From assembly GCA_947627215.1 (NCBI GenBank), contig CANQVD010000018.1, positions 6,250 through 70,249 on the forward strand: 64,000 nucleotides of DNA. The letters are read 5' to 3'. A program made the translations under genes and the position numbers. Of the stretch, positions 1-64,000 are shown in pieces. The stretch is from an uncultured Eisenbergiella sp. Its GTDB lineage: Bacteria > Bacillota > Clostridia > Lachnospirales > Lachnospiraceae. How positions within the stretch are numbered: position 1 is the stretch's first letter; each line of letters opens with the position of its first letter. The notes under the pieces were generated by a model, which was not told where the DNA came from, did no database searches, and was given only the letters and a program-made list of their open reading frames with translations.

Positions 1-274
1 GCCGCTGCAGCTTACCTCCTCCTGTCCGCCATTTCCGTTTGACCGCAAAAAAATGGCACAGCTCATTGCCAATGCTGATATTCTACCATACCAACACTGA
101 CATTGAGCCGTGCCGGCGAAAATCGCCTTTTTTTTTGCCGGAATCGGCCGAACGAGAACCGGAAAAGACCGGGCGTAGGCCGACGGGACACGTTCTGCCT
201 GCACGGCGGGCGGCCGGATACCCGCCCTGACGGCATCTGCCCGGCAGTATCTTCCACGGCCGCGGCCTCCCCGC

Positions 275-1528
275 TCACAGCTCCCGGATATAGAGGATGA
301 CGTCCGCCTCCATCTCCCCTCCCTCGCAGGTCAGCTCCATGTCCCCGTGATATTTCTCCACGATCCGGCGCACGTTTTTGAGACCGATGCCATGCGCGGA
401 CGCGTCCGCCTTTGTCGTTTCCAGACGGCGTTTTTTCCCCTCCTCCACACCGCTGCAGCTATTGCGGATATGGATGGAAAGGATCCCCCTGTCCAGCCTG
501 ATCGCCGCCGCCAGCCTTTTTTCCTCTGTCTGTGCCGCCGCCTCCACCGCGTTGTCCAACAGATTGCCCAGCACCACGTTCAGATCGAAGGAACGCAGGC
601 GCAGGTCCCCGGGAATGCTCACCCTGGCCTCCACCGTCCGCAGCAGCTCCTTCGCCCTCTGCAGCTTATAATTCAGCAGACTGTCCACCGCATCGTTTCC
701 GGTATTGATATACTCCTCCGGATTTGCCATAAAATCCTGCATAGAGCTCAAATACGCCTCCGCTCCTTCCAGATCCTTCTTCTGCAGAAGAATCTGCAGC
801 GCCAGCATATGATTTTTCATATCGTGCCGCAGCGCCCGGATCCGGTTCCGGGACTCCACGATCACCTCCAGTTGATTCTGATAGGCGTCCGTCTGCTGCC
901 TGTACAGATCGTTTTCCCTGGCATTTCTGTAATTCTCCGCCAGCAAATGATAGAGGTAAAACACGCTCAGATTGATCAAAAGGACCGCGGCGCAGAGCAG
1001 CGGAGCCGCCGTCCCCTCCTTTCGTCCCAACATGAGCACGCACAGCATGAAAATGCTCACCGCAGGGATCAGCAGCAGGATCCCGGTCTGACGCCGGCCA
1101 AAATCGACGCCGTCGTCCGCCGGGTAAGAGATACGGCTTATCGCCGTCACGCAGATCAAAAGCAGGAGCGTGGAGACGCCGGAACCCACCGCCGCCGCAC
1201 TCTCCGCCACGAACAGGCTGACAGCCAGGGAGCAGGAAGCGTCCAGGACAAAGGCCATAAGGGATACCCAAAGCCGTTTTTTCCAGGTCCCCGCATAAAA
1301 AAAAGTGAGCGCCGCGATCCCCAGATAATTGCCTGCCTCATAGACCGCGGATCCGCCGCCTTCAAAGCAATACAGGGCCGCCGTCAGCAGATAATAGAAA
1401 AACAGCGCCGCCCGTCTCCCCCTGCCGGACGTATCCACAGACGGCAGGAACAGCTCCATCACCTTTCCGATCAGGAGCACGCGCAGGATATTCACGATCA
1501 GGTTGGAGAAGATAAAATAATTAAACAT
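275..1528 (-). CDS. Sensor histidine kinase, AgrC-like (GHKL/HATPase_c)
   Basis: Hydrophobic N-terminal half; H-box 'RALRHDMKNH', N-box 'LGNLLDNAVEA', G-box 'HGIGLKNV'; start overlaps stop of the LytTR regulator. Confidence 0.9.
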   Translation of the reverse strand: MFNYFIFSNLIVNILRVLLIGKVMELFLPSVDTSGRGRRAALFFYYLLTAALYCFEGGGSAVYEAGNYLGIAALTFFYAGTWKKRLWVSLMAFVLDASCSLAVSLFVAESAAAVGSGVSTLLLLICVTAISRISYPADDGVDFGRRQTGILLLIPAVSIFMLCVLMLGRKEGTAAPLLCAAVLLINLSVFYLYHLLAENYRNARENDLYRQQTDAYQNQLEVIVESRNRIRALRHDMKNHMLALQILLQKKDLEGAEAYLSSMQDFMANPEEYINTGNDAVDSLLNYKLQRAKELLRTVEARVSIPGDLRLRSFDLNVVLGNLLDNAVEAAAQTEEKRLAAAIRLDRGILSIHIRNSCSGVEEGKKRRLETTKADASAHGIGLKNVRRIVEKYHGDMELTCEGGEMEADVILYIREL

Positions 1529-2243
1529 AGAGCTCTGCCTTCCGGAGCTGCTGTATCCTGCTCCGCACCTCCTTCCGGTAGGGCTTGCTGATGCTTAAGA
1601 CCGTCCCGTCCGACATTTTTACGGAATCATAGGCGTATTCGCTGACATACTGCCGGTTGATCACATAAGACTGATGAATCGTCCAGAAATCGCCGGGAAG
1701 CTGTCGGCAGATTTCCTTCAGCCTGCCGTAAAATTCCGCCTCTCCGTCCCTGGATACCATCCGGATCTTTTTATCCATGCTCATCAGATACATGATGTCC
1801 CCGGCAGGGATCCGGCGCAGGGCGCCGCCGCTCTGATAGGCAAACCAGGCGCCCGGGCCGCGCTTCTGGCGCATACTCCTTAAAAGCACCTCCCGCAGCC
1901 GTTCCTCCGTCACCGGCTTGACCAGGAAATCTAAAGGCTGGATGCGAAAAAGCTGCATCGCGTAGCCCTCCTTGGAGGACACATACACGATATGCGTCCG
2001 GATGTCGTCCATATCCTCCCGGATGAACCGCCCCACCTGGATGCCGTTTTTCTGTACCAGCTCAATATCCAGAAAAAGCAGATCGAGGCTCTCGCCCCGG
2101 CTGATGTCACCAAGTAAACCCTCGCCGGAATACCACACCTCGACCTCCGCTTTTTCGGGAAGCGTTTCCGCCATCCGACAGATCTTTTCCTCCAGGTCCG
2201 CGCAGAAGACCTTGTCGTCATCGCAAATTCCTATCCTGTACAT
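1521..2243 (-). CDS. LytTR-family response regulator
   Basis: Receiver 'IGICDDD...LFLDIEL', 'KP' motif; C-terminal LytTR 'IHQSYVIN'. Confidence 0.92.
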   Translation of the reverse strand: MYRIGICDDDKVFCADLEEKICRMAETLPEKAEVEVWYSGEGLLGDISRGESLDLLFLDIELVQKNGIQVGRFIREDMDDIRTHIVYVSSKEGYAMQLFRIQPLDFLVKPVTEERLREVLLRSMRQKRGPGAWFAYQSGGALRRIPAGDIMYLMSMDKKIRMVSRDGEAEFYGRLKEICRQLPGDFWTIHQSYVINRQYVSEYAYDSVKMSDGTVLSISKPYRKEVRSRIQQLRKAELYV

Positions 2244-2251
2244 GACCGCTC

Positions 2252-3439
2252 CTATTTCGCTCTCTCACCGAACCTCCGATGGAGGATGATCAGCGCGAGG
2301 ATCAGTATCAACGGAAATACGACAGCCGCAAGCAGTCCGGCCTTCAGATCGCCGCCGGCCATATCGGAAACGCTGCCGACCAGCGCGGGACTCACGGTCG
2401 CGCCGAGATCCCCGGCCAGCGCTAAGAAGGCGAACATCGCCGTGCCGCCCCTCGGACATTTCTGAGACGAAATGCTGATCGAGCCCGGCCACATGATCCC
2501 CACCGCGCTGCCGCAAAGGGCGCAGCCCGCCAGCCCGAGGATCGGCGAAGAGGCCAGCGATGCCGTCAGATAGCAGGCCACGCACAGCAGGCCGCACCAG
2601 GTCATCGTCCGAACCAGGTCCAGCCTCCCGCTCATCCTGCCGTAGAGAACCCGGGAGATCCCCATCAGCACCGCGAACAGACAGGGACCCGCCAGATCCC
2701 CGATGGTCTTGGAAACGCCCATCGCCGACTCCGTGAACGCCGACGCCCACTGCGCCATAGACGCCTCGGATGCGCCGGAGCATACCATGAGCAGTATCAG
2801 CAGCCAGAACAGCGGCAGTCTGAGCAGCTGACCGGGGCGCATGCCCTCCCCGTCTTCCACCAGCCGCTCGATCGGACAGGTGATGAAATTAAACGCGTTA
2901 TAGAACGGCACCGCCGCCCAGATCAGCGTGAGGATCTTCCAGTTTTCTATGCCGAATACCGTAAAAAAGAACGTGGAGCCCAGGATCACACCGACCGCGC
3001 CCCAACAGTAAAAGGAATGGAGCAGGCTCATCATGCCGTCCTTATTTTCAAAGGGACAGGCCTCGACGATCGGACTGACCAATACCTCCACAAGACCGCT
3101 GCCCACGGCGTAGAGCACGACCGCGATCAGGATCCCCGAAAACGGAACGGGAAGCAGCTCCGGCAGAACGGCCATCAGCGCCAGCCCCGCCGCCGACAGC
3201 ACCTGAGATGCCACTACGCAGATGCGGTATCCTATTTTATCGACAAATCTGGTGGCCGCGAAATCGATCAGCAGCTGCGTAAAATAGAACACAAACGGGA
3301 TCAGCGCGATCTTTTCCAGCCCGATCCGATAAGTATCCCTGAATGTCAGAAATAAAAGCGGCGTGAAGTTCGCGGCTATCGCCTGGGTGACAAATCCGAG
3401 ATAACAGGCCTTCAGTGTTTTCCTGTAATTCTTCTGCAT
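2252..3439 (-). CDS. MFS transporter (sugar permease-like)
   Basis: 395 aa, about 12 hydrophobic segments, MFS-like loop 'RFVDKIGYR'. Confidence 0.85.
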   Translation of the reverse strand: MQKNYRKTLKACYLGFVTQAIAANFTPLLFLTFRDTYRIGLEKIALIPFVFYFTQLLIDFAATRFVDKIGYRICVVASQVLSAAGLALMAVLPELLPVPFSGILIAVVLYAVGSGLVEVLVSPIVEACPFENKDGMMSLLHSFYCWGAVGVILGSTFFFTVFGIENWKILTLIWAAVPFYNAFNFITCPIERLVEDGEGMRPGQLLRLPLFWLLILLMVCSGASEASMAQWASAFTESAMGVSKTIGDLAGPCLFAVLMGISRVLYGRMSGRLDLVRTMTWCGLLCVACYLTASLASSPILGLAGCALCGSAVGIMWPGSISISSQKCPRGGTAMFAFLALAGDLGATVSPALVGSVSDMAGGDLKAGLLAAVVFPLILILALIILHRRFGERAK

Positions 3440-3675
3440 GTTTCTGAATGCTCCTTTTCATGGATATCATGTAGACCGCATTATATCATCATGGGTCTGC
3501 GGTGTAAAGGGACGAAAAATCGTCGATACCATAACAGACGGCGCTCTTCGGAAACCGCCGGTACGCTTCACGCATATCTTAACCTCTCATTGTATGCTAC
3601 AGCCATAAAATATTTTCGGCAACAAAAATTTGATAAATTTTTTTAAAAAACACTGGTTTTTCCCATGAAATCGTA

Positions 3676-3681
3676 TATAAT
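3676..3681 (+). promoter_or_regulatory. Sigma-A -10 box (TATAAT) ahead of the structured leader and PemK-like gene
   Basis: Perfect TATAAT in an AT-rich tract; no consensus -35 at 17 bp. Confidence 0.55.
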
Positions 3682-3686
3682 ATAAA

Positions 3687-3835
3687 CAGAGGTTCAAATC
3701 AAATGCCTCTGAAAATATTCTTTACTCATGGAAAGGTATTTTTGACCGACAAGGTCACACATGAAAGGATAGTTTGACCGACGAGGTCTCTCTGGGTAAC
3801 CAGAGCAGGGTATGGTTAGCGCCATACCCTTTTTT
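3687..3835 (+). ncRNA. Candidate RNA antitoxin / structured leader with two 32-nt-period repeats
   Basis: Hairpin CAGAGG/CCTCTG (3687-3711); repeats GAAAGG-N4-TTTGACCGAC(A/G)AGGTC at 3731-3756 and 3763-3788, each folding GACC/GGTC; CTCTGG-GTAA-CCAGAG GNRA hairpin (3790-3805); terminator. Confidence 0.6.
3807..3835 (+). terminator. Intrinsic terminator between the leader RNA and the PemK-like toxin
   Basis: AGGGTATGG-ttagcg-CCATACCCT followed by a T run. Confidence 0.85.
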
Positions 3836-3862
3836 CACTTAAATTAAAAGGAGATTTCCATA

Positions 3863-4525
3863 TTGAAGGAATACCTGAAAGCACAAATCAAGACAGATGC
3901 CGCCATTCTGAATAACGCATACAGCCTTGATGAAATAGAACGTTTTTCAAAGGCCGACTACCGTTGGGCAGATAACAAAGGTAAATCTTTCCAACATAGA
4001 ACTGTAAAAAAGGGCGATATCTATCAGTTCGAATTTGGGAAAAATTATATTCCTGAAATGTCATATGAACATAGAGGACTTGTAATCGGAGTGAAACAAA
4101 AGCTTCTTTACATCCTCCCAATCTTTTCCTATGATCCCAATAAACATCCAGATGTTTTCCATCCCGGCGACCATCCAGAATCCAAAAGCGACCTATTCCT
4201 ACTCAAAGGCAGTGAATTCTCATTTATCACGCATGATTCTGTATTAAAGCTGAATGATATCCGAACTGTCAGTATCAACAGAATCCTCTACCAGCACCAA
4301 GGCCGCATTGATCCGTCATCAGATACATATAAACAAATAGAAAGACTGGTGCTGCAAAAATATTTTCCTAACTTTTATCACGATTATAAGCAAGGGTGTC
4401 AGACAATAGACTCTCTAAATGAGCAACTTAAGGAAGCTGCAAAAAAGATAGAATTTTTAGAAATCGAAAACAATCAGCTCAAAGAAGAGTTGGAAAGACT
4501 CAAGAATAACATTAACAGTAAATGA
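3863..4525 (+). CDS. Solo PemK/MazF-fold endoribonuclease toxin with C-terminal coiled coil
   Basis: 'KKGDIYQFEFGKNYIPEMSYEHRGLVI' and 'DSVLKLNDIRTVSINRI' match PemK-like motifs; AAGGAG at 3848-3853, TTG start; AT-rich; no protein antitoxin ORF nearby. Confidence 0.75.
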   Translation: MKEYLKAQIKTDAAILNNAYSLDEIERFSKADYRWADNKGKSFQHRTVKKGDIYQFEFGKNYIPEMSYEHRGLVIGVKQKLLYILPIFSYDPNKHPDVFHPGDHPESKSDLFLLKGSEFSFITHDSVLKLNDIRTVSINRILYQHQGRIDPSSDTYKQIERLVLQKYFPNFYHDYKQGCQTIDSLNEQLKEAAKKIEFLEIENNQLKEELERLKNNINSK

Positions 4526-4643
4526 TGTTTTTCCACTAAAATGGCAGGAAGATCAAAACGCCAGAACAAAAATGTATACATTTTTATAAAAGCACGGTAC
4601 CGCCATTTTTTAGGAGGGTGGTACAGCCACCCCACCCCGTGCC

Positions 4644-5105
4644 TTAATCCCTGTGAATAAAATGCTCAATGCCATTGCCGATATCCGTGATCTTATCCCT
4701 GATAAAATATGGATAGATATTCAAATTCCTGATCTCCGTTAATGCTACCCATTCCAGACGGACATGACGGTTATCGTTCAGTGAGGTAAGATCGGCGTGA
4801 ACTATCTCATCTGATGTCTCAACCAGATAATAAAAAGCAATGCCGTGAGCGTCTTTATCTTTCCATTTGAAAAAGCTCTCGTCACACCAGATCATTTGTT
4901 TGCAGCGGATTTTTAAGCCTGTTTCCTCAGAAAATTCACGAACAAGGGTTTCTTCTGCCGTTTCACCGATCTTAACATGACCGCCGGGCAGAGCGTATTC
5001 GCCGTTATCACTCTGGACGAGTACCATATCCCTGTCGATCAGAATTCCGACAGCCCGGAACAAGCAAACGGTATTATCCGCTTCAAAATGCCAATCTCTG
5101 CTCAT
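4644..5105 (-). CDS. NUDIX hydrolase
   Basis: Nudix box 'GGHVKIGETAEETLVREFSEETG'; start moved to ATG 5105 behind GGAGG. Confidence 0.9.
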   Translation of the reverse strand: MSRDWHFEADNTVCLFRAVGILIDRDMVLVQSDNGEYALPGGHVKIGETAEETLVREFSEETGLKIRCKQMIWCDESFFKWKDKDAHGIAFYYLVETSDEIVHADLTSLNDNRHVRLEWVALTEIRNLNIYPYFIRDKITDIGNGIEHFIHRD

Positions 5106-5234
5106 AAAGGTATTCCTCCGCAGGGCTCGATCTGGACTCGGGAAAGTTCGCCATACCCATGTCAATCTGTCCCCGCCAAGATCCGCCAACTGCATTTTCG
5201 TGATGATCCCTTTCATGACCTTTCCGCCCGAAAT

Positions 5235-5876
5235 TTATATCCGCTTCGCCATCGAGGCCCCCATCTCATATACCTTTTTGCATTCCATCGGGAATACCGT
5301 CTCGTGCCTTTTTTGCTTTGCCCTGGCATCAAACATCGACCATTCCCAGTCCGTCCTGCTGTAATCCCTCAACTGAAGGGTATCTCCGCTGACGAAGATC
5401 TCCGCAGGCCCGACAAACCGGCTCAAAGTCTGCTGATAATTCCGAAGCAATCCCTGATACATATCGTCCGGCGCGTTGCTTGTCATGATCAGCAGCACCG
5501 GGATCAGATGTTCATTGCAGCAGGGATTCTCCATATTATAGGTGAGATTCTGGAAGATCAGCCGCTCATACAGAGCGCGGAACGACGCAGTCATCTCACT
5601 GAGGTAATTCGGCGAACCGATGATAAGACCATCCGCCGCACGGATTGCATCCAGAACCGGCGTCAGACCGTCCCTGCATACGCAGCAGCCCTTGCTCTTC
5701 TCATTTTTGCATCCGAAGCAGGAGATACAGCCCGTGTACCTTTCAAGCCGGAACAGATCAAACTTCTCCACCTCCGCGCCTGCGGATTCCGCTCCTCTGA
5801 CCGCTTCTGCGATCAATGTATCCGTATTCCAGCCTTTTCTGGGACCGGCATTTACTGCTATGATTTTCTTACTCAT
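5235..5876 (-). CDS. Flavodoxin family / NADPH-dependent FMN reductase with Cys cluster
   Basis: 'AGPRKGWNT', 'CISCFGCK...C', 'GSPNY'; start at MSKKII. Confidence 0.85.
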   Translation of the reverse strand: MSKKIIAVNAGPRKGWNTDTLIAEAVRGAESAGAEVEKFDLFRLERYTGCISCFGCKNEKSKGCCVCRDGLTPVLDAIRAADGLIIGSPNYLSEMTASFRALYERLIFQNLTYNMENPCCNEHLIPVLLIMTSNAPDDMYQGLLRNYQQTLSRFVGPAEIFVSGDTLQLRDYSRTDWEWSMFDARAKQKRHETVFPMECKKVYEMGASMAKRI

Positions 5877-6439
5877 ACATTTCCTCCTGCGCATTTCGTC
5901 TGACGTGTTTTTTTCAAAAGCTCCCTCTTCACGTAGGCGAAGGTCTCCTTCTCGCCCTTCTCCGCCAGCATATACAGCAGCTTTTCCAGGATCGCCTTCG
6001 TGTCCGGGTGGATGATGGGCCGCTCCTTGCCGTAGAGATAATAGTTCAGCGGGTCCTGATCCGTGTAGGCGCTGCCCCGGTAGGTCTTGGAGGCGGCGAT
6101 GCGGTCCATGAACATCTCCGCCACATACCTGATCGGCATGGGCGCGGGGGCCATGCCGCCCTCAAAGGCCCTGGTGCTGTAATCGATCCAGTATTCATAG
6201 TGGTGCTTGTTGCGGCCCTTGTGATGCATCCAGGCTGTAGAATAGCCGATGTCCTCCCGCTCTGCCGCGTTGGGGCTGCGGTTCCCCTGATAATATTTCG
6301 CGCCGATCCGAAACTCCGTCCAGGAATATTTGGACAGATCATGACAGATGCCCTGCCAGTAGAGCCCTACCGCAAAGCATCCTTTCATCACCAGATATTT
6401 ATGATGTGTGATCGTTTTAAAATGCTGTAACGCTTTCAA
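5873..6439 (-). CDS. DUF5662-type HD-like protein
   Basis: 'HDLSKYS', 'HHKGRNKHHYEYW', 'MFMDRIAASK' His/Asp pattern. Confidence 0.7.
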   Translation of the reverse strand: MKALQHFKTITHHKYLVMKGCFAVGLYWQGICHDLSKYSWTEFRIGAKYYQGNRSPNAAEREDIGYSTAWMHHKGRNKHHYEYWIDYSTRAFEGGMAPAPMPIRYVAEMFMDRIAASKTYRGSAYTDQDPLNYYLYGKERPIIHPDTKAILEKLLYMLAEKGEKETFAYVKRELLKKTRQTKCAGGNV

Positions 6440-8328
6440 CCCTTTTCCCTTCCCATGCCGGAAATCCTTACGCTCTTTAAGATCCTGATGCTGCGTCCCT
6501 GTACCTGCACCGTCATTTCCGTTTCCGCAAGGGGCACATCCGGCTGCTCCGTCAACGCAGAATCCATCACAACGGCCCAGCCCAATCCGGCCGGCAGCTT
6601 CGGAAGCGCCAGCCGCTTTTCTTCCCAGTGCATATTATAGGCGATATAGAAAAAGTCATCGTCTGTCCGCCGGTCCGTCTTCGCGTACCGGCCGCAGTAC
6701 ATCACGCCGGCTTCCCGACTGGTCTTCCCACAGGAAAGCCGCCAGGCTTCTTCCCCGTGATAGGAAAGATCCGGATATCCGCTGGCGATGTAGTCCATCA
6801 TCATCAGCTCCTCCGGCCGATGCAGGATCGGATGGCTCTTCCGGAGCCGGATCGCCGCCTTCACGAACTGCAGGAACGCGCCGTTGCGCTTTGTCAGCCG
6901 CCAGTCCAGCCAGTTCACAGAGTTGTCCTGGCACCAGGGGTTGTTATTGCCGCCCCGGCTGAAGCCGAACTCGTCTCCGGCCGTCAGCATGGGCGTCCCC
7001 TGTGCAAAAAGCAAAAGCAAAACGGCATTTCGCATCTGCCGCTGCCGCAGTTCCAGGACGGTCTTTTTCCGGGTCTTCCCCTCCACGCCGCAATTCCAAC
7101 TGGCGTTGTAGGCAAGCCCATCCCGGTTCTCCTCGCCGTTCTCCTCGTTATGGCGGCGCTCATAGGAAACCATGTCCGCCAGGGAAAATCCCTCGTAGTT
7201 GGTCATATAGTTGACCACACCGACCTGTTTCGGATTGTTCTTCAGATGAAATAAGGCGCGGGAAAGCATGTCTTCGTCTCCTTTCAGGAAACGCCTCATG
7301 TCATACAGAAAATCATTCCGCCAGAGGGCCAGATTTTTATATTCCGGTGCCCTGCCAGAGCCCTCAAGCTCATTCATGGGAAAATCCTGGCAAAAAAGCT
7401 TCGTCCCCGCCAGCAAAGGGTCCGATGCCGTCAGGCCGGCCGGGACGCCCTCTCCGATCAGATGCGCACCATCGATATGATATTCGCACACCCAATACCG
7501 CAGCACATCCGCCACAAACCCGAGCGGCACATCCCCCGGGAAATAGAACTGCAGGATCACCTCAATGCCGTTTTCATGCAGCCGCTTCACCATGCCCTTA
7601 AAAGAAGCGGCGGGATCTTTGCCCCGCGCATAGGATGCCTTCGGCGTAAAATAATATCCTTTCTTGTATCCCCAAAAATTGATCTTCGGTTCCGCATTCT
7701 CTTCCGGCAGCTTATCCCGATAATGTGCCGCCGCTTCCGCCATGGAAACGCCCTGCGGCTTCGGTTCCTCCAACTCCGGGAATTCATAGGCGGGCATCAG
7801 CTCTACCGCCGTCACGCCCAACTCCTTCAGATAGGAAATCTTTTCCGCAATCCCTTCAAAGGTGCCCTTGGCCCGCACGCCGGAGGAAGCGTGTTTTGTG
7901 AACCCCCTGACATGCAGCAGGTACAGGACGGTGTCACACAGAGGCGTCTGCAGCGGTCTATCGCCTGCCCAATCAAAGGTTGAAACCGCCAGCGCCCCCC
8001 GCAGTTCCGGGCTCCTGCGCTCTCCCCATTTTTCATTGCCCAGGACCCGTTTCGCGTAAGGGTCGGTGATGACTTCGTCACCTTTATAAAAATTATAATC
8101 ATACTCCGCCGGTAAAAGGCCGGACAGCTTCATGCAGAAAACGCTGCCGGTCCGGTCCGATTTCTGAAAGGGAAAACGGAGTTCTCCCGTTTCCCCGTGC
8201 GGATACAAGATGACGCCGCAGTCCTCCTTCCCCGGCAAAACGGCAGCCAGATTCACTTCATGTTTGCCGGTCACCGTCGCGCCCAGCGGATACGGTCTGC
8301 CTTCCAGAACAGAAATTTGATGCCTCAT
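6436..8328 (-). CDS. GlgX/isoamylase-like GH13 protein with degenerate catalytic residues
   Basis: CBM48-like 'GRPYPLGAT', 'ELMPAYEF', 'NFWGY', 'QGTPMLTAGDEFG', 'NNNPWCQDN'; catalytic motifs altered; start re-called at MRHQIS. Confidence 0.8.
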   Translation of the reverse strand: MRHQISVLEGRPYPLGATVTGKHEVNLAAVLPGKEDCGVILYPHGETGELRFPFQKSDRTGSVFCMKLSGLLPAEYDYNFYKGDEVITDPYAKRVLGNEKWGERRSPELRGALAVSTFDWAGDRPLQTPLCDTVLYLLHVRGFTKHASSGVRAKGTFEGIAEKISYLKELGVTAVELMPAYEFPELEEPKPQGVSMAEAAAHYRDKLPEENAEPKINFWGYKKGYYFTPKASYARGKDPAASFKGMVKRLHENGIEVILQFYFPGDVPLGFVADVLRYWVCEYHIDGAHLIGEGVPAGLTASDPLLAGTKLFCQDFPMNELEGSGRAPEYKNLALWRNDFLYDMRRFLKGDEDMLSRALFHLKNNPKQVGVVNYMTNYEGFSLADMVSYERRHNEENGEENRDGLAYNASWNCGVEGKTRKKTVLELRQRQMRNAVLLLLFAQGTPMLTAGDEFGFSRGGNNNPWCQDNSVNWLDWRLTKRNGAFLQFVKAAIRLRKSHPILHRPEELMMMDYIASGYPDLSYHGEEAWRLSCGKTSREAGVMYCGRYAKTDRRTDDDFFYIAYNMHWEEKRLALPKLPAGLGWAVVMDSALTEQPDVPLAETEMTVQVQGRSIRILKSVRISGMGREKG

Positions 8329-8558
8329 CCCGATAGATACCTGCCTTTCCCGGTTGCCTCTCCCTGCGGTTCCAATATGGTACATTCCTGATATGCAGCG
8401 CTGTGAAAATCCCGCATCCCTTCCCGGGATCCGCGCGGATCCGGCGGAAACTGCGGAACATAATTGAAGTATAACATAAAAAATCCTTGCATGCCACCAT
8501 AAGTTCCTGTATAGTGAAAACATGCAAACGAAATATTCAAAAGGAAGGAATCTGCACC

Positions 8559-8888
8559 ATGAGTAAAAAATATGATGAAGAAGACGAGGAAATGACCGTC
8601 GATCTGGAACTGGACGACGGCACCAACGTGACCTGCGCCGTCATCACCATTCTGGAAGTGGAAGGAAAGGATTACATCGTGCTCATGCCCCTGGACGAAA
8701 ACGGGGAGAACGACGACGGCGAGGTCTGGTTCTACCGGTATTCCGAGAACCCGGACGATCCCGAGGAGGAACCCGAACTGGGCTATATCGACGACGATGA
8801 GGAGTACGAGAAAGTGGAGGACGCCTTCGACGAATATCTGGACAACGCCGAATTCGACGAGCTGATCGGCGAGGATGGCGACGACTGA
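8559..8888 (+). CDS. DUF1292-domain acidic protein
   Basis: Highly acidic 109 aa, 'GKDYIVLMP'; RBS AAGGAAGG. Confidence 0.8.
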   Translation: MSKKYDEEDEEMTVDLELDDGTNVTCAVITILEVEGKDYIVLMPLDENGENDDGEVWFYRYSENPDDPEEEPELGYIDDDEEYEKVEDAFDEYLDNAEFDELIGEDGDD

Positions 8889-8899
8889 AAAAGCATTTC

Positions 8900-8947
8900 A
8901 AAACGGACTGCCCCGGGATACCGCTTCCCGGAGCAGTCCGTTTTTTT
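8900..8947. terminator. Bidirectional intrinsic terminator
   Basis: AAAACGGACTGC...GCAGTCCGTTTTTTT between convergent genes. Confidence 0.85.
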
Positions 8948-9069
8948 GAGTAAAAATACTTCTCCGTCCACACAGAGCAACGGCGCACACAAATCCTGCC
9001 GCAGTCGCTGCGCTGCAAAAAACTTTCTCCGCCCTTGCAGAGCCGCGGCAGGCTAATGGTCCGGCATGC

Positions 9070-11085
9070 TCAGTACCGGTACGGCTCCCGCCAGCCGCAG
9101 TCGGAAAGGAAGCGCGACGCAAATCCCGGCTCCGCCCGGGTGCCGCCCACCCAGCTAAGATAAAGCCGCTCCTTCGCCCGGGTCATGCCCACATAGAACA
9201 TCCGGCGCTCTTCCTCCAGTTCCTTTCCCGTCAGGCTCTTTTTGTGCGGCACGATCCCCTCATTGCAGTCGGGCAGAAACACAATATCGAATTCCAGCCC
9301 CTTGGAGCCGTGCATGGTGGTCAGACACACCGCGTCGGGATCCGTTTCCGAATCTTTTTTTGAAGCCTCTGCCAGAGACTGCTCATACCGCTCGATGTGC
9401 TCCTTCAAAAGCGCCACGGTAGGGAAACCACGCACGCTGTCCTGGAAAAAATCGGCGGCCTCTGCCGCTTCCCGATACTGCTCCTCCCGCATTTCCTTTT
9501 TCATCCAGCCGTCATAACCGATGCCCTTTCTGACATAATTCACCGCCGCATACAGATCCATCCCCGCCATGCGCCCGATATCCGCCTGCAGCTTTGTCAG
9601 GATCGGCGTCATATAGGGCTTGTCCCGATATGCGGAAAACAGAAGCGGGAAGGAGACCTGCGTCTGCGTCACCGCCTGCCGGGACAGATACCGGCAGGGT
9701 CTGTTCATGATCCGGAAGAACAGATCCCGCTCCCGCCTGACCATGGCGAATTCCAGATAAGCCAGCAGGTCCCTGCACACCGGCTGCGAATAGGGACTTT
9801 TCAGCTTTTCCCGCATGACGAAGGGCACCCGCAGCGCGCCCAGCGCCTCCGCCAGCAGGGCCGCATCGGAATTAGTGCGGAAAATGGCCGCGATGGACGG
9901 GATGTCTGCTGTCTGCCGGAACCTCTGCATCATCCACGCCAGCGCCCTGGCCTGCTGCCGCCTGTCCGTAAAAGCGCATAGCTGCACGGAGCCATCCCGC
10001 GAGAAGGAAGTCCATGCTGGCGGACGCTCCCGCTTTTTCCCGATTGCACCTCTGGAAAATGCCGCGGCCAGGGAACGGCCGCCCATAAGTCCCTGATCTC
10101 CCGGCGCACTCAGATATTCCGTCATTTCCCGCTGTACGCTGTCCGGATCCGCCTCGAATTTCCAGGCCGTCCCTTCCGGCTTTCCCGCCGTGATCTGCTT
10201 GGCAAAACGCTCCTTATTGGCAGCGATCAGCTTCCCGGCCCGCTCCACAATGCCGGGACGGCTCCGGTAATTGGCGGACAGACTGATCTGAGCAGCAGCC
10301 GGAAAGTCCGCGGCGAACTGCCGCATGATGGAAGGATCGGAACCGCGGAACCCGTAAATGGCCTGATCGTCGTCTCCCACCACAAAGAGATTCTGTGTTT
10401 CTCCCGCCAGGAGCTTCATCACCGCATACTGCGTCTCATTGATGTCCTGAAACTCGTCTACCAGCAGATAGGAAAAACGCTGCTGCCACTCCTTCAGCAC
10501 GGCGGGCCTTGTCAGGAACAGATGCCGCACCGCCGCGGCGAAATCGTCCAGGTCCAGCTTCCCCATTTCCGAGAGCATCCTCTGAAAGCCCAGGAACAGC
10601 TTCCGGAATACTTCCGGCTCCAGGCAGGCGCTCTGAAATCCCTCCGGGATGCTTCCCCTGTTTTTGAGAAAACCGATCTCGGAAAGCAGGCTTTCTTCCC
10701 AGTCCTCCTGCGCCGGAAATTCGCCCTGCATGCTCTGAAGCAGCGTGCGCAGATATTCCCGCTTTTCGCGTTCGGTGACGATACAGTTGGATTCGTAATG
10801 ACAGGTATTTTTTAAAATCTGAAAAAAGACGGCATGAAATGTGCCGAAGGTGACCGGATGGTACACGCCCTCCATCCGGGCGAAGAAACGGTCCCGCATC
10901 TGCCGGGCAGCCGCTCTGGTGAAGGTGATCACAAGAATGTTGGACGGATCCACATGGTGGATCTCGATCAGATACCGCACCCTCTCTACGGTAGTAAAGG
11001 TTTTTCCGGAACCGGGACCGGCCAGGATCAGCGCCGGTCCCGCGTTCCAGACGATCGCTTTATTCTGTTGTTCGTTTCCCTGCAA
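9070..11085 (-). CDS. ATP-dependent DNA helicase, UvrD/PcrA/Rep family
   Basis: Walker A 'AGPGSGKT', 'DEFQD', 'GDDDQAIYGFRG', 'TMHGSKGLEF', 'EERRMFYVGMTRAK'. Confidence 0.93.
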   Translation of the reverse strand: MQGNEQQNKAIVWNAGPALILAGPGSGKTFTTVERVRYLIEIHHVDPSNILVITFTRAAARQMRDRFFARMEGVYHPVTFGTFHAVFFQILKNTCHYESNCIVTEREKREYLRTLLQSMQGEFPAQEDWEESLLSEIGFLKNRGSIPEGFQSACLEPEVFRKLFLGFQRMLSEMGKLDLDDFAAAVRHLFLTRPAVLKEWQQRFSYLLVDEFQDINETQYAVMKLLAGETQNLFVVGDDDQAIYGFRGSDPSIMRQFAADFPAAAQISLSANYRSRPGIVERAGKLIAANKERFAKQITAGKPEGTAWKFEADPDSVQREMTEYLSAPGDQGLMGGRSLAAAFSRGAIGKKRERPPAWTSFSRDGSVQLCAFTDRRQQARALAWMMQRFRQTADIPSIAAIFRTNSDAALLAEALGALRVPFVMREKLKSPYSQPVCRDLLAYLEFAMVRRERDLFFRIMNRPCRYLSRQAVTQTQVSFPLLFSAYRDKPYMTPILTKLQADIGRMAGMDLYAAVNYVRKGIGYDGWMKKEMREEQYREAAEAADFFQDSVRGFPTVALLKEHIERYEQSLAEASKKDSETDPDAVCLTTMHGSKGLEFDIVFLPDCNEGIVPHKKSLTGKELEEERRMFYVGMTRAKERLYLSWVGGTRAEPGFASRFLSDCGWREPYRY

Positions 11086-11103
11086 AAAATGCCTCCTGCT
11101 GCT

Positions 11104-12555
11104 TTACCCCTGCAGCAGAGCGATGCCCTTCCGGATCCTGGCGAGGGATTCCTCTTTGCCCAGGATCTCCATGATCTCCGTAGCGCCGGTCGGCGTGGTC
11201 TGTTTTCCTGAGACCGCCGTGCGCACGGGCCAGAGCACATAACCGTTCTTACAGCCCTTCTGTGCCACATAGGAAAGCAGCGCCGCATAGAGCGCGTCAT
11301 TGCTGTAATCCTCCTGAGCCTCCAGAACGGGCAGAAGCTCCGTCAGCACCTCTCTGGCGCTCTCCTGCGTCGTTTTCATTTTTTTGTGGACATACATGGA
11401 CGGATCGTATTCCGGCAGCGTCTCAAAAAAGTCCACCATCTCCGGGATATCCGGGAACACCTCAATCCGGGTCTGCACCATCCCCGCGATCTTCTTCAGA
11501 TCCTGTCCCTTCGTCAGCGCCCGCTTCAGATAAGGCTCCGCCATCTCGTAGAACCGGTCCGGATCCATGGCCTTGATATATTCGCCGTTCATCCATTTCA
11601 GCTTGGTGTAGTCGAACACCGCGGGAGATTTGGACATCCGGCGGTAATCGAAGGCCTTCACCAGCTCCTCCAGACTGAAGATCTCGCCGTCCCCTTCCGG
11701 ACTCCAGCCCAGCAGCGCCACGAAATTGACGATGGCCTCCGTCAGAAAGCCCTGCTCCTGCAGATCCTCGAAGGAAGAATGACCGCTGCGCTTCGCCAGC
11801 TTCTGATGGTTCTCATCGGTGATCAGCGGGCAGTGCACATAGACCGGCACCTCCCAGCCGAAGGCCTCGTACAGGCGGTTGTACTTGGGGGAAGAGGAAA
11901 GGTACTCGTTGCCCCGCACCACATGGGTGATGCCCATGAGATGATCGTCCACCACGTTGGCGAAGTTGTAGGTGGGGAACCCATCGGACTTAATCAGAAT
12001 CATGTCGTCCAGCTCCGCGTTGTCCACCGTGATATCGCCGTAGATCTCGTCATGGAAGGTGGTCGTCCCCTCCATGGGATTGTTCTGACGGATCACATAG
12101 GGCATGCCCGCCGCCAGCTTCGCCTCCACCTCTTCCCTGGACAGATGCAGACAGTGCTTGTCGTAGACGTTGATCTCCTTGCCCGCCACCACACGGGTCA
12201 GCGTGGCCAGGCGCTCCTTATCGCAGAAGCAGTAATACGCCTCGCCCTTTTCCACCAGTTGTTTCGCATACTCCAGGTAGATCCCCGCGCGCTGTCTCTC
12301 ACTCTGCACATAAGGGCCGACATCGCCCGGCTTGTCCGGTCCCTCGTCATGGATCAGCCCCGTCTTTTCCAGCGTCCGGTAGATGATGTCCACCGCGCCC
12401 TCCACATAGCGCTCCTGGTCCGTATCCTCGATCCGTAAAATGTAATCGCCGCCCTCATGCTTCGCGATCAGATACGCGTACAGCGCCGTGCGGAGATTTC
12501 CCACATGCATGCGCCCGGTGGGGCTGGGCGCGAAGCGGGTCCTGATCTTTACCAC
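11104..12555 (-). CDS. gltX: Glutamate--tRNA ligase
   Basis: 'RFAPSPTG', HIGH-like 'HVGN', 'RIEDTD', KMSKS-like 'KLAKR'. Confidence 0.96.
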
Positions 12556-12814
12556 GTCTCATTCCTCCCGAAAATATTCTCGTTCCGATCCCCGCGCCCC
12601 GATGAACAGCGGACAGGGCGCCGGGATTTTTTCATTTTAACACAATTTTTTGAAAATGTCATCAGCGGCCTCGGCGGAATTTCAGGTAAGCTGCGGACCG
12701 CAGTTGAACGGTACGCGTGCATTCGGCTGAACGGCATACAGACGGCTGCATGCGGCCGGACCGCACGCGGATCCCGACCGAATTTCCCGCAGATCCTCCG
12801 CGCCGCCCGCATCC

Positions 12815-14965
12815 TCACAGGAACAGCCGTCCGATCTGGAAAACCAGCGTGCTGATCAGCCAGGCGAAGCAGATCTCAAAGGCCATCAGTGACAGCGTGA
12901 ACCTCCAGGAACCGCTCTCCTTGCGGATCGTGCCGATGGTGGCCGCGCAGGGCACATAAAAGAGCACGAACAGCATCAGGCAGAACGCGTTCAGCGGCCC
13001 GAAGGAGGGATCGAACTGATGAATGTTGTCCACGATGGCCTGCATGCCCGCCGCCGAGTTGGCATTGGTCACGCCGAAGAGCACCGCGAAGCTGGAGACC
13101 ACCACTTCCTTGGCCGAAATGCCGGAAATGAGGGCCACCACGATCTGCCACATTCCCAGCCCGGCGGGCGCCATCACGGGCACCAGGAACCGGCCGATGG
13201 AAGCGCCGAAGCTGGCGGCCGCATCCTCCACCATCCCGGCAGGTCCGAAGTTGAGCACGAACCAGATGACAATGGAAGCCAGAAAGATCGTGGTCCCCGC
13301 CTTGGTCAGATAATCCTTCAGCTTGTTCCACACATAGGTGCGGATCACGCGGCCGTTGGGCCGTTTATATTCCGGCAGCTCGATGAGCAGCGAATCGTTG
13401 ATCCTGCCCTTTTCCAGCACGTTGGCCACGCGGGCCACCAGCAGGGCCGTCACCAGCCCGATCACATACATGGAAAAGGCCGGAATCACCGGATTGTTCG
13501 GGAAAAACATCCCGGAGAACAGCACATACACCGGCAGGCGGGCGGAACAGGACATGAACGGTGTGATCACCATGACCTTGCGCCGGTCATACTCCGTCTC
13601 CAGCGCCCGCGTCGCCATGATGGCGGGCACCGTACAGCCGAAGCCCAGGATCATGGGCAGAAACGCCCGGCCCGACAGCCCGGCCTTTCCCATGATGTTA
13701 TCCATCACATAGGCCACCCGCGCCATATAGCCAGAATCCTCCAGAATGCCCAGCGCCAGGAAAAGGATGAAAATATTGGGCAGGAACGTCAGGATGCCGC
13801 CCACACCGGCGATGACGCCGTCCACCACCAGCGAGATCAGCCAGTCGGACACATGCACCGCCAGGAGCAGGGAGCGCGCGCCTTCCGAAAACCAGTCCAG
13901 CGCCGTCTCAAAGCCGCCCTTGAGGAAATCCCCCACCGCAAAGGTCAGGAAAAACACCAGCGCCATGATGCAGAGGAACACGGGAACGCCCCACACCGGA
14001 TGGGTCAGCACCGCGTCCACCCGGTCGGTCTGCGCCGCCTTTCTTTCCTTATGAAACAGCGTCTCCTTCAGGATCTCTTCGATATATTTGTATTTTGCCT
14101 GAATGATCTCCTTTTCATAGCCGTCCCCGATCACGTCCGCAGCCTGGATGACCTTCTGTCCGCTGCCCTGCACCGGGGTCTGTGCAGCCTCCGCACCGCC
14201 TTCCGCTGCGCCCGGAACTTGCGTCACCTTCGTGCCGCCCTCTGCCACGTCCGAGACCTGCGCCGCTTCGTCCTCCGCCACGATCGCCTGCAGCGGATGC
14301 TCCTTCGTCACCTGCTCGTCGCGCTCCAACAGCTTGATGGCATGCCAGCGCACCAGCGAATGGCTGGGATAGCGGGTCTTCATCATCTCGCCCAGCAGGG
14401 ACAGCTTTTCCTCCAGCTCGGGCCCGTAGTTCATCACGTCCTCTTTGGGCCCTTCCTCGTAGTGATGCACCACCGCGTGCATCAGGATGTCCAGACCCGT
14501 CCGCCTGGCCGCCGACACCGGCACCACCGGGATGTCCCCCAGCATTTCGGGCAGACGGTGCAGGTCGATCTCCAGCCCCCGCTCTTTCACGATGTCCATC
14601 ATGTTCAGTGCCAGGATCACCGGCTTGCCCAGCTCCAGAAGCTGCAGCGTCAGATACAGATTGCGCTCCAGACAGGAGGCGTCCACCACGTTGACGATGA
14701 CCTCGATGTCATCGTCCTGTACGCAGTTGCGCGTCACCTGTTCCTCAATGGTATAACAGCTCAGGGAATAGATTCCGGGGGTGTCCACCAGCTTGAGCTG
14801 ATAGCCCTCATATTCGATGTTGCCCTCATATTTTTCCACCGTGACGCCGGGCCAGTTGGCCACCTTCAGCTTCGCCCCGGTGACGGCGTTGAACAGCGTG
14901 GTCTTTCCGCAGTTGGGATTGCCCACGAACGCCACATGTACATGCCTGTCGCGATTCTCTTCCAT
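12815..14965 (-). CDS. feoB: Ferrous iron transporter B
   Basis: G1 'GNPNCGKTT', 'NWPGVTVE', 'DTPGIYSL', gate 'GFGCTVPA', 'CSARLPVY'. Confidence 0.96.
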   Translation of the reverse strand: MEENRDRHVHVAFVGNPNCGKTTLFNAVTGAKLKVANWPGVTVEKYEGNIEYEGYQLKLVDTPGIYSLSCYTIEEQVTRNCVQDDDIEVIVNVVDASCLERNLYLTLQLLELGKPVILALNMMDIVKERGLEIDLHRLPEMLGDIPVVPVSAARRTGLDILMHAVVHHYEEGPKEDVMNYGPELEEKLSLLGEMMKTRYPSHSLVRWHAIKLLERDEQVTKEHPLQAIVAEDEAAQVSDVAEGGTKVTQVPGAAEGGAEAAQTPVQGSGQKVIQAADVIGDGYEKEIIQAKYKYIEEILKETLFHKERKAAQTDRVDAVLTHPVWGVPVFLCIMALVFFLTFAVGDFLKGGFETALDWFSEGARSLLLAVHVSDWLISLVVDGVIAGVGGILTFLPNIFILFLALGILEDSGYMARVAYVMDNIMGKAGLSGRAFLPMILGFGCTVPAIMATRALETEYDRRKVMVITPFMSCSARLPVYVLFSGMFFPNNPVIPAFSMYVIGLVTALLVARVANVLEKGRINDSLLIELPEYKRPNGRVIRTYVWNKLKDYLTKAGTTIFLASIVIWFVLNFGPAGMVEDAAASFGASIGRFLVPVMAPAGLGMWQIVVALISGISAKEVVVSSFAVLFGVTNANSAAGMQAIVDNIHQFDPSFGPLNAFCLMLFVLFYVPCAATIGTIRKESGSWRFTLSLMAFEICFAWLISTLVFQIGRLFL

Positions 14966-14966
14966 G

Positions 14967-15200
14967 TCAATCCTCCTGCCCCTTCTCTTCCACCTCTATA
15001 TTCGACGTGATGTGCCGTCCCATCGCAAACCGGGTGCCCCGCACATATAAAATGATGGCGCCGCCCTTTTTGCGGTTCAGTATCTTCACTTCCGTGCCTT
15101 CATTGAGGCCCAGGGCCTGCAGCCGTCTCATCAGCCCTTCTTCCATATGAATATCCTTCACATGGTAGACCTCTCCCTTTTTTCCTTCGTACAGTACCAT
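14967..15200 (-). CDS. feoA: Ferrous iron transport protein A
   Basis: 'RRLQALGL...G..V...RGTRFAMG'; directly upstream of feoB. Confidence 0.9.
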   Translation of the reverse strand: MVLYEGKKGEVYHVKDIHMEEGLMRRLQALGLNEGTEVKILNRKKGGAIILYVRGTRFAMGRHITSNIEVEEKGQED

Positions 15201-15253
15201 GATGCTTCCTTTCGCGCCGCGCGCGTATTTTGTCAACTGTGCCGTCTCCCGAC

Positions 15254-15282
15254 ATTCTATCTCATTTCCGGTATATTTTCAA
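15254..15282 (-). promoter_or_regulatory. Sigma-A promoter for feoAB
   Basis: TTGAAA-17 bp-TAGAAT on the minus strand. Confidence 0.65.
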
Positions 15283-15439
15283 TTCCATCCGGGAATGTTT
15301 TTTCAGGCCGGTGCAAGTTTCCAATACATGATCGGCCAACCTGCAGGAAACAATCGTTTCGCCTTGACGGGCCGCCCCCTTTCCCCTTATACTGAAACCA
15401 TCAGCGGCAGCCCGTGCCGCGCAGAGAAGGGGGATTCTT

Positions 15440-17095
15440 ATGTCCATACAGCTCATCCGCACGTCCTCTCTGGAAAAGATCTTTCCGGACCAGACGCCTC
15501 ATTCCGATCATACCCGGCTTTCCGTGCTCCAGAACGACGTTCTTTCCTTCCAACTGGCGCTGCGCCCGACGGATATCCCGGACACGCGCCTGGAGGTATC
15601 CGTCCGGGTGGACTCTCCCATCGCATCGTATATTTCCGTGCGCCAGGTGGATCTGGTGCCCTCCATACTGCCGGTCAGCGACACCCGGGACGGCAACATC
15701 CTCTCTGACAGGCCGGGGCTGTATCCGGATCTGCTGACGCCGCTGCCGGACGGCAAAAGCCTCCTGCCCTGCCGCCTCTGGACGTCCTTCTGGATCGGGA
15801 TCGAAACGGATGAGCACACCGCACCCGGCGTCCATCCCGTCACCGTGACCTTTACACCGCTCTCCGAACGGGAGGAGCCCGTCTCCTGCTGTACGGAAGT
15901 GGAGGTTATCGGCGCGGTTTTGCCCGAGCAGGAGCTGACGGTCACGGAATGGTTTCACGGGGACTGCGTGGCGGACTATTATCATGTGCCGGTCTTCTCC
16001 GAAGAGCATTGGGAATATATGCGCCGCCAGATACAGCTTGGCGCGCGCCGGGGGCTCAACATGATCCTCACGCCCATTTTCACGCCCGCCCTGGACACCG
16101 CGGTGGGAAAAGAGCGGACCACCATCCAACTGGTGGATATTTTTTATGAAAATGGCGTTTACTCCTTCGGCTTTGACAAACTGGAGCGGTGGGTGAACAT
16201 GTGCCGGGACTGCGGCATCCGATTTTTTGAAATGGCCCATCTCTATACCCAGTGGGGCGCCGCCCACTGTCCCAAGATCCTGGTTTGGAAAAACGGCGTT
16301 CTGCGCAGGCGCTTCGGCTGGGAACAGGATGCCCTGGGTGCGGAATACCGGGACTTCCTGCGCGCATTCCTGCCCGCCCTGACCGATGAGCTGAAGCGCC
16401 TGGGCATCGAAGGGCGGACCGTCTTCCACATTTCGGACGAGCCGAACGAGTCCTGCCTGGAACAGTACCGGGCCGCCCGGGCGCAGGTGGCGGAGCTTCT
16501 GGCGGGCTTCCCCATCCTGGACGCCATGAGCCACTACCGCTATTTCACCGACGGGCTCTGCGAGACGCCCATCATCGCCACCGACGCGCTGACGCCCTTC
16601 CTGGAGGGCAAATGCCCGAAGGATCTGTGGGTCTATTACTGCTGCGGCCAGACCTATCAGGTCTCCAACCGCTTTTTTGGCATGCCCTCGGCCCGCAACC
16701 GGATCATCGGGCTCCAGTTCTATAAATTCCGCGTCAGGGGCTTCCTGCAGTGGGGCTTCAACTTTTATAACTCCCAGCTCTCCCGCCGTCACATCGATCC
16801 CTTCCGGGTCACCGATGCGGACATGGCCTTTCCCTCCGGAGACGCCTTTCTGGTCTATCCCGGCGAAAACGGGGAACCGCTGGAATCTCTGCACATGGCG
16901 GTCTTTTACGAGGCCATCAATGACCTGCGCGCCCTGCTCCTGCTGGAAAAGCTGACTGGCCGCGAGCACGTCATGGCCCTTCTGGAGGACGGGCTGGACG
17001 CGCCCCTCACCTTTACCTGCTACCCGACCGAGGACGCCTGGCTGCTCTCGCTCCGCCAGCGGGTCAACGCGGAAATTCGGGAGCATATACGCTGA
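15440..17095 (+). CDS. DUF4091-domain glycoside hydrolase (GH123-like)
   Basis: Adjacent Asp-Glu 'HISDEP', 'WVYYCC', 'GFLQWGFNFY', 'SGDAFLVYP', 'EAINDLRAL'. Confidence 0.7.
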   Translation: MSIQLIRTSSLEKIFPDQTPHSDHTRLSVLQNDVLSFQLALRPTDIPDTRLEVSVRVDSPIASYISVRQVDLVPSILPVSDTRDGNILSDRPGLYPDLLTPLPDGKSLLPCRLWTSFWIGIETDEHTAPGVHPVTVTFTPLSEREEPVSCCTEVEVIGAVLPEQELTVTEWFHGDCVADYYHVPVFSEEHWEYMRRQIQLGARRGLNMILTPIFTPALDTAVGKERTTIQLVDIFYENGVYSFGFDKLERWVNMCRDCGIRFFEMAHLYTQWGAAHCPKILVWKNGVLRRRFGWEQDALGAEYRDFLRAFLPALTDELKRLGIEGRTVFHISDEPNESCLEQYRAARAQVAELLAGFPILDAMSHYRYFTDGLCETPIIATDALTPFLEGKCPKDLWVYYCCGQTYQVSNRFFGMPSARNRIIGLQFYKFRVRGFLQWGFNFYNSQLSRRHIDPFRVTDADMAFPSGDAFLVYPGENGEPLESLHMAVFYEAINDLRALLLLEKLTGREHVMALLEDGLDAPLTFTCYPTEDAWLLSLRQRVNAEIREHIR

Positions 17096-17146
17096 GTCGG
17101 CCGCAGGCACAGACCATTGCACCTGCCCGGCACGGCTGCGGGAAAG

Positions 17147-17197
17147 AAAAAGCATGAGGTCCGGGAATCGCCTGTTCCCCGGGCTTCATGTTTTTTT
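17147..17197. terminator. Bidirectional terminator
   Basis: AAAAAGCATGAGGTCCGGGAA...TTCCCCGGGCTTCATGTTTTTTT imperfect inverted repeat between convergent genes. Confidence 0.7.
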
Positions 17198-17246
17198 ACA
17201 GACATGCTCCTTCAAGCCTTTTCTATCTTAATTTCCGCATATGCAT

Positions 17247-17444
17247 TCAGCCGCCGCAGCCCGGCTCCTCCAGATCGAACAGCTTTCCCGTGGCGAACGG
17301 GCTTCCCACATCACAGCGGCCGTGGTGGTACGCCTTCTTCATCTCCCCCTCGGCCATCTGCCCGGAGGTCTCCACCTTCATGCGGCTCACGCCGCCCTCC
17401 GCCATCTGGTCCAGCATGCGGATCACATCATCGATCTCACCCAT
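17247..17444 (-). CDS. Small hypothetical protein (65 aa)
   Basis: GGAG RBS, host-like codon usage, last gene of the minus-strand run. Confidence 0.6.
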   Translation of the reverse strand: MGEIDDVIRMLDQMAEGGVSRMKVETSGQMAEGEMKKAYHHGRCDVGSPFATGKLFDLEEPGCGG

Positions 17445-17471
17445 ACGAAAAACTCCTTTCCCACATCCGTT

Positions 17472-18389
17472 CTATGCGAAGCACTTTTTCAGGAACGCGT
17501 CCACGATATCCAGGACCTCCTCCGTCCAGAACTCCGCGCCGCCGTGATCGGCCCCTTTCAGAAAATACAACTGTACATCCTTGCCGCACTTTTTCATCTG
17601 CCGGTACAGGATGACGCTGCCCTCGCAGTTCACCGTCCGGTCCCTGGTGCCGTGCAGGATCAGCGTGGGCGGAACGGACGTCTCTTCCGTGATATTGCAT
17701 TCCACGGACAGCCTGCGCTTCAGATCCGGGCGGTTCCGCAGGTCCACATGGCCCATGACCATCCCCTCCGGGCTGTCAGCCTGACAGTGCAGCACCTGAA
17801 TGGGGTTGGAATCCTCCTTCATGATGCTGCAGCTCCCATAATAATCGACGATCCCCTTCACATCGGCGCTGACGCCGGGAAACAGATTGTTTTCCGCGTC
17901 GTCATGGAGCATCCCCGCGAACATGGCCGTATGCCCGCCGGAGGAATCCCCCGCCACGGCGATGTTTTCCGGGTCCGCATGATATTCCGTCGCGTGGGCC
18001 CTCAGGAAACGGACCGCGTTCCTGGCGTCCATGATCTGGGCCGGGAACGGCGCGAGGCCGGAATGACGGTATTCCACGATGGCCGTCACATAGCCCCGGC
18101 GCGCCAGACAGGAAAGCTGCGGAAGCTGCGCGTATACATTTTGCGGGAACCAGGCGGAACCCTGCACGAACACCACACAGGGATAGGCACGCTCCGGCTC
18201 GTTCCGGGTGAACGGGACCAGGAGCTGCAAATGCAGCTTCACGCCGTCCAGCTCGGCATACACCACGTTGGGCACATAAGCGACGCCCATCTCGTCCCCG
18301 GTGGTCCGAAGGACATGCGCGCCCTCCACCTCCTGCACATATTCCGGAAATTCCTCATACGTCCATGCTTTCAGTTCCATATGCGTCAC
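17472..18389 (-). CDS. Alpha/beta hydrolase (carbohydrate/feruloyl esterase-like)
   Basis: Nucleophile 'GDSSGG', oxyanion 'QGSAW', 'HGTRD...GADHG'. Confidence 0.85.
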   Translation of the reverse strand: MTHMELKAWTYEEFPEYVQEVEGAHVLRTTGDEMGVAYVPNVVYAELDGVKLHLQLLVPFTRNEPERAYPCVVFVQGSAWFPQNVYAQLPQLSCLARRGYVTAIVEYRHSGLAPFPAQIMDARNAVRFLRAHATEYHADPENIAVAGDSSGGHTAMFAGMLHDDAENNLFPGVSADVKGIVDYYGSCSIMKEDSNPIQVLHCQADSPEGMVMGHVDLRNRPDLKRRLSVECNITEETSVPPTLILHGTRDRTVNCEGSVILYRQMKKCGKDVQLYFLKGADHGGAEFWTEEVLDIVDAFLKKCFA

Positions 18390-19099
18390 CTCAACAAATA
18401 TTCCGCCGCCCTGTACAGACTGCCGTCCAGCACACAGAAATCGGCTTCCACAGCGCCCTGCCCGGGCGGCGAAATCTCGGTGCGGATGTAGAGCGTGTGC
18501 ATCCCGGCCTGCCGGGCGCCTGCGATATCCGCGTCCGGGTCATTTCCTATCATGATACACGTTTTCGGATCCAGCGTAAAGGTTTTCAGGAATTTTTCAA
18601 AAAATAACGGCGACGGCTTTTTGCAGCCCTGCTCGGAGGAAATGAAGATCCCGTCAAAATACGGCGTAAGGCCCAGCATTTCGATCTCCGGCCTGGTGAA
18701 ATCCCGCTGAGCGTTGGAAAGCAGATAAACGCCCCTGCCCCTCTCCTTCAGCGCTCTCAAGAGCGCCTCCGCCCCGTCATAGGCGCGCAAGAAGTCCCTG
18801 GACAGGGCACGAAAGGCGATGGCCGTCATCCGCATCTGATCGGCGCTGCAGGGAACGCCCTTTTTTTCGTACAGACCGGCGAAAACCTTCGACAGATCCG
18901 GCTCCGCATCCGCGTATCCAAACGTCCTCACTTCTCCGGCGATCCCGTCCCGAAACGCCCGTTTCAGCTCCTCCGGCGCATACCGCGCCCCGCAGGCCGC
19001 ATAGATGTCGCTCATTTTTTCCCAGAGGACCGGCTTCTCCTCATCGGTCCGGATATCCGCCAGCGTCCCGTAAAGATCAAACACATAATTCCGATACAT
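18386..19099 (-). CDS. HAD-superfamily hydrolase
   Basis: 'FDLYGTL', 'LSNAQ', 'KKPS', 'MIGNDPDADI'; start re-called at MYRNY. Confidence 0.9.
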   Translation of the reverse strand: MYRNYVFDLYGTLADIRTDEEKPVLWEKMSDIYAACGARYAPEELKRAFRDGIAGEVRTFGYADAEPDLSKVFAGLYEKKGVPCSADQMRMTAIAFRALSRDFLRAYDGAEALLRALKERGRGVYLLSNAQRDFTRPEIEMLGLTPYFDGIFISSEQGCKKPSPLFFEKFLKTFTLDPKTCIMIGNDPDADIAGARQAGMHTLYIRTEISPPGQGAVEADFCVLDGSLYRAAEYLLR

Positions 19100-21212
19100 G
19101 CCGCTCTCCGTTCTCCTCCAGCGCCTCACAGACCCGCAGCAGCTCGCCCACGCTCCAGGCCTGGGCAAAGCATCCCTTGGGGACCGTCGGCTCCCCGCCG
19201 TCGTAGATCTCCGCCAGTTGCCCCGCACAGCCCTCATATAGGGCGGGCAGAAGCGCCTCCATCTGCTCTCTCACGCGCGCCTTCGCCGTTTCGGAATATC
19301 CGTTCACCTTCAGATATGCCAGATAGTAGCCGCCCAGCGGGAACGTCCAGACCGTCCCCTGATGATAGGCCAGATCTCGGTCCAACTGCGCGCCGCCGTA
19401 AAACGGATGAAACTCCGGATCCGCCGGATCCAGCGACCGCAGGCCGCAGGGCGTATAGAGCCTGCGGAAAACGGTTTCCGTCACCTGCTTTTCCTGCTCC
19501 GGGGACAGCAGGGAAAACGGCAGGGACACCGCCCAGATCTGATTGCAGCGGATCTGATCCTGCGCGCCCGCGTTCCCGTCCGCCGCGATCACGTCCCGCA
19601 GGCAGCCGGTCTTTTCATTCCAGAACAGCGCCGCAAACCGCGCCTTCACCCGGTCCGCCAGCGCGCCGTAGTCCGCAGCCTGTGCGCGGTCCGCCAGCGC
19701 GCCGTAGTCCGCGGCCTGTGCGCGGTCCGCCAGCACGCCTGCCTCCGCGAAGAGCGCCATGATCCGCAGCGCGTTGTACCAGTAGGCATTGATCTCCACC
19801 GGCTTTCCGTGCCGGGGCGTGGGCAGAATGTTTTCCACCCGCACGTCCATCCAGGTCACCTGATCCAGCCCCTGTCCCGCCGTGATCAGACCGTCCTCGT
19901 CCATCCGGATGCCGAAATCCGTCCCCCTCCGATACCAGTCCACGATGTCCGCCATGACCGGCCAGGCCTTCTTCACGAACGCCATGTTTTTTGTCCGGCG
20001 GTAATACGCATAAACCGCCAGAATGAACAGAAGGGAGGCGTCCGCCGTATTGTAGCCGGGCTCCTGCCCGCCCTCCGGGAACAGGTTGGGCATCAGCCCC
20101 TTCCGGCAGTAAGCCATAAAGGTCTCCAGTATGCCCTCAGCCAGCGCATACTGTCTGGTGGAAAGACAGCAGCCCACCAGCGCGATCATCGTATCCCGGC
20201 CCCAATCCTCGAAAAAAGGAAATCCCGCCAGGATGGTGGGCTTACCGGTGGAGGCCCGCTCCGAAATGAACTGCGAGGCCGCCAGGGAAAGCGCCTGCGC
20301 GACGGGTTCCGTATATCCGGCCCGCGCCGCCCATGCCGCCCGGAACGAGCGGACGTTCTGCAGGATCTCCTCCATGGAGGGCAGCGTCTCTTCCATCCCA
20401 TACACCGCTTCCAGCGTCCCGCAGGCCCCTGCCGCCACCGTATAGCGGAGGCGGTGCGTCACCGCCGAGCGTCCCAGCGCCATCTTCCCGTCCCGCACAT
20501 CGTCCGCGTAGTACAGCGTTTCACAGAACCGCTTCGGGACCGCCTCCGCCGTGCCGTTAGTGTGAAAATACAGGCACAGCCCATTGGACTTGATCCGTCC
20601 TCCTTCGCCGCCGGCACACCGCTCCGGCCCATCATCCCCGATCTGCGTAAAAAACACCTGCTCCCGGGACAGCCTGGCTCCCTTGGGCACGAACTGCAGA
20701 TGGGGCAGCACCTCCAGCGTCACCGGCCGGTCGGAACGGTTCTCAATCCGCCAGGTGATGCCCACGGTATTTTTTCCCTGCATCAGCGCGGCCGTGCGCA
20801 CGATCTCCACGCCGCCGACCAGATAACGCCACTGGGGATAATCCTCATAGGTGAACAGCGTCTGATGGACAAAGCCCTCTTCCCGCACGCCCGGCGGCTG
20901 AAACGCCTGGCTGGAGAGCGCGAATCTCCTGCCGCGCGCACGTCCGTCCGCCGATACGCTCCCGCAGCCGCTCTCCCGCTCCCCTGCACCGCATGCCGGG
21001 CCGAATTCCAGCCATTCCTCCAGCCTGTGGATCATATTGTAACGGTGGTTGGGCGGCTGCACGCAGGCCATCAGCATCGCCTGATCGTTCCGGCTGCAGG
21101 AACCCAGAACGGAAAGGGAGGAGAACCCTCCCAGTCCATTGGTCATCAGCCAGCAGTTCTCCTCCCCCCGTTCAAAGGTCATCCAGTCCTTTTTCCCATA
21201 TGTAAACTTCAT
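19077..21212 (-). CDS. Amylo-alpha-1,6-glucosidase (glycogen debranching, GH133-like)
   Basis: 'WLMTNGLGGF', 'AGFPFFEDWGRD', 'TWMD', 'YHQGTVW', 'QAWSVGE'; ATGA overlap with malQ stop. Confidence 0.88.
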   Translation of the reverse strand: MKFTYGKKDWMTFERGEENCWLMTNGLGGFSSLSVLGSCSRNDQAMLMACVQPPNHRYNMIHRLEEWLEFGPACGAGERESGCGSVSADGRARGRRFALSSQAFQPPGVREEGFVHQTLFTYEDYPQWRYLVGGVEIVRTAALMQGKNTVGITWRIENRSDRPVTLEVLPHLQFVPKGARLSREQVFFTQIGDDGPERCAGGEGGRIKSNGLCLYFHTNGTAEAVPKRFCETLYYADDVRDGKMALGRSAVTHRLRYTVAAGACGTLEAVYGMEETLPSMEEILQNVRSFRAAWAARAGYTEPVAQALSLAASQFISERASTGKPTILAGFPFFEDWGRDTMIALVGCCLSTRQYALAEGILETFMAYCRKGLMPNLFPEGGQEPGYNTADASLLFILAVYAYYRRTKNMAFVKKAWPVMADIVDWYRRGTDFGIRMDEDGLITAGQGLDQVTWMDVRVENILPTPRHGKPVEINAYWYNALRIMALFAEAGVLADRAQAADYGALADRAQAADYGALADRVKARFAALFWNEKTGCLRDVIAADGNAGAQDQIRCNQIWAVSLPFSLLSPEQEKQVTETVFRRLYTPCGLRSLDPADPEFHPFYGGAQLDRDLAYHQGTVWTFPLGGYYLAYLKVNGYSETAKARVREQMEALLPALYEGCAGQLAEIYDGGEPTVPKGCFAQAWSVGELLRVCEALEENGERHVSELCV
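19651..19739. repeat. In-frame 36-bp tandem repeat (about 2.5 copies)
   Basis: cggtccgccagcgcgccgtagtccgc(a/g)gcctgtgcg twice plus a partial copy; encodes (ADRAQAADYGAL)n. Confidence 0.95.
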
Positions 21213-22831
21213 ACGATCTCCTCCGCCCTGCCCGTGCCCTCCGGCGCCAGACAAGCCTGTGTCGGCAAAGGCCGCTGCCGCTCTTCCGCCTCGCGTTCCA
21301 ATCTTCTCTGTTCCCGCTTCTGCGCCTCCAGGATTCGAAGCTCCTCCGGCAGACGGGCGGAAATGCGCGTGAGCCGGTAGATCTTCTCCGCCAGCTCGCC
21401 GGTCAGCACGCCCGGCAGCAGCCGCCACGTCCAGTTGCTTCCCAGCGTAGAAGGATGATTGAGCCGCGCTTCCTCTCCCAGCCCCAGGTAATCCTGAACA
21501 GGGACCACACAGGTATCAGCGGTGCTCATCATGGCCAGCCGGATGAAATCCCAGTACCGTTCCGCCTCCGGCGTGGCGGCATTGTTCATATACTCCTGCG
21601 CGAATTCTCTGCTCTCCGCGTCCAGCCCCCGGTACCACTGCACCAGCGTCTCATTGTCATGCGTGCCAGTGTAAACCACACAGTTGCGGTCATAGCTGTG
21701 CGGCAGATAATCCGACTCCTCCCGCGGGTCGAAGGCGAATTCGATCACCTTCATCCCCGGATAGCCGCTGTCCGCCAGCAGCTTCTGTACGGAGGGCGTC
21801 AAAAAACCCAAGTCCTCCGCAATGATCTCCTTCTTTCCCAGCTTTTCGTTCAGCGTGCGGAACAGCTCGATTCCCGGCCCCTTTTCCCAGTGGCCTCCCC
21901 TGGCCGTCCGATCCTCGTAGGGAATGCTGTAATACGCGTCGAATCCCCGGAAATGGTCGATCCGCACCACGTCGTAAAGCTTGAAGCAATGGGCGAGCCG
22001 TCTGCACCACCAGTCATATCCGGTCTGCCGGTGGTACTCCCAGCGGTATAACGGATTTCCCCAGAGCTGTCCGTCCGCGGAAAAAGCGTCCGGCGGGCAC
22101 CCAGCCACGGACGCGGGCATCCCGTCCGCGCCGAACTCAAACAGCTCCGGCGACGCCCAGGCATCCGCGGAATCCAGCGCCACATAGATGGGCACGTCCC
22201 CGATGATCCGGATGCCGTTTTCGTTGGCATACCGCTTCAGCTCCTTCCATTGCTTCCAGAACAGATACTGCGTATATTTATAAAACTCGATCTCGAAATA
22301 GCATTCTCTTCTGTAATAATCCAGCGAATATCCCCAGCGCTTCCGGATATCCTCCGCCCACTCGAAAAAGGGTGCGCCGCCGAACCGCTTTTTCACCGCC
22401 ATGAAGAGAGCATAATCGTCCAGCCAGTCCGCATTCTCCCGCACGAACCCGATGAAATCCGGGTCTGTCCCGATTCCGCTGCGCGAATAGGCCAGCCGCA
22501 GCAGAGAAAGCCGGTTCTCATACAGCTTCCCGTAATCGACCCGGGCCGGGTCGCTCCCGAAATCCGCGCTTTCGCATTCCGTCCGGGTCAGAAGCCCTTC
22601 CGCCTCCAGCGCCTCCAGATCGATGAAATAAGGATTCCCCGCAAAGGAAGAAAACCCCTGATACGGGGAATCCCCGTAGCCGGTGGGAGAAAGCGGCAGC
22701 ACCTGCCAGTAGCTCTGTCCCGCTTTTTTCAGAAAATCGATCCATTCCCGCGCTTCCCCGGAAAAGCAACCAATCCCGTACCGGGACGGCAGACTGGATA
22801 CCGGAAGCAGGATGCCGCTCGCTCTTTTCAT
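21209..22831 (-). CDS. malQ: 4-alpha-glucanotransferase (amylomaltase, GH77)
   Basis: 'GCPPDAFSADGQLWGNP', 'RIDHFRG', 'AEDLG', 'YTGTHDN', 'NHPST'. Confidence 0.95.
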   Translation of the reverse strand: MKRASGILLPVSSLPSRYGIGCFSGEAREWIDFLKKAGQSYWQVLPLSPTGYGDSPYQGFSSFAGNPYFIDLEALEAEGLLTRTECESADFGSDPARVDYGKLYENRLSLLRLAYSRSGIGTDPDFIGFVRENADWLDDYALFMAVKKRFGGAPFFEWAEDIRKRWGYSLDYYRRECYFEIEFYKYTQYLFWKQWKELKRYANENGIRIIGDVPIYVALDSADAWASPELFEFGADGMPASVAGCPPDAFSADGQLWGNPLYRWEYHRQTGYDWWCRRLAHCFKLYDVVRIDHFRGFDAYYSIPYEDRTARGGHWEKGPGIELFRTLNEKLGKKEIIAEDLGFLTPSVQKLLADSGYPGMKVIEFAFDPREESDYLPHSYDRNCVVYTGTHDNETLVQWYRGLDAESREFAQEYMNNAATPEAERYWDFIRLAMMSTADTCVVPVQDYLGLGEEARLNHPSTLGSNWTWRLLPGVLTGELAEKIYRLTRISARLPEELRILEAQKREQRRLEREAEERQRPLPTQACLAPEGTGRAEEIV

Positions 22832-24834
22832 ACCGCTATGTCCTCCTGAAGAACTTTTCTCCCCAGCATCATACCGCTTTTTGCCTCAACAGGCAAGTTG
22901 CCGTCCCGCAAAAAGGCTTTTTTGCGGCAATCGGCTTCTTCTCCGTCAGCGAGGACCGTCCACTGTCCCTCCGGAACATTCACCAGAGCGACCGTATCCC
23001 CCGCGTTATAAACGATGAAAAGCTCCGGCCAGGGGCACTCCTCCTGCCGCCCCGGCAGCGGCGCATTGTCCACCGTAAACGACACCACCCCGGAGCCGTG
23101 TATGGTCTCCCGCCCGATCCGCTCCGCGGCTCCCGGAGATTTGTCATACAGGCCCGGCAGACGCTTGCGCAGACGGATCAGTCCCCTGTAATAGGAGATC
23201 AGATCGGCAAACTCCACCGTCTGCTTCCAGCGCAGCATATTGATCTCCGGCCTGGACCGGTAGCTGTTGCTGTCTCCCAGCTTGCTGCGGCCGAACTCCT
23301 CTCCGGCCAGCATGAAGAGATTGCCCTGACAGGTGAAATACACGAAGGCCGCCAGCCTGTTGGCGGACAGCACATCCTCATACTTCGTCAGAAACAGCTC
23401 CGACAGCGCACTGCCCGGCAGCCCGCCGTCCCCGAAAAACCGCTGCCCGCGCATGGAGATCACCAGCTTATCCCACAGCGTGTAATTATCGTGCGCAGAA
23501 ACATAGTTGACGATCTGGGAACAGCTCTTGGGCCGGAAGGTCTGCTGATCCTTCCGCCATCCGCTCACGGCCCGCAGCACGTTTTCCTCCAGCCCGGTGC
23601 CGCCGTTCACGAAGCCCGGCACCTCGCCGTAGAACACATGCCCCTTGATCACGTCCCGGGTGTCGTCGCTGAACACGGAGATCCCCTCGTCCAGATGCGC
23701 CACGTTGTCCTTTAAGGAAGCCATGGTCCCCGTCTCCATGGGGGATTCATTGGCCCGCCAGGGCTCCCCGTAGACCAGCTTTTCTCCGGGTCCGTAGATC
23801 TCGTCCAGGCTGCGGCGGATCCGGTTCATCAGCTCCACCGTCAAAAGCCCCATGAGATCGAACCGGAACCCATCTATATGATATTCCCTCGCCCAGAACA
23901 GCACGGACTGGACGATGTAATTGTCCACCATGGCCCGTCCCGCGGCGATATCGTTCCCGCAGGCGGAGCCGTCCGAAAGACTCCCGTCCTTCCAGCAGCG
24001 GTAATAATAGCCGGGGACCATCCGTTCCAGCCAGGAATCCTGATGATAGGTGTGATTGTATACCACGTCCATGATCACGCGGATGCCGTTTTTGTGCAGC
24101 GACTGGATCATTTCCTTGCACTCCCGGATCCGCACCAGACCGTCAAAGGGATCCGTGGAATAGGAGCCCTCCGGCACATTGTAATTGACGGGATCGTAGC
24201 CCCAGTTGTACTGGCGCAGCTCTCCCGCTTCATCCAGCGCGCCGTAATCGAAGATCGGCAGAAGATGCACGTGCGTGATGCCCAGGGATTTCAAATAGCC
24301 CACACAGGTCGGATAGGGAGCGTCCGGCTCCTCCACCGTGAACGCCTTGAACTTTCCCCGATACTGTTCCGGGATCCCGCTGTCGGGATCGTAGGAAAAA
24401 TCCTTCACATGGAGCTCATAGATGATCCGCTCCGTCTCTGGCGGCGGCGCACAGTCCTCTCCGAAGCCCTCCGGATCCGTCCGCGCCAGCTCCACGGCCA
24501 TGCTGCGCCTTCCGTTGCAGCTACAGCCCACCGCGTAAGGGTCCGCCGTGCGCCGCGCTTTTCCGCCGATCCAGACCAGATAATCGTAATAGAAGCCGTG
24601 CAGATTTTCCGCCGTCTCGTATTTCCAGGTCCCCTGCCCGTCCGGATGCAGTGGCCTGGACGTGAATACATCCGTCTCCCCGTCCGCGAAAAGACGCAGC
24701 TCCACCTTTTCCGCCAGAGGGCTCCACACCTTAAAAACGGAACCCGCCGGAGAACAGACAGCGCCCAGATCGCTCCCCTCATATCGATACAGTTTATCCA
24801 TCTGTGTGATATCCCTGCAATTCGCCTCTGTCAT
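22828..24834 (-). CDS. pulA: Type I pullulanase (GH13)
   Basis: 'YNWGYDP', 'DVVYNH', 'DGFRFDLMG', 'YGEPW', 'SAHDN'; no signal peptide. Confidence 0.9.
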   Translation of the reverse strand: MTEANCRDITQMDKLYRYEGSDLGAVCSPAGSVFKVWSPLAEKVELRLFADGETDVFTSRPLHPDGQGTWKYETAENLHGFYYDYLVWIGGKARRTADPYAVGCSCNGRRSMAVELARTDPEGFGEDCAPPPETERIIYELHVKDFSYDPDSGIPEQYRGKFKAFTVEEPDAPYPTCVGYLKSLGITHVHLLPIFDYGALDEAGELRQYNWGYDPVNYNVPEGSYSTDPFDGLVRIRECKEMIQSLHKNGIRVIMDVVYNHTYHQDSWLERMVPGYYYRCWKDGSLSDGSACGNDIAAGRAMVDNYIVQSVLFWAREYHIDGFRFDLMGLLTVELMNRIRRSLDEIYGPGEKLVYGEPWRANESPMETGTMASLKDNVAHLDEGISVFSDDTRDVIKGHVFYGEVPGFVNGGTGLEENVLRAVSGWRKDQQTFRPKSCSQIVNYVSAHDNYTLWDKLVISMRGQRFFGDGGLPGSALSELFLTKYEDVLSANRLAAFVYFTCQGNLFMLAGEEFGRSKLGDSNSYRSRPEINMLRWKQTVEFADLISYYRGLIRLRKRLPGLYDKSPGAAERIGRETIHGSGVVSFTVDNAPLPGRQEECPWPELFIVYNAGDTVALVNVPEGQWTVLADGEEADCRKKAFLRDGNLPVEAKSGMMLGRKVLQEDIAV

Positions 24835-24997
24835 GGATGGTTCTCCCGTAAAAAACAATATGGAATCAGAAGGCGGGGGCTTTTGGCCCTCGCCTCCCTG
24901 TTTTCACTGTCTGTTTCCGGGGCCCGGCAAAAACCGCTTCCGCGGTCAGCCTTCCCCAACGCCTCCGCGCCCGGCCAAACGCCCGCCGGTCCCGCAG

Positions 24998-25849
24998 TCA
25001 GCCTTTTACCGCACCTGTCACGCCTTCCACATAGCACTTCTGGGTCAGCAGGAACAGGATGGAGATCGGAATGGAGATCACCACACAGCCCGCATAGAAC
25101 TGCGTATAATAATACTCCACATATTCCTTTTCCAGCATCGTCCACAGCCCGATGGCGATGGTATAATACTGGGTATCGTTGCCCATGATGACCTTGGCGA
25201 AAATGTAATCCACCCAGGGCCCCATAAAGGAAGTCAGCAGCGTGTAGGTGATGATGGGCTTCGACATGGGAAGCGTCACATGGATGAAGGTATCCCATTT
25301 CGTCGCGCCGTCGATATAGGCGGCCTCATCGATGCTCTTGGGGATCGTGTCAAAGAAGCCCTTCGCCATATAAAAACCCAGCCCAGCACCGCCGGAATAG
25401 ACCAGCACCAGCGCCACCTGTTTTAAGACGCCCGTCTCCAAAAAGCCCAGGCCCTTTAAGATGTAGTAAACGGCGATCATGGACATGAAGCCGGGGAACA
25501 TGCCCAGGATCAGGGCGATGTTCAGGAATGTCTTGCGCATCTTAAAGCGCAGACGGCTCATGACGTAGGATACGCACAGCACGAAGAACGCGGAGATCAG
25601 CGTGGAAAAGATCGCGATGACCAGCGTGTTGGCGAACCACCTGGGGAAGTTCACATTGCTGTTTCCGGCAAACAGATTGACGTAATTGTCCAGCGTATAG
25701 CCCCGCGGCCAGATATAGCTCTTGTAGGAACCGCCCTCTTTCCGGAAGGAAGTCAGCACCACGTAAAAGATCGGCAGGACCCAGATAAAGCTCAGGATCG
25801 CAAGCAGAATATGGCAGGCCGTATTGGTAATAAATCTCTTCGTCTTCAT
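24998..25849 (-). CDS. Maltodextrin ABC permease (MalG-like)
   Basis: EAA motif 'EAAYIDGA'; six TM segments. Confidence 0.9.
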   Translation of the reverse strand: MKTKRFITNTACHILLAILSFIWVLPIFYVVLTSFRKEGGSYKSYIWPRGYTLDNYVNLFAGNSNVNFPRWFANTLVIAIFSTLISAFFVLCVSYVMSRLRFKMRKTFLNIALILGMFPGFMSMIAVYYILKGLGFLETGVLKQVALVLVYSGGAGLGFYMAKGFFDTIPKSIDEAAYIDGATKWDTFIHVTLPMSKPIITYTLLTSFMGPWVDYIFAKVIMGNDTQYYTIAIGLWTMLEKEYVEYYYTQFYAGCVVISIPISILFLLTQKCYVEGVTGAVKG

Positions 25850-27243
25850 TATTGGAACGCCCCCTCATCTTTATACGAACCGGTATGCCGGTAAGTGAGC
25901 AGTGACACGGTGGCCAGTATGATGAACACCAGGATACCGATGACGGCGCCCAGGTTGTAGTCCTTCTGGGTGATGGTCAGCCGGTACAGCCAAGTGACCA
26001 GCAGGTCCGTCTTTCCTGCGTAGTAGTAATCCAGGGAATCCGGTCCGCCTCCCGACAGCAGGAAGATCACGTTGAAGTTGTTGATGTTGCCTGTGAAGGA
26101 GGTGATCAGGTTGGGCGTCATGATGAACACCATATAGGGAAGGGTGATCTTCCGGAAAATGGTGGGTGCGCTGGCGCCGTCGATCTTGGCCGCCTCATAC
26201 AGCTCCGCCGGGATATTCTGCAGAATGCCCGTGGTGGAAAGCATGGTGAAGGGCACGCCGATCCAGATGTTGATGCAGATGATCGTGATCTTCGCGTACA
26301 GCGGATCGGTGAAAAACGGGATGGACGAGGTCGCGCCGATGATGCCGAGCTCGCGCAGCATCACGTTCACGGGACCGTTGGCATTGAAGATCGTCCGCAT
26401 GCTCAGCAGGGTGACGAACTGCGGCACCGCCACGGAAAGCACGAACATGAAGCGCCAAAAGCCCTTGCAGCGGGTGCCCTTGCGGTTGATCAGGAGGGCC
26501 AGCAGAAGCCCCAGGATATAGCAGGTGGAGGTCGCCAGCACGGCCCAGATCAGCGTCCAGGACAGGACGGGCCAGAAGGTGGCCGCCAGCTTGCTGCCCT
26601 GCGAGAACATGGATGAAAAGTTCTGCAGTCCCACCCAGTCAAACAGGTTGCCGGGCGGCTGATGCTCGTGATCGTAGCTCGTAAAGGCGATCAGGATCAT
26701 GAATACCAGCGGTACGATGGTAAATACCACAATGCCGATGATGGGCAGCGTCAGGAAGAAAGCGTGCAGGTTCTCTTCCTTTAAGGAACGCAGATCATCC
26801 CGGAATGTGGGGATGTGCTGTTTGTGCTCCTTGCGGAACTGCGTCGCGTAAGCGCTTTTCCCGGACATGCAGCCGATGAAGATGATGGCCGCCGTCAGGA
26901 ACAGCGTGATGACGCCGTACAGCAGACAGAGCATGGAATTGTCGCCGGTAGAATACTCGTAGATCCCCAGCGCTTCATTATATACCTGCCCCTGCTCCAG
27001 GGTGCCCAGCGTGATGAAATCGCCGATGGCGCCGATGCCGAAGCCGAAAAGATAAGCCAGATAACCGATCTCCATTGCCAGGAAGATCAGGCCCCTGACG
27101 ATCTGTTTATTCAGAATATTGCCCAGGCCAAAGATCACAAAGGAGAGCTTTGTGACCGCATCGCCGTTTTTGAAGGCCTGCCGCACCGAAGCGTCGCTGC
27201 CTTTGTAATAGACGGGCTCTTCTTTTTTCTTAAAGATTCCCAT
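25849..27243 (-). CDS. Maltodextrin ABC permease (MalF-like)
   Basis: 'EAAKIDGA', 'NNFNVIFLL..GGP'. Confidence 0.9.
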   Translation of the reverse strand: MGIFKKKEEPVYYKGSDASVRQAFKNGDAVTKLSFVIFGLGNILNKQIVRGLIFLAMEIGYLAYLFGFGIGAIGDFITLGTLEQGQVYNEALGIYEYSTGDNSMLCLLYGVITLFLTAAIIFIGCMSGKSAYATQFRKEHKQHIPTFRDDLRSLKEENLHAFFLTLPIIGIVVFTIVPLVFMILIAFTSYDHEHQPPGNLFDWVGLQNFSSMFSQGSKLAATFWPVLSWTLIWAVLATSTCYILGLLLALLINRKGTRCKGFWRFMFVLSVAVPQFVTLLSMRTIFNANGPVNVMLRELGIIGATSSIPFFTDPLYAKITIICINIWIGVPFTMLSTTGILQNIPAELYEAAKIDGASAPTIFRKITLPYMVFIMTPNLITSFTGNINNFNVIFLLSGGGPDSLDYYYAGKTDLLVTWLYRLTITQKDYNLGAVIGILVFIILATVSLLTYRHTGSYKDEGAFQ

Positions 27244-27509
27244 GGAAAACCTCCTGCCTGATCATGTTGCGGTGGGTCCTCCCAGCGGACCCTCTCATAA
27301 GACGCGGCCTCACGGTCTGATGTTATGTAAATGCGGCGGATGACTCGCCGTGGGAACTGCCCTCCGCACGCGGGGAAGTTCCGGCCGCCTTTGAAAACAG
27401 GGATGCCGGATGAAGGGCATCCCTGTGCAATTTCTCCCTCTGCGGGAAACGGCCCGTGCCGCTCCGCAGTTTCGGGAAACAGTGCAGATCGCTATCCGAT
27501 CCGGGAAAC

Positions 27510-27562
27510 TTCTCAATCCGCTGTGCAGATTGAGAAATAGCGCAGATCGCTGTGCGATCTGC
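27510..27562 (-). promoter_or_regulatory. Twin stem-loops directly after the solute-binding protein gene
   Basis: GCAGATCGC/GCGATCTGC (27542-27562) and TTCTCAATC/GATTGAGAA (27510-27536). Confidence 0.6.
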
Positions 27563-27563
27563 T

Positions 27564-28880
27564 TTACTCAGCAGTCATAGAGGATACGAACGCATCCAGC
27601 TTCTCCTGCACGTTGTCCTTCGTGATCTCGCCGCTTCTGATCTCGGTCGGGATCGCATTGGCATAGGTCCAGTATCTGGTGGAGAACGTCGTGTTGGTGG
27701 GCTGCGCCACGCTGGCGGTATTCGCCTCGGCTACGATAACGGCCGCCAGAGGATCGCTGGTCACCTTCTCATCCGCGCCCGCCGTGATATTGGTCGGGAT
27801 CTGGCCGGAGAGCTCATAACGCAGCATCTGGTTCTCCTCGTTGCCAAGGAACGTCGCGAAAGCAACCGCCGCCGCCATGTTCTTGGACTGCGCGTTGACA
27901 CCGATGCACTTGGAGCCGTAGAAGCCAAGCAACTGGTAATCGTTGCCGTCAGGATTGAAGGTCGGAATCACGCCCAGGCCGAGATCGTCGCCCAGGATGC
28001 CCTTGTACAGATCGTAGTTCCAGGAACCGTCGAACCAGACGCCCAGTCTGTGATCCTCGATCAGCTCGGATACGGAGATCTCACCGTCGTAGGCGACCTT
28101 CGGGTTGTTGATCAGGTCGATCAGGTAATTGGTGACCGCAACGCCTGTCTCATTGTTCCAGTCCACACCGGCGGAAAGATCGCTGCCGTCAGGCCCGAAG
28201 ATGCTCAGGCCGGCGCCGTAGTAGTAAGCGCCCAGCTTCCAGCCGCCCGCGGATTCAAAGTAGAAGTTGTAAACGTTGTCCGCGGTGTCCTTGCTCACGA
28301 TGCCCTCAAGGGTCTTGACATCGTTCTCGTCCATCAGGGTCTTGTCATAGAACATGAAGAACGTGTTGTGCGTGAAGGGGATGCCGTAAAGCGCATCGCC
28401 GACCTTGGCGGTGGCGACGACCGCTTCCGCGTTGGTCTCGTTCACCATGGTCTCGGTTTCGCCTCCCAGACGGGCGATGGCACCGGCGTTCACCAGCTCT
28501 TCCAACTGGTCATTGGCGAAGAAGAAAACATCCGCCGCCGCGCCTACATCCTTCAGGATCTGCTCCTTCGCGGTATCCTCGCCGACGATCTCCGTCGTCC
28601 AGGTGATGTTGTACTCAGGATGCGCCGCCGCAAACGCCTCCTGCTGCTGCTCCATGGTCTTGGTATCGACCTGGTTCTGCGGGCACCATACCTTCAGAGC
28701 CACATCCTGCACCTCCGCAGGAGCTTCCTGCGCGGCCGCGCCCTCAGAAGAAGCGCTTCCGGAAGAAGAACTGCCGGAGGATGCGCTGCCGGAAGAAGAA
28801 TTCCCGGAACCGCAGCCGACCAGCATCGCCGCCGTCATGGTAACGACCATCAGAGCGGCAAGTACCTTTTTCAGTTTCAT
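27564..28880 (-). CDS. Maltodextrin-binding lipoprotein (MalE/MalX-like)
   Basis: Lipobox 'LVGC', Ser-rich linker, 'DVFFFANDQL', 'WFDGSWN'. Confidence 0.88.
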   Translation of the reverse strand: MKLKKVLAALMVVTMTAAMLVGCGSGNSSSGSASSGSSSSGSASSEGAAAQEAPAEVQDVALKVWCPQNQVDTKTMEQQQEAFAAAHPEYNITWTTEIVGEDTAKEQILKDVGAAADVFFFANDQLEELVNAGAIARLGGETETMVNETNAEAVVATAKVGDALYGIPFTHNTFFMFYDKTLMDENDVKTLEGIVSKDTADNVYNFYFESAGGWKLGAYYYGAGLSIFGPDGSDLSAGVDWNNETGVAVTNYLIDLINNPKVAYDGEISVSELIEDHRLGVWFDGSWNYDLYKGILGDDLGLGVIPTFNPDGNDYQLLGFYGSKCIGVNAQSKNMAAAVAFATFLGNEENQMLRYELSGQIPTNITAGADEKVTSDPLAAVIVAEANTASVAQPTNTTFSTRYWTYANAIPTEIRSGEITKDNVQEKLDAFVSSMTAE

Positions 28881-28940
28881 TGTTTTTCCCTCCTTATTTG
28901 TTTGTGAAACATTAGGTTTCGTAGAGTTTTGCTCTTTTTT

Positions 28941-28969
28941 AGATTAACACAGGTTTAAAAAGTAGTCAA
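28941..28969 (-). promoter_or_regulatory. Sigma-A promoter of the mal operon
   Basis: TTGACT-17-TAATCT with extended -10 TG. Confidence 0.6.
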
Positions 28970-29175
28970 GGCGGCGTTTTTGGTGTTTTGTATACTTTTT
29001 GTCATGTTTTGCACGGTTTTTGTGCATTTTCACTCCGTTTTCGAATCTTTTTCGCTCTTTTGTTTCGAAACTTTTTGTTTCGTTTTTTCGCGTCGGAGCC
29101 GCGGACAATTCCTTTTTTCCGGCGCTCCGGCGCGGGATTTCCGAAAAGACGCCCTCCAAAGTTTAGAGGGTTCCC

Positions 29176-29204
29176 TTGTTTTTTTCCGTCTCTCCTGCTA
29201 TAAT
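29176..29204 (+). promoter_or_regulatory. Sigma-A promoter of the LacI gene
   Basis: TTGTTT-17-TATAAT with extended -10 TG. Confidence 0.65.
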
Positions 29205-29265
29205 AAATTCGCCGAAAAAAATTTCATTCGTCATTTTTCACAAAATTTACAGGGAGGGATCCGCC

Positions 29266-30267
29266 ATGCCCACCATCAGCGATATTGCCGCGAAACTGGG
29301 GATTTCCAAAAGCACCGTGTCCAAAGGCCTCAACGGCGCCACCGACGTCAGCGACGAAATGAAGCGGCGGATCCTGGAGACCGCCGTGGAGCTGGGTTAT
29401 GTAAATAAGCGTCTTCAGAAGCGGGAACGCAAGCTCTGCATCATCATCGAAAACATGGACTGCGATACGCCCAACCAGTTCGGCCACGATATCGTCCTGG
29501 GCTTCAAGCAGATGGCGGAGCCGGAGGGCTGGACCGTCGATATCGTCCCCATGAGCATGGATTTCCAGCGCGAGACGCCCTACAGCGTGTTCATGATGCA
29601 GCAGGGCTACCAGGCCTCCTTCATCCTCGGGTTTTCGCTGCTGGATCCCTGGATGCAGGAATTCGGCACCGCCCGCATCCCCACCGTGCTCTACGACAAC
29701 TACATCAAAAACAATCCCCACATCGCTTCCGTCGGCTGTGACAACCAGGAGGGCTTCGAGCTGGCCGTCCGGCACCTCATGAAGCTGGGGCATAAAAAGA
29801 TCGGCCTGATCTCGGGGCCACCGGATTCCTACATCATAAAAGCGCGCTACAATGCCTATCTGAGCGCGCTGGAAAAGTACGGCCTGGAGATCAACGAGAA
29901 TTACATCGGCCTGGGCTATTATGTGGCGGAGTCCGCCCGCACCTACATCCCGAAGCTGACCGCCCAGGGCGTCACCGCCATTCTCTTTTCCCATGACGTG
30001 CGGGCCATCGCCGCCCTGACGGAATGCGACGACAGGGACATCCGGGTCCCGGAGGACTTAAGCATCATCGGCTTTGACGATCTGCCCATGACCGCCTACA
30101 CGATCCCCCCGCTGACCACCCTGCGCCAGGACCGGCTGGCCCTGGGCAAATGCGGCTATTACGCCATGTCCTGTCTGCTCAACAACGTGCCCATCGGTTC
30201 CATTCTGCTGCGGGCCACACTGATCGTACGCCAGTCCACCGGCCCCGCGCCAACGGGCACGAAGTGA
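29266..30267 (+). CDS. LacI-family regulator (mal locus)
   Basis: HTH 'TISDIAAKLGISKSTVSKGLNG', 'SIIGFDD'; GGAGG RBS. Confidence 0.92.
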   Translation: MPTISDIAAKLGISKSTVSKGLNGATDVSDEMKRRILETAVELGYVNKRLQKRERKLCIIIENMDCDTPNQFGHDIVLGFKQMAEPEGWTVDIVPMSMDFQRETPYSVFMMQQGYQASFILGFSLLDPWMQEFGTARIPTVLYDNYIKNNPHIASVGCDNQEGFELAVRHLMKLGHKKIGLISGPPDSYIIKARYNAYLSALEKYGLEINENYIGLGYYVAESARTYIPKLTAQGVTAILFSHDVRAIAALTECDDRDIRVPEDLSIIGFDDLPMTAYTIPPLTTLRQDRLALGKCGYYAMSCLLNNVPIGSILLRATLIVRQSTGPAPTGTK

Positions 30268-30411
30268 GGGGCTGATGCGCGCCGGGAGCCGCAATGCGGG
30301 CTTTCTGTCTGTGCCTATCACCGCGAAGCGAACTTTCTTCCCCGGCTGCCGCGAGGTGAGCATTCTCCCGGCAGCCGGGGAAAACTGTCTGCAGTCCGAG
30401 GACCGCATCTC

Positions 30412-31896
30412 CTACTGCTTCGCCTCCGGCAGTCTGGTCCGGAAGATCTGGTGGGCCAACTGTTTCGCGTTGAAAGGAACCAGCGGATACAGATAGCTCT
30501 GGTCGCTGATCGTCCGGTTGGAGGCGATGGAAAAGATCAGGATGAGCACCGCCGCGATATACCCCCAGACGCCGAAAATGGCCGTGAGGATCAGATTCAG
30601 GATCCGCATGAATTTCAGCGCATAGCCCAGCTCGTAACTGTTCTGGGTATAATTCGCCACCGCCACAAACGCCATGTATAACATGACTTCCGCGTTAAAC
30701 CAGCCGCTTTTCACCGAAAATTCCCCCAGCACCAGTGCCGCCATCACGGACAGCGGCGTGCTCAGCATATTGGGCGTATTCACGGCCGCCAGCTTCAGCC
30801 CGTCGATGGCCAGCTCCAGCAGCAGAAACTGCCAGATCAGCGCGATATGGACCTCGTCCTTCACCATGATGAACGCGAATTTCTCCGGCACCCACTGAGG
30901 ATAGCGCATCAGCAGAAGAAAAGTGGGCGTTAGGAAATACGTCAGGACGGCGATCAGCATCCGGGACAGCCGCAGATACGTTCCGGTGATGGGCGGGAAA
31001 TAATAGTCGTCTGCCTCCTCCGCCACATCGAAGAAAGAGGTGGGCGTGATCATGGCCGAAGGGGAATTGTCCACCAGCAGGACGACGTTTCCCTCCAGCA
31101 CCTGCGCCGCGGCCGTGTCCGGCCGTTCCGTATATTTGAACTTCGGAAAGGGATTATACCATCTGCGCTGATACAGGCATTCGGCCAGGCTCTCCTGATT
31201 CAAAGTCAGCGCGTCCACCCTGACGGATTCGATCCGCGTTTTGATCCGGTTCAAAAAAGCCAGATCCACCCGATCCTCCATATAACAGAGTACGATATCC
31301 GTCTGGCTGCTGTTCCCTGCCCTGAGCATTTCCATACGAAGCTGCGGACTTCGGATCCGCCTGCGGATCAGCGCCGTGTTGAAGACGACGGTTTCCACAA
31401 AGCCGTCCTTGGAGCCCCGCAGGACTTTGTCCTTCTCCGGCTCCGAGACGCTGCGGGCCGGATAGGTCCTGGCATCGATGAGAATGCATCTCTCATAACC
31501 GTCGATGAACATGGCCACCACGCCCGACATCACGGCATACGTGATCTTCGCCCAGTCGTCCTCCAGATCCACCTCGCCGTAGGGCACGAGCTGTTTGCTC
31601 ATCTCATGGGCATCCTGCGGCATCTTGTCCGCCGTGATCCCCATGAAATGCTGCAAAAGCTTCTGCATCACCTCGTCCTTGCAGAAGCCGTCGATCATGT
31701 ACAGGCACGCCTGTCTTTCCCCGATCTCCACCACACGGTAGAGCACATCGAAGTTCTTCCCCACCCCCAGATACTCGTTCAGATACCGCATGCTCTCCAG
31801 AAGACTGCCGCTCATTTTTCCAGTGCCGTTCGCCGCTTCTGCTCCGCCGGTCTTTTCCGTTCTGCCGGTCTTTTCCGTTCCGTTCTCCGCTCCCAT
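30412..31896 (-). CDS. Spore germination protein, GerA/SpoVAF family
   Basis: 'EPEKDKVLRGSKDGFVE', 'NTALIRRRIR', 'ERPDTAA', 'LVDNSP'; start at MGAENG behind AAAGGA. Confidence 0.9.
   Translation of the reverse strand: MGAENGTEKTGRTEKTGGAEAANGTGKMSGSLLESMRYLNEYLGVGKNFDVLYRVVEIGERQACLYMIDGFCKDEVMQKLLQHFMGITADKMPQDAHEMSKQLVPYGEVDLEDDWAKITYAVMSGVVAMFIDGYERCILIDARTYPARSVSEPEKDKVLRGSKDGFVETVVFNTALIRRRIRSPQLRMEMLRAGNSSQTDIVLCYMEDRVDLAFLNRIKTRIESVRVDALTLNQESLAECLYQRRWYNPFPKFKYTERPDTAAAQVLEGNVVLLVDNSPSAMITPTSFFDVAEEADDYYFPPITGTYLRLSRMLIAVLTYFLTPTFLLLMRYPQWVPEKFAFIMVKDEVHIALIWQFLLLELAIDGLKLAAVNTPNMLSTPLSVMAALVLGEFSVKSGWFNAEVMLYMAFVAVANYTQNSYELGYALKFMRILNLILTAIFGVWGYIAAVLILIFSIASNRTISDQSYLYPLVPFNAKQLAHQIFRTRLPEAKQ
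31846..31881. repeat. 18-bp in-frame tandem duplication in the GerA N-terminus
   Basis: gccggtcttttccgttc(t/c) twice (TEKTG repeat). Confidence 0.85.
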
Positions 31897-32117
31897 AACG
31901 AGTCCTTTCCGCCGCCGCTTTCCTTTGGCCGCCGTTCTGGAGCTTATTCTGCCCGGAAGGACCCGATTTATGCGTCTGCCCGCGCTCCCGCGATCAATAC
32001 AGCCCCGTGAGAGCATTGTCTTTTTTGCCGGTTTTCTGATATAATAAATACAGACGCGGTCCGCCCGCACACCGGCGGGCGCTCTGCGGCCGTATTTTTT
32101 ACGAAAAAGGGACTGCC

Positions 32118-33026
32118 ATGACAAACGTCGTCAAATCCGCGCAGCGGTTTTTTTCATCCAAAAAGGCGAGAGACCTGGGGCTGGACCTGCTCTGCGATAT
32201 CCTGGGGAGCATCCTGTACGCCGCGGGCGTCTATTCCTTCGCCCGCATGGCGGACTTCGCGCCCGGCGGGATCTCCGGCCTGGCGCTGATCGCCAACCAT
32301 CTGTGGGGACTGCCCATCGGCACGGTGTCCCTGATCCTGAACATCCCGCTGATCCTTTTGAGCTATCGGATCGTGGGACGCCGTTTCATGCGCAAATCCA
32401 TCCGCACCATTCTGATGAACACGGTCTTTCTGGATCTGGTCTTCCCGCATCTGCCCTGCTACAGCGGTTCCCCGTTGCTGGCCGCGCTCTTCTACGGCGT
32501 GCTGCTGGGCGCGGGGCTGGCCTTCGTCTATATCCGCGGCTCCTCCACCGGCGGAACGGATTTTTTGACCATGACCGTCAAGACCCTGCGCCCCCACCTC
32601 TCCGTCGGCACGGTCACCATGCTCATCGACCTGGTGGTCATCCTGCTGGGCGGTCTGGTATTCGGGAATATCGATTCCGTCCTGTACGGACTCATCGCCA
32701 CCTTTGTGGCGTCCACCGTCATCGATAAGATCATGTACGGCACCGAGGCCGGGAAGCTGGCCATCATCATCACCGAAAAAGGACCGCAGGCGGCCGCGCA
32801 GATCGACGCGGTCTGTGCCAGAGGCTCCACTCTGATCCGGGCGAAGGGCGCCTATACCGATCTGGAACGGCAGGTCCTGCTCTGCGCCTGCTCCAAGGCC
32901 GAGGCCTATAAGGTGCGCCACGCCGCCTATGACGTGGACCCCGGCGCTTTCGTCATGATCACGGAGACCAGCAAGGTGTTCGGCGAAGGCTTCATCGATC
33001 CTACGGATAATGTAAAAATCGGCTGA
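32118..33026 (+). CDS. YitT family membrane protein
   Basis: 'GGISGLA', 'GSSTGGTD', C-terminal 'DPGAFV...V.GEGF'. Confidence 0.9.
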   Translation: MTNVVKSAQRFFSSKKARDLGLDLLCDILGSILYAAGVYSFARMADFAPGGISGLALIANHLWGLPIGTVSLILNIPLILLSYRIVGRRFMRKSIRTILMNTVFLDLVFPHLPCYSGSPLLAALFYGVLLGAGLAFVYIRGSSTGGTDFLTMTVKTLRPHLSVGTVTMLIDLVVILLGGLVFGNIDSVLYGLIATFVASTVIDKIMYGTEAGKLAIIITEKGPQAAAQIDAVCARGSTLIRAKGAYTDLERQVLLCACSKAEAYKVRHAAYDVDPGAFVMITETSKVFGEGFIDPTDNVKIG

Positions 33027-33076
33027 GCGCCGCCCCAAAGTACAGAACAAAGATCACGGAACAAAGGAGAACCCCC

Positions 33077-34201
33077 ATGAGATACGCACCCTTCCTTCCC
33101 AAACACGGCACCATCGGCTTCGCGGCCCCGTCCTTCGGCTGCGCCTCCTCCCCTTACCGGGAGGCTTTTGAGAGCGCTCAGAAAACCTTCCGCCGCCTCG
33201 GCTACCGGCTGGATCCCGGTCCCAACTGCTATGCGGCCGAAGGCATCGGCATCAGCAATACGCCCCAAAAGTGCGCGGCGGAGCTGATGGAATGGTATCA
33301 GAGAAAAGAGAATGACTGCCTGATCTCCTGCGGCGGCGGAGAGCTGATGTGTGAGATCCTGGAATATCTGGATTTTGATGTGTTAAAGAAGGCAGCTCCG
33401 AAATGGTATATGGGCTATTCCGACAACACCAATTTCACCTTCCTGCAGGCCACGCTCTGCGACACTGCAGCCATTTACGGCCCCTGCGCGCCCGCCTTCG
33501 GCATGAAGCCCTGGCATTCTTCCCTCAAAGACGCCATGGGGCTTCTCACCGGGCGAAAGACTTCCGTCTCCGGCTATCCGCTCTGGGAAAAGGAATCCCT
33601 GAAAGACGAGGAACACCCGCTCGCGCCCTACCATGTGACGGAGCCGCGCATCCTCCGGGTGTTCCCCGATGGGAAAACCCGCCTGCCCGAAGAACCATGT
33701 TCTGATACCGTTGCCGCAGCGTCCGACGAACAGCGTCTTGGCGAAACGCCGCACGCCGCCAAAGCTTCCGATATGGAGCTTCGCTTCTCCGGCCGTTTGC
33801 TGGGCGGCTGCATGGACTGCCTGGTGAACCTGACCGGAACCCGCTTTGACCGGGTCGGCGATTTCGTGAAAAAATACCGGGAGGACGGCATTCTCTGGTT
33901 CCTGGAGTCCTGCGACCTGAACGTGTTCGGTATCCGCCGCGCTATGTGGCAGATGGAGCAGGCCGGCTGGTTCGAAGGCGCAAGCGGCTTCCTGATCGGC
34001 CGCCCGCTGTGCTTCGGGCAGGAAATGATGGGGCTGGACGCCTATGAAGCGGTCCTCTCCATCGCCTGCCGCCACGGCGTCCCCGTCGTCATGGACGCGG
34101 ACCTGGGACATCTGCCGCCGATGATGCCGCTCATCACAGGCAGTCTCGGACAGGTCCGCGTCAAGGGCGGCGACATTCGCATCCGCATGGAGCTGCGCTG
34201 A
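33077..34201 (+). CDS. LD-carboxypeptidase, S66/MccF family
   Basis: 'MGYSDNT' Ser motif, 'WFLES', 'DLGHLPP'. Confidence 0.88.
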   Translation: MRYAPFLPKHGTIGFAAPSFGCASSPYREAFESAQKTFRRLGYRLDPGPNCYAAEGIGISNTPQKCAAELMEWYQRKENDCLISCGGGELMCEILEYLDFDVLKKAAPKWYMGYSDNTNFTFLQATLCDTAAIYGPCAPAFGMKPWHSSLKDAMGLLTGRKTSVSGYPLWEKESLKDEEHPLAPYHVTEPRILRVFPDGKTRLPEEPCSDTVAAASDEQRLGETPHAAKASDMELRFSGRLLGGCMDCLVNLTGTRFDRVGDFVKKYREDGILWFLESCDLNVFGIRRAMWQMEQAGWFEGASGFLIGRPLCFGQEMMGLDAYEAVLSIACRHGVPVVMDADLGHLPPMMPLITGSLGQVRVKGGDIRIRMELR

Positions 34202-34223
34202 GCCGCGCGGAATACAGGAAACG

Positions 34224-36395
34224 CTACAGATTATCGTGTTCGAGACGCTTAATCACTTCGTTCTGCAGAACAGGCGCCAGATCCACGAAATAATCGCTGT
34301 AGCCCGCGATCCGCACGAGGAGCGTCCGGTACTTCTCCGGATGCTTCTGCGCGTCGAGAAGCGTTTCCTGATCGACCACATTGAACTGCATCTCAAAGTT
34401 CCCGTTTCTCATGAATTCCCGGACAAATTCCCGAACCGCGCCAAACCCGTCCCGCATCATCGACCTGCTGAAACGAAAATTGGTCGCTATGCCGCCGATG
34501 CCGTACATCTGATCGATCTTGGAAACGGAGCGCATGAGCGCCGTCGGCCCGTTCTTATCCATCCCCTGAACCGCGCCGAGACATTCGGACAGCGCCTCCG
34601 CCTGCCGTCTGCCGTCCGGCGTGGCGGCACACTGTTCGCCGTAAACGCCGTGCATGATCCACGCGAAATAGCTCGGATGGAAGGTACCGCCGATGCTCGT
34701 GCGAAACAGCTTCAGCTCATCCCGGATATAGTTGAACAGATCGCTGCCGATCGCATCGACCTCGTCGATGTCGTTGCCGAATTTCGGGCATTTGTTGAGC
34801 AGGAACGCGCGCAGCCTTCCCTCCTCCTCAAAATTATCCCGCATCGCGTCCGCGATCTCCCGAAGCGTGACGATCTTATCCTCATAAACGCATTTTCGGA
34901 TCGCTGCTATGGAATCGATCAGATTGATGAAGCCCGGGAAGCAGGGATAAATGAAGTTGTACCGTGCTCCGCCCGCCCCGGAATCCTTTCCGAGGGCAAG
35001 ACAGTCATTGAGGAAGCACGAGGCAAAGGGCGACGCACAATACTTTTCGTTATAGAGGCAGCAATCCTGAATTTCCATCAGCTCGCCCTTGATGATATTG
35101 TCGATGGTCTCCTTTGCCTTCGCGTAAAAGCTGTCAAACGTATCATAGCTGTCAATGTCCGATTCCACGTCGTGCAGCAGTCTGAAATCGTTTCCGAAGA
35201 TCTTTTTGCCGTCATTTAAGATGTACTCCAATCCCTTGTTCAGATTGATATACGGCGTCGCGACCCGGATGTTCGATGCGGCGATGGGCGTGATCTCGAC
35301 GCACGTGCTGTGAATATAGTAGCAGGCATCCTCGTATCTGACGCCGGCATCCATGAGGCCCCTGATGACGACATCGTCATTGAAGAGGGCCGGACGCGTA
35401 TAGCCCTGACGGTTCATTTCCAGGCACAGGTCCAGCAAATCCTCCGGGATCGCTTCATTATAGCAGACGGAAACGGAAGGGTTCACAAGCCCCGTCGTCC
35501 CGATCGCCCTGACAAACATGTACGAAAGCTCATTCCAGTTCGGTTTCCCGTTCCTGTCCCGTCCGCCGACCATGATCGAGGCCGGCCAGGAGCCGTACAG
35601 CATGTTATGCTTGAAATAGAGATCCTCGATCAGACTCATCACGGTATCGTCGTCGATTCTCCCGCAGGCCTTATCCCGGACATAATAGGGATACAGATAA
35701 TTATCCGGCCTGCCGGTAAGGGACGTATCGCCGGAGATCGCCTGCAGCAGGAATTCGACAAACCAGACGGACTGCAGCGCTTCAAAAAAAGTGGTCGCAG
35801 GGGCCGCCGGGACGACCGCCATGGCCGCCGCGATCCGCTCCAGCTCCGCCTTTCTCTCCGGATCGGACGTCTCCGCAGCTTTTCTCTCCGCCTCAGCCCT
35901 GTACCTTTCCGCAAACCGCACCGCCGCCAGAAGCTCCGTCCGGCACGACCTGTAAAAGCTCCTTTTCGCGGCGCATGCGGGATCGGAAAAGACAATGGCC
36001 TTTTCATAGCCTTCGATCTCCTTCAAAACGCCGTTGATCCCTTTTTGGAGCAGCTTTTCATAATCGATCACCCGATGCCCGGTGGAGTTGGAAGCCCTTG
36101 CGTTCAGCGCGCCGACGCCCTCCAGCCTGATGCGCATCTCTTTCAGCTCCGCCTCCATCTCCGGCGTATACTGCTCCTCCAGGCAGAACCTTCCCGCCAG
36201 AAGATCATCGTCGTCGATACAGGCGGGAAAATGATCCATCTGATATGCTGTGATGTTCGCCTTCGCCTCGTTCTGGAAGCGCACGTCCTTATACAGCAGA
36301 TATGCCTTATCCGCGTAATACTCGGCGCATGGGACACAGTTTTTCCTGTTGAAGATATGATCCCTGATCCGTTGTTTTCTCTCCTCGCTCAGCAT
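34224..36395 (-). CDS. Glycyl radical enzyme (PFL-like superfamily), function unknown
   Basis: Gly loop 'LVRIAGYS', Cys loop 'STCVEI', 'TPDGR', 'QFNVV'; 723 aa. Confidence 0.9.
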   Translation of the reverse strand: MLSEERKQRIRDHIFNRKNCVPCAEYYADKAYLLYKDVRFQNEAKANITAYQMDHFPACIDDDDLLAGRFCLEEQYTPEMEAELKEMRIRLEGVGALNARASNSTGHRVIDYEKLLQKGINGVLKEIEGYEKAIVFSDPACAAKRSFYRSCRTELLAAVRFAERYRAEAERKAAETSDPERKAELERIAAAMAVVPAAPATTFFEALQSVWFVEFLLQAISGDTSLTGRPDNYLYPYYVRDKACGRIDDDTVMSLIEDLYFKHNMLYGSWPASIMVGGRDRNGKPNWNELSYMFVRAIGTTGLVNPSVSVCYNEAIPEDLLDLCLEMNRQGYTRPALFNDDVVIRGLMDAGVRYEDACYYIHSTCVEITPIAASNIRVATPYINLNKGLEYILNDGKKIFGNDFRLLHDVESDIDSYDTFDSFYAKAKETIDNIIKGELMEIQDCCLYNEKYCASPFASCFLNDCLALGKDSGAGGARYNFIYPCFPGFINLIDSIAAIRKCVYEDKIVTLREIADAMRDNFEEEGRLRAFLLNKCPKFGNDIDEVDAIGSDLFNYIRDELKLFRTSIGGTFHPSYFAWIMHGVYGEQCAATPDGRRQAEALSECLGAVQGMDKNGPTALMRSVSKIDQMYGIGGIATNFRFSRSMMRDGFGAVREFVREFMRNGNFEMQFNVVDQETLLDAQKHPEKYRTLLVRIAGYSDYFVDLAPVLQNEVIKRLEHDNL

Positions 36396-36475
36396 AGTCC
36401 TCTTCTCCTTCCAAATGGATCCGCTCTCCGGCTGTCCGATCTCCGGCCGCCCGCAGATTCATCCTCCCATAAAAC

Positions 36476-37327
36476 CTATCGCAATAACTTTTCCAATTCG
36501 GCAATATCCGCGTCGGGAAGATCCTTCGCCTGAAACTCCCTGTTCAGGCTCTCGTATTTTCCGACACAGATGCCATGGAACGCAAGCAGCCCATATTTGA
36601 CATCGGTGTCCAGCGACGAGACAAAATCCCGAATCCTGAGAATCTCCTCCGGGGTATCGTTAAATCCCGGAATGACGGGCGTGCGGATCACGAGCCGCTT
36701 CTTCTGCCGTGCCAGCCTCGCGATATTCGCAAGAATCCTCTCGTTTCCGGCCCCCGTCGCTTCCCGGTGCTTCCCGGAGTCCATCGTCTTGATATCGCAG
36801 ATGAAGCAGTCGCAGAGATCCTCTATCGCTTCGAAATTTTCCCACGGAACGCAGGCCGCCGTTTCAACGGCCGTCGATATTCCCTCTTCCCTGCATCGCC
36901 TCATCACCTCCGCCACGAACTGCGGCTGCAGAAGCGGCTCGCCGCCGGAAAAAGTGACCCCTCCGCCGGAGCGCCGGAAGATTTCCCTGTCCTTCCTCAG
37001 CTTCCCGAACAGCTCTTCGGCCGAAATGTCATACCCCGCGGCGACCCTCGCTTCACTCCAGCAGACGTCGACGCACCTGCCGCATTTGATACACCGATCC
37101 GTGAAAAGGGCCGTCGTCCTCCCGTCTCCCGCAGGACATACCTTCGCGCATTCGCCGCATCGGATGCACTTGTGCGGAAAGAACTGCATCGACCGTTCGC
37201 GGTCGTGAGATTCCGGATTGTGGCACCAGTAACAGCGCAGATTGCAGCCCTTCATGAAAACCACTGTGCGCAGCCCGTCTCCGTCGTGGATCGAAAAGGG
37301 CTGGATATTGAACACTCTTCCCAGCAT
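36476..37327 (-). CDS. Glycyl radical activating enzyme (radical SAM with ferredoxin insert)
   Basis: 'GCNLRCYWCHNPES', two CxxCxxCxxxC motifs, 'TFSGGEP'. Confidence 0.93.
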   Translation of the reverse strand: MLGRVFNIQPFSIHDGDGLRTVVFMKGCNLRCYWCHNPESHDRERSMQFFPHKCIRCGECAKVCPAGDGRTTALFTDRCIKCGRCVDVCWSEARVAAGYDISAEELFGKLRKDREIFRRSGGGVTFSGGEPLLQPQFVAEVMRRCREEGISTAVETAACVPWENFEAIEDLCDCFICDIKTMDSGKHREATGAGNERILANIARLARQKKRLVIRTPVIPGFNDTPEEILRIRDFVSSLDTDVKYGLLAFHGICVGKYESLNREFQAKDLPDADIAELEKLLR

Positions 37328-37421
37328 ATTTCCCCCTTTCCTGCTGTGTCACCATTTTAGCATGCGCAAAAATCCCGGGCAAGAAAAATCGATGCGGATT
37401 TCATTCCGCTCCCTGTATCCA

Positions 37422-37450
37422 TTGACTTTGTTAACAAAAAATGTTAAAAT
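37422..37450 (+). promoter_or_regulatory. Sigma-A promoter of LacI with a palindrome in the spacer
   Basis: TTGACT-17-TAAAAT with TG; TTTGTTAACAAA at 37427-37438. Confidence 0.7.
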
Positions 37451-37481
37451 CATAGAAAACACAGAAAACGGAGGGTTGCAC

Positions 37482-38513
37482 ATGACAAAGGTCACCATGC
37501 AGGACATCGCCGATGCTGTCGGCACCTCGCGCATCACCGTCTGGAAAGCGTTCAATCACAAAAGCGGCGTATCGGAGACCACACGCCTGCAGATCCTGCG
37601 CACCGCCGCCGATATGGGCTACCAGAAGCTGCCGTCCGATATTTTCGAGGAGGTATCGTCGCTGCACCACAAAACGGCGGCCCTCATCGTCTCCAGGCCC
37701 GAGACCTCCATCTTCTGGACAAACATCATTCACGAGATCGCCAAGGAATTTTCCCGGCATGACACCGATCTGATCTATACCTACGTTCCCCACATCTACG
37801 AAGACGGCTATACCCTGCCCGCCACCCTGCACGAGGGCGGCGTCAGCGGCTGCATCATGCTGAACGTCTACGACAGGCATATCCTGCGGCTGATAAACCG
37901 CCTTCCCATCCCAAAGGTATTCCTGGATACCGCGGCGGACACGCCTCCATCCGGGCTGCAGGGGGATCTGATCCTGCTGGAAGGAAAGGATACTCTGTGC
38001 GCCCTGACGGATTACGTCATCCGCCACGGCTATACCCGGCTGGGGTTCATCGGGGACATCCATTACGCCCGGACCAACGCCATGCGCTATCACGGATTTC
38101 TGGAGGCCATGCAGGAAAACGGGCTCACCGTCGATCCTGGCTGCTGCCTCTGCACCCCTTTCGGAGCCGATACCTACGAAGAACAGATCGCGGCATTCCT
38201 GGACGGCCTGTCCAGTCTCCCCCAGGGCTTCATCTGCGTCAGCGATTATGTCGCCTCTGTCACACGTTCCTGCCTTTTAAGCCGCGGTCTGCGGATCCCG
38301 GAGGACATCATCCTGACCGGCTATGACGGCAGCACGGAACAGAACAACGCCCAGCTCTGCGCCACCGTCAACGTGAATACGGCCGCACTGGGACAGCGCC
38401 TCGCCATGCAACTCCTCTACCGCATCGAAAATCCCCACGCCTCCCGGGAAACGGTTTTCATCGAATCTCCAATCGTCTACCCCACGCCCTGTCCCTCACG
38501 CACGGACGGGTAA
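37482..38513 (+). CDS. LacI-family regulator (divergent from the GRE operon)
   Basis: HTH 'VTMQDIADAVGTSRITVWKAFN', 'LTGYDG'. Confidence 0.9.
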   Translation: MTKVTMQDIADAVGTSRITVWKAFNHKSGVSETTRLQILRTAADMGYQKLPSDIFEEVSSLHHKTAALIVSRPETSIFWTNIIHEIAKEFSRHDTDLIYTYVPHIYEDGYTLPATLHEGGVSGCIMLNVYDRHILRLINRLPIPKVFLDTAADTPPSGLQGDLILLEGKDTLCALTDYVIRHGYTRLGFIGDIHYARTNAMRYHGFLEAMQENGLTVDPGCCLCTPFGADTYEEQIAAFLDGLSSLPQGFICVSDYVASVTRSCLLSRGLRIPEDIILTGYDGSTEQNNAQLCATVNVNTAALGQRLAMQLLYRIENPHASRETVFIESPIVYPTPCPSRTDG

Positions 38514-38570
38514 CGCCGATGCATCAGTGATCCCTGTTTCGGATACGGATATCTCCGGCATGATATAACA

Positions 38571-38596
38571 AGGGCCGCGGCTTGCGCCGCGGCCCT
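38571..38596. terminator. Stem-loop between convergent lacI and SBP genes
   Basis: AGGGCCGCGG-cttgcg-CCGCGGCCCT. Confidence 0.7.
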
Positions 38597-38648
38597 CTTA
38601 TTGCGGGTTTCCCCGCTGCTGTGCAGTTTGTGCGCGTCATTTGTCCGA

Positions 38649-40346
38649 TCAGTCGATCTTCTTGGTCACGCCGCGGATCTCCAGATACTTGTCCAGATTC
38701 AGGCCGTCGAAGCCGTCGCAGTAAGCCTGCCATACGGCATCGTCGTCCACATCCTGCTGGCCTGCGATGAACAGAGCCTGCTGCTGCGTGAAGTAATCCT
38801 TGATGGAGGTCGCATACTCGGAGTAGATCTCCACATCGTCCAGATCGACCCAGAAGGAATCGATGATGTTCTTGGTCAGATAAGGCTCATAGTACTCCTG
38901 CAGCGCAGCCTTCTCATCGTACAGCGGATGATCCTCCTTGAACTTGAAGCCCAGAGGCATGAACTTGGGCAGCGCCTGAGGCCACAGATTGCTCCAGCCG
39001 TACTTGTTCTGATCTTCCTCGGACATCGTGGAGCTGTCCACGACATAATAATCGTTGACAATGCCGTCCGCCGTCGCCGCGAACGCGGTGGGATCGTCGC
39101 CCTCCTGACGTACCATGACGCCGATGGGGCCCTTGCTGATGGAGATGCCGTTTTCCAGATTGAACACGGTATCGAACCAGCGAACGATGATCTCGGGATG
39201 CTCTGCGTTGTCGGTGATGACAGCCTGCGTCCTGTAAACGGAATTGCCGGTGGTATCTCTCAGCCAGATGCCGCCGTTGTCCGCGTTCAGCACGGGCAGG
39301 AAGTCAAACTCGCCCTTTTCCTCGGTGATCTCCAGACCGGAGAACTCCTGAGAGCCGTAGGCGATGGAGCAGCCGTACAGGTCGCGGTTTCCTTTGCCTT
39401 CCCAGGTAGCGGAATCCTGCGTGGAGATCTCGGTGTCGATCAGGCCTTTTTCATACAGCTTGTTGAACCAGCTTAAGAACTGTCTGTAACCGTCGCTCTC
39501 GGCCGCCCAGGCGGTCTCGCCGTCCTCGGTGACGGTGAAGCCCACGTTGTTCATCGGCACGCCAAAATAACCGGCCATGGCTTCCAGATGCTTGTTGTTG
39601 GGGTCAGTGGAGAACGGGATCTCATCGTTGGGGTCGCCGTTTCCGTTGGCGTCCTGATCCTTGAAGGCCTGCAGGACAGCCTCAAACTCGTCCGTGGTGG
39701 TAGGCATATCCATCCCTACGTTCTCCAGCCAGCGGGTGTTGATGAAGGGGGTGTAACCCACCGTCGTGTCGTCCACGACATAAGGGATCGAGTAAATATG
39801 TCCGTCGGGAGCGGTCATCTTCTCCCGCACGCCGGGCAGATCCAGAACCGCGGAAATGTTGGGCGCGTACTGCGCGAACAGATCCTCCAGCGGGATAAAG
39901 ATCCCCTGATCCACGCCGTAGGTCAGGATCATGTTGTCGGACAGCGTCCAGCCGCCGATCACATCCGCATAGTCGCCGGAGTTCAGATCCAGGTTCAGCC
40001 TCTCGGTAGCGCTCTCATAAGGGAAATACTTCAGATCGATATCCACATTGGTCTGCTCCTTCAGAGCGTCCAGCGTCACGAACTCGCCGGTGGAGCTGGA
40101 ATCGTCCACGAAGATGGAGAAGGTATAATCCCCCTCATCCACGATCGGAAGCCCTTCGGCGTACATGATGCCGTTCACCTTACCGTCCGCATCCACTTCC
40201 GCGGGAGCGGCTTCCTCGGTCTTGCTGTCCGAAGAAGAGCTGTCGGAACTGCTGGAGCTGCTGGAGCTGCCGGAACTTCCGCAGCCCGCCAGTGCAGTCA
40301 CGACCATCACGGCCGTCAGCAATACTGCTACTAACTTTTTCTTCAT
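38649..40346 (-). CDS. Oligosaccharide ABC solute-binding lipoprotein (LplA-like)
   Basis: Lipobox 'LAGC', Ser-rich linker, 'APDGHIYSIP', 'DANGNGDPNDEIP'. Confidence 0.88.
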   Translation of the reverse strand: MKKKLVAVLLTAVMVVTALAGCGSSGSSSSSSSSDSSSSDSKTEEAAPAEVDADGKVNGIMYAEGLPIVDEGDYTFSIFVDDSSSTGEFVTLDALKEQTNVDIDLKYFPYESATERLNLDLNSGDYADVIGGWTLSDNMILTYGVDQGIFIPLEDLFAQYAPNISAVLDLPGVREKMTAPDGHIYSIPYVVDDTTVGYTPFINTRWLENVGMDMPTTTDEFEAVLQAFKDQDANGNGDPNDEIPFSTDPNNKHLEAMAGYFGVPMNNVGFTVTEDGETAWAAESDGYRQFLSWFNKLYEKGLIDTEISTQDSATWEGKGNRDLYGCSIAYGSQEFSGLEITEEKGEFDFLPVLNADNGGIWLRDTTGNSVYRTQAVITDNAEHPEIIVRWFDTVFNLENGISISKGPIGVMVRQEGDDPTAFAATADGIVNDYYVVDSSTMSEEDQNKYGWSNLWPQALPKFMPLGFKFKEDHPLYDEKAALQEYYEPYLTKNIIDSFWVDLDDVEIYSEYATSIKDYFTQQQALFIAGQQDVDDDAVWQAYCDGFDGLNLDKYLEIRGVTKKID

Positions 40347-40412
40347 TCTTTCATCTCCTTTTCTTTTTTTATATCAAACGGCCCCTTCAGCCGCATTGAT
40401 ACCGAAAACGGA

Positions 40413-41342
40413 TCAGCCCTTGACGGAACCGATCATGACGCCCTTGACGAAGTGCTTCTGAATGAACGGATACAGCACCAGTACGGGCACGCTGCTGATG
40501 ATGATCAGGGAGTACTTCATGACCTCGATCAGCTCCTTCTGCGCGTTCATCGCCGCTCTGGCCTCCGCCGTAACGGCGGTCTGGGACAGCGCCGCCTCGT
40601 TGGTGATCAGGATCCTTCGCAGGACCAACTGCAGCGGGAACTTCTGCGAATCGGACAGATAGATCAGGGCGGAGAAGTAGGAGTTCCAGTGGCCTACGCC
40701 GTAGTACAGCACCATGATAGCCGTGATGGCGCCGGACAGGGGCAGCGCGATCTGGAAGAAGAACTTGCCCTGGGTACAGCCGTCGATCTCCGCGGCCTCA
40801 TAGAGCTCCTCGGAAATATTGGACTTGAAGAAGGTCCTCGCCACGATCATATTGTAAACACTCAGGCATCCGGGCAGGATCAGCGCCCACATGGTGTTGA
40901 GCAGGTGGAAGCTTCTGACGACCAGGTAGGTAGGGATCAGGCCGCCGCCGAAGAACATCGTGATCACGTAAAAGATGGTGACGATCTTCTTGCCGGAGAA
41001 CTTATCCCGGGACAGCGCATACGCGGTGGGCAGCGTCACGGCCAGGTTCACCAGCACGCCGCAGACCGTGTATAAAATGGAATTCAGGAAGCTTCGTACG
41101 ATGGAATCGTCCTTGAACACCTCCGCGTAGCCCTTCAGGGTGAAGCCCACGGGCAGCCACAGCACTTTGCCGCCGGACACCGCCGCCGGATCGCTGAAGG
41201 AGGAAATGATGACCCACCACAGCGGATAGGCCACGATGATCAGGATCAGCGTCAGGACGATAAACAGGATCGTATCGAAAATCACGTCTTCCTTACAGCG
41301 CTTGATCTTTTTGGGCTGAACGACTGCATCATTCTTTTTCAT
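40413..41342 (-). CDS. ABC permease (LplC-like)
   Basis: 'EAAEIDG', 'YPFIQKHFVKGVMIGSVKG'. Confidence 0.92.
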   Translation of the reverse strand: MKKNDAVVQPKKIKRCKEDVIFDTILFIVLTLILIIVAYPLWWVIISSFSDPAAVSGGKVLWLPVGFTLKGYAEVFKDDSIVRSFLNSILYTVCGVLVNLAVTLPTAYALSRDKFSGKKIVTIFYVITMFFGGGLIPTYLVVRSFHLLNTMWALILPGCLSVYNMIVARTFFKSNISEELYEAAEIDGCTQGKFFFQIALPLSGAITAIMVLYYGVGHWNSYFSALIYLSDSQKFPLQLVLRRILITNEAALSQTAVTAEARAAMNAQKELIEVMKYSLIIISSVPVLVLYPFIQKHFVKGVMIGSVKG

Positions 41343-41359
41343 GATTTTCCCTCCTTCCC

Positions 41360-42307
41360 TTAGAACAGGCTGTTGCCGGACAGCTTATCCGAAACCGTAT
41401 TGACGATGATCAGCATTACCATGTTCACCAGCGTGTTGAACAGGCCGATGGCAGAGGAATAGGACATGTTGTTGTCGATCAGACCGACCTTATACACGTA
41501 GGTGGAGATGATCTCGGATACGGAAAGGTTCAGGTCGTTCTGCAGCGCGTATGCCTTTTCAAAGCCGATGGAGAGGATGCTGCCGCAGTTCATGATCAGC
41601 AGGATCGTCGCCGTCGGGAGGATGGACGGAAGGTCTATGTAGCGGATCAACTGGAACTTGGTGGCGCCGTCGCACTTGGCCGCCTCATGCAGCTCCGGGC
41701 TGATGCCGGACAGCGCGGCAAAGTAGATGACGGAACTCCAGCCCATGCCCTGCCAGACGCCGGACCAGACGTACAGATGTCTCCAGTACTCCTTCTTCGC
41801 CATGAAGTTGACCGCTTCGCCGCCGAACATCTTGATCACGTTGTTGATAATGCCGACGCTGGGCGAAAGGAACAGGATCAGCATACCGCACATGACGATG
41901 GTGGAAATGAAGTTGGGCGCATAGGTGACGGTCTGGATCACCTTGCGGTATTTCGCATGACGGAAGGAATTCAGCATCAGCGCCAGGACGATCGGGATCG
42001 GGAAGGAAACGATCAGGCTGTACAGGCTTAAGATCAGCGTATTCGAGATCGTCTGACCGAAATACGGCGATTCGAAGAAGCGGACGAAGTAACGCATGCC
42101 GACCCATTCACTGCCCCAGATACCGGCCCTCGCGTTGAATTTGCGGAACGCGATCTGCACGCCGTACATGGGAATGTAGCTGAAGATGAACGTCAGCACA
42201 ATGCCCGGAATGCAGAACATCCACAGGGACCAGTCTCTTTTGAGAAGCTGCATGAAGGTGTACTTCTTCGGCTTGATGGTTCCTGCGCCTTTGTTTTTTG
42301 CTTTCAT
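41360..42307 (-). CDS. ABC permease (LplB-like)
   Basis: 'YIPMYGVQIAF', 'EAAKCDGA', 'ISTYVYKVG'. Confidence 0.92.
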   Translation of the reverse strand: MKAKNKGAGTIKPKKYTFMQLLKRDWSLWMFCIPGIVLTFIFSYIPMYGVQIAFRKFNARAGIWGSEWVGMRYFVRFFESPYFGQTISNTLILSLYSLIVSFPIPIVLALMLNSFRHAKYRKVIQTVTYAPNFISTIVMCGMLILFLSPSVGIINNVIKMFGGEAVNFMAKKEYWRHLYVWSGVWQGMGWSSVIYFAALSGISPELHEAAKCDGATKFQLIRYIDLPSILPTATILLIMNCGSILSIGFEKAYALQNDLNLSVSEIISTYVYKVGLIDNNMSYSSAIGLFNTLVNMVMLIIVNTVSDKLSGNSLF

Positions 42308-42580
42308 AAGAATCCCTCCTATCTTTTTGTCTGCACAGCCCCATGTGCAGCAGTTAATATTAGGTTAACATAGGTATGCTCCCCTATGTTTATAACCATA
42401 CCACAAGTTCTCTACCAATGAAAGACTTTTTTTCAAATTATTCATACTTTTTTTTCAAAAAAATTATATTCTCTTAAAAGTGTATGGCAAAATCACAAAA
42501 ACGGAGACCTCTTTTCGTCGAAGTCCCCGTTTTCCTTTCATGACTTTATAAAAAGATACTTGTATTAATATTTGTTAACA

Positions 42581-44041
42581 TCATCTTTGCAGGCAGAATA
42601 CCCGGCCGATGGGAGCCTTTTCGGCGCGCTTCCCGCAGGGCCTTCCGGCGCGGACCGTAAGGCCGCCCTGCCCCTTTATGAAGGGGAGCTTTTCTCCGCT
42701 GTCCAGCGCAGTGACCGCTCCGACCGCTCCCTCGTAAGGGATCCATACCTCTTCCTCCACCGCGCAGTCCTCCCGCGGGAAGGTCTGGATGGCGTATACG
42801 GTATCCTCCTTTTTCGTGAAGGCGATGCCGTCCTTTTTGTAAGGGGCGCACACGCGGGTGCCGTAGATGGCATCCCCGTAAACGGAGAGCCACTCGCCCA
42901 TGCCCAGCAGACTTTTCACCGCGCCCTTCGGCAGGCACCCGTTGGGCTGCGGGCCCACGTTGATGGCCAGGTTGCCGCCTTTGGCCACGATATCCGCCAG
43001 CAGACAGATCACCTCCCTGGGGCTCTTGTAGCTGTCCTCATAGGCGAAGGAGAAAGAAGTTCCCAGCGTGATGCAGCTTTCCCAGGGGATGGAAAGGGGC
43101 TTCTCCGGCACGCACTGCTCCGGCGTCACATAGTTCTCATAGGGGCCGCCCACCGTCCGGTCGGCGCACAGCAGGCCCGGCTGGTATTTGCGCAGCCGCT
43201 CGATGACCTCGCCCAGCCGGATGTCCTGACCGTTTCTTTCGCACACCCAGCCCGCGTCGAACCACATGCCGTCCAGATGGCCGTACCTGGTGCCCAGCTC
43301 CATGATCTGATTCTGGGTGAACGTCACGAACCGTTCCCACTCCTCCGGATTCTCCTTCGGATCGTAGGAAGGGCCCCGGTTCTGATAGGTTCCCTTTTCG
43401 CCCGCTTCCTTCCAATAGCTGTCCACATGCCAGTCCGCTTTGGAAAAATAGGGGATGATCCCCAGCCCCCTCTTGCGGAACGACTCGAACAGATGCGCGC
43501 AGATATCCGCGTACCGGTTCGCCGAAAACGGGCAGTCCGGCGCCGTGACCTTGTAGTCCGAATACTGACTGTCCCACATGCAGAAGCCGTCGTGATGCTT
43601 GGTGGTGAAGAGCAGATATCGGGTTCCCGCCGTTTTGGCGATGTCCGCCCACTTTTCCGGTTCAAAGCGGGCCGGATTGAAGGTTTTATTCAGGGCGAAA
43701 TACTGTTTTTTCAGTTCCTCTCCCGTGATCTCCCAGTCGATTCCGCGCCGGGACCACACGGCGTCGGCGTCCGAAAGCGCCCAGGATTCCACGATGCCCC
43801 ACTGGCTGTAGGGGCCCCAGTGCATCATCAGCCCCAGCTTCTGGTCCCGGAACCATTCCAGCTTTTTGAGCACCTTCGGATCCTCGGGCCACACGTACCG
43901 GTCCTCCCGGCTATAGTTATGCACGCCGTCCTGTACGGCCTCTTCCTTTTCCTTTTTTTCCTCTTCCCCGTCCACAGGCATTTCCGCCGCGGGCAGAGCG
44001 TCCTTCTTTTCTTCTCCCACGATGTCTTTCCTTTCTCTCAC
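42581..44041 (-). CDS. GH29 alpha-L-fucosidase family protein
   Basis: 'KLGLMMHWG', 'TTKHHDGF', nucleophile 'WFDAGW'; start uncertain (GTG 44041 or ATG 43981). Confidence 0.88.
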   Translation of the reverse strand: MRERKDIVGEEKKDALPAAEMPVDGEEEKKEKEEAVQDGVHNYSREDRYVWPEDPKVLKKLEWFRDQKLGLMMHWGPYSQWGIVESWALSDADAVWSRRGIDWEITGEELKKQYFALNKTFNPARFEPEKWADIAKTAGTRYLLFTTKHHDGFCMWDSQYSDYKVTAPDCPFSANRYADICAHLFESFRKRGLGIIPYFSKADWHVDSYWKEAGEKGTYQNRGPSYDPKENPEEWERFVTFTQNQIMELGTRYGHLDGMWFDAGWVCERNGQDIRLGEVIERLRKYQPGLLCADRTVGGPYENYVTPEQCVPEKPLSIPWESCITLGTSFSFAYEDSYKSPREVICLLADIVAKGGNLAINVGPQPNGCLPKGAVKSLLGMGEWLSVYGDAIYGTRVCAPYKKDGIAFTKKEDTVYAIQTFPREDCAVEEEVWIPYEGAVGAVTALDSGEKLPFIKGQGGLTVRAGRPCGKRAEKAPIGRVFCLQR

Positions 44042-44059
44042 GATGTCTTTCTTTTCTCC
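44018..44059. repeat. 21-bp tandem duplication spanning the GH29 start
   Basis: cacgatgtctttc(c/t)tttctc(t/c) twice. Confidence 0.85.
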
Positions 44060-44125
44060 GTCACGGATCCGGCGTTTTTTCGGCCGCGCCTCGTTTCCCG
44101 GCCCTTCTGTCTTTCCGCGCTGTCT

Positions 44126-45145
44126 CTATTCCTTTTCGAGCGTCAGAACCTCGCCGTCCGTCAGCAGAAGCAGCTCCTTCCCTTCGTCTGTGTCACAGGA
44201 CAGCTCAAAAGCATGCCGCGTATGCTCATACCGGACTTTTCCGGTCCCGTTTTCTGCCGCCCCTTCCAGGTCCAGCTCCGCCAGCGACGCCGGAAAATGC
44301 CCATTGGCGTCATAAAAGGCGTGCAGACCGTAGTAGAGCGTCCGCAGCTCCCACTTTTCCTTTTCAACGGAAGGGATCTCGCAGACCTCATCCCCCTCCG
44401 TAAAAAAGACGAAGCCCCAGAGCTCCGGATAATGGATGTTGATCACGCCGGTGGGCGCCCAGACCCAGTTGTCCTCCGGCAGGACCTTCCCGTCCGCGTC
44501 CCTTCTCTTCTCATAGCGGTTGTCAATGATATCCACCTTCCACTGTACTCTGGAAAAATTGACGCGGTAGTATTCTCCCGGCCGCGGCGCGCGCTTTTCG
44601 GGCGTGCACTCGAACACGGAGGCAAAGGGAATCATCACCTCCACCGTCCAGCGCCTGTTGTCCGCCGAGGGATCGTTGAGCTTCCCGTCGATCCGAACAG
44701 CCGTCTTCAGGCCGTGGATGTCATATCCGTTCAGCGCCTGCCCCCGGTCCCGATAGGGCCTGGACAGGAACAGATCCCACACCGTGTTCCTGGCGTTCAT
44801 CTCGAATTCAAAATACTGGTGAGTATCGGAATCCGGGTCGATGAAAATTTCAAAATCGTTATCGTAAAAGATCACGCTGTCCCGCTGCGTCTGGTGTCCC
44901 CAGATTTCCGTCCCCTCCAGTTCGGCGCCGATATAGAGGTTTTCGTCGTCCCAAAGCAGCTTCGCCCGTGTCCGGAACCGGGGTACGGGACGGCTGCTGC
45001 CCTCGATATCCGCAAAATCATCCGTAAATTCCGCGTCCTTCCAGAATTCCTTTTCCAGATCGCCGTCCGGCACGAAGGGCAGCTTCGCCCTCCTGCACTG
45101 ATAGACCGGCGGCGCGAAGCCGACGATGGGTTTCGGTATCCTCAT
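44126..45145 (-). CDS. CBM9-like (DOMON-type) sugar-binding domain protein
   Basis: 'AKLLWDDENLYI', 'DNDFEIFIDP', 'YFEFEMN', 'WTVEVMIP', 'NFSRVQW'. Confidence 0.75.
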   Translation of the reverse strand: MRIPKPIVGFAPPVYQCRRAKLPFVPDGDLEKEFWKDAEFTDDFADIEGSSRPVPRFRTRAKLLWDDENLYIGAELEGTEIWGHQTQRDSVIFYDNDFEIFIDPDSDTHQYFEFEMNARNTVWDLFLSRPYRDRGQALNGYDIHGLKTAVRIDGKLNDPSADNRRWTVEVMIPFASVFECTPEKRAPRPGEYYRVNFSRVQWKVDIIDNRYEKRRDADGKVLPEDNWVWAPTGVINIHYPELWGFVFFTEGDEVCEIPSVEKEKWELRTLYYGLHAFYDANGHFPASLAELDLEGAAENGTGKVRYEHTRHAFELSCDTDEGKELLLLTDGEVLTLEKE

Positions 45146-45182
45146 CCTGAAATTCCTCCTTATTTATAGGCGGTCGGCCCGT

Positions 45183-46199
45183 TCACCGGTCCAGCCGCCC
45201 GCGCAAAAACGCCGTCAGCGTATGGCTCGTATCACAGCCGTATTCCCAGCACATGATCCCGCGCAGTCCCTTCTCCTTCAGATAATCGACCTTATATCCC
45301 AGGGACTCCTCGTCGTCATAGCTGATAAAGCAGTCCCCATTGAACAGCCAGGGGGCCTTCGCGTCGTCGTCCCAATACCGGACAAAGCCGTTTTTGTTGA
45401 TATATTTTTCCACCAGCTCCCCGTAATGATGACCGCCGGTGCCCACGCTCTTCGCCATCTGGCACAGCCCGTGGTCCCTGCCGCATACGCCGGTCCAGGT
45501 ACGGGCATAAAAGGCCGCCCCGATGACCAGCTTTTCCGCCGGGACACCGGCCTGCAAAAACTCCCGCACCGCCTTGTCCGCGCAGGCGTCCGACAGATCC
45601 GCAGGCGTAGCGTACAGGCTGGTGTGATGTCCCGCGGCCGTGGAAAACCCGCCCCGCAGATCATATGTCATGATCTGCACGTAGTCCAGATACGCGGCCG
45701 CCCGGTCCATCTGCGTGTTGCGGACGAAATAGGAATCCCCGCCCGCGGCAATGGAAAGAAGATACCGCCCCGGCTCCTTTGCCTCCATGGCCCCGCGCAG
45801 CTCCTGCAAAAGCAGCGTGAAATTCTCCTTATCCGCCGGGTCGGCGCCGATCTCGGCCACGGACATGCAGGGATATTCCCAGTCGATATCGATGCCGTCC
45901 AGACCGTAACGCTCCACCAGTTCCATGGATGTCTCCGCGAAGAGACGGCGTCCCTCCCCGGTATAGGCCGCTTCGGAAAATCCGCCCGCGCCCCAGCCGC
46001 CTACAGAAAGCAGGATCTTCATCTCCGGATTCAGCCGGCGCAGACGCGCGATGGCCTCCGCGTATTCCGGATGCTCCCAGATCACCCTGCCCTCCGCCAC
46101 ATGGGCGAAGGCGATATTGATCACATCGATGCAGGCCGCTTCCTCTTCCTTTACCTGCGGCAGATTCCTGTCCACCACATATTCGATCAGTTGCTTCAT
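45183..46199 (-). CDS. GH18 chitinase/endo-beta-N-acetylglucosaminidase-like protein
   Basis: Intact DxDxE 'DGIDIDWEYP', 'SVGGW', 'MTYD'; no signal peptide. Confidence 0.9.
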   Translation of the reverse strand: MKQLIEYVVDRNLPQVKEEEAACIDVINIAFAHVAEGRVIWEHPEYAEAIARLRRLNPEMKILLSVGGWGAGGFSEAAYTGEGRRLFAETSMELVERYGLDGIDIDWEYPCMSVAEIGADPADKENFTLLLQELRGAMEAKEPGRYLLSIAAGGDSYFVRNTQMDRAAAYLDYVQIMTYDLRGGFSTAAGHHTSLYATPADLSDACADKAVREFLQAGVPAEKLVIGAAFYARTWTGVCGRDHGLCQMAKSVGTGGHHYGELVEKYINKNGFVRYWDDDAKAPWLFNGDCFISYDDEESLGYKVDYLKEKGLRGIMCWEYGCDTSHTLTAFLRGRLDR

Positions 46200-46229
46200 G
46201 TTGACCTCCCGTCGGGGCAACCCCCGTCC

Positions 46230-48584
46230 CTATCCGCGCTGCAGTCTGGCCAGAAGCTGCGCCGCGGCGCCCACCTGATAGCCGCAGAACGCATAGACGC
46301 CCCTGCCGTCCTCCCGCACCGCCACACCCAGCGGATATTTGTTCTCCTCCAGACCCATGGCCCCGGCCGCCGCAGCGGCACCGTCGAAGTCCGGCGTTTC
46401 AATGAGCCTCACGCCCGCCGCCTCCTGCAAAAGACGTTCCAGCGTTCCGAACGCTCTGGGGCCTCTGCGGCTGACCAGACAGATCTCCTCCTGATGCTGT
46501 CTGACGTCGCCGATCCGCTCCAGAAGCTCATTCAGGATATGTTCCGTGGGCTCCTCGCCCTCACAGATCCAGATGCAGACCGCCCGGCGGCCTTTCGGGA
46601 GTGCTTCCGGCATCACCGGCGGCAATGCGCGCGCGTCCTCCTCCGGCTCCTGCGCCGAAGGTCGGACGAGACCGATCTGCCTTCCCTCTGGTCCCAGCGC
46701 GAAGCAAAGCTCCCGTACGCGCTGGTTCCCGTCCTTCGACCGCACCGGAAGGATCAACTGATATTCTCCCGGGGCGAGCGAAAGCTCCAGCCGACCGTCC
46801 GCCCAGGCCGCACCGCGCAGCCACAGAGGACGGTACTGCCCGTCCTCCAGACGGTTCAGGGCATAATCGGTCCCGTAATTCCAGGCGGCCGCGCCTTCCG
46901 CGTCCCGCAGGACCAGCTTCGCCTTCGGCCCTTCCTCCGTCCTGCACGCCGGGCGAAATCCGCCGTTCCGGAAATACTGCGCCTCGCCGGTCACCGGATC
47001 CAGCCGCGCCGGAATGCCGAAGGTGCGGGCCACGGCGAGAAACAGGTTCTTCTGATCGCGAACGCTTCCCTTTCCGCTCCGCACCGCATTGACGGGGTTG
47101 ATGCGAAGCGTGTCGTAGGCATCCTCCGTCGGCCTCTCCAGTCCGGCACAGACCTCTTCCCAGATCCGCTCCGGCCGCTCCTCAAAGTCGGCACGCCTCC
47201 CGGCGAACATCTCCTCCAGCTCCTTCCGCCAGCAGGAAAGCTCCTCCAGCTCCAGCCGGGGATTCAGCACACAGGAGACGAAAACGTCCTCCGGAATCCC
47301 GTCCCGCCCGGCGTAGGCCATGGCATGGGTGAAATGCGCTTCCAGCACGTCCGCCCGCAGATCGTAATAGTCCTTCTGCGTCAGCGCCTGCAGTAGCTTT
47401 ATCCGGTAGGGGCTGTCGTCCTTTTCCAGAAAAGCGATCACTTCCCCGAAATTACCGCCCGCCGTGCGCAGGATCTGCGCCGCCTCCGGAAACGCCGCCG
47501 CCCGGTCCTCCTGATAATAGGAAGCGAGCCGCTTTTCCCGGCTTTCCTTCTGCGCCTCCAGCTCCGCCTTATCCTCCTGATAGGTACGGCCCGCTTTCGT
47601 CGCGTCTCCCTTCGGCGCGAAAAAGCTGTACTCCCTCCAGACTTCCTCCGGCGTCCGCTCCAGCGTCACACAGAGTTCTCCGTCCCGCTCCGCCTCCGTC
47701 AGGGTCCGCAGAAGCTGTCCGTCCCGCACGCAGGATACCTGCAGGCTCCCGCAGCCCAGGCGCATGCGGAAATGACCGTTTTCATCCGACGGCACGGTCG
47801 CGATCGTCCCGTAATGACCGTAGTTGAGCACTTCCAGCCGCACCGGCGTTCCCGCCAGCGGCTCACCCTCCGGCCCCTTCACCGCAAAATCCACCTGCAC
47901 GGTCTTCGCATAATGAGCGGTCACGTTGTAAAAGGTCGCGCATCCGTTCCGGGCGATCACGCTGTCATCCGGATGCAGCAGTCCGAAGCTTCTGGCATGC
48001 ACCAGCATGGCCCGGGACGCGGGCATGTCGAACCATCCCTTGTCCAGCTCCGGCTCCGGCTCGCAGGCGCCCAGATACCGCCAGACGCCGCCGCAGTACA
48101 CCTCCACCCAGGCATGATTGTCGTCACAGTGGGACCAGAGCGGCGCATAGACCTGCCTCGCCGGGATCCCCACGCTGCGCAGCACCGTCACCACAAAGGT
48201 GCTCTCCTCTCCGCAGCGCCCAAACGCGCTCTTATAGACGGTCATGGCGTTGGCCGTCCTGGGATCCGCCAGATGATAGGTCGCCTGATGCGCGCACCAG
48301 TCATTCACCCGCAGGATCGCCTCCTCCGCAGAAAGTCCCCCGAGCAGAGGCATCACCAGGTCATAAAAGAACCGCCTGCAGTCCTCGATCCGCTCATTGT
48401 TGATCCGGTAGGCCGCCACATTTTCCAGAAAAACGTCCTCCGGCAGCTCTCTGCACCAGTCCGCGTTCTCCCGCAGGAAACAGGCATGCCGGGCAAACCC
48501 CAGCAGGGTTTCCTCCGACACGTCCGTCTTATCACAGTAGGGCATGGAACTCCGGTAATACTCCATGATCTTCTTTTCCAGCAT
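46230..48584 (-). CDS. Transglutaminase-like (papain-fold) protein, candidate peptide:N-glycanase
   Basis: 'GRCGEES', 'NHAWVEVY', 'LGACEPE'; second, Cys-less TG-like repeat 'ARTFGIPARL'. Confidence 0.75.
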   Translation of the reverse strand: MLEKKIMEYYRSSMPYCDKTDVSEETLLGFARHACFLRENADWCRELPEDVFLENVAAYRINNERIEDCRRFFYDLVMPLLGGLSAEEAILRVNDWCAHQATYHLADPRTANAMTVYKSAFGRCGEESTFVVTVLRSVGIPARQVYAPLWSHCDDNHAWVEVYCGGVWRYLGACEPEPELDKGWFDMPASRAMLVHARSFGLLHPDDSVIARNGCATFYNVTAHYAKTVQVDFAVKGPEGEPLAGTPVRLEVLNYGHYGTIATVPSDENGHFRMRLGCGSLQVSCVRDGQLLRTLTEAERDGELCVTLERTPEEVWREYSFFAPKGDATKAGRTYQEDKAELEAQKESREKRLASYYQEDRAAAFPEAAQILRTAGGNFGEVIAFLEKDDSPYRIKLLQALTQKDYYDLRADVLEAHFTHAMAYAGRDGIPEDVFVSCVLNPRLELEELSCWRKELEEMFAGRRADFEERPERIWEEVCAGLERPTEDAYDTLRINPVNAVRSGKGSVRDQKNLFLAVARTFGIPARLDPVTGEAQYFRNGGFRPACRTEEGPKAKLVLRDAEGAAAWNYGTDYALNRLEDGQYRPLWLRGAAWADGRLELSLAPGEYQLILPVRSKDGNQRVRELCFALGPEGRQIGLVRPSAQEPEEDARALPPVMPEALPKGRRAVCIWICEGEEPTEHILNELLERIGDVRQHQEEICLVSRRGPRAFGTLERLLQEAAGVRLIETPDFDGAAAAAGAMGLEENKYPLGVAVREDGRGVYAFCGYQVGAAAQLLARLQRG

Positions 48585-48644
48585 CGCTTCTCCCCGCACG
48601 CTTCTCATCGCGTGAAATCTTACATTCTCCCGTTTTTTCCTCTG

Positions 48645-49934
48645 TCACGCATTCTGCGTCAACGCTTCCCCGCTGCCCAGGTTGCAGGCGATCTCTCCTT
48701 CCAGCTCCAGCTTCAGCACCGTGGTCAGCGGATGCATCTGCATATGCGCCGCCCAGATCCATAAGGTCCCCGCGATGCCCTCCCACGGAATGGAACCCGT
48801 GTAGGAAAACGCCAATTCCTCTCCCGTGTGCAGGACGGTGACGCGCTTCACCCGTGTCCTGACGCCCTTGACACAGACGTGCTCCGCGGGCCTGTCATAG
48901 AGGAAAAGGTAGATGGTCTTTTTATCCTCCGAAATCGTGCTGCCGCCCAGGAACTGCTGATAGGTCAGCCCCCTGCCGGTATCGTAGACCGCTTCCTCAT
49001 TGTCCCGGATGAACGCGCCCAGATCCTCCAGCACCTTCACCTGCCGCTCATCCAGCGTGCCGTCCTCCTTCGGTCCCACATCCAGCAGCAGATTGCCGCC
49101 CAGCGTCAGGCAGTCGCAGAAAATGCGGATCACCTGTCTGCTGGTCTTATAATCATTGTCAGAAGGCCGGTATCCCCAGGAATCGTTGATCGTGACGCAG
49201 AATTCCCACGGTCCTTTCGGTCCCAGGATCGGGATGCCCTGCTCCGGCGTGGCGTAATCGCCGTAGCCCTGCATCCTCGAATTGCATACCACATCCGGAT
49301 TCAGGGAATGCAGATACGCCCTGAAGGCAGGCATATTCCACTGCGCGGCGCTGCGCTCCCAGTCGCCGTCAAACCACAGAAGATCGATCTTTCCGTAATT
49401 TGTCATCAGCTCCCTGATCTGATCGTTGTTGAACTGCAGAAATTCCTTCCACTTTTCCGGATCCTCCGGGCCGCCCGCGGGAGAGCCGAATACGTCCTTC
49501 AGGCAGTCTTCCGGTTTGGCGCCTTCCGGATAAATGCTGCGGTAGCGCTCATCTGTCCAGTCCAGCAGGGAATAATAAAGCCCCACCTTCAGCCCTGCCT
49601 CCCGCATGGCTTCCACATATTCCTTCACCAGATCCCGACCCGCCGGCGTTTTCTTCACCACGCTCAGGTCGGAATACTTCGTATCGAACAGCGCCACGCC
49701 GTCATGATGCTTGGAAGTCATCACCGCATAGCGCGCCCCGGCGCGCACGAACAGCTCCGCCCAGGCCTTCGGATCATACCGGGAGGCGGTAAATCCCTCA
49801 CACTGCTTCATATAATCCGCATGGGAGATCTGGCCGTTGTGAAAAGACCAGGATTCGGACACGTCTCCCACCGCATAGATCCCGTAATGAATGAAAATAC
49901 CCAGCTTCGCTTTCCGAAACCATTCCTGCATCAT
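48645..49934 (-). CDS. GH29 alpha-L-fucosidase family protein
   Basis: 'KLGIFIHYG', 'TSKHHDG', 'LWFDGDW', 'GGNLLLDVGP'. Confidence 0.88.
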   Translation of the reverse strand: MMQEWFRKAKLGIFIHYGIYAVGDVSESWSFHNGQISHADYMKQCEGFTASRYDPKAWAELFVRAGARYAVMTSKHHDGVALFDTKYSDLSVVKKTPAGRDLVKEYVEAMREAGLKVGLYYSLLDWTDERYRSIYPEGAKPEDCLKDVFGSPAGGPEDPEKWKEFLQFNNDQIRELMTNYGKIDLLWFDGDWERSAAQWNMPAFRAYLHSLNPDVVCNSRMQGYGDYATPEQGIPILGPKGPWEFCVTINDSWGYRPSDNDYKTSRQVIRIFCDCLTLGGNLLLDVGPKEDGTLDERQVKVLEDLGAFIRDNEEAVYDTGRGLTYQQFLGGSTISEDKKTIYLFLYDRPAEHVCVKGVRTRVKRVTVLHTGEELAFSYTGSIPWEGIAGTLWIWAAHMQMHPLTTVLKLELEGEIACNLGSGEALTQNA

Positions 49935-50025
49935 GTCCGTTTCTCTCCCCTTCCCCAAAAAACGTTCCCGGAAGCGTCCGCGTTCCTTTGCACCCGTAAC
50001 GAACGGGACCCCCCCCTCGCTCTTT

Positions 50026-52428
50026 TCACGCCGTAAGGAACGCGACCGTCCCCATATCATTGTCCGCCAGCCGCTCCAGCGCTTCTGAAAGGGCGCCGCC
50101 CTCCATCAGCTCCAGCGCATAGCGAAATTCCCCGAACCCGGACAGATCCATCTTGAAATTGGTCTCCCAGGTATTGTTCATGATCCAGCTATAGACAGGC
50201 CGCCGGTTGTTCTCCTCTTTCCCGTCGCACAGCACGATGGGATGGTGCTCCATCTGTCCCATATACAAAAGCGGCGTATCCAGCGCGCTGATCAGCACAT
50301 TCCTTTCCGGCATATGATACAGAACGCCCTGATCGGCCATATAATACTCCATGTTGGTGCCCGGAAGCTGGTCGATGCCCGGCCGCATGGGGACGCCGCC
50401 GTTTCGAATGTAAAGCGCCGCGTCCGGCAGCGCCAGGGACAGCGGCAGGAAAACGCTCTCGATGTCCTCGCTCAGCAGCTTGGCAATCCGGCAGGTAAAC
50501 TCCACCCGGGGCAGACCCTTGTACAGCTTCAGGATGACGCTGCAAAAACGCGTTCCCGGCAGATCAAAGTCCAGCTCCGCTCTGGAAAAAACAGGCCCAT
50601 TGTCCAGGATCCGGATGTTTTTCAGGACGCCCTGATGCCGCACCGCGTGCAGGCCCCGGACGTTCCGCCCCAGGCGGTTCCTCTCGCCGTAGGCGTCGCC
50701 CCGGACCGTCGTCCGCTCCAGGATCGGCGTGAAAAAGGTCTCCAAGCCGCCCTTCAGAAGCTCCGTCCCCCGTTTTTTATCAAAAAAGGAAGTGATCCCC
50801 TCCCCGATCCGGTATCCGATCCGGAACCAGTCGTTCTCCAGCCCGTAAGGCAGCTTCCAGGATTCGGTATCGTAGCCGTTGACGATATCCCGGACCCGGT
50901 CCGCGCCGACCCAGGCGGTGCGGCTGTAGAGTCCCTTCGGCTCCCACGGCTGTTCTTCATATCGGAAGGTCTTCTCTTCCAGCGCTTCAAATTCCGCCAG
51001 AAAGCTCACCAGCACTCCTCTGGGATGTGCGCTGATCTGCGCCCGAAGCTCCTCCCCGGTCTTTTCATCCGTCACCTTCACCGCGCGGAGGTTTCCCGAT
51101 TCCACATAGAACTCCACCGGCAGCGTCCGCCGCTGACGGCTCATGGAAACCGCCTTCACCCGCCCGGAATGATCGTAATAGCGCAGCCGGTCCCCCAGGC
51201 GATGGCACAGCTCAATCTTTCGCATCGCCGCGGTCTCGCAGGCCTTCGACGCATAGCCGGTCTTCCGGATGTCCAGATCCGCCACCATCGTATCATAGGG
51301 ATTGCTGATCGTGGAGGAATGGCCCCAGGTGTGCTCCGCGTACAAAAGCGCGCTTTCCTCGCCCTCCTCCAGATGCGCGTTCCACGGTTCCTCACAGTGC
51401 CCAGCCTCCAGCACCTTCCGCTCCAGCACATCCCCGATATGGAACAGCCGCAGGGCCTCCCGGTAATGCTTCACCGCGTAGGGCGTGGAGCCCACGCCGT
51501 TTCCCCACCAGTCGTTCATCGCGCCCCGGTACACTGGCGCGTCCGCGGTCTTCTGCCGGATCAGGTCGTACAGCTCCTGCAGCGTCACCATCCGCAGGCG
51601 CAAATGATCCCCATACGCCTCATTGAACGCCCGGACCGTATGCGCGATCCCCGGATTCGCCGGAGCGTTGTCGGAAAAGACGCCGCTGACGCTGGTGATA
51701 TAAAAATCATACGGATAGCCGCTCTGCTCATATTCCTCCACGCTGGCGCAGAGATTTCGATACAGGCTCTCCAGGGGACTGCCCTTCCCGTTTTCGCCGA
51801 AATACCGCTCCGTCATGGAGTTGTCGTACCGGTTGAACACGATGCCCAGAGCGTTCCCGAGATTGTAGTGCTCCCCGTTCCAGACCAGAAGCCGGTCCCC
51901 GTTTTCCCTTTCCCAGAAAAACGGTTTCTGATTCTGATACAGCGGATACATCCCGTGATGGGTATGGATGTTGGTATACAAAAACTCCACGCCGTTATCC
52001 AAAAGCACGTCCCGGGCTCCCAGAGAAATTCCGTTGATATCCGCGTTCATGGCGCACTTCACGGCGATGCCCTCCTGCGCGAAGCGCGCCAGAAGCCCCG
52101 CCGTCTTCCGCCCCAGGATCCCGCAGTCCGCCAGATCGCAGAAATTCAGATAGCTGGCGGAAATGCCGATCCTCCCCCGCTTCACCAGCGAGAAAAAATC
52201 CGCCCGTTCCGCATCATCCGCCTGTTCCAAAAATTTTTCCACGCAGAAAAGCGTCTCGCAGTTCCATTTGAAATGCTTTTCCGGCCCTCCGTCCGAAACG
52301 GCCGCCCTCAGCAGAGCCGTCACGTTCCGGATGTTCTGGACCTGATTGTAGATCACCTGCTCCTGCAGGTCTGTATAGCCGATGTCCGTGTGGGAATGAT
52401 GTACGATATAGATGTTCCTGATATGCAA
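50026..52428 (-). CDS. GH38-like (alpha-mannosidase N-terminal domain) glycoside hydrolase
   Basis: Metal-binding 'HHSHTDIGYT', 'EHTWG', 'NNTWETNF'; TTG start inferred. Confidence 0.7.
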   Translation of the reverse strand: MHIRNIYIVHHSHTDIGYTDLQEQVIYNQVQNIRNVTALLRAAVSDGGPEKHFKWNCETLFCVEKFLEQADDAERADFFSLVKRGRIGISASYLNFCDLADCGILGRKTAGLLARFAQEGIAVKCAMNADINGISLGARDVLLDNGVEFLYTNIHTHHGMYPLYQNQKPFFWERENGDRLLVWNGEHYNLGNALGIVFNRYDNSMTERYFGENGKGSPLESLYRNLCASVEEYEQSGYPYDFYITSVSGVFSDNAPANPGIAHTVRAFNEAYGDHLRLRMVTLQELYDLIRQKTADAPVYRGAMNDWWGNGVGSTPYAVKHYREALRLFHIGDVLERKVLEAGHCEEPWNAHLEEGEESALLYAEHTWGHSSTISNPYDTMVADLDIRKTGYASKACETAAMRKIELCHRLGDRLRYYDHSGRVKAVSMSRQRRTLPVEFYVESGNLRAVKVTDEKTGEELRAQISAHPRGVLVSFLAEFEALEEKTFRYEEQPWEPKGLYSRTAWVGADRVRDIVNGYDTESWKLPYGLENDWFRIGYRIGEGITSFFDKKRGTELLKGGLETFFTPILERTTVRGDAYGERNRLGRNVRGLHAVRHQGVLKNIRILDNGPVFSRAELDFDLPGTRFCSVILKLYKGLPRVEFTCRIAKLLSEDIESVFLPLSLALPDAALYIRNGGVPMRPGIDQLPGTNMEYYMADQGVLYHMPERNVLISALDTPLLYMGQMEHHPIVLCDGKEENNRRPVYSWIMNNTWETNFKMDLSGFGEFRYALELMEGGALSEALERLADNDMGTVAFLTA

Positions 52429-52608
52429 TGCAGAGCCCCCTTCGGTGCGCACCCCGCAGCCCCCTGCTTACGCACCTGACCTAAAGATCTTAACCTGATT
52501 GACGATAACCGGTTTCCATACCATAGAAAATATCATATAGTTTAGTTATCATATAATAACATATATGTTTACTTATATCAAGTTTTTATTAACATTTTCT
52601 GTCGTCAC

Positions 52609-53772
52609 TCAAATATATGTCCCGCTGGTGTCCGCATAGATCTGGGCTTCCTTCTTCACCACGGTGGAATTTCTGATCTTCTCCTGCAAAAGCGCGTAGA
52701 AACGATCATCCGGGAAGTTCTTCACATCCACGGTCTCTCCTGTCCAGGCGCTCAGATGGATCGAATTGGAGATCGTCAGTCCGTTTATGCCCTCTTCCCC
52801 GGGCGCCAGAAGCTTCGTTCCGTTCAAAACAGCGGAAGCGAAATTGTTCAGGATACCCACATGCTGCGCGCCGCCGGAGCCGTCCACGGGGACCGTACAG
52901 TTCCAGCATTCGGGCGAGGCGAACGGCACCGTATTGGTCCTGTTGAACTCCCGCTCCGATATCACGTTGCGGCGGAACAGGATCTGTCCGTTTTCAACCA
53001 CCACTCTGCCCATATCGCAGGCGATCTCCAGGCGGTTCGTGCCGGGCGCTTCTCCGGTGGACGTAATATACTCTCCGGTGGTCCCGCTGTCATATTCCAT
53101 GAACGCCATCACATCGTCTTCCACTTCGATATTATAATATTTCCCGAAATACGCCCTGGCGAAGATCCGATCCGGCATTCCGAACATCCACTGCCACAGA
53201 TCGAGCTGATGCGGATTCTGATTGATCAGCGCGCCGCCGCCCTCGGTCTTCCAGGCAGAACGCCAGGTACTGCTGTCATGATACGCCTGGGGCCGATACC
53301 AGTCTGTGATGATCCAGGTGATCCTTTTGATATGTCCGAGCTCCCCACGGGCGACCATGTCCCGGACCTTCTGGTAAACAGGATTCGTTCTCTGATTATA
53401 CATAATGCCGAACAGCTTTCCGGAAGCGGCCGCAGCCTCGTTCATCTCCCTGACCTGACGCGTATAAACGCCCGCGGGCTTCTCCGTAATCACATGAAGC
53501 CCATGGCGGAACGCCTCTATCGCAAGAGACGGATGATCATAGTGATAAACAGCGATGAGAACTACGTCGCACAGTCCGCTCTCAAACAGCGCCGCGGCAT
53601 GATCGAACACCGGAATCTGCGGGTAAACGCTCCGCAGCGCCTCCCGTCTGGCAGGGGATATATCGCAGACCGCTCCCACTTTCATCGCCGGCACTTTGCC
53701 CTCCATCACATTCCTCACATGGGAAGTCCCCATATTGCCGTAGCCGATGATGCCGATTCGTAATTTGTCCAT
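52609..53772 (-). CDS. Gfo/Idh/MocA-family oxidoreductase
   Basis: Rossmann 'GIIGYGNMG', 'EKPAG', 'GGGALINQNPHQLD'. Confidence 0.92.
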   Translation of the reverse strand: MDKLRIGIIGYGNMGTSHVRNVMEGKVPAMKVGAVCDISPARREALRSVYPQIPVFDHAAALFESGLCDVVLIAVYHYDHPSLAIEAFRHGLHVITEKPAGVYTRQVREMNEAAAASGKLFGIMYNQRTNPVYQKVRDMVARGELGHIKRITWIITDWYRPQAYHDSSTWRSAWKTEGGGALINQNPHQLDLWQWMFGMPDRIFARAYFGKYYNIEVEDDVMAFMEYDSGTTGEYITSTGEAPGTNRLEIACDMGRVVVENGQILFRRNVISEREFNRTNTVPFASPECWNCTVPVDGSGGAQHVGILNNFASAVLNGTKLLAPGEEGINGLTISNSIHLSAWTGETVDVKNFPDDRFYALLQEKIRNSTVVKKEAQIYADTSGTYI

Positions 53773-53838
53773 TTGTACCTCCTTTTTGACCTTTCCCGCC
53801 GCAGGAAGCCGGCGGCCTCGCGGTTCATGAGTAAAGCC

Positions 53839-53867
53839 ATTATAACAAAGTCAACACGACTGTACAA
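53839..53867 (-). promoter_or_regulatory. Sigma-A promoter of the oxidoreductase
   Basis: TTGTAC-17-TATAAT. Confidence 0.65.
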
Positions 53868-53973
53868 CCACTATTTCACGAAAAAAAACATATCATATAT
53901 TCCCGTCCGTTCGTCCGCAGCCTTGGATTCATCCGGATAACCCGCAAAATCCATCATTCTGATCAGAATTCTG

Positions 53974-54001
53974 TTGAATCGTTGAATAAAAATGCTATAA
54001 T
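53974..54001 (+). promoter_or_regulatory. Sigma-A promoter of the GT-C gene
   Basis: TTGAAT-16-TATAAT with extended -10 TG. Confidence 0.6.
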
Positions 54002-54055
54002 ATCATTAGCTTTTCTTCGTCTCAATAACATAATCTGCCAAGGAGTTGGGAAACG

Positions 54056-55470
54056 ATGAGCACACACGAAAATTCCCTGAAGCGTTCCTCAAAAGTCATT
54101 CTGAATACCGTCATATACGGAATCTGCTTTATTTTTACCATATTGTACGCTTCCCTTTTGTTCAGTCACAATATATGGACGGATGAAGCGTTTACGATTC
54201 AGTTACTCAAAAAAACTTGGGCGGAATCATAGCGGGTACTGCTGCTGATGTTCATCCTCCCCTCTATTATATATATTTAAAAGTGTGGTGCAAGATTTTC
54301 GGGAAATCTTTGATCTCAATGAAAACGGCCTCTCTTCTCCCCATGTCCGCGGTTTTATTCTGGGGCGCCGGCGCAATCCAAAAACGCTTCGGCAATGACG
54401 CGGCCCTGTTCTATGCTCTGTTTTTGGCATGTATCCCCTGTACCATGGAGTTTTCCGTACAGATACGCATGTACTCCCTTGCCCTGATGGCGGTCACACT
54501 CTGCGGGATCTACGCATATGATGCTTTTATGGGTGGCCGCTGGCAATCCTTTCTGCTGACGGGTATATGCGGTGTCGTCGCTGCCTATACCCATTATTTT
54601 GCTTTTGTTCCAATTATTATGATTGAAGGATTCCTTTTTATCGCCATTCTGATAAAAGCCCGTAAATCGCTCTTCATGTGGTGTACTATGGCAGCCGGCA
54701 TGATTTTATCGTATCTTCCGTGGTTTCCCTATTTCATCGATCAGGTTACGCGTGTAAACAGCGGCTACTGGATTCCGGAGGTGGACGCAAATTCTGTATG
54801 GGGATATTTTATCTGGACATTTGAACTGGAAATCATTTCCGGAACAGTCTTCTTATTCTTAATCCTCCTGAAATTTCTCAGTATACATAATACGATCGCT
54901 ATCTCTCAAAAAGCCACTCCCCCTAAAATCTACGCATTGCTGTGTATGCTGGTTCCCACCGCGACCATGCTCGCAGGCGTTATCATTTCCGTAAATTCCA
55001 CGCCGATTTACAGAGATCAGTACATTCTTCCATCACTGGGCCTGCTGGCTGTTTTTGTCGGAATCTCTGTGCGTCATTTAAACAGGAAAATAAAGCTGGT
55101 GATCGGCTTATTTTTGATTCTCGTAGGAATATTTCAGTATCGGGAAAGTTTTATTCAGGAATACAAAAGCACGCTCCTGCCGGAAACGGAAGCGTTATTG
55201 GAGGCAAATTTCGGGCCATCCGATTCCATCGTATATAATTGGAAAACCTTCGATTTTATTTATGATGTTCAGTTTCCGGAATATTCTCAGGCCTATATAA
55301 CCGATTTTGACTGGGGAGGAGATTTTGGTACTGTCTGGTTCTTTTATACCGCCAACCAGCCCCAGATGGATCCTGGCATTCTGGAGGCATATGGTCTCGT
55401 CATGGAGCCTGTCGGACATTACGGGATTGAACACAATGAATTCGATATTTACAAAATATACCACCAATAG
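54056..55470 (+). pseudogene. GT-C fold (GT39/PMT-like) membrane glycosyltransferase, frameshifted at an A7 tract
   Basis: 54056-54232 encodes 'IWTDEAFT'; 'DVHPPLYY' lies in another frame; one extra A at 54209-54215 fuses them into 471 aa; AT-rich. Confidence 0.75.
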
Positions 55471-55601
55471 AGATTCGTTTTGATACTCTTATGAAAAGCA
55501 AAAACTGCTGCCGCCAGAATCAGATGATCCTCAGGCCAGGCAACAGTTTTCGTTTTTCTCTGTCAGTTCTGAACCGCTAAGTCCAGTCGTCTGTCAATCT
55601 T

Positions 55602-56192
55602 TTATGGCAAAATCTCCAGCTCCGCTCTTCCGTCCTCGATATGATAGAGCCCGCCCACCACGCGCAGCCCTTTCTCCGCCTCGATCCGACGGATGCCGAG
55701 GCTTTCCTCGATCCTGCGGACGCTGTGGGCCACATTCAGGCAACAGGCACGCAGGGGATCCTTTTCCTCCCCGACGGCCCTGCGGATCTCGTCGGTGATG
55801 AATTTGATGTACCCATCCGGATCGTGATTAAGCGCCGCGTCCACCGCGCCGCAGTGCGTATGCCCCAACACCACGATGAGCTCACAGCCCAAGTGCTCCG
55901 CCGCATATTCGATGCTGCCCAACTGATGATCGTCGATGACGTTGCCCGCAATGCGGATGACGAACAGATCGCCCACCCCCGCCGAAAAAATGGCCTCCGG
56001 AATGACCCTGGAATCGGAACAGGTGACGATGATCGCGTAAGGATGCTGACCGTTTTCAAAGGTCTCCTTCCGGACACTCTGGGAAACATCTCCGATCCCG
56101 GCCTCCGTCTCCAGATACCGGCGGTTGCCCTCCCGCAGCAGCTCCAGCGCCTCTTCGGCGCTCACGCTCCACATTTCTCTGACAGCGCTCAC
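55602..56192 (-). CDS. Beta-class carbonic anhydrase
   Basis: Zn ligands 'CSDSRV' and 'HTHCGA'. Confidence 0.93.
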   Translation of the reverse strand: MSAVREMWSVSAEEALELLREGNRRYLETEAGIGDVSQSVRKETFENGQHPYAIIVTCSDSRVIPEAIFSAGVGDLFVIRIAGNVIDDHQLGSIEYAAEHLGCELIVVLGHTHCGAVDAALNHDPDGYIKFITDEIRRAVGEEKDPLRACCLNVAHSVRRIEESLGIRRIEAEKGLRVVGGLYHIEDGRAELEILP

Positions 56193-56275
56193 CGCATTGT
56201 CCCTCCTTCTTCCATGTCCCGGCCGCTTGCGCGGCTGCTCTGCAGCCCGCCGATCTTCCCGTCAGGGCGCCGCTC

Positions 56276-57910
56276 TCACTGCCTGCTGTCCTGAATGGCG
56301 AAAGCGATATTGGTGGCGTGATCCGCCACCCGCTCCAGTCCGGAAATCAGATCGGAATAAAGCATCCCGGCGACCGGCGTGCATTTTTTCTTCGTAAGGC
56401 GCTTCAAATGGCGCTCCTGCAGTTCCCTTTCTTTCTCATCGATGGCATCCTCCAGACGCTGCACATCCGCCATATGCTCTTCCGAACGGGTGACGAACAT
56501 CTCCACCGAATACCGGATAATATCGTTGACCATATCCATCATCTGGCCCAGCTCCCGCAGCGCGGATTTGGAAAAGACCGCGCCGGTCTCCAGACGGCGT
56601 CTGGCCGCGTCCGCGATGTTCTCTGCGTGGTCACCGATCCGCTCGATATCGTTCACCACATGGAACAGCGCGCCCAGGCTCTTTAAGTCCTCGATGGGCA
56701 GGGTGGACTGGTTGATCTTGACCAGATAATTGGTGATGGCGTGATTCAGGAAATTGATATTTTCCTCTACCTTATAGACCTCCTGAATGTCCTCCTCATC
56801 CAGCGTCACCAGCGCGTTCATGGCCCGGTTCAGGTTCTCGCTGGCCAGCTCCGCCATGCGCTGCAGCTCGTTGACCGCCTCCACCACGGCCGTGGCCGGA
56901 TTGAACACCACCTTATCACCGATGTACTGCAGGGCATAGCTTTCGTGATAGTTGAACTTCTGCTCATCGCCGGGCACCAACAGATAGGTAAGGCGCACCA
57001 GCCAGCCGGAAAACGGGAACAGCAGGATGACCTGAAAGATCTTGATGCAGGTATGGGCGTTGGCCACGAAACGGCCCGGGTTTTCTCCGGAAAGCGCGCC
57101 CAGAAACGCCAGCACATACCGCATGGCAACAAGGAAAATGACCGACATGATGACCGTGCCGATCACATTGAACAGAAAATGGATCAAAGCCGCACGCTTG
57201 GCGTCCTTTTTACCGGTCATGGATGCCAGCAGTGCCGAGCTGCAGGCGCCGATGTTGCAGCCCAGAATGATGAACAGACAGATCGGGAGCTCCAGAAGGC
57301 CCTGATTCGCCATCAGCAGCACGATGCTGACGGTCACAGACGAGCTCTGGATGACGGCGGTGAGCAGGGTCCCCACCACGATGGCCAGAAGCGGATTCGT
57401 CAGGGAATGCAGAAGGGATACGATCTGAGGCATATCCCGCATCCCGGACATGGCGGAGGACATGCCGGACAGCCCCATGAACAGAACGCCGAAGCCCAGC
57501 ACAACGTTGCCCAGCTTCACAACGATCTGCTTCTTCGCGAACATGACGGCCACCACGCCGGCCAACAGAAAGACCGGCGCCCATTCGGAAAGGTTGAAGG
57601 CGACCAGCTGTGAGGTGACGGTGGTACCGATATTGGCCCCCAGGATCACGCCCGCCGCCTGATACAGATTCATCAGGCCGGAGTTTACGAAGCTGACCAC
57701 CATGACCGTGCAGGCCGAGGAGGACTGAATGATGGCGGTGAACACCACGCCCACCAGCATGCCCATCAGACGGTTTTTCGTGAACATCTCCAGGATGCCC
57801 CGCAGCCTGTCACCGGCGGCCTTTTCAATGCTGTCGCTCATCATCCGCATGCCCAGCAAAAACAGGCCCAGGCCACCGGCCAGCGACAATATCATCTCTC
57901 CGATTCCCAT
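56276..57910 (-). CDS. Na+/Pi cotransporter family protein with PhoU domains
   Basis: 'QSSS' repeats, 'GANIGTT', PhoU-like 'DIERIGDHAENI'. Confidence 0.92.
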   Translation of the reverse strand: MGIGEMILSLAGGLGLFLLGMRMMSDSIEKAAGDRLRGILEMFTKNRLMGMLVGVVFTAIIQSSSACTVMVVSFVNSGLMNLYQAAGVILGANIGTTVTSQLVAFNLSEWAPVFLLAGVVAVMFAKKQIVVKLGNVVLGFGVLFMGLSGMSSAMSGMRDMPQIVSLLHSLTNPLLAIVVGTLLTAVIQSSSVTVSIVLLMANQGLLELPICLFIILGCNIGACSSALLASMTGKKDAKRAALIHFLFNVIGTVIMSVIFLVAMRYVLAFLGALSGENPGRFVANAHTCIKIFQVILLFPFSGWLVRLTYLLVPGDEQKFNYHESYALQYIGDKVVFNPATAVVEAVNELQRMAELASENLNRAMNALVTLDEEDIQEVYKVEENINFLNHAITNYLVKINQSTLPIEDLKSLGALFHVVNDIERIGDHAENIADAARRRLETGAVFSKSALRELGQMMDMVNDIIRYSVEMFVTRSEEHMADVQRLEDAIDEKERELQERHLKRLTKKKCTPVAGMLYSDLISGLERVADHATNIAFAIQDSRQ

Positions 57911-58042
57911 TCCGTATCCTCCCGAAAGGCGCCCCCCTCAGACTTCCTGTCCGTTCCGAAAAAAGAGTTCGGGAATATTTTACTTCATTTCCCTGTCACT
58001 TACAATCTTTTTATTCCAGCATTCCCCGGCCGTGCGTAGCCT

Positions 58043-58573
58043 TCAGAGGAACGAAACGTTCTTCTCCATGTCGTATTCGTGCGGCGTCTTTTCCACCGCC
58101 TTATGTCCCAGGGCGATGGCGATCTCGTATTCATACCCCTCCGGGAACCGGAACGCTTTCGCGAAATACTCCTTCTTCTCTCCCAGCATAGCGTCCTTCA
58201 CACAGCCGATGATCAGGCTGCCCAACCCCAGTCCTTCCGCCGCCAGCGCAATGTTCTCCACCGCGATGCCCGCGTCCAGGGCGCTCCAGCCAAAGCCCGC
58301 GTCCCCGCTTAAGATCATCACCGTGGGCGCTTCGTAGTAAAAGTTGTGCGGGAGATCGGAAAGCCCGCGCTGGGCATTCTTCTCCGCCTCCAGCTCCGCC
58401 AGCAGCGGATGGTCCCCGTCCAGCACGGTGATGTGGATCTCCTGCCGGTTGGCCGCGGTGGGCGCCTGCAGGCCCGCGCGCAGCAGGCACTCCATTTCCT
58501 CCTTCGTGAGCTTCTCCGCCGTGTAGCCGCGGGTGGAACTGCGCTTTTCGATTGTCTTCAATACTTCGCTCAT
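58043..58573 (-). CDS. Nitroreductase family protein
   Basis: 'RSSTRGY', 'APTAANRQ', 'AAEGLGLGS'. Confidence 0.9.
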   Translation of the reverse strand: MSEVLKTIEKRSSTRGYTAEKLTKEEMECLLRAGLQAPTAANRQEIHITVLDGDHPLLAELEAEKNAQRGLSDLPHNFYYEAPTVMILSGDAGFGWSALDAGIAVENIALAAEGLGLGSLIIGCVKDAMLGEKKEYFAKAFRFPEGYEYEIAIALGHKAVEKTPHEYDMEKNVSFL

Positions 58574-58642
58574 TTTTTGTCCTCCTTGTCTCATTAAAAA
58601 ATATGGTTTCCATTTCCTGTGCGCTTCGCCCGCCGAGCCCTC

Positions 58643-59545
58643 TCACGCCGAACCTGCTCCGGCCTGGCGCAGCATTTTCTCCAGCCTTCCGGCCGCCGCG
58701 CTGAGGGAAAAATCCGGGTGCCTGACGGAGCATATTTTCCTAGAGGGAAGCGGTTCCTCCAGATGCAGGGTGCAGACGGAGCCTTCCTTCCCCGTGACCT
58801 TCAGCAGATCCTCCGGGATGAAGCCGATCCCCAGATCGTTTTCCACCAGAAGCAGGATCTGATCGATGGTCGCAGCCTCCACGCTGGGCGCGAAGAGCAG
58901 ATCCTTTTTCAGGAACAGCCCAGCATAGAACCCGTAGGTCATCGTCTGTTCGCCCAGGCAAACCAGCGGATAAGTTGCCAACTCTGCCAGGGACAGCGTG
59001 CGCTTTGTCAACTCCGCATACGCCCTCCCGCACACCGCGATCTCGGGGATCTCCTTCAATGTGACGCATGACAGCTCCGAAAAGCCTTCCGCCTGCGTCG
59101 TTACGACCGCCAGATCCACCAGCCCGTTCTTCAGCGCGGAAACGGCCTGCGGCGTCGTGTAGTTGTGCAGCCGGATGTGGATTCCCGGATAAAGCCTGTG
59201 ATACTCCGCCAGGACCGGCAGAAGAAAGCAGTATACCGCGATCTCGCTGGCCCCGATGGAGACCGTTCCCTGCTGCAGCGTACGCACGGAGGCCATCTCC
59301 TCCTCCCCTGCCTGGATGTGGGCGAAGGCAATACGGATATGCTCATAGAGCTTCTCCCCTTCCGGCGTCAGCAGAACGCCGTGCCGCGATCGAAAAAACA
59401 GGGGACAGCCCAATTCCTTTTCCAGATTCTTGACTGCACGGGTGATATTCGGCTGATTGTTGTGCAGGACGGAAGCCGCCTGCGTAATGCTCCGGCATTT
59501 TGCAACATAATAAAAGATCTTATAATGGTCGTAGCTGATATTCAC
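58643..59545 (-). CDS. LysR-family transcriptional regulator
   Basis: HTH 'SITQAASVLHNNQPNITRAVKNLEKELG..LF.R'; start GTG 59545 or ATG 59575. Confidence 0.92.
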   Translation of the reverse strand: MNISYDHYKIFYYVAKCRSITQAASVLHNNQPNITRAVKNLEKELGCPLFFRSRHGVLLTPEGEKLYEHIRIAFAHIQAGEEEMASVRTLQQGTVSIGASEIAVYCFLLPVLAEYHRLYPGIHIRLHNYTTPQAVSALKNGLVDLAVVTTQAEGFSELSCVTLKEIPEIAVCGRAYAELTKRTLSLAELATYPLVCLGEQTMTYGFYAGLFLKKDLLFAPSVEAATIDQILLLVENDLGIGFIPEDLLKVTGKEGSVCTLHLEEPLPSRKICSVRHPDFSLSAAAGRLEKMLRQAGAGSA

Positions 59546-59705
59546 GCTTTTTCCGCCGTTCCATATCAAATTCATATGTATCGGATATCAAATCCGCATT
59601 TTACACATGGCACAAAGGCTATTATAGTAGGTGCGGTAAGAAAAAGCAAGAGCGGACATATCCCTGCGCCCGCTTCCAGGCTTTGGAAAGAGAGACCCTA
59701 TCCTT

Positions 59706-61052
59706 ATGATCCAAGATCTGACCACCGGGAAGCCGGAAACCGTGCTGTGGCGATTCTGTCTACCGCTCTTCGGAAGCATTCTGTTCCAGCAGCTCTACAA
59801 TATCGCGGACAGTTGGGTCGCGGGAAGATTCATCGGAGAAAACGCGCTGGCCGCGGTGGGGAACAGCTATGAGATCACCCTGATCTTCCTCGCCTTCGCG
59901 TTTGGCTGCAACATCGGCTGCTCCGTCACCGTATCGCAGTATTTCGGCGCGAAGGAATACGGGAGGCTGAAGACCGCCGTCTATACGGCATCCCTCTCCA
60001 GCGCCCTCCTCTGCGCCGTCCTGATGCTGACCGGCATCGTCTGCTGCGGCTCGCTCCTGGAACTCATCCGGACCCCCGGCGGGATCTTCGCGGACTCGAA
60101 GCGGTATCTGGATATCTATATCTGGGGACTGCCGTTCGTATTCTTTTACAACATCGCCACCGGGATCTTCTCGGCGTGCGGGGACTCGAAAACGCCGTTC
60201 CTCTTTCTGGCCGTTTCCTCCACCGCCAATATCGCGGCCGACATCCTGTTCGTCAAATGCTTTCACATGGGCGTGGCCGGTGTCGCGTGGGCGACCTTCC
60301 TGTGCCAGGGCGTCAGTTGTGCGCTGGCCGTGACGGCGGTGCTGCGCCGCCTGAGAACCTTCCGGACCAAGGGCGCGGTTCCCTTCTTTTCCGTCCCGCT
60401 CCTGAAAAAGTTCGTCATGATCGCTGTGCCCAGCATTCTGCAGCAGAGCTTCATTTCGGCGGGAAATATCATTATCCAGGGCGTCATCAACGGCTTCGGT
60501 CCCTCGGTAATGGCAGGCTATTCCGCCGCGGTGAAGCTGAACAACCTCATGATCACCTCTCTGACGACGCTGGGGAACGGCATCTCCAACTATACGGCCC
60601 AGAACCTCGGAGCCGGAAAGCTTTCCCGCATCCGGGCCGGCTTTTTCAGCGGGCTCAAACTGGTCTGGCTCCTGTGCCTGCCGGTCTGTCTGCTGTACTG
60701 CTTCGGCGGCGCTCGTCTGCTCCGCTTTTTCATCGATCAGCCCACCGCCGGGGCCATCCGCACCGGCGTCGCCTTTCTGCGGATCCTCTCTCCCTTTTAT
60801 TTCATCGTCTCCGCGAAGCTGGCGGCTGACGGCGTCCTGCGCGGTGCAGGCATGATGAAGCAGTTCATGATCGCCACCTTTTCCGATCTGATCCTCCGGG
60901 TCGTTCTGGCGGTCATTCTGTCCGAAACGGTGCTGGGCGCCACGGGGATCTGGTGCGCATGGCCCGTGGGGTGGAGCATCGGAGCGGTCCTCTCCCTGCT
61001 GTTTTACCGATCCGGAAGGTGGGGAAGGAAGAGCCTGCCTGCGGATTTCTGA
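59706..61052 (+). CDS. MATE family efflux transporter
   Basis: 'QQLYNIAD', 'ALAAVG', 'GDSKTP', about 12 TM segments. Confidence 0.92.
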   Translation: MIQDLTTGKPETVLWRFCLPLFGSILFQQLYNIADSWVAGRFIGENALAAVGNSYEITLIFLAFAFGCNIGCSVTVSQYFGAKEYGRLKTAVYTASLSSALLCAVLMLTGIVCCGSLLELIRTPGGIFADSKRYLDIYIWGLPFVFFYNIATGIFSACGDSKTPFLFLAVSSTANIAADILFVKCFHMGVAGVAWATFLCQGVSCALAVTAVLRRLRTFRTKGAVPFFSVPLLKKFVMIAVPSILQQSFISAGNIIIQGVINGFGPSVMAGYSAAVKLNNLMITSLTTLGNGISNYTAQNLGAGKLSRIRAGFFSGLKLVWLLCLPVCLLYCFGGARLLRFFIDQPTAGAIRTGVAFLRILSPFYFIVSAKLAADGVLRGAGMMKQFMIATFSDLILRVVLAVILSETVLGATGIWCAWPVGWSIGAVLSLLFYRSGRWGRKSLPADF

Positions 61053-61072
61053 AATGGAACCGGCGGCGCGGA

Positions 61073-62578
61073 TCACGCCTCCCGCGCGTGGATCGTATGC
61101 CTGGCGCTGAGCTGCTTCCATTTTCCGGAATGATACCGCAGCCCCATCAGGAGGGTGCGCGTACACTGGTCGGCCACCAGCGCGATCCAGGCGCCCCAGA
61201 GGCCGAAATGGAATACGCTGACCAGCAGGATACAGAGAACGGTCCGCAGGCCCAGCACGGTGACCGCCGTCACCACCGCCGCGAAGCGGGTATCCCCCGC
61301 GCCCCGCAGGCCGCCCGAGACAATGAACTGATCGGCCTGAAAGGGCTGGCTGAAGGCCAGCAGCACCAGGATGGGCGCGCCCAGGGCGATGATCTCCTCG
61401 GAATTCTTGAACAGGCTGATGATCTGCCGGTTGAAACAGATCATCAAAAACATCAGCACAAAGGAAGCGGCGATTCCCACATTTCGGGTCAGGCGCATGT
61501 AGACGGCGGACATATCGTACCGCCGCTTCCCGATGGACTGTCCCATGAGCGTGGTGGCCGCATTGGCGAAGGCCTGCCCCATCATGAAGCTCATGGCCTG
61601 AATGCTCATGCAGACCTGATGGGTGGCGTAGATGGTATCGCCCAGCCCGGTGACCTGTCTGGTATAGATGATGATGCCGGCGCGCATGAAAAGCTGCTCC
61701 ACCATGGACGGGATGCCGATGCTGACCACACGCCCCATCAGGTCCCGGTCAAACGCGAATTTCTCCCGAAGGTCCACATAGACATAATGCTTCTTCCCGA
61801 AGGCCACCCACATGGCGATAAAAAACGCCGTGGTCTGGCCGATGATCGTGGCCAGGGAAGCGCCCGCCACCCCCATCTTGGGCACGCCGAAATGGCCGTA
61901 GATCATGATATAGTTGAAGATCAGGTTGACGACATTGGCGACCGTGTTGTAGATCATGGGCGTCCTGGTATCCCCGATGCCCCGCAGCGCCGCGGTCACG
62001 GTGATGCCCAGACACAGCGGCAGAAATCCGTAGAGCTGAATGTTCAGATAGGTGACGCCCAGCGCCAGCGTTTCCTCGCTGATGCCCGTTCCGCCCATGA
62101 AGCGGATCAGTTCCTCGCTGAAAACAAGGCCCAGCGCCATGAACAAAAGCGACATGACGCAGTTGAGGATCAGCGCGTGTTTGAAGACCAGATTGGACTT
62201 GTCCCGGTTCTGCTGTCCCCGAAACCGGGCGATCATGGCCGTCGCGCCCACGTTCATCGCCTGGATCATGGTCATCAGCAAAAATTTGGGCTGCGCCGCC
62301 AGCCCTACCGCGGCCAGCGCCGTGATGCCCTCCTGTCCGGGCAGATGGCCCACCATGATCTGATCCGCTATGCTGGTCAACTGGGTCAGCACCATCTCCA
62401 CCAGGCTGGGCCAGGCGATCAGCACGATATCCCGATACAGTCTCTTCGGGGACACGCCCTCCGGGATCCGGATCCGCTCCACGCGCCCGGACATCTCCTT
62501 CTGGCTCAGTTCTCCGTAGGGCAGATCGTCCAGTACCGTATAAACTGTCTTTCCCTCCGGCCTGCCGCTTCCTTCCAT
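61073..62578 (-). CDS. MATE family efflux transporter
   Basis: 'ALAAVG', 'GDTRTP', 'GGLRGAGD'; start re-called at MEGSGR. Confidence 0.88.
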   Translation of the reverse strand: MEGSGRPEGKTVYTVLDDLPYGELSQKEMSGRVERIRIPEGVSPKRLYRDIVLIAWPSLVEMVLTQLTSIADQIMVGHLPGQEGITALAAVGLAAQPKFLLMTMIQAMNVGATAMIARFRGQQNRDKSNLVFKHALILNCVMSLLFMALGLVFSEELIRFMGGTGISEETLALGVTYLNIQLYGFLPLCLGITVTAALRGIGDTRTPMIYNTVANVVNLIFNYIMIYGHFGVPKMGVAGASLATIIGQTTAFFIAMWVAFGKKHYVYVDLREKFAFDRDLMGRVVSIGIPSMVEQLFMRAGIIIYTRQVTGLGDTIYATHQVCMSIQAMSFMMGQAFANAATTLMGQSIGKRRYDMSAVYMRLTRNVGIAASFVLMFLMICFNRQIISLFKNSEEIIALGAPILVLLAFSQPFQADQFIVSGGLRGAGDTRFAAVVTAVTVLGLRTVLCILLVSVFHFGLWGAWIALVADQCTRTLLMGLRYHSGKWKQLSARHTIHAREA

Positions 62579-62892
62579 ACCGTTTTCTCTCCTGTTTATC
62601 GTATATTTCCCCCTTTTATGAAGTTTACCATCTTCCGAAATCAGTGACAACCGATTATCGGTCCGAAATCTTCATTTTCGACCAAAATTGTATCTTTCCC
62701 GCCGGAAACGGAAAAAATAGTGGAAAAATGCGAAAAGTTCCTGTAAAATATGTTGCGGTGCCTTTCGCGGCGATAAGTACGAGCCCTGTTTTACAGGAGG
62801 CCCGCAGACGGCCCTGAACTTCGGCCTCCACACCTCCCGGTGTGACCGGTCAGCTTCCGCATTGGCGGAAAGTCATTACAAAGGTGAACCAT

Positions 62893-64000
62893 ATGAATAT
62901 TTTTAATCTGATCACGCTGCTGGGCGGTCTGGCCATGTTCCTCTTCGGCATGCGCATCATGGGCGACGGCCTGAAGGAAAGCTCCTCCGGCCCCTTGAAA
63001 ACGGCGCTGGAAAAGCTCACCAATACGCCGGTCAAGGCGTTTCTGCTGGGACTTTTGATGACGGCGGTCATCCAGTCCTCCACGGCTACCATCGTCATCA
63101 CCTCCGGTCTGGTGGGAGCGGGCATCATTTCCCTGCACCAGTCCCTGGGCATCATCATCGGCGCCAACGTGGGCACCACCGTCACCGGGCAGATCATCCG
63201 TCTGCTGGACCTGGATGCCTCCGGCACCTCTTTTCTGCAGTTTTTCAGGCCCTCCACCCTGGCCCCGCTGGCCCTGATCGCCGGCATCATCATTATCATG
63301 AGCATGAAATCCGAAAACTCCGGAAAGGTGGGGCAGATCATCATCGGCTTCGGCATCCTGTTTTCCGGCCTTCTGAACATGACCGGCGCGGTGAGCACGC
63401 TGACGGAAAGCGGCATCATCGAACGGCTTTTCTCCAACCTGGGAAAAAATCCCGTGCTTGGCTATCTCATCGGCGCGGGCGTAGCCTTCGTCCTGCAGAG
63501 CTCTTCCGCCACCATCGGCATTCTGCAGGCCTTTTCCACGTCCGGCCAACTGACCTTCGGCGCGATCTATGCCGTGCTGGTGGGCATCTACCTGGGAGAC
63601 TGCGTCACCACCGCCATCGTCTGCAACATCGGCGCCAGGCCCGACGCCAAACGGGTGGGCATCGTCAATATCCTGTTCAACTTAAGCGAAACCGTGGCGA
63701 TCCTGACCGTCGTCACCGTCGTCCACAAAATGGGACTGCTGGACGGGCTCTGGAGCCGGGTGATCCACTCCGGCGGCATCGCCAACACCAACACGATCTT
63801 CAACCTGTCCTGCGCGATCCTGCTGTTCCCCCTGCTGAACCTGTATGAAAAACAGAGCCGCCGGCTGGTAAAGGATGAACCGGCCGCCGCCGAAGGACAC
63901 GACGAGCTGCTGGACGCCTTAAGCCCCGTTTTTTTCAACACGCCGGCCCTGGCTTTCGGCCGCTGCTATGACGCGCTGCTGGTCATGTTTCAGACCGCCC
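62893..64000 (+). CDS. Na+/Pi cotransporter family protein (partial, runs off the window)
   Basis: Read by hand from ATG 62893: MNIFNLITLLGGLAMFLFGM...IQSSTAT...GANVGTT; frame open to the window end. Confidence 0.9.
   Translation, partial: MNIFNLITLLGGLAMFLFGMRIMGDGLKESSSGPLKTALEKLTNTPVKAFLLGLLMTAVIQSSTATIVITSGLVGAGIISLHQSLGIIIGANVGTTVTGQIIRLLDLDASGTSFLQFFRPSTLAPLALIAGIIIIMSMKSENSGKVGQIIIGFGILFSGLLNMTGAVSTLTESGIIERLFSNLGKNPVLGYLIGAGVAFVLQSSSATIGILQAFSTSGQLTFGAIYAVLVGIYLGDCVTTAIVCNIGARPDAKRVGIVNILFNLSETVAILTVVTVVHKMGLLDGLWSRVIHSGGIANTNTIFNLSCAILLFPLLNLYEKQSRRLVKDEPAAAEGHDELLDALSPVFFNTPALAFGRCYDALLVMFQTA

Follow-up and report, generated by a model that had tools for sequence, protein, structure and literature searches.

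The locus occupies positions 3653–4525 of the window, the term used here for the whole 64,000-nucleotide stretch of Eisenbergiella DNA analysed, and comprises a promoter, a structured leader RNA of ∼150 nt ending in an intrinsic terminator and a single open reading frame (ORF), all on the + strand. This order of promoter, structured RNA, terminator and putative toxin gene, which an earlier note had read from the sequence, is confirmed here and recurs in conserved form at about 80 loci, and the individual elements which that note listed are all present, at or within 1–2 bases of the positions it gave. The genes on either side, coding for an MFS transporter and a NUDIX hydrolase, lie on the opposite strand and neither is antitoxin-like. 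The promoter region (3653–3681) consists of a TATAAT −10 box (3676–3681) and, at the −35 position, a conserved CTGG(A/T)TTTTT box (3653–3661). Lachnospiraceae homologues keep the same −35-position box together with (T)GTRTATAAT, and a consensus TTGACA-17-TATAAT is found at the equivalent place in Oscillospiraceae homologues. The window promoter was not called by a simple promoter scan because its −35 element is non-canonical.

Immediately at the 5′ end of the transcript, the P0 stem-loop (CAGAGGT...GCCTCTG, 3687–3711) is present in both the centroid and minimum-energy folds. In most homologues a hairpin with a locus-specific stem follows the −10 box after 5–8 nt (variants include AGAGG/CCUCU, AGAAGC/GCUUCU, GCAG/CUGC and AGUAGUU/AACUACU), and P0 probably serves as a 5′ stabiliser. 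Downstream lies a direct repeat, GAAAGG-N4-TTTGACCGACRAGGTC, present as two 26-nt copies (3731–3756 and 3763–3788) that a repeat search found to be 81% identical and spaced by 32 nt; Tandem Repeats Finder called no array in the leader. The copies contain HP1 (3744–3756) and HP2 (3776–3788), in which 4-bp GACC/GGTC stems close the pentaloops GACAA and GACGA, respectively, and which correspond to helices 2 and 3 of the covariance model. They are followed by HP3 (3790–3805, helix 4), a 6-bp hairpin of sequence CTCTGG-GTAA-CCAGAG, and by the intrinsic terminator (3807–3835, helix 5), AGGGTATGGT-TAGC-GCCATACCCT and then TTTTTT, whose stem (3807–3830) has 10 pairs in a terminator scan. The RNA units are simple hairpins with no obvious pseudoknots, as had been anticipated, and 0 of 200 shuffled sequences folded as well as the leader (z = −5.05). 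A Shine-Dalgarno sequence, AAGGAG (3848–3853), precedes the TTG start codon (3863–3865) of the ORF. TTG is used by 41 of 68 long homologues (ATG by 14, GTG by 6), and the covariance model ends 9–31 nt from the start codon in most loci, too short a distance to accommodate a second promoter.

The structure of the leader RNA is real. In 81 of 88 sources the covariance model detects a leader 5′ of the ORF, in each case exactly one, and it gives a single match in its own genome, this locus, with no second copy. The earlier note had proposed that the repeats be examined for covariation in the leaders of homologues; across the 81 leaders 94% of cells are paired and compensatory changes occur in 26 of 30 base pairs, a level reached by 0 of 500 shuffles, and slid controls pair at ∼40%. 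HP2 is the most conserved leader element, being 100% paired with 3 of 4 pairs changed on both sides, and lies ∼85–95 nt 5′ of the start codon in most loci. HP1 is 95% paired with 5 of 5 pairs changed on both sides (stem variants GGCC/GGCC, GGUC/GACC and GGCU/AGCC) and has a loop which is invariably G-N-N-R-A. The corresponding values are 94.5% and 6 of 6 for HP3, the stem of which is CCAAGU/ACUUGG in Oscillospiraceae loci, and 99% and 6 of 9 for the terminator. HP3 had been described as a GNRA-capped hairpin; the hairpin is present, but the cap is specific to the window, the loop sequence being variable in homologues (UUAG, UUCG, GCAA and others).

The description of the leader as tandem RNA repeats likewise held in part. 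Two copies are present in the window, but the 26-nt extended repeat is window-specific and most homologues repeat only a ∼17-nt hairpin unit, UUWGRYC-GNNRA-GRYC, with a small separate hairpin, CACUUG...AAGUG (helix 1), in place of the 5′ half of the first copy. Two loci, L047 and L048, have single-hairpin leaders, the L048 ORF being full-length. The GAAAGG spacer is conserved in the Lachnospiraceae subgroup only, Oscillospiraceae relatives carrying an unrelated spacer, and the idea that GAAAG is a cut site is therefore weak. In the Lachnospiraceae subgroup the spacer may pair with an upstream UUCUUUC, this candidate long-range helix (UUCUUUC/GAAAGGA) being 68% paired compared with 49–59% in slid controls. 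At base 3 of the loop, the two hairpins of a locus change in concert (GAAGA/GAAGA in three cases, GAUGA/GAUGA and GGCAA/GGCAA in one each), which suggests one cognate binding partner. These loop variants co-occur with the most divergent ORF proteins, pointing to the cassette's own protein as that partner. GACAA is the P22 boxB pentaloop, which adopts a protein-binding, GNRA-like fold with the C looped out (PMC12550061), and by analogy the GACAA and GACGA loops look like protein-binding sites.

This RNA family is absent from Rfam 15. No match was obtained with the whole window at gathering score, nor with the leader region of 20 homologous loci, and the comparison of the leader region with known motifs that the earlier note had suggested yielded chance-level matches only (positions 3600–3900, E up to 10). 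That note had also raised the pemK motif (RF02913), a conserved structured RNA that takes its name from the PemK-family genes which it precedes in Bacillota (Weinberg et al. 2017). The identification did not hold, as RF02913 is a three-stem element of 61 positions starting AUAAUGAUACUUCCG and differs from the leader in structure and sequence. It has no match in the window at its gathering score of 34.8 bits or in 3600–3900 at E up to 10; elsewhere in this genome it gives three matches, of 35–43.5 bits. We also dropped the idea that CCAGAG-AGGG in HP3 is PyrR-like, the sequence not being conserved in Oscillospiraceae loci and the Rfam PyrR model giving no match. A search of the available literature retrieved no earlier description of the leader RNA or of an RNA-controlled MazF.

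Leader and ORF form a discrete unit, as DNA homology among 77 loci ends at the edges of a ∼0.9-kb cassette, at window positions ∼3633 and ∼4496. The RNA-ORF linkage is exclusive and one-to-one, the leader match always being single per locus and directly 5′ of the ORF. In a 150-genome sample of the family, leaders were found in the five scanned genomes with strong protein matches, in one remnant and in the genome of origin, and in no others. Among 68 long ORFs, 64 have a leader, the other four being without readable upstream DNA or themselves damaged, and no intact ORF is without a leader where the upstream DNA is readable. This absence of leaderless intact ORFs is weak evidence for an antidote because loss of the leader also removes the promoter. 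Decay of the cassette is asymmetric, the leader outlasting the toxin core: the leader is kept in genomes G204 and G005 (112 and 130 bits, respectively) while the MazF core is deleted, and about seven more loci have a frameshifted or truncated ORF behind an intact leader. Clustering of all ORFs within 2.5 kb at ∼80 loci revealed no conserved neighbour, the best being common to 7 loci, in agreement with the earlier reading that there is no protein antitoxin.

From its composition and distribution the cassette looks foreign and horizontally acquired. It is AT-rich, with 35–41% GC compared with 52–67% in the flanks, and patchily distributed, occurring in 8 of 201 genera sampled, and it encodes no transposase. 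One copy lies within a phage replication module; a tblastn search of plasmid and cultured-phage collections gave no match. Within gut Lachnospiraceae and Oscillospiraceae the cassette is widespread, its proteins falling into at least 883 clusters at 90% identity and, at the 50% level, into 322.

The ORF (3863–4525) encodes 220 amino acids, predicted to form N-terminal helices (residues 2–38), a MazF-fold β-barrel (∼49–167) and a C-terminal coiled coil (169–219). The Pfam PemK_toxin profile (PF02452) aligns with residues 49–161 over profile positions 1–103 of 109 at E = 0.005 and 17.4 bits, below the 23.1 cut-off, and a search of the whole genome with this profile gave the same sub-threshold result for the ORF. 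In an AlphaFold2 model (mean pLDDT 83.9) the core is a MazF/Kid SH3-like barrel and not a ToxN fold, bearing out the earlier preference for PemK/MazF over ToxN: each of the top 50 Foldseek matches in the PDB, which include 1ne8, 4mdx, 4mzm and 5hjz, is a MazF, YdcE or MoxT structure, at probability 1.00 and TM-scores on the target of 0.59–0.72. Searches of PADLOC, NCBIfam and PHROGs with the ORF, and of PDB sequences with single sequence and profile, returned coiled-coil noise only.

Conservation within the protein is also consistent with a MazF core. Forty columns are invariant among 35 homologues, down to 42% identity, and the invariant motifs are placed at the MazF β1-β2 loop, β2 and β3. 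MazF/PemK toxins cut RNA sequence-specifically, using a catalytic Arg and a Thr/Ser; by motif order, H70-R71 and S89 fall at the expected places. In distant relatives R71 is replaced by Met, Pro or Ser while His70 is invariant, and the MazF catalytic Arg may not be conserved. The genome encodes a separate, canonical MazF beside alr; hhalign aligned only 21 columns of the ORF profile with it, and by hhalign and pairwise alignment alike only the C-terminal DSV..L..R motif is aligned, so the position of the catalytic residues is one that we infer. With MazEF/PemIK toxins (PF02452) the ORF product has in common the predicted core fold and the positions of the GDIY..., HR-hydrophobic strand, LPI(F)S and DSVLKLNDIRT motifs. 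It differs from MazF/PemK in its Pfam score, in an extra N-terminal helical hairpin and C-terminal coiled coil, in an invariant His70 in the region of the MazF catalytic Arg and in having no adjacent MazE/PemI gene. Distant relatives of the same domain architecture (N-terminal helices, MazF core and coiled coil) are without this leader and have no obvious partner, and from this comparison the protein may not need an RNA antidote.

The explanation we consider best, with a probability of about 0.5, is a type III-like RNA-controlled toxin module carried on a mobile ∼0.9-kb cassette, in which cis attenuation is combined with probable binding of the hairpins by the protein. A constitutive promoter would drive synthesis of the ∼150-nt structured RNA, the majority of transcripts stopping at the strong intrinsic terminator to give free small RNA and a minority reading through into the MazF-fold gene, which has a weak TTG start and no promoter of its own. 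The anatomy of leader, terminator and gene indicates that the RNA limits toxin synthesis in cis, and throttling of the toxin by RNA is the most likely form of control; perhaps the RNA also neutralises the toxin. For this, the two near-identical hairpins with boxB-type, GNRA-like pentaloops (GACRA, third base looped out) would bind a dimeric protein, one hairpin per subunit, and keep it inactive in trans, as occurs in RCd22-AbiF and ToxI-ToxN. A stop in transcription or decay of the RNA, for example upon phage infection or loss of the element, would then free the protein to cleave cellular RNA. MazF binds extended single-stranded RNA rather than hairpin loops, which counts against binding of the hairpins by the ORF product.

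Closest in layout is AbiF/RCd22 from the phi027 prophage of Clostridioides difficile, where a SigA-type promoter, a ∼100–130-nt RNA with two hairpin motifs, a Rho-independent terminator and an RBS precede a promoterless toxin gene, and where RCd22 both reduces read-through in cis, by a factor of 17, and binds the toxin directly to neutralise it in trans (Saunier et al. 2025, PMC12373285). Neither system has a protein antitoxin, both belong to Bacillota and both are linked to prophages or mobile elements. They differ in RNA motif, the abiF motif (RF03085) having no match at E up to 10, and in toxin fold, AbiF being an Abi_2 protein (AbiD/F family) whereas the cassette ORF has a predicted MazF fold and no Abi_2 domain in Pfam; control by the RNA is experimentally established for AbiF/RCd22 and predicted from sequence for the cassette.

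The type III systems ToxIN, CptIN and TenpIN have the same order of promoter, repeated RNA, terminator and toxin gene, and in the cassette, as in these systems, a terminator palindrome (3807–3835, covarying in 81 leaders) lies directly before the toxin gene. In these systems the RNA binds its toxin directly and silences it in trans, and the toxin cuts the RNA into units. The toxins are of the wider Kid/MazF/CcdB-like structural class, to which the ORF product is also predicted to belong, and the cassette, with about 2 repeats, falls inside the range of 1.9–5.6 published for these systems (Blower et al. 2012, PMC3401426); CptIN has also been found in Lachnospiraceae (Blower et al. 2012, PMC3401426). 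In contrast, the cassette repeat is a 13–17-nt boxB-like hairpin within a non-repetitive structured RNA, not a 31–62-nt tandem array forming pseudoknots. Type III systems also have a toxin of the ToxN/AbiQ, CptN or TenpN family, to none of which the ORF belongs, these families giving no match to it in Pfam, NCBIfam, PADLOC or PDB sequence searches.

A possible but rather unlikely alternative is that the leader is purely a cis-acting attenuator, read-through at the terminator being set or switched by a host RNA-binding factor or by autoregulation through the ORF product, and that the RNA is no antidote. The protein would then be rendered harmless in another way, for instance by inhibiting itself with its N-terminal helices or coiled coil in the manner of fused toxin-antitoxin proteins, and the ∼100 residues that it carries beyond a minimal MazF are consistent with this, as are the distant relatives of the same architecture which have neither leader nor visible partner. 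The terminator is immediately 5′ of the ribosome-binding site, and the analogous pemK motif is classed as cis-regulatory in Rfam. However, folding of the alignment with the 3′ arm of the terminator omitted gave no conserved antiterminator pairing, and the conserved features are duplicate hairpins of a protein-binding type rather than a ligand pocket. Persistence of an intact leader after deletion of the ORF in G204 and G005 also argues against a role in cis only, and AbiF/RCd22, with the same layout, performs both jobs experimentally.

The same two genomes favour a further, improbable account, namely that the protein is not a toxin but an RNA-binding or processing protein on a MazF scaffold whose task is to mature, stabilise or deliver the small RNA, with the RNA itself as the effector, for instance a regulator of host or phage transcripts. 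Many small RNAs are less strongly conserved than this one, which is equipped with a putative 5′ stabiliser hairpin and a terminator of its own, and the apparent loss of the canonical catalytic Arg in the wider family would fit a protein of this kind. Against it, ORFs are broken at about 10–15% of loci, most have the weak TTG start and the cassette is patchily distributed and apparently horizontally acquired, features typical of toxic or defence genes and not of the housekeeping partners of a small RNA.

The resemblance of the hairpins to boxB raises the prospect, which we judge very improbable, of a decoy nut site, at which an N-like antiterminator of an infecting phage would act on the two hairpins to cause read-through of the terminator, turning the toxin on in infected cells only. 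As in N-boxB antitermination of lambda and P22, short hairpins with GNRA-like pentaloops stand 5′ of a terminator, which here follows them directly and gates the putative toxin gene; GACAA and GACGA fit the P22 boxB pentaloop class, and the copy within a phage replication module would suit such a function. The leader differs in that its hairpins are duplicated and its hosts are Clostridia, neither an arginine-rich N-like peptide nor a boxA-like element was identified, and the resemblance is purely structural. The correspondence between loop variants and the most divergent ORF proteins makes the protein of the cassette itself the likelier partner. Antiterminators of the N type which bind boxB belong to lambdoid phages of enterobacteria, and none is known from Lachnospiraceae phages, which counts against this proposal.

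It is more doubtful still that the locus is an ordinary type II MazEF whose antitoxin was overlooked as very small, overlapping or encoded elsewhere. The weakest matches of a wider profile (L117 and L119) are indeed ordinary MazF genes with an upstream gene of ribbon-helix-helix type, but among ∼80 cassette loci no ORF of at least 50 aa within 2.5 kb is conserved, homology stops at the cassette edges, the only 'conserved ORFs' in the clustering are spurious frames across the leader, and antisense ORFs within the gene occur only in subsets of 5–7 loci. Least probable of all is that the hairpins are single-strand recombination or transposition signals acting at the DNA level to move the cassette, which is mobile without a transposase and whose hairpin sequences are palindromic as DNA, since they are internal to the cassette rather than at its ends, have frequent G-U pairs compatible only with the + strand as RNA, and form an element that is flanked by promoter and terminator and has the same orientation as the gene.

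The RNA-controlled module that we favour would bear on how toxin systems are classified, and the compact, ∼0.9-kb cassette makes experiments easy to set up. Should the RNA merely be an attenuator, the cassette would still be a clean case of an antidote-less MazF-like gene under a terminator-gated leader, and a decoy nut site, if true, would mean that the phage sets off the defence through its own transcription antitermination machinery. If the favoured explanation is true, the toxins of RNA-antitoxin systems, ToxN/CptN/TenpN and AbiF, would be joined by a fourth lineage, and the cassette would bring a new RNA family, outside Rfam 15, with boxB-like pentaloop hairpins as its protein-binding units. 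ToxN-type toxins are structural cousins of MazF, but toxins with a proper MazF fold are counted as type II, that is, as neutralised by protein. If the RNA binds and silences the MazF-fold protein, the cassette would thus provide a link between the type II and type III classes.

The promoter, structured RNA leader and ORF are arranged on the forward strand as the earlier note had described. A TATAAT -10 box (3676-3681) is followed by a 5' hairpin (3687-3711), two copies of the 26-nt direct repeat GAAAGG-N4-TTTGACCGACRAGGTC (3731-3756 and 3763-3788; 81% identity, spacing 32 nt), the hairpin CTCTGG-GTAA-CCAGAG (HP3, 3790-3805), an intrinsic terminator of 10 bp with a T6 run located by a terminator scan (3807-3835), an AAGGAG ribosome-binding site (3848-3853) and an ORF of 220 aa that starts at TTG (3863-4525). 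Each repeat copy contains a hairpin with a GACC/GGTC stem and a five-base loop, GACAA in HP1 (3744-3756) and GACGA in HP2 (3776-3788). The leader is far more stably folded than shuffled sequence (z = -5.05); Tandem Repeats Finder called no repeat in the leader of the window. Alignment of the window's DNA with 77 loci shows homology starting no earlier than about 3633 and running no farther than about 4496, indicating that the conserved unit consists of promoter, leader and ORF, about 0.9 kb in total. A CTGG(A/T)TTTTT box occupies the -35 position (3653-3661) and is kept in Lachnospiraceae cassettes (L009-L072). The box matches TTGACA poorly, and Oscillospiraceae cassettes instead carry a consensus TTGACA-17-TATAAT; the box may serve as a site for a regulator or as a promoter element of unusual type.

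At least 883 relatives of the ORF were detected among 90% clusters at E <= 0.001, and 80 genomic loci were fetched from Lachnospiraceae, Oscillospiraceae and other Clostridia. Leaders of homologous loci can be aligned, with GACCGAYRAGGTC present in nearly all fetched loci about 85-95 nt 5' of the start codon. A covariance model (128 positions, 30 pairs) was built on 68 distinct leaders. In 81 of 88 sources it gave exactly one match at each locus, always immediately 5' of the ORF. It detected no leader in the 64-kb window besides that of the cassette, which was also the sole match in a search of the whole genome of origin. In the model-guided alignment 94.2% of pairing cells are paired, a value that falls to 36-44% when partners are slid by 1-3 columns as a control. 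Changes are observed on both sides in 26 of the 30 pairs, and the observed values were reached by none of 500 shuffles. Independently, RNAalifold on a MAFFT alignment recovered HP1, HP2, the terminator and part of HP3. The leader is a conserved structured RNA element across the upstream regions of the homologues. In most loci a hairpin of variable sequence begins 5-8 nt past the -10 box, 5' of the modelled part; as a stem-loop it would form the 5' terminus of the RNA. A possible long-range helix, UUCUUUC/GAAAGGA, is only weakly supported in the Lachnospiraceae subgroup, and no conserved antiterminator was found when the leader alignment was folded without the 3' arm of the terminator.

The loops of HP1 and HP2 take the form G-N-N-R-A without exception in 81 leaders, GACGA and GACAA being dominant and GAAGA, GAUGA and GGCAA rare. 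The rare loops tend to be paired within a locus (GAAGA/GAAGA three times, GAUGA/GAUGA and GGCAA/GGCAA once each), which suggests a single cognate binding partner for both hairpins, a pattern that gene conversion between HP1 and HP2 could also produce. The boxB pentaloop of phage P22 is likewise GACAA, and in its GNRA-like fold the C is looped out to the side of the N peptide (PMC12550061); every loop variant seen here would similarly yield a GNRA tetraloop after extrusion of base 3. Duplication of short hairpins together with conservation of their loops is a hallmark of protein-binding sites, not of a ligand pocket.

Comparison with known RNA families identified no counterpart. Rfam 15 returned nothing at gathering score over the window and only chance-level matches over 3600-3900 at E <= 10, with pemK, ToxI and abiF all absent, and no match over the leader in 20 homologous loci. 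The pemK motif mentioned in the earlier note is RF02913, a different three-stem element without a match at the cassette locus, and the leader was rejected as an instance of it. RF02913 has three matches of 35-43.5 bits elsewhere in the same genome, outside the window (L089 1501-1618, minus strand; L090 1501-1555, minus; L091 1501-1569, plus). The ORFs 3' of these are small and not detected as PemK by PF02452; thus, in this genome the pemK motif is not followed by recognisable PemK genes. No published description of the leader was found in the literature searched. Two orphan RNA motifs of unknown function are located 5' of cassette leaders at other loci, a drum RNA (RF02958, 68 bits; L084 629-739) at about 90 nt and a FuFi-1 RNA (RF02986, 118 bits; L073 1002-1165) at about 1.7 kb.

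The ORF product is matched by the Pfam PemK_toxin profile at E = 0.005 and 17.4 bits, below the 23.1 cut-off, over almost the entire profile (residues 49-161); the remaining Pfam matches are coiled-coil noise at residues 175-220. An AlphaFold2 model with 35 homologues as input (mean pLDDT 83.9) predicts two helices at the N-terminus (2-38), then a beta-barrel (52-148) and two further helices, one at 154-167 and a long one at 169-219. The top 50 Foldseek matches of this model in the PDB were exclusively MazF-type toxins, with probability 1.00 and target TM-scores of 0.59-0.72, including B. subtilis YdcE/MazF (1ne8, 4mdx), S. aureus MazF, E. coli MazF, MoxT and M. tuberculosis MazF-mt1, -mt3 and -mt9. 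ToxN, CptN and AbiQ were absent from these 50, so that the predicted fold favours PemK/MazF over ToxN, as previously proposed. The core retains 40 invariant columns among homologues down to 42% identity, and the conserved motifs GxIYQFEFGKN, PEMSYEHRG-LVIG, LLYVLPI(F)SY, YHP.D.P and HDSVLKLNDIRTVS..RI follow the order of GDIY, HRP-VVL, (V)P(C/L)T(T/S) and DSV..L.Q.RT in the canonical MazF of the same genome. H70/R71 and S89 are candidate catalytic residues only by inference, since alignment to this MazF is reliable at the last motif alone. Distant relatives keep H70 and H100 but have Met, Pro or Ser in place of R71, and the chemistry may therefore differ from that of classical MazF. The sole canonical MazF of the genome (L094 1483-1998, minus strand, contig C1; PF02452, 125 bits) lies directly 3' of an alanine racemase gene (alr), an arrangement reminiscent of the B. 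subtilis ydcE (ndoA/mazF) locus.

Association of the ORF with the leader is nearly complete. The leader is present at 64 of 68 ORFs of >= 190 aa, and the four exceptions are L021 and L059, for which no upstream DNA could be read, and L058 and L069, in which the ORF itself is damaged. It is also kept at 11 of 12 shorter ORFs, most of which are truncated or frameshifted. In a sister species (G204) promoter and leader are retained at 96% identity while ORF codons 1-180 are deleted, window position 3854 being joined to 4402. At this same chromosomal site (L102, 1139-2179 and 2518/2515 junction) an insertion of about 1 kb with an AraC-like ORF separates the MFS gene from the cassette promoter, and the NUDIX and FMN-reductase genes (window 4542-5909) are also deleted. 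Another genome, G005, carries an orphan leader (L104 1501-1755, 130 bits) followed by a 31-codon remnant in which the first 12 ORF codons are fused to the C-terminal tail, the entire MazF core having been excised. A leader that outlasts its ORF is expected of a toxin with a protective upstream element; this is weak evidence, as loss of the leader also removes the sole promoter. The start codon is TTG in 41 of the 68 long homologues and the terminator-to-start gap is 9-31 nt, leaving no space for a separate promoter, features which fit a tight limitation of the protein.

From the anatomy alone, transcription would mostly end at the terminator to give an RNA of ~150 nt, and the ORF would be expressed only via terminator read-through. 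Type III loci as defined by Blower et al. 2012 have 1.9-5.6 tandem copies of a 31-62-nt repeat, then a terminator and the toxin gene (PMC3401426). With respect to the type III-like RNA-antitoxin system of the earlier note, the terminator corresponds to this definition, whereas the repeats are borderline in the window and fall short family-wide, and the protein lies outside ToxN, CptN and TenpN; the cassette is therefore not filed as ToxIN, CptIN or TenpIN. Of systems known to work, AbiF/RCd22 of C. difficile is the most similar: a SigA promoter, an RNA of ~100-130 nt with two hairpin-motif copies, a terminator and a ribosome-binding site precede the toxin gene. Its RNA acts both in cis, cutting read-through 17-fold, and in trans, binding the toxin directly and so neutralising it (PMC12373285). 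The cassette shares this layout but differs in RNA motif and toxin fold. We assign a probability of about one half to the cassette working like AbiF/RCd22, with one boxB-like hairpin bound per subunit of a dimeric MazF-like protein.

The strongest competitor, with perhaps half that standing, is a purely cis-acting attenuator combined with a self-inhibited protein. The main argument for an RNA that only regulates is provided by distant relatives which have the same scaffold and lack the leader. A profile search of 1.84 billion representative proteins gave 322 clusters at E <= 0.001. Remoter full-length members keep the N-terminal helices and MazF-like core, often with a coiled coil, and the weakest matches are type II MazF genes of the ordinary kind, preceded by a gene of ribbon-helix-helix type. 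With filters off, the leader model found no match 5' of the gene in five relatives from other Bacillota families (L112-L116). The leader is therefore an innovation of the subfamily found in Lachnospiraceae and Oscillospiraceae, and the protein scaffold evidently does not depend on it for its existence. No obvious protein partner was seen at the two loci inspected in detail (L112, L113). L113 (genome G482) has another element ~190-110 nt 5' of the ORF start (2181, minus strand), a consensus-like promoter and immediately after it a terminator-like hairpin of ~45 nt (GACAGGCAA...TTGCCTGTTTTTT) about 100 nt before the ORF, a possible independent RNA leader within the same protein family. Some remote members possess an additional domain of about 90 aa at the C-terminus. 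In P0169, P0176, P0177, P0183, P0186, P0194 and P0214 this domain ends in a conserved ...Y.L.L.D..GN...K motif, and R71 is replaced by Met with H70 and H100 kept; these look like a wider uncharacterised MazF-like family, possibly with His-based chemistry. A non-toxic ORF product that acts as an RNA-processing partner of the leader is improbable, and a nut-like phage sensor more so.

A missed protein antitoxin is very improbable. The flanking genes, on the opposite strand, encode an MFS transporter and a NUDIX hydrolase, with an FMN reductase, DUF5662 and a LytTR regulator farther out, and no antitoxin-like gene was seen among these neighbours. Clustering of all ORFs >= 50 aa within 2.5 kb of the gene at about 80 loci revealed no conserved partner, in agreement with the earlier note; the only widely common 'ORFs' are the gene itself and spurious frames over the leader, and the next-best cluster is common to 7 loci. 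Least probable of all is a DNA-level signal, as the frequent G-U pairs are compatible only with the sense strand as RNA.

Promoter, leader and ORF constitute a compact mobile cassette without a protein partner. Its GC content is 35-41%, against 52-67% in the flanks. Of 201 genera sampled from the family, 8 contain it; in its own genus it was found nowhere but in this genome and, in remnant form, in one sister species. Searches of 72,556 plasmids and 50,697 phage records gave no match; two IMG/VR contigs carry both cassette and leader. On one of these (L109 70-8642) the cassette is embedded, on the opposite strand, in a phage replication module and is surrounded by a VapE-like protein, DUF7768, a Bro-N/KilAC antirepressor, DNA polymerase A, an Enc34-type single-strand-binding protein and a DUF2800/PD-(D/E)XK nuclease. 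In about 7 genomic loci an ORF of similar polymerase-like type is located 3' of the cassette. The cassette is thus a well-defined, widespread and experimentally tractable candidate with a predicted function.

What the first reader, a model, noticed from the sequence alone, without database searches (positions are those of the whole stretch)
34224..37327. Unassigned compact glycyl radical enzyme with its activase beside a glycan-import locus
Seen: Gly loop RIAGYS and Cys loop STCVEI in a 723-aa protein, with a ferredoxin-type activase. Established: PFL has a CC motif, while eliminases such as CutC, HypD and glycerol/propanediol dehydratases have GCVE-type loops and are usually ~790-850 aa. This enzyme keeps the Cys-X-Glu of eliminases with a different context and a short N-terminus. 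No microcompartment, aldehyde dehydrogenase or kinase genes lie beside it. Inference: new radical chemistry on a sugar or sugar derivative released by the adjacent locus.
Basis: partly seen in the sequence, partly recalled or inferred. Interest (0 to 1): 0.72.

Follow-up and report, generated by a model that had tools for sequence, protein, structure and literature searches.

The report
Uncharacterised compact sugar-linked glycyl radical enzyme
This is an intact oxygen-sensitive radical enzyme and its activating partner from a widespread, unusually short branch of the glycyl radical family that nobody has characterised; it most likely breaks a carbon-oxygen bond in a sugar-derived compound, but its substrate is still unknown.

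Summary
A 723-aa glycyl radical enzyme (GRE; RIAGYS, STCVEI) and a 283-aa ferredoxin-type activase lie at 34224-37327 (-), divergent from a LacI regulator and beside an ABC importer and glycosidase locus.

The GRE falls below every curated NCBIfam cut-off. It is 24-31 % identical to every characterised or solved GRE I compared. In a tree it sits in a monophyletic "HSTCVEITP" family of compact enzymes, outside HypD, CutC, PflD and YbiW. It keeps the Gly/Cys/Glu residues and the His that acts as acid in C-O-cleaving GREs. It loses the Gly before the Cys and the Asp of diol dehydratases. The genome already has a canonical microcompartment diol dehydratase elsewhere.

Across the family, about half of the lineages place the pair in operons with glycosidases or sugar-metabolic genes. 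The rest hold it alone among housekeeping genes. A homologue of the P2B11 glucuronide 3-dehydrogenase heads the window's glycosidase operon, and its relative sits directly upstream of the GRE in two related genomes.

Best reading: a new C-O lyase (dehydratase or isomerase) acting on a free, possibly acidic, sugar derivative. This scan has flagged the same STCVE family at least seven times on other DNA. Verdict: new variant of a known kind, a good experimental target, substrate unproven.

The parts
34224..36395 (-). Compact glycyl radical enzyme, 723 aa (P0001). Gly698 in RIAGYS; Cys365 and Glu367 in HSTCVEITP; His107.
   Evidence: Translation; Pfam and NCBIfam; AF2 model with pLDDT 86.6 and pTM 0.89; Foldseek TM 0.87-0.89 to GD, PD and CutC; tree; active-site columns.
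36476..37327 (-). GRE-activating radical SAM enzyme, 283 aa (P0002), with two auxiliary ferredoxin-type clusters. It lies 80 bp upstream of the GRE.
   Evidence: TIGR02494 332 bits against a cut-off of 174; Radical_SAM, Fer4_12 and Fer4.
37354..37382 (-). Candidate sigma-70 promoter for activase-GRE (TTGCCC-17-TAAAAT). An imperfect palindrome at 37355-37370 overlaps its -10.
   Evidence: Consensus scan and inverted-repeat scan. These are pattern matches only.
37422..37450 (+). Candidate lacI promoter (TTGACT-17-TAAAAT) with the perfect palindrome TTTGTTAACAAA (37427-37438) in its spacer, a candidate operator.
   Evidence: The only near-copy elsewhere that is not a plain A/T run is at 42571-42582 (2 mismatches), so a shared regulon is not shown.
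37482..38513 (+). LacI-family regulator, 343 aa, divergent from activase-GRE and convergent with the ABC operon.
   Evidence: Pfam LacI, Peripla_BP_1 and Peripla_BP_3; start codon and RBS read.
38649..42307 (-). ABC sugar importer: SBP 38649-40346 and permeases 40413-41342 and 41360-42307. This is context; a functional link to the GRE is inferred only.
   Evidence: Pfam SBP_bac_8 and BPD_transp_1; promoter and terminator patterns at 42463-42534.
52609..53772 (-). Gfo/Idh/MocA oxidoreductase, first gene of the glycosidase operon. It is a homologue of the P2B11 glucuronide 3-dehydrogenase and a possible pathway partner of the GRE.
   Evidence: Pfam; PDB 8TDI 325 bits, E 6e-96, full length. It is 44 % identical to the GFO 93 bp upstream of the GRE in L012 and to the one in L011. 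The L012 GFO has the same best PDB hit.

Best explanation
The two genes encode a working glycyl radical enzyme system of an uncharacterised compact family, defined by the motifs HSTCVEITP and VA[TS]PY.N. Shown: the fold, the motifs and the family placement. Inferred: the activase uses SAM and its [4Fe-4S] clusters to abstract a hydrogen from Gly698. The glycyl radical then makes a thiyl radical on Cys365, which abstracts a hydrogen from a hydroxyl-bearing carbon of the substrate. Glu367 takes the hydroxyl proton and His107 protonates the oxygen on the neighbouring carbon, so a C-O bond breaks. The hydrogen is then returned from Cys365. The outcome is either a dehydration to a deoxy-keto sugar (as in glycerol, propanediol or hydroxyproline dehydratases) or an ether or ring opening (as in YbiW/PflD). 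The substrate is most likely a small, unphosphorylated, carbohydrate-derived molecule. Expression is probably controlled by the divergent LacI-type sugar sensor. The polar, Arg-containing pocket specific to this sub-family (Arg108, Asp223, Trp270, His573, Thr638, Arg641) hints at a sugar acid or keto-sugar, for instance a product of the 3-keto-glycoside route. So do the recurrent neighbours UxaE, UxuA, GH2 and a glucuronide-3-dehydrogenase-like oxidoreductase. That last step is the weakest part of the argument.
For: The system is intact and conserved. Homologues of the same length at 47-67 % identity are listed among the best 120 of 1225 hits. Gly698, Cys365, Glu367 and His107 are invariant in 26 tier-1 and 24 tier-2 sequences. 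His107 aligns with GD His164, YbiW His165, PflD His156 and HypD His161, and the 2026 review names that His as the acid and the CXE Glu as the base. CutC has Tyr-Asp at this site, and the review's Arg/Gln sulfonate anchors of the C-S lyases were not aligned here. The AF2 model is confident and its best structural matches are GD, PD and CutC at TM 0.87-0.89. Operon mates in the family include GH2, GH38, GH43, GH78-like, GH92, GH106-like, GH116-like, GH127-like, SASA esterases, DUF6259, Gfo/Idh/MocA, xylose-isomerase-type TIM barrels, UxuA, UxaE (three loci from two lineages), AraA plus Dak kinase, and DHDPS plus class II aldolase plus FGGY kinase. Regulators next to the pair are LacI, AraC or IclR types. 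The window GFO and the GRE-adjacent GFO of L012 both hit the P2B11 glucuronide 3-dehydrogenase best. L011's GFO was linked by similarity only.
Against: No biochemical data exist for any member. No single partner gene other than the activase is conserved. In several lineages the pair, or the GRE alone, lies among ribosomal, cell-wall or other housekeeping genes. In the window the GRE is not in the glycosidase or ABC operons, and the putative operator has no convincing second copy. The Gly before the catalytic Cys, present in all reference GREs, is Thr here, with unknown consequence. Asp223 aligns with the amine-binding Asp of HypD, so an amino compound is not excluded. The sugar-acid idea rests on a few residues and on neighbours seen in a minority of loci.
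Confidence: 0.6

Rival explanations
1. It is a ring-opening GRE isomerase like YbiW/PflD, but for unphosphorylated 1,5-anhydro-alditols or similar cyclic ethers. It would give a 1-deoxy-ketose that is then phosphorylated and split by an aldolase. This is a specific sub-case of C-O cleavage.
For: It has the same Cys-Glu-His set as YbiW and PflD. L091 has GRE-DHDPS-class II aldolase-FGGY kinase, and L090 has AraA-Dak kinase-AE-GRE. The Gfo/Idh/MocA family includes 1,5-anhydrofructose reductase, listed as a distant PDB hit.
Against: It lies outside the PflD and YbiW branches in the tree. It is only 28-29 % identical to them and scores 323 bits on NF007437 against 1109. Kinase plus aldolase is seen in one lineage and a Dak kinase in one more, and no PTS or F6P-aldolase context as in E. 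coli was seen in the neighbourhoods examined. The source of anhydro-alditols in N-glycan-type loci is unclear.
Confidence: 0.15
2. The activase-GRE pair is an autonomous two-gene unit acting on a non-carbohydrate metabolite, for example a hydroxy-amino acid or a cell-wall-derived compound. Its position beside the glycan locus would then be incidental.
For: In several lineages the GRE, with or without an adjacent activase, sits among housekeeping genes, or with only an IclR regulator. No partner is conserved. Asp223 aligns with HypD Asp279. The convergent neighbour is an LD-carboxypeptidase. An earlier scan note (e1-4884464) reached this view for a relative.
Against: About half of the lineages have glycosidase or sugar-metabolic operon mates, far more than the share of such genes expected in a genome (my estimate, not measured). 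The adjacent regulators are sugar-type. HypD's NF043068 scores 373 bits against 1100. Other HypD pocket residues are not kept.
Confidence: 0.15
3. It is a microcompartment-free 1,2-propanediol or glycerol dehydratase handling the diol made from fucose released by the two GH29 fucosidases.
For: GD and PD are the best sequence and fold matches. His107 and the CXE motif are kept. GH29 genes are nearby in the window and in L006, L038 and L027.
Against: GD Asp447 is an invariant Ala379. The GD His281-Ser282 pair is Asp-Thr/Ile. The GD Tyr339 region is deleted. TIGR01774 scores 430 bits against 678. The genome already has a canonical 841-aa GRE with all GD/PD-type residues beside 7 BMC shell genes on contig C4. 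No aldehyde or alcohol dehydrogenase lies near the window gene.
Confidence: 0.07

Closest known systems
B12-independent glycerol dehydratase (C. butyricum, PDB 1R8W/1R9D) and GRE 1,2-propanediol dehydratases (5I2G, 9RCO)
   Same: Best sequence and fold matches (E about 1e-96; TM 0.88-0.89). Same ten-stranded barrel, Gly loop and Cys-x-Glu loop, and the same His at the acid position (GD His164 = His107). The activase is of the same ferredoxin-insert type.
   Different: Only 26-28 % identity. About 60 residues shorter, with 51 missing at the N-terminus. Thr instead of Gly before the Cys. GD Asp447 is Ala. The His281-Ser282 pair and the Tyr339 region are not kept. No microcompartment or downstream dehydrogenase. 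Below the TIGR01774 cut-off.
YbiW and PflD, GRE isomerases (C-O lyases of 1,5-anhydroglucitol-6-P and 1,5-anhydromannitol-6-P; PDB 8ID7, 8ID0, 8YJO)
   Same: The only characterised GREs acting on sugars. Same Cys-Glu-His set. The pathway logic (radical C-O cleavage, then aldolase) resembles the kinase and aldolase neighbours seen in L091.
   Different: 28-29 % identity. Separate branches in the tree. NF007437 scores 323 bits against 1109. No PTS and no sugar-phosphate context here, so the substrate is probably not phosphorylated.
trans-4-hydroxy-L-proline dehydratase HypD (6VXC) and choline TMA-lyase CutC (5FAU)
   Same: Same eliminase class and CXE motif. Asp223 aligns with the HypD substrate Asp. 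Tyr382 aligns with CutC Tyr506.
   Different: NF043068 scores 373 against 1100 and TIGR04394 340 against 1050. The CutC Asp216 position is Arg108. The CutC Phe395 and Thr502 positions are Pro271 and Val378. Identity is 31-32 %.
P2B11 glucuronide 3-dehydrogenase cluster (PDB 8TDI; 3-keto-glycoside elimination pathway). This concerns the neighbouring oxidoreductase, not the GRE.
   Same: The window's Gfo/Idh/MocA gene matches it over its full length (325 bits). A relative (262 bits) sits directly upstream of the GRE in L012.
   Different: The published cluster has two oxidoreductases and two TIM-barrel lyases and no GRE. In the window no TIM-barrel lyase turned up among the genes scanned with Pfam (22.8-53.8 kb), and the genome's one hit to my TIM-barrel queries lies on another contig, C25.

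Membership tests
Glycyl radical enzyme superfamily (PFL-like) | C-terminal glycyl radical domain with the RVxG[FWY] motif | tested here: met
   RIAGYS; PF01228 95 bits. Gly698 is invariant in the family.
Glycyl radical enzyme superfamily (PFL-like) | Ten-stranded barrel fold with a Cys loop facing the Gly loop | tested here: met
   AF2 pTM 0.89. Foldseek TM 0.87-0.89 to GD, PD, CutC and HypD. The position of the loops was not inspected because no coordinates were available.
Glycyl radical enzyme superfamily (PFL-like) | Cognate radical SAM activase | tested here: met
   Adjacent gene, TIGR02494 332 bits against 174. An activase-like gene adjoins the GRE in 45 of 89 loci, many of which are cut by contig ends.
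GRE 1,2-eliminases and isomerases (PFL2 class) | Single Cys followed by x-Glu (CXE) | tested here: met
   C365-V-E367, invariant. The review states that CXE is retained in all eliminases and isomerases.
GRE 1,2-eliminases and isomerases (PFL2 class) | Reaches the curated subfamily score (TIGR01774) | tested here: not met
   430 bits against a cut-off of 678. The genome's canonical C4 enzyme scores 804.
C-O cleaving GREs (GD, PD, HypD, YbiW, PflD) | His at the GD His164 position (acid for the leaving oxygen) | tested here: met
   His107 is invariant and aligned with H165, H156, H161 and H166 of the references.
Glycerol and propanediol dehydratases | GD-type pocket (His281-Ser282, Tyr339, Asp447; residue roles recalled from the structural papers) | tested here: not met
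   Asp-Thr/Ile at 223-224, a deletion at the Tyr339 site, and invariant Ala379.
Glycerol and propanediol dehydratases | Microcompartment or 1,3-PD/aldehyde dehydrogenase context | tested here: not met
   No BMC genes in the window; all 7 are on contig C4. Neighbours were scanned with Pfam.
YbiW/PflD anhydro-sugar-phosphate isomerases | Equivalog score and clade membership | tested here: not met
   NF007437 323 bits against 1109. Outside both branches in the tree.
YbiW/PflD anhydro-sugar-phosphate isomerases | Phosphate-binding residues | not tested
   The primary paper was not in the searchable library, so the residues are unknown to me.
HypD | Equivalog score NF043068 | tested here: not met
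   373 bits against 1100. True HypDs score 1160-1491.
CutC | Equivalog score TIGR04394 and Asp216 | tested here: not met
   340 bits against 1050. Arg108 stands at the Asp position.
Pyruvate formate-lyase | Adjacent Cys-Cys pair; TIGR01255 | tested here: not met
   The loop is T-C-V-E. It scores 91 bits against 994.
Compact 'HSTCVEITP' GRE family (defined here, not curated) | [HN]STCVE[IL][TS]P and VA[TS]PY.N motifs, 700-750 aa, monophyly | tested here: met
   Motifs are invariant in 50 sequences. The clade has 83 rows with SH-aLRT 96. The window gene sits in tier 1 (43 rows, support 100), in a sub-clade of 14 (support 100).

The most novel reading that the evidence does not exclude
The family is the first set of glycyl radical enzymes that act on free, unphosphorylated sugars or sugar acids inside glycan-utilisation systems. 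It would perform a radical deoxygenation or ether cleavage that feeds, or is fed by, the recently found 3-keto-glycoside route. Together with the other compact paralogs (two of which sit in a polysaccharide biosynthesis cluster in this genome), it would mark a whole unexplored layer of radical carbohydrate chemistry in anaerobes.
Probability: 0.4. Interest if true: 0.8.

Novelty: new variant of a known kind. Interest (0 to 1): 0.6.

Why it matters
Every newly assigned GRE has so far revealed a new anaerobic reaction with ecological or medical weight, for example TMA, p-cresol, H2S and hydroxyproline metabolism, and 'anhydroglycolysis'. The 2026 review states that whole clades remain unannotated. 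This clade is one of them. It is compact, has a distinctive catalytic loop, occurs in at least 126 species genomes of gut, rumen and termite-gut anaerobes, and is repeatedly wired into glycan-degrading operons. Assigning its substrate would add a step to anaerobic carbohydrate catabolism. It could also explain how some sugars or sugar derivatives are used without oxygen. Two cultured carriers (Hydrogeniiclostridium mannosilyticum, Leadbettera azotonutricia) make the question directly testable.

Tried and rejected
1. Sequence clustering of neighbours in 80 loci found no conserved partner other than the activase. phmmer with 28 annotated query proteins confirmed this.
2. The shared-operator idea (TTTGTTAACAAA): there is one perfect copy. 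Of three 2-mismatch matches, two are A/T runs, and 1 of 100 shuffles gave as many. The idea is not supported as a regulon signal.
3. An apparent 982-aa 'fusion' in L031 is a spurious high-GC upstream frame. Long hits in the representative search are CutC-type or carry unidentified N-terminal extensions. No informative Rosetta-stone fusion was found in this family.
4. PDB searches of the unknown recurrent neighbours (c26, x626) found nothing. x278 gave only weak ferredoxin-like matches.
5. Five literature searches found no paper on this clade. The AARE paper offers no help on context.
6. The diol-dehydratase and PFL readings were rejected on residues, scores and the presence of canonical enzymes elsewhere in the genome.
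8. Active-site geometry could not be inspected because the model's coordinates are not exposed. Pocket positions are inferred from alignment to residues documented for other GREs.
9. One malformed Pfam call and one frame error were corrected and repeated.
Full report
**Observation.** The minus-strand ORF 34224-36395 encodes a 723-aa protein with the glycyl loop LLVRIAGYSDYF and the cysteine loop YYIHSTCVEITP. Pfam finds PFL-like (417 bits) and Gly_radical (95 bits). Eighty bases upstream, ORF 36476-37327 encodes a 283-aa radical SAM protein with a CNLRCYWC motif and two ferredoxin-type cysteine motifs. It scores 332 bits on the GRE-activase model TIGR02494, against a cut-off of 174.

**Not a member of any characterised family.**
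- Against NCBIfam the enzyme stays far under every curated cut-off. The scores are PFL2/glycerol-dehydratase subfamily 430 vs 678, HypD 373 vs 1100, HpsG 365 vs 1000, HpfG 359 vs 1000, CutC 340 vs 1050, PflD-type 323 vs 1109, indoleacetate decarboxylase 280 vs 1100, and PFL 91 vs 994.
- The best solved relatives are CutC, glycerol dehydratase and propanediol dehydratase at E about 1e-96.
- An AlphaFold2 model built on 26 family members is confident (pLDDT 86.6, pTM 0.89).
- Foldseek places the model equally close to GD, PD, CutC, HypD, HpyG/HpzG, PflD, YbiW, IslA and HpsG, at TM 0.84-0.89 and 23-28 % identity.
- BLASTP gives 31 % identity to a bona fide HypD, 32 % to CutC, 29 % to E. coli PflD and 28 % to YbiW.

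**Tree.** I built a maximum-likelihood tree of 103 sequences, rooted on E. coli PflB.
- The enzyme belongs to a monophyletic family of 83 rows (SH-aLRT 96).
- The family splits into tier 1 (43 rows, support 100, 45-67 % identical to the window protein) and tier 2 (40 rows, support 92, 35-39 %).
- The family lies within a larger clade of compact enzymes (91 rows, support 98).
- HypD, CutC, PflD and YbiW fall outside that clade.
- GD, PD and the C-S lyases were not in the tree. They are excluded by scores and residues only.
- The June 2026 review of the superfamily lists no enzyme of this kind and says that entire clades lack validation.

**Catalytic residues**.
- Gly698, Cys365 and Glu367 are invariant in both tiers.
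- His107 is also invariant. It aligns with GD His164, HypD His161, PflD His156 and YbiW His165. According to the review, that His protonates the leaving oxygen while the CXE glutamate deprotonates the substrate hydroxyl.
- CutC has Tyr-Asp at this site, and the C-S lyases use Arg/Gln anchors. The retained set therefore argues for C-O cleavage.
- The family differs from all references in three ways. It has Thr364 where the references have Gly. It has invariant Ala379 where GD, PflD and the genome's canonical enzyme have Asp. It has a two-residue deletion at the GD Tyr339 / CutC Phe395 site.
- Tier 1 has a polar set at barrel positions that line the pocket in other GREs: Thr105, Arg108, Asp223, Ser/Thr225, Thr227, Trp270, His573, Thr638 and Arg641.
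- Tier 2 has Met108, Gln/Gly223, Tyr/Phe225, Leu270, Trp377, Ile/Val573, Val638 and Lys641. The two tiers probably have different substrates.
- Arg108 occupies the CutC Asp216 position and Asp223 the HypD substrate-Asp position. The roles of these reference residues are recalled from the structural papers. PDB titles confirm that Y208, E491 and T502 of CutC were probed.

**Shortness.** The protein aligns to TIGR01774 from residue 98 to model position 149. It therefore lacks about 51 N-terminal residues and about 13 internal ones. Compactness is shared by the whole 91-row clade (675-760 aa).

**Size and spread.**
- A pattern scan of one genome per species found 126 loci. They come mostly from uncultured Clostridia of rabbit, ruminant, horse and chicken guts, termite-gut Treponema, and a few Chloroflexota and Armatimonadota.
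- Cultured carriers are Hydrogeniiclostridium mannosilyticum (L030) and Leadbettera azotonutricia (P0117/L088).
- L001, labelled an uncultured Eisenbergiella from rabbit, is 98 % identical and syntenic.
- A profile search of 1.8 billion representatives shows about six tier-1 clusters at 50 % identity. Roughly twenty further clusters carry the [HN]STCVE motif among the best 60 hits.
- In an even sample of 300 Clostridia genomes, only the window's genome has a tier-1 gene, and eight have tier-2-type genes. None of nine same-family genomes has either. These counts are floors. The gene is a patchy accessory trait.

**Context in the window.**
- Activase-GRE is divergent from a 343-aa LacI regulator (37482-38513).
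- A perfect palindrome TTTGTTAACAAA lies in the spacer of the predicted lacI promoter. A second, imperfect palindrome overlaps the -10 of a predicted activase promoter.
- LacI is convergent with an ABC importer (38649-42307).
- Upstream of the importer lies a co-oriented operon: Gfo/Idh/MocA, a GH38N-like gene, GH29, a transglutaminase-fold gene, GH18, CBM9 and GH29.
- The palindrome has no convincing second copy. The local link therefore rests on adjacency and on a sugar-type regulator.

**Context across the family.**
- Only the activase is conserved.
- Same-strand, closely spaced neighbours in tier 1 include the following:
  - GH106-like (L006, L038, L028)
  - GH78-like and two SASA esterases (L028)
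  - GH116-like (L007)
  - DUF6259 (L013, L108)
  - GH38 (L019)
  - GH92 (L032)
  - GH127-like (L027)
  - GH43 (L036; L030 weakly)
  - GH2 (L088, L091, L108)
  - UxuA plus three xylose-isomerase-type TIM barrels (L008)
  - UxaE directly downstream (L088, L089, L109)
  - AraA plus Dak kinase (L090)
  - DHDPS-type aldolase plus class II aldolase plus FGGY kinase plus AraC (L091)
  - URO-D family (L029, L108)
- By my count, about 15 of roughly 30 independent lineages have such mates.
- I also took twelve contexts chosen only for contig length. They represent ten lineages. Five have sugar genes in the operon, two have only an IclR regulator, and three have housekeeping neighbours.
- The association with carbohydrate genes is real but not obligatory. 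The glycosidase families vary, so the neighbours do not name the substrate.

**A specific lead.** The window's Gfo/Idh/MocA protein matches the P2B11 glucuronide 3-dehydrogenase (PDB 8TDI) over its full length (325 bits, E 6e-96). That enzyme starts the oxidation-elimination ('3-keto') route of glycoside cleavage in a Gram-positive gut bacterium and prefers glycosides with a negative charge at C6. The oxidoreductase 93 bp upstream of the GRE in L012, and its counterpart in L011, are 44 % identical to the window protein. These genomes lie in the same 14-row sub-clade. The L012 protein also has 8TDI as its best hit. Together with UxaE, UxuA, GH2, IclR and the Arg-containing pocket, this suggests an acidic or keto sugar as substrate. 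I rate this as a lead, not a finding.

**The genome as control.**
- The assembly holds seven PFL-like genes.
- Contig C4 carries an 841-aa enzyme above the TIGR01774 cut-off (804 bits). It has GD/PD-type His166, His283-Ser284, Cys438, Glu440 and His451-Asp452, and it lies next to seven BMC shell genes. The classical fucose/rhamnose-to-propanediol function is therefore already covered.
- C20 carries a true PFL.
- Four further compact paralogs reach no curated cut-off. Activase-like genes lie beside three of the four (C12, C48 and C19b); none was found next to the second C19 gene. One sits beside a GH51-like gene, with GH3 nearby. One sits with a PfkB kinase and ABC permeases. Two sit inside a Wzx/Wzy polysaccharide biosynthesis cluster.

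**Mechanism and odds.**
- Most likely (0.6): a C-O-cleaving GRE acting on a small carbohydrate-derived molecule, through Gly698, Cys365, Glu367 and His107, giving a deoxy-keto product or a ring-opened isomer.
- The YbiW/PflD-like isomerase version is a sub-case (0.15 on its own).
- A non-carbohydrate substrate with incidental placement is 0.15.
- A microcompartment-free diol dehydratase is 0.07.

**Earlier notes of this scan.** The same STCVE family and sister compact clades were flagged on other genomes at least seven times, with similar verdicts. One note judged the sugar neighbourhood incidental. My tallies give partial support to both views. These notes are not independent evidence.

**Limits.** The model's coordinates could not be inspected. 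GD, PD, IslA and HpsG sequences were not in the tree.

Noticed in passing
window 52609-53772 (-): The first gene of the glycosidase operon is a full-length homologue (325 bits) of the P2B11 glucuronide 3-dehydrogenase (PDB 8TDI), the starter enzyme of the non-Koshland 3-keto-glycoside cleavage route. Among the genes I scanned with Pfam (22.8-53.8 kb) no partner TIM-barrel lyase turned up.
   Followed up: partly
L106:5326-7353 and L106:15987-18020 (genome contig C19): Two compact GRE paralogs (675 and 677 aa; Cys loop SACWEP, Gly loop RVWGFSAYF) lie inside a polysaccharide biosynthesis cluster (Wzx-type flippase, Wzy_C, Acyl_transf_3). A GRE in a glycan biosynthesis locus is unusual.
   Followed up: partly
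L105:7600-9687 (contig C12) and L107:9426-11468 (contig C48): Two more compact GRE-activase cassettes. One follows a GH51-like gene, with GH3 and a GtaA-type six-hairpin gene nearby. The other (no CXE motif, Gly loop RLYGFSEYF) is followed by a PfkB kinase and ABC permeases and faces a LacI-like gene.
   Followed up: partly
L081 (contig C4:110087-123029): A canonical 841-aa GRE with a glycerol/propanediol-dehydratase-type pocket lies next to its activase and seven BMC shell genes. This is a classical GRE microcompartment locus.
   Followed up: partly
L082 (contig C20, about 6500-9469): The true pyruvate formate-lyase gene is split. A 680-aa body (TIGR01255, 1092 bits) ends early, and the glycyl radical domain (..TIRVSGYAVNF..) follows in another frame. 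This is a frameshift, an assembly error or a natural split.
   Followed up: partly
L090:1-17182: A battery of four GRE genes in a row: AraA, Dak kinase, activase, GRE (727 aa), an unknown 626-aa gene, GRE (755 aa), activase, GRE (755 aa), and an AraC-domain::GRE fusion. L110 likewise has activase-GRE(671)-IclR-activase-GRE(706).
   Followed up: no
L029:225-1352; L108:9328-10350; L088:2608-4277: URO-D family genes (the family includes corrinoid methyltransferases) recur directly beside the activase-GRE pair in three lineages. In L108 the gene is followed by a GlcNAc 2-epimerase-family gene.
   Followed up: no
window 42571-42582: TTTGTTAACATC, a 2-mismatch copy of the lacI-promoter palindrome, lies at the 3' end of the GH29 gene and upstream of the ABC operon's terminator and promoter. 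This is too weak to call an operator.
   Followed up: partly

Follow-up and report, generated by a model that had tools for sequence, protein, structure and literature searches.

What could a bacterium accomplish with two fucosidases, a mannosidase-like protein, a chitinase-like enzyme and a transglutaminase-fold protein encoded next to a sugar importer? We addressed this question for a locus in a 64-kb stretch of DNA (the window). The ten genes that the original prediction had placed at 38649-53772 were all found there, co-oriented on the minus strand (Table 1). We propose that this composite locus salvages the fucosylated core of N-linked glycans or glycopeptides inside the cell, a reading to which we assign a probability of roughly 0.68. 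The host is a spore-forming gut Clostridia bacterium.

Table 1. Positions in the window and family assignments of the features of the locus.
Feature	Position	Strand	Assignment or basis
Gfo/Idh/MocA oxidoreductase (Gfo)	52609..53772	-	Pfam GFO_IDH_MocA; accessory, lineage-specific
GH38-fold protein (GH38L)	50026..52452	-	Pfam Glyco_hydro_38N, 29.2 bits (cut-off 25), full profile length
GH29-A alpha-L-fucosidase a (GH29a)	48645..50060	-	Pfam Alpha_L_fucos, 300 bits
Transglutaminase-core protein (TGase), 792 aa	46230..48608	-	Pfam Transglut_core, 87 bits
GH18, chitinase-like, single-domain	45183..46220	-	Pfam Glyco_hydro_18, 230 bits; DGIDIDWE
CBM9-like cytoplasmic protein	44126..45145	-	Pfam CBM9_1 over residues 27-127
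GH29-A alpha-L-fucosidase b (GH29b)	42581..44041	-	Pfam Alpha_L_fucos, 273 bits
ABC permease 1 (perm1, LplB/UgpA-like)	41360..42307	-	Pfam BPD_transp_1; 5 TM-like segments
ABC permease 2 (LplC/UgpE-like)	40413..41342	-	Pfam BPD_transp_1
Lipoprotein solute-binding protein (SBP), 565 aa, oligosaccharide CUT1 type	38649..40346	-	Pfam SBP_bac_8; LAGC lipobox
LacI-family regulator	37482..38513	+	Pfam and NCBIfam; convergent with SBP gene
Terminator-like hairpin, then promoter-like site	42463..42534	-	Ahead of ABC genes
TGTTAACA palindrome, candidate LacI operator	42573..42580		Rarity in 64 kb and recurrence in relatives

None of the enzymes has a hydrophobic N-terminal segment, in agreement with the claim that they lack signal peptides; the only export signal is that of the SBP with its lipobox, and the CUT1 importer to which this lipoprotein belongs adjoins the enzyme genes. 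Judging from homologue lengths, the likely true starts are 49934 for GH29a (429 aa), 48584 for TGase and 46199 for GH18. Long plus-strand ORFs antisense to these genes were rejected as high-GC artefacts without Pfam matches. The enzyme block and the ABC genes are predicted not to form one operon, because a terminator-like hairpin with a 15-bp stem (42534-42497) and a promoter-like site matching sigma-70 at 11/12 (42490-42463) split them, so that the ABC genes would form their own transcription unit. Another promoter-like site lies in the 156-nt gap between Gfo and GH38L. The TGTTAACA palindrome is present in 2 copies in the window against 0.22 expected; a half-site lies within the perm1 leader (42364-42370), and TTTGTTAACAAA is found inside the promoter of the LacI gene itself (37428-37439). 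In relatives, the palindrome precedes module genes at two promoters in L003 and perm1 in L094, while L007 has it in the spacer between LacI and activase and shows only GTTAAC cores ahead of perm1. The position of the LacI gene is kept in L003, L007, L013, L020, and L076. LacI probably represses its own gene and the ABC unit via these candidate operators.

Paenibacillus, Caldicoprobacter, and several Lachnospiraceae also have the block GH29-GH29-GH18-TGase accompanied by the CBM9-like gene, ABC importer, and LacI. Because synteny of this block extends to at least 12 further species-level genomes (L003, L007, L010, L013 of Paenibacillus brevis, L020, L023, L027, L046 of Caldicoprobacter oshimai, L076, L094, L095, and L096), the clustering is not a matter of chance. 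Around 80 TGase homologues, the most frequent neighbours were CutC (31 loci), ABC permeases (28), GH29 (25), M17 aminopeptidase (19), SBP (16), GH18 (15), Opp ATPases (13), ROK (8), and NagB (7). Further genes occur in related loci: an M17 leucyl aminopeptidase (within the operon in L003), a GH130 beta-mannoside phosphorylase (in L095, placed between TGase and GH18), NagB, ROK, and importers of the Opp type. This synteny backs the import-then-degrade logic suggested for the locus. Comparative genomics thus lends support to a predicted role in N-glycan core catabolism.

Which protein would cut the GlcNAc-Asn bond? A whole-genome search (completeness 97%) gave no match to Asparaginase_2 (PF01112, glycosylasparaginase), and for this reason the TGase-fold protein is the best, albeit unproven, candidate, a putative amidase that may replace the enzyme usually cutting the sugar from asparagine. 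Its transglutaminase-core fold is recognized by Pfam and by an AF2 model (pLDDT 87.6), for which Foldseek returned a generic TGase fold (TG2, 3isr, FXIII) plus a C-terminal thioredoxin-like domain. The protein also contains a carboxypeptidase-regulatory-like beta domain (3e8v-like) and an apparent second TGase-like domain devoid of the Cys, and Pfam detected no PUB or PAW domain. The motifs GRCGEES, HCDDNHAWVE, and GACEPE are invariant in 50 homologues, and GRCGE, H-x-W-x-E-V, and ACE align with mouse PNGase. PNGases were found neither by the family profile search nor among the top 50 Foldseek matches, both of which count against the assignment; given these results and the phmmer E-value of 0.047, the likeness to PNGase beyond the generic fold is not significant. 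In addition, the PNGase-type triad is incomplete, the Asp position aligning with the invariant Gly180. D163 or E183 might be a substitute carboxylate.

These weaknesses leave room for an alternative, unlikely on balance yet of some weight, in which the substrate class is the same but the TGase-fold protein has a different task: it attacks the peptide part as a peptidase or another type of hydrolase, or it serves as a scaffold without catalysis. GlcNAc-Asn would then be cut by another protein, be it CutC, the CBM9-like protein, or one so far unrecognised. Proteases and transamidases dominate the TGase superfamily, the top Foldseek matches (TG2 and the putative cysteine protease 3isr) are not PNGases, and the Gly in place of the canonical Asp points the same way; CutC, the commonest neighbour, occupies the slot held by GH18 in type-I loci, and the CBM9-like protein is conserved as an enzyme would be. 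However, the peptide part is already served by the recruited M17 aminopeptidases, Cys132 and His165 are invariant among the homologues, and PNGases are, besides the 3e8v fragment, the sole TGase-fold PDB sequences that phmmer reaches, if only weakly (2f4m, E 0.047). The missing glycosylasparaginase likewise counts against this alternative.

Both fucosidases belong to GH29-A, with 6gn6 as the best match (260 bits for GH29a) and AlfC at 96-118 bits (118 for GH29a), a level of sequence similarity that does not tell linkage specificity. GH29b is 31% identical to GH29a; orthologues of GH29a are 70-78% identical in L020, L023, L027, and L076, and those of GH29b 59-78% in nine loci. In L076, GH18 and GH29b are fused in one natural gene. 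GH18 is a TIM barrel with the DxxDxDxE motif, and its top PDB match is 6inx, annotated as 'N-acetylglucosaminidase' (345 aa, E 1e-111). Since the enzyme resembles a chitinase/exo-N-acetylglucosaminidase, homology favors a chitobiase/exo-GlcNAcase over an ENGase function; an EndoH-like assignment was rejected, the EndoH model giving 30 bits only. Of the original 'ENGase/chitinase-like' label, therefore, the chitinase-like half stands and the ENGase half does not. The CBM9-like protein matched only the CBM9 modules 7nwn and 1i82 in a profile search. Identity is 55-81% in a comparison of 12 distant genomes, many acidic and aromatic residues being invariant, and its family comprises over 7,400 clusters that are uniformly ~340-355 aa long; it is a conserved obligatory partner in the module.

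The closest GH18 homologues are chitin-active enzymes (chitinases and a GH18 N-acetylglucosaminidase), which counts against an N-glycan substrate and raises the question of whether the locus serves not protein N-glycans but GlcNAc oligosaccharides derived from chitin or another source, perhaps fucosylated chito-oligosaccharides of fungal, insect, or Nod-factor-like origin. The SBP is also of the oligosaccharide type: its best PDB matches are S. pneumoniae SBP 5g5y-5g62 (159 bits), which we take to be the fructo-oligosaccharide SBP FusA, and AlgQ1/Q2, and none of these generic relatives is known to bind N-glycans, again a point against our reading. Furthermore, searches of the genome for GH85 and GH18 revealed no GH85 and no secreted endoglycosidase. 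On the other hand, a secreted chitinase was not found either, the other two GH18 ORFs of the genome appearing spore- or membrane-associated, and the recurrent M17, GH130, GH38L/GH125, TGase-fold hydrolase, and two fucosidases are not needed for chitin. We therefore regard a chitin-type substrate as improbable.

GH38L is, from its model (AF2, pLDDT 77.8), predicted to be a probable divergent alpha-mannosidase. Its N-terminal domain scores above the Pfam threshold and the model has the full multi-domain architecture; Foldseek retrieved full-length GH38 mannosidases (2wyh/2wyi/5kbp/1hty, E ~1e-30 to 1e-27) with TM 0.61-0.68 over ~930 aligned columns at ~12% identity. The HHSHTD motif, a candidate for metal binding, is invariant in 29 homologues, as is D138, a candidate catalytic Asp; some active-site loops of the model have low pLDDT. 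The gene neighbours the core module in both L093 and L094, and in L087 it is found beside a locus with GH125, ABC, and ROK genes. In a family sample of 150 genera, the CBM9-like gene occurred in three genomes, each of which also has a close GH38L (3/3); in three family members GH38L is not linked to the module. Outside the locus, the genome encodes six GH38 enzymes of the canonical type and a single GH125, adding to the N-glycan exo-glycosidases of the locus (two GH29, GH18, and the GH38 fold) and to the GH130 of L095, and NagB, CutC, and FucI are present. No beta-mannosidase candidate was found in the locus and no GH130 in the genome, which counts against the proposed function.

The oxidoreductase, which had been placed in the catabolic locus, does not belong to its conserved unit. 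The close relative L093 lacks Gfo, nor was Gfo found when ~10 kb of flanking sequence was read at 80 other loci; together with a GT-C gene, it forms a lineage-specific insertion of lower GC. It is an accessory, glycoside-3-dehydrogenase-like protein that, by this distribution, was inserted later, outside the conserved unit. The suggestion that the GRE acts downstream fared no better. GRE/activase genes adjoin the module in the nearest relative L007 only, the GRE of the window reaches none of the NCBIfam equivalog cut-offs, and one of the seven GRE paralogues in the genome lies beside a microcompartment shell-gene cluster on another contig (C4). A microcompartment-linked GRE is the usual route from fucose to propanediol; the GRE in the window is a neighbour, not a member of the locus. 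The non-universal linkage of Gfo and GH38L to the module counts against our reading, but a mosaic of unrelated sugar-utilisation genes that share no pathway and target fucosylated glycans of another kind (those of mucin O-glycans, milk oligosaccharides, or plant xyloglucan), to which the inserted genes, the unlinked GH38L in three family members, and at least two transcription units might point, is very improbable given a GH29-GH29-GH18-TGase-CBM9-ABC-LacI block syntenic across orders, a GH18-GH29 fusion, and the absence from the locus of any GH95, GH20, GH2, GH112, or GH136-type enzyme, which such glycans would call for. Thus, the proposal of fucosylated N-glycan cores or glycopeptides as substrates keeps the backing of synteny, the gene fusion, and GH38L beside GH125, and loses the ENGase role, the oxidoreductase, and the GRE.

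Gene content, cytoplasmic location, folds, and conserved synteny suggest a salvage route whose substrates, step order, and amidase activity are predictions. The CUT1 importer (SBP and two permeases, with an ATPase encoded elsewhere) would take up small glycopeptides or free core oligosaccharides, presumably set free by host enzymes or other microbes because the genome has no evident secreted endoglycosidase. In the cytoplasm, the two divergent GH29-A fucosidases would remove core fucose, the TGase-fold cysteine hydrolase may cut the GlcNAc-Asn amide in place of the missing glycosylasparaginase, the chitinase-like GH18 would split the chitobiose core, and the GH38-fold enzyme would trim alpha-mannose, work that the canonical GH38 enzymes and GH125 could share.

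Parts of this route have counterparts in known systems. Like the TGase-fold protein, Png1/NGLY1 (PDB 2f4m, 1x3w, 3esw) is a cytosolic transglutaminase-core cysteine hydrolase with the shared motifs, and it works in a pathway with a GH38 mannosidase and an enzyme that cleaves chitobiose; similarity is marginal, however, Gly replaces the triad Asp, and the domain architecture differs. S. pneumoniae imports N-glycans by an ABC importer associated with GH92/GH38/GH125 and then degrades them. Bifidobacterium longum has an N-glycan operon with three GH38 genes and GH125, and the roles of glycosidase families in N-glycan breakdown have been described (PMC10154615). Both share with our locus a two-permease importer served by a lipoprotein SBP, as well as cytoplasmic GH38/GH125-type exo-mannosidases without signal peptides, but they rely on a secreted GH85/GH18 endoglycosidase, for which we found no equivalent, and handle mannose arms, whereas the salvage locus is centred on the fucose-chitobiose-Asn end with a GH38 member distant from solved ones. 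In lysosomal catabolism of Asn-linked glycoproteins, FUCA1 (GH29), AGA, CTBS (GH18 chitobiase), and MAN2B1/MAN2B2 (GH38) take part. By analogy, GH29, amidase, GH18 chitobiase, and GH38 would act in this sequence at the same end of the molecule, although the candidate amidase has a TGase rather than an Ntn-hydrolase fold and the compartment is a bacterial cytoplasm fed by an ABC importer. Gfo, in turn, resembles 3-keto-glycoside dehydrogenases (P2B11-Oxido1 and AL3/BT3), with the P2B11 glucuronide-3-dehydrogenase 8tdi as its best PDB match (325 bits over the full length) and a pattern, W158-x-R160-x3-Y164 ... N184-x3-H188, that fits the named active-site residues (bioRxiv 10.1101/2024.03.25.586180). 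Unlike in that pathway, partner lyase/hydratase genes and a second oxidoreductase are not adjacent to it; Pfam scans of ORFs in the locus and its flanks, which covered part of those at 54-64 kb, showed no such partners (sugar-phosphate-isomerase-like, AP_endonuc_2-type). The Lacticaseibacillus casei alf-2 cluster (AlfH, AlfC, AsnA2, PepV, SugK, AsdA) catabolizes Fuc-alpha1,6-GlcNAc-Asn intracellularly (PMC6960285). As proposed for our locus, the cell imports a glycoamino acid with core fucose and breaks it down in the cytoplasm, with a GH29-A enzyme acting first and the GlcNAc-Asn cut following, and the cluster includes a peptidase and a controlling repressor. Its importer is an MFS permease instead of a CUT1 ABC system, and it uses the glycosylasparaginase AsnA2, for which the TGase-fold protein is the candidate replacement in our genome. 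Beyond alf-2, the salvage locus has GH18, the CBM9-like protein, a second GH29, and the GH38-fold enzyme, and therefore larger substrates are implied, comprising the chitobiose core with or without mannose.

The ten co-oriented minus-strand genes that the original prediction placed at 38649-53772 were borne out by an ORF listing and by Pfam/NCBIfam scans, while long plus-strand ORFs overlapping them (865, 756, and 745 aa) gave zero Pfam hits and were rejected as antisense artefacts. The enzymes are cytoplasmic: as had been noticed, they carry no signal peptide, and a hydrophobic N-terminus was seen in none of the seven (0/7). The substrate-binding protein (SBP) begins with a lipoprotein signal containing an LAGC lipobox and is of the oligosaccharide type, its best PDB matches being 5g5y-5g62, an S. 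pneumoniae SBP that we take to be FusA, and AlgQ. The genome itself is 4.04 Mb in size with 55% GC and 97% completeness, the locus has its nearest database relative in a rabbit-gut MAG labelled Eisenbergiella sp., and the host is a spore-former, with a GerA gene in the window.

Genes of the locus and its surroundings
Feature	Position	Strand	Basis
Gfo/Idh/MocA oxidoreductase (Gfo)	52609-53772	-	Pfam/NCBIfam scan
GH38N-like protein (GH38L)	50026-52452	-	29 bits, above Pfam cut-off, full profile covered
GH29a	48645-50060	-	Pfam/NCBIfam scan
Transglutaminase-core protein, 792 aa (TGase)	46230-48608	-	Pfam/NCBIfam scan
GH18	45183-46220	-	Pfam/NCBIfam scan
CBM9_1-like protein	44126-45145	-	Pfam/NCBIfam scan
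GH29b	42581-44041	-	Pfam/NCBIfam scan
Permease 1	41360-42307	-	Pfam/NCBIfam scan
Permease 2	40413-41342	-	Pfam/NCBIfam scan
SBP, 565 aa	38649-40346	-	Pfam/NCBIfam scan
Glycyl radical enzyme (GRE) and activase	34224-37327
GerA	30412-32124
GT-C/PMT_2-like protein	54217-55470	+

The module formed by the two GH29 genes, GH18, and TGase, with the CBM9-like protein, the ABC importer, and a LacI regulator, recurs widely. The TGase family comprises more than 7,700 clusters at 90% identity, with hits in at least 594 GTDB species from Bacillota, Coriobacteriia, and other groups. A synteny survey of 80 species-level loci around TGase homologues (~10-kb flanks) revealed three recurrent architectures. Type I, as in the window, consists of CBM9-like protein, two permeases, SBP, two GH29, GH18, and TGase, often with an M17 aminopeptidase and LacI, and is carried by Paenibacillus brevis, Caldicoprobacter oshimai, Lachnospiraceae CE91-St56, Candidatus Eisenbergiella pullicola, and others. 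Type II combines an Opp-type peptide/oligosaccharide ABC system, CutC, and TGase, with M17 and DeoR as optional members, and type III has an AraC/Cache regulator, SBP, permeases, CutC, TGase, GH29, and M17. Because many contigs are short, the neighbour counts are lower bounds: CutC was found in at least 31 of the 80 loci, permeases in 28, GH29 in 25, M17 in 19, SBP in 16, GH18 in 15, Opp ATPases in 13, CBM9 in 11, ROK in 8, and NagB in 7 (each at least). Loci of this kind occur widely in Lachnospiraceae, Oscillospiraceae, and Paenibacillus.

These partner genes together point to the Man-beta1,4-GlcNAc-beta1,4-(Fuc)GlcNAc-Asn-peptide end of N-glycoproteins as the substrate, since the conserved loci combine fucosidases and a chitobiose-type GH18 with a beta-mannoside enzyme, aminopeptidases, and genes of GlcNAc catabolism; the earlier reading of the locus as acting on fucosylated N-glycan cores is thereby supported. 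In particular, an M17 leucyl aminopeptidase lies within the operon of comparison locus L003, and a GH130 beta-mannoside phosphorylase-family gene is located between TGase and GH18 in L095. In a Clostridium sp. MAG, GH18 and GH29b are naturally fused: a single ORF of 815 aa (L076:7440-9884, plus strand) encodes both, GH18 as residues 6-321 and GH29b as residues 379-714, which serves as Rosetta-stone evidence that the two enzymes act on one substrate. Two TGase paralogues in tandem, of 850 and 843 aa, share a Herbinix sp. module (L096:13489-18583) with GH29, GH18, CBM9-like protein, LacI, and CutC.

GH29a and GH29b both belong to subfamily A but are only 31% identical to each other, and each has separate orthologues in other loci (59-78% identity), which suggests that they differ in specificity. 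Subfamily A includes enzymes with alpha1,6 specificity, AlfC and BaGH29 among them (PMC11189522). Linkage specificity is unreadable from sequence. GH18 had been described as ENGase/chitinase-like, and the chitinase-like part of that description held: the protein has a DGIDIDWE motif, shares its highest similarity with chitinase catalytic domains, and matches PDB 6inx, a protein of identical size, over its whole length (E 1e-111). As to the ENGase part, the EndoH model scored GH18 at only 30 bits. Since a literature search on 6inx found nothing, its activity is known from the PDB title alone, under which it was deposited as an N-acetylglucosaminidase. A chitobiase role would fit GH18 better than an ENGase role; in lysosomes, the GH18 enzyme CTBS plays this part.

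The CBM9_1 match of the CBM9-like protein is limited to its first 100 residues, and the family profile finds only CBM9 modules. From Paenibacillus to Caldicoprobacter the protein is 55-81% identical and uniform in length, without fusions and with many invariant Asp, Glu, and Trp residues, a conservation that is unusually high for a binding module, and the family numbers over 7,400 clusters. The protein could act as a reducing-end binder, a chaperone, or an unrecognised enzyme. Mannose trimming is performed by GH38, GH92, and GH125 enzymes, and the Man-beta1,4-GlcNAc bond is attacked by GH2, GH5_18, and GH130 (reviewed in PMC10154615). Because GH130 is absent from the locus and from its own genome, one may speculate that the CBM9-like protein is the missing beta-mannosidase. 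As for CutC (PF03932, a 'copper homeostasis' TIM barrel), the commonest TGase neighbour, its gene directly precedes TGase in comparison loci L012, L015, L016, L019, L029-L033, L051, L054, L059, and others; in type I loci GH18 takes this slot, and an unlinked CutC copy is found elsewhere in the genome under study (C57:5860-6582). CutC may have an unrecognised enzymatic role in the breakdown of N-glycan cores.

Sequence searches found no solved structure for GH38L. We modelled it with AlphaFold from 29 homologues (pLDDT 77.8). The model matched full-length GH38 alpha-mannosidases, including S. pyogenes 2wyh/2wyi, E. faecalis 5kbp, and Golgi mannosidase II, with E values of 1e-30 to 1e-27, TM ~0.65, and ~12% identity; an HHSHTD motif and other polar residues are invariant, and this divergent GH38 family exceeds 1,000 clusters. 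In other genomes GH38L is grouped with ROK, GntR, LacI, an ABC importer, and GH125 (L087), directly abuts a type I module (L094), or precedes GH29 in the same order as in the window (L093, 88% identity). Among 150 genomes of the same family, one per genus, only 3 had the CBM9-like gene; all three also had GH38L (63-66% identity), unlinked to it. A ~590-aa protein adjoins GH38L in two unrelated genomes (L087:8169-9950, plus strand; L088:7952-9706, minus strand); it gave no significant Pfam match and a faint PMI-type cupin hint, and a search for a homologue in the genome under study found none. Elsewhere, that genome carries six canonical GH38 alpha-mannosidase genes (contigs C2, C37, C36, C94, C4, and C59), one GH125 (C51:15401-16672), five GH29, NagB, and FucI, its GH38 and GH125 repertoire being unusually mannoside-oriented.

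The step that releases Asn is the one for which TGase is the candidate. Its Cys132 (GRCGEES), His165 (HCDDNHAWVE), and GACEPE motif are invariant in 50 homologues. A phmmer search of the PDB returned 3e8v, a Bacteroides fragilis 'transglutaminase-family' fragment, and then only PNGases, weakly (2f4m, E 0.047); in the alignment with 2f4m, GRCGE, H-x-W-x-E-V, and ACE match, and Gly occupies the position of the triad Asp. The family profile found only 3e8v in the PDB and did not reach a PNGase. The AF2 model (pLDDT 87.6, pTM 0.89) matched TG2, factor XIII, and the putative cysteine protease 3isr, its C-terminal domain matched thioredoxin-like proteins in Foldseek, and no PNGase was among the top 50 Foldseek hits of the whole model. 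From the weak phmmer match, the profile search, and these hits, which comprised generic TGase and thioredoxin folds, we rejected the assignment of TGase as a PNGase: it is a TGase-fold cysteine hydrolase, with no demonstrable homology to Png1, the eukaryotic cytosolic peptide:N-glycanase. A literature search found no characterised bacterial PNGase of the TGase fold. Residues ~500-560 form an apparent second TGase-like core lacking the Cys, LFLAVARTFGIPARL, with the helix-strand pattern of residues 132-179, and residues ~670-792 form a thioredoxin-fold domain that lacks redox cysteines and has an invariant EGEEPTEH motif.

An amidase role is proposed from context, namely the constant association of TGase with core-fucosidases, chitobiose-type enzymes, and aminopeptidases, and the absence of an Asparaginase_2 glycosylasparaginase from its own genome. 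We rate the odds that TGase performs the GlcNAc-Asn amidase step as a little short of even. The fuller reading, in which TGase is a bacterial cytoplasmic glycoamidase on imported glycopeptides and works alongside two further unrecognised core enzymes, namely the CBM9-like protein and CutC (the latter in sister loci), is given a probability of roughly 0.4.

The locus is predicted to be more than one operon. In the spacer between GH29b and permease 1, a strong hairpin of terminator type (42534-42497) is followed by a promoter match of 11/12 (42490-42463), and the 156-nt gap between Gfo and GH38L contains a promoter-like site. Because the regions upstream of GH38L in the window and in L093 do not align, they yielded no common promoter or operator. 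The palindrome TGTTAACA has only two copies in the 64-kb window, where 0.22 would be expected: one within the promoter of LacI, a convergent gene whose true start is 37482, and one at the head of the GH29b-permease spacer. The permease leader has a half-site. The palindrome also precedes genes of the module in L003, at both promoters, and in L094, ahead of permease 1; in L007, the nearest relative, it is in the spacer between LacI and the GRE activase, and only GTTAAC cores precede permease 1. This placement, together with the position of LacI at the module end in five other genomes, makes LacI the likely regulator of the module.

Over its full length, Gfo is closely homologous (325 bits) to P2B11-Oxido1 (PDB 8tdi), a glucuronide 3-dehydrogenase of a 3-keto glycoside-cleavage pathway, and retains the W-x-R-x3-Y ... 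N-x3-H residues named for it (bioRxiv 10.1101/2024.03.25.586180); no lyase partners of that pathway lie beside it. In L093, a Na/Pi transporter and carbonic anhydrase are directly followed by GH38L, and the GT-C gene and Gfo are missing. Because of this absence from a close relative, the GT-C/Gfo stretch looks like a recent insertion between carbonic anhydrase and GH38L; GC in 53773-56000 is lower (47% vs ~58%). Gfo is an accessory gene. In a human-gut MAG, a block of SDR, ThuA, and AP_endonuc_2 genes, accompanied by a BadF-type kinase and NagB (L094:5059-7294), lies immediately upstream of GH38L and a type I module; this block may parallel the window Gfo, and it is conceivable that 3-keto-sugar chemistry recurs near N-glycan-core modules.

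The proposal that the GRE, beyond LacI, acts downstream found no support. Its activase adjoins the module only in L007, on a contig that stops short of any GRE gene, and the window GRE is N-terminally short and below every NCBIfam equivalog cut-off. The genome has seven GRE paralogues, one of which (31% identical to the window GRE) lies with its activase directly beside seven BMC shell genes (C4:110570-123029); this glycyl-radical microcompartment is a likelier route for fucose-derived 1,2-propanediol, and the window GRE was set aside as unsupported for that step. Co-regulation of the activase with the module is possible, because the candidate LacI operator lies in the spacer shared by LacI and the activase, with the predicted activase promoter ~50 bp downstream of it.

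Gene content, cytoplasmic location, folds, and synteny are established; the pathway built on them is a proposal. In it, small glycopeptides or core oligosaccharides, released by proteases and glycosidases of the host or of other microbes, would be bound by the lipoprotein SBP and imported by the ABC system; its ATPase would act in trans, the common arrangement in CUT1 systems. GH29a and GH29b would remove core fucose, the TGase-fold enzyme Asn or peptide, and GH18 would split chitobiose; alpha-mannose would be removed by GH38L and by the GH38 and GH125 enzymes encoded elsewhere. GlcNAc, mannose, and fucose would then enter central pathways through NagB, FucI, and related enzymes.

N-glycoproteins of host, diet, and milk are a major gut nutrient pool, and to our knowledge only one Lactobacillus pathway is known in Firmicutes for breakdown of the fucosylated chitobiose-Asn stub. 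Three abundant families of the locus, the TGase-fold, CBM9-like, and divergent GH38 proteins, carry no assigned activity; activities for them would fill a gap in gut glycan metabolism and might yield deglycosylation tools such as a cytoplasmic glycoamidase, core-specific fucosidases, and chitobiases. If the glycoamidase reading is true, TGase would join Ntn-type glycosylasparaginase and PNGase F/A as a third solution, one that either arose by convergence or shares a very ancient origin with them.

Among characterised systems, the nearest to the locus is alf-2, the Fuc-GlcNAc-Asn pathway of Lacticaseibacillus casei (PMC6960285), whose defining feature, a glycosylasparaginase, is missing here. 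In logic, the closest is lysosomal N-glycoprotein catabolism. Compared with Png1, TGase has neither the triad Asp nor significant similarity. By analogy, the locus would work like these known systems while belonging to neither.
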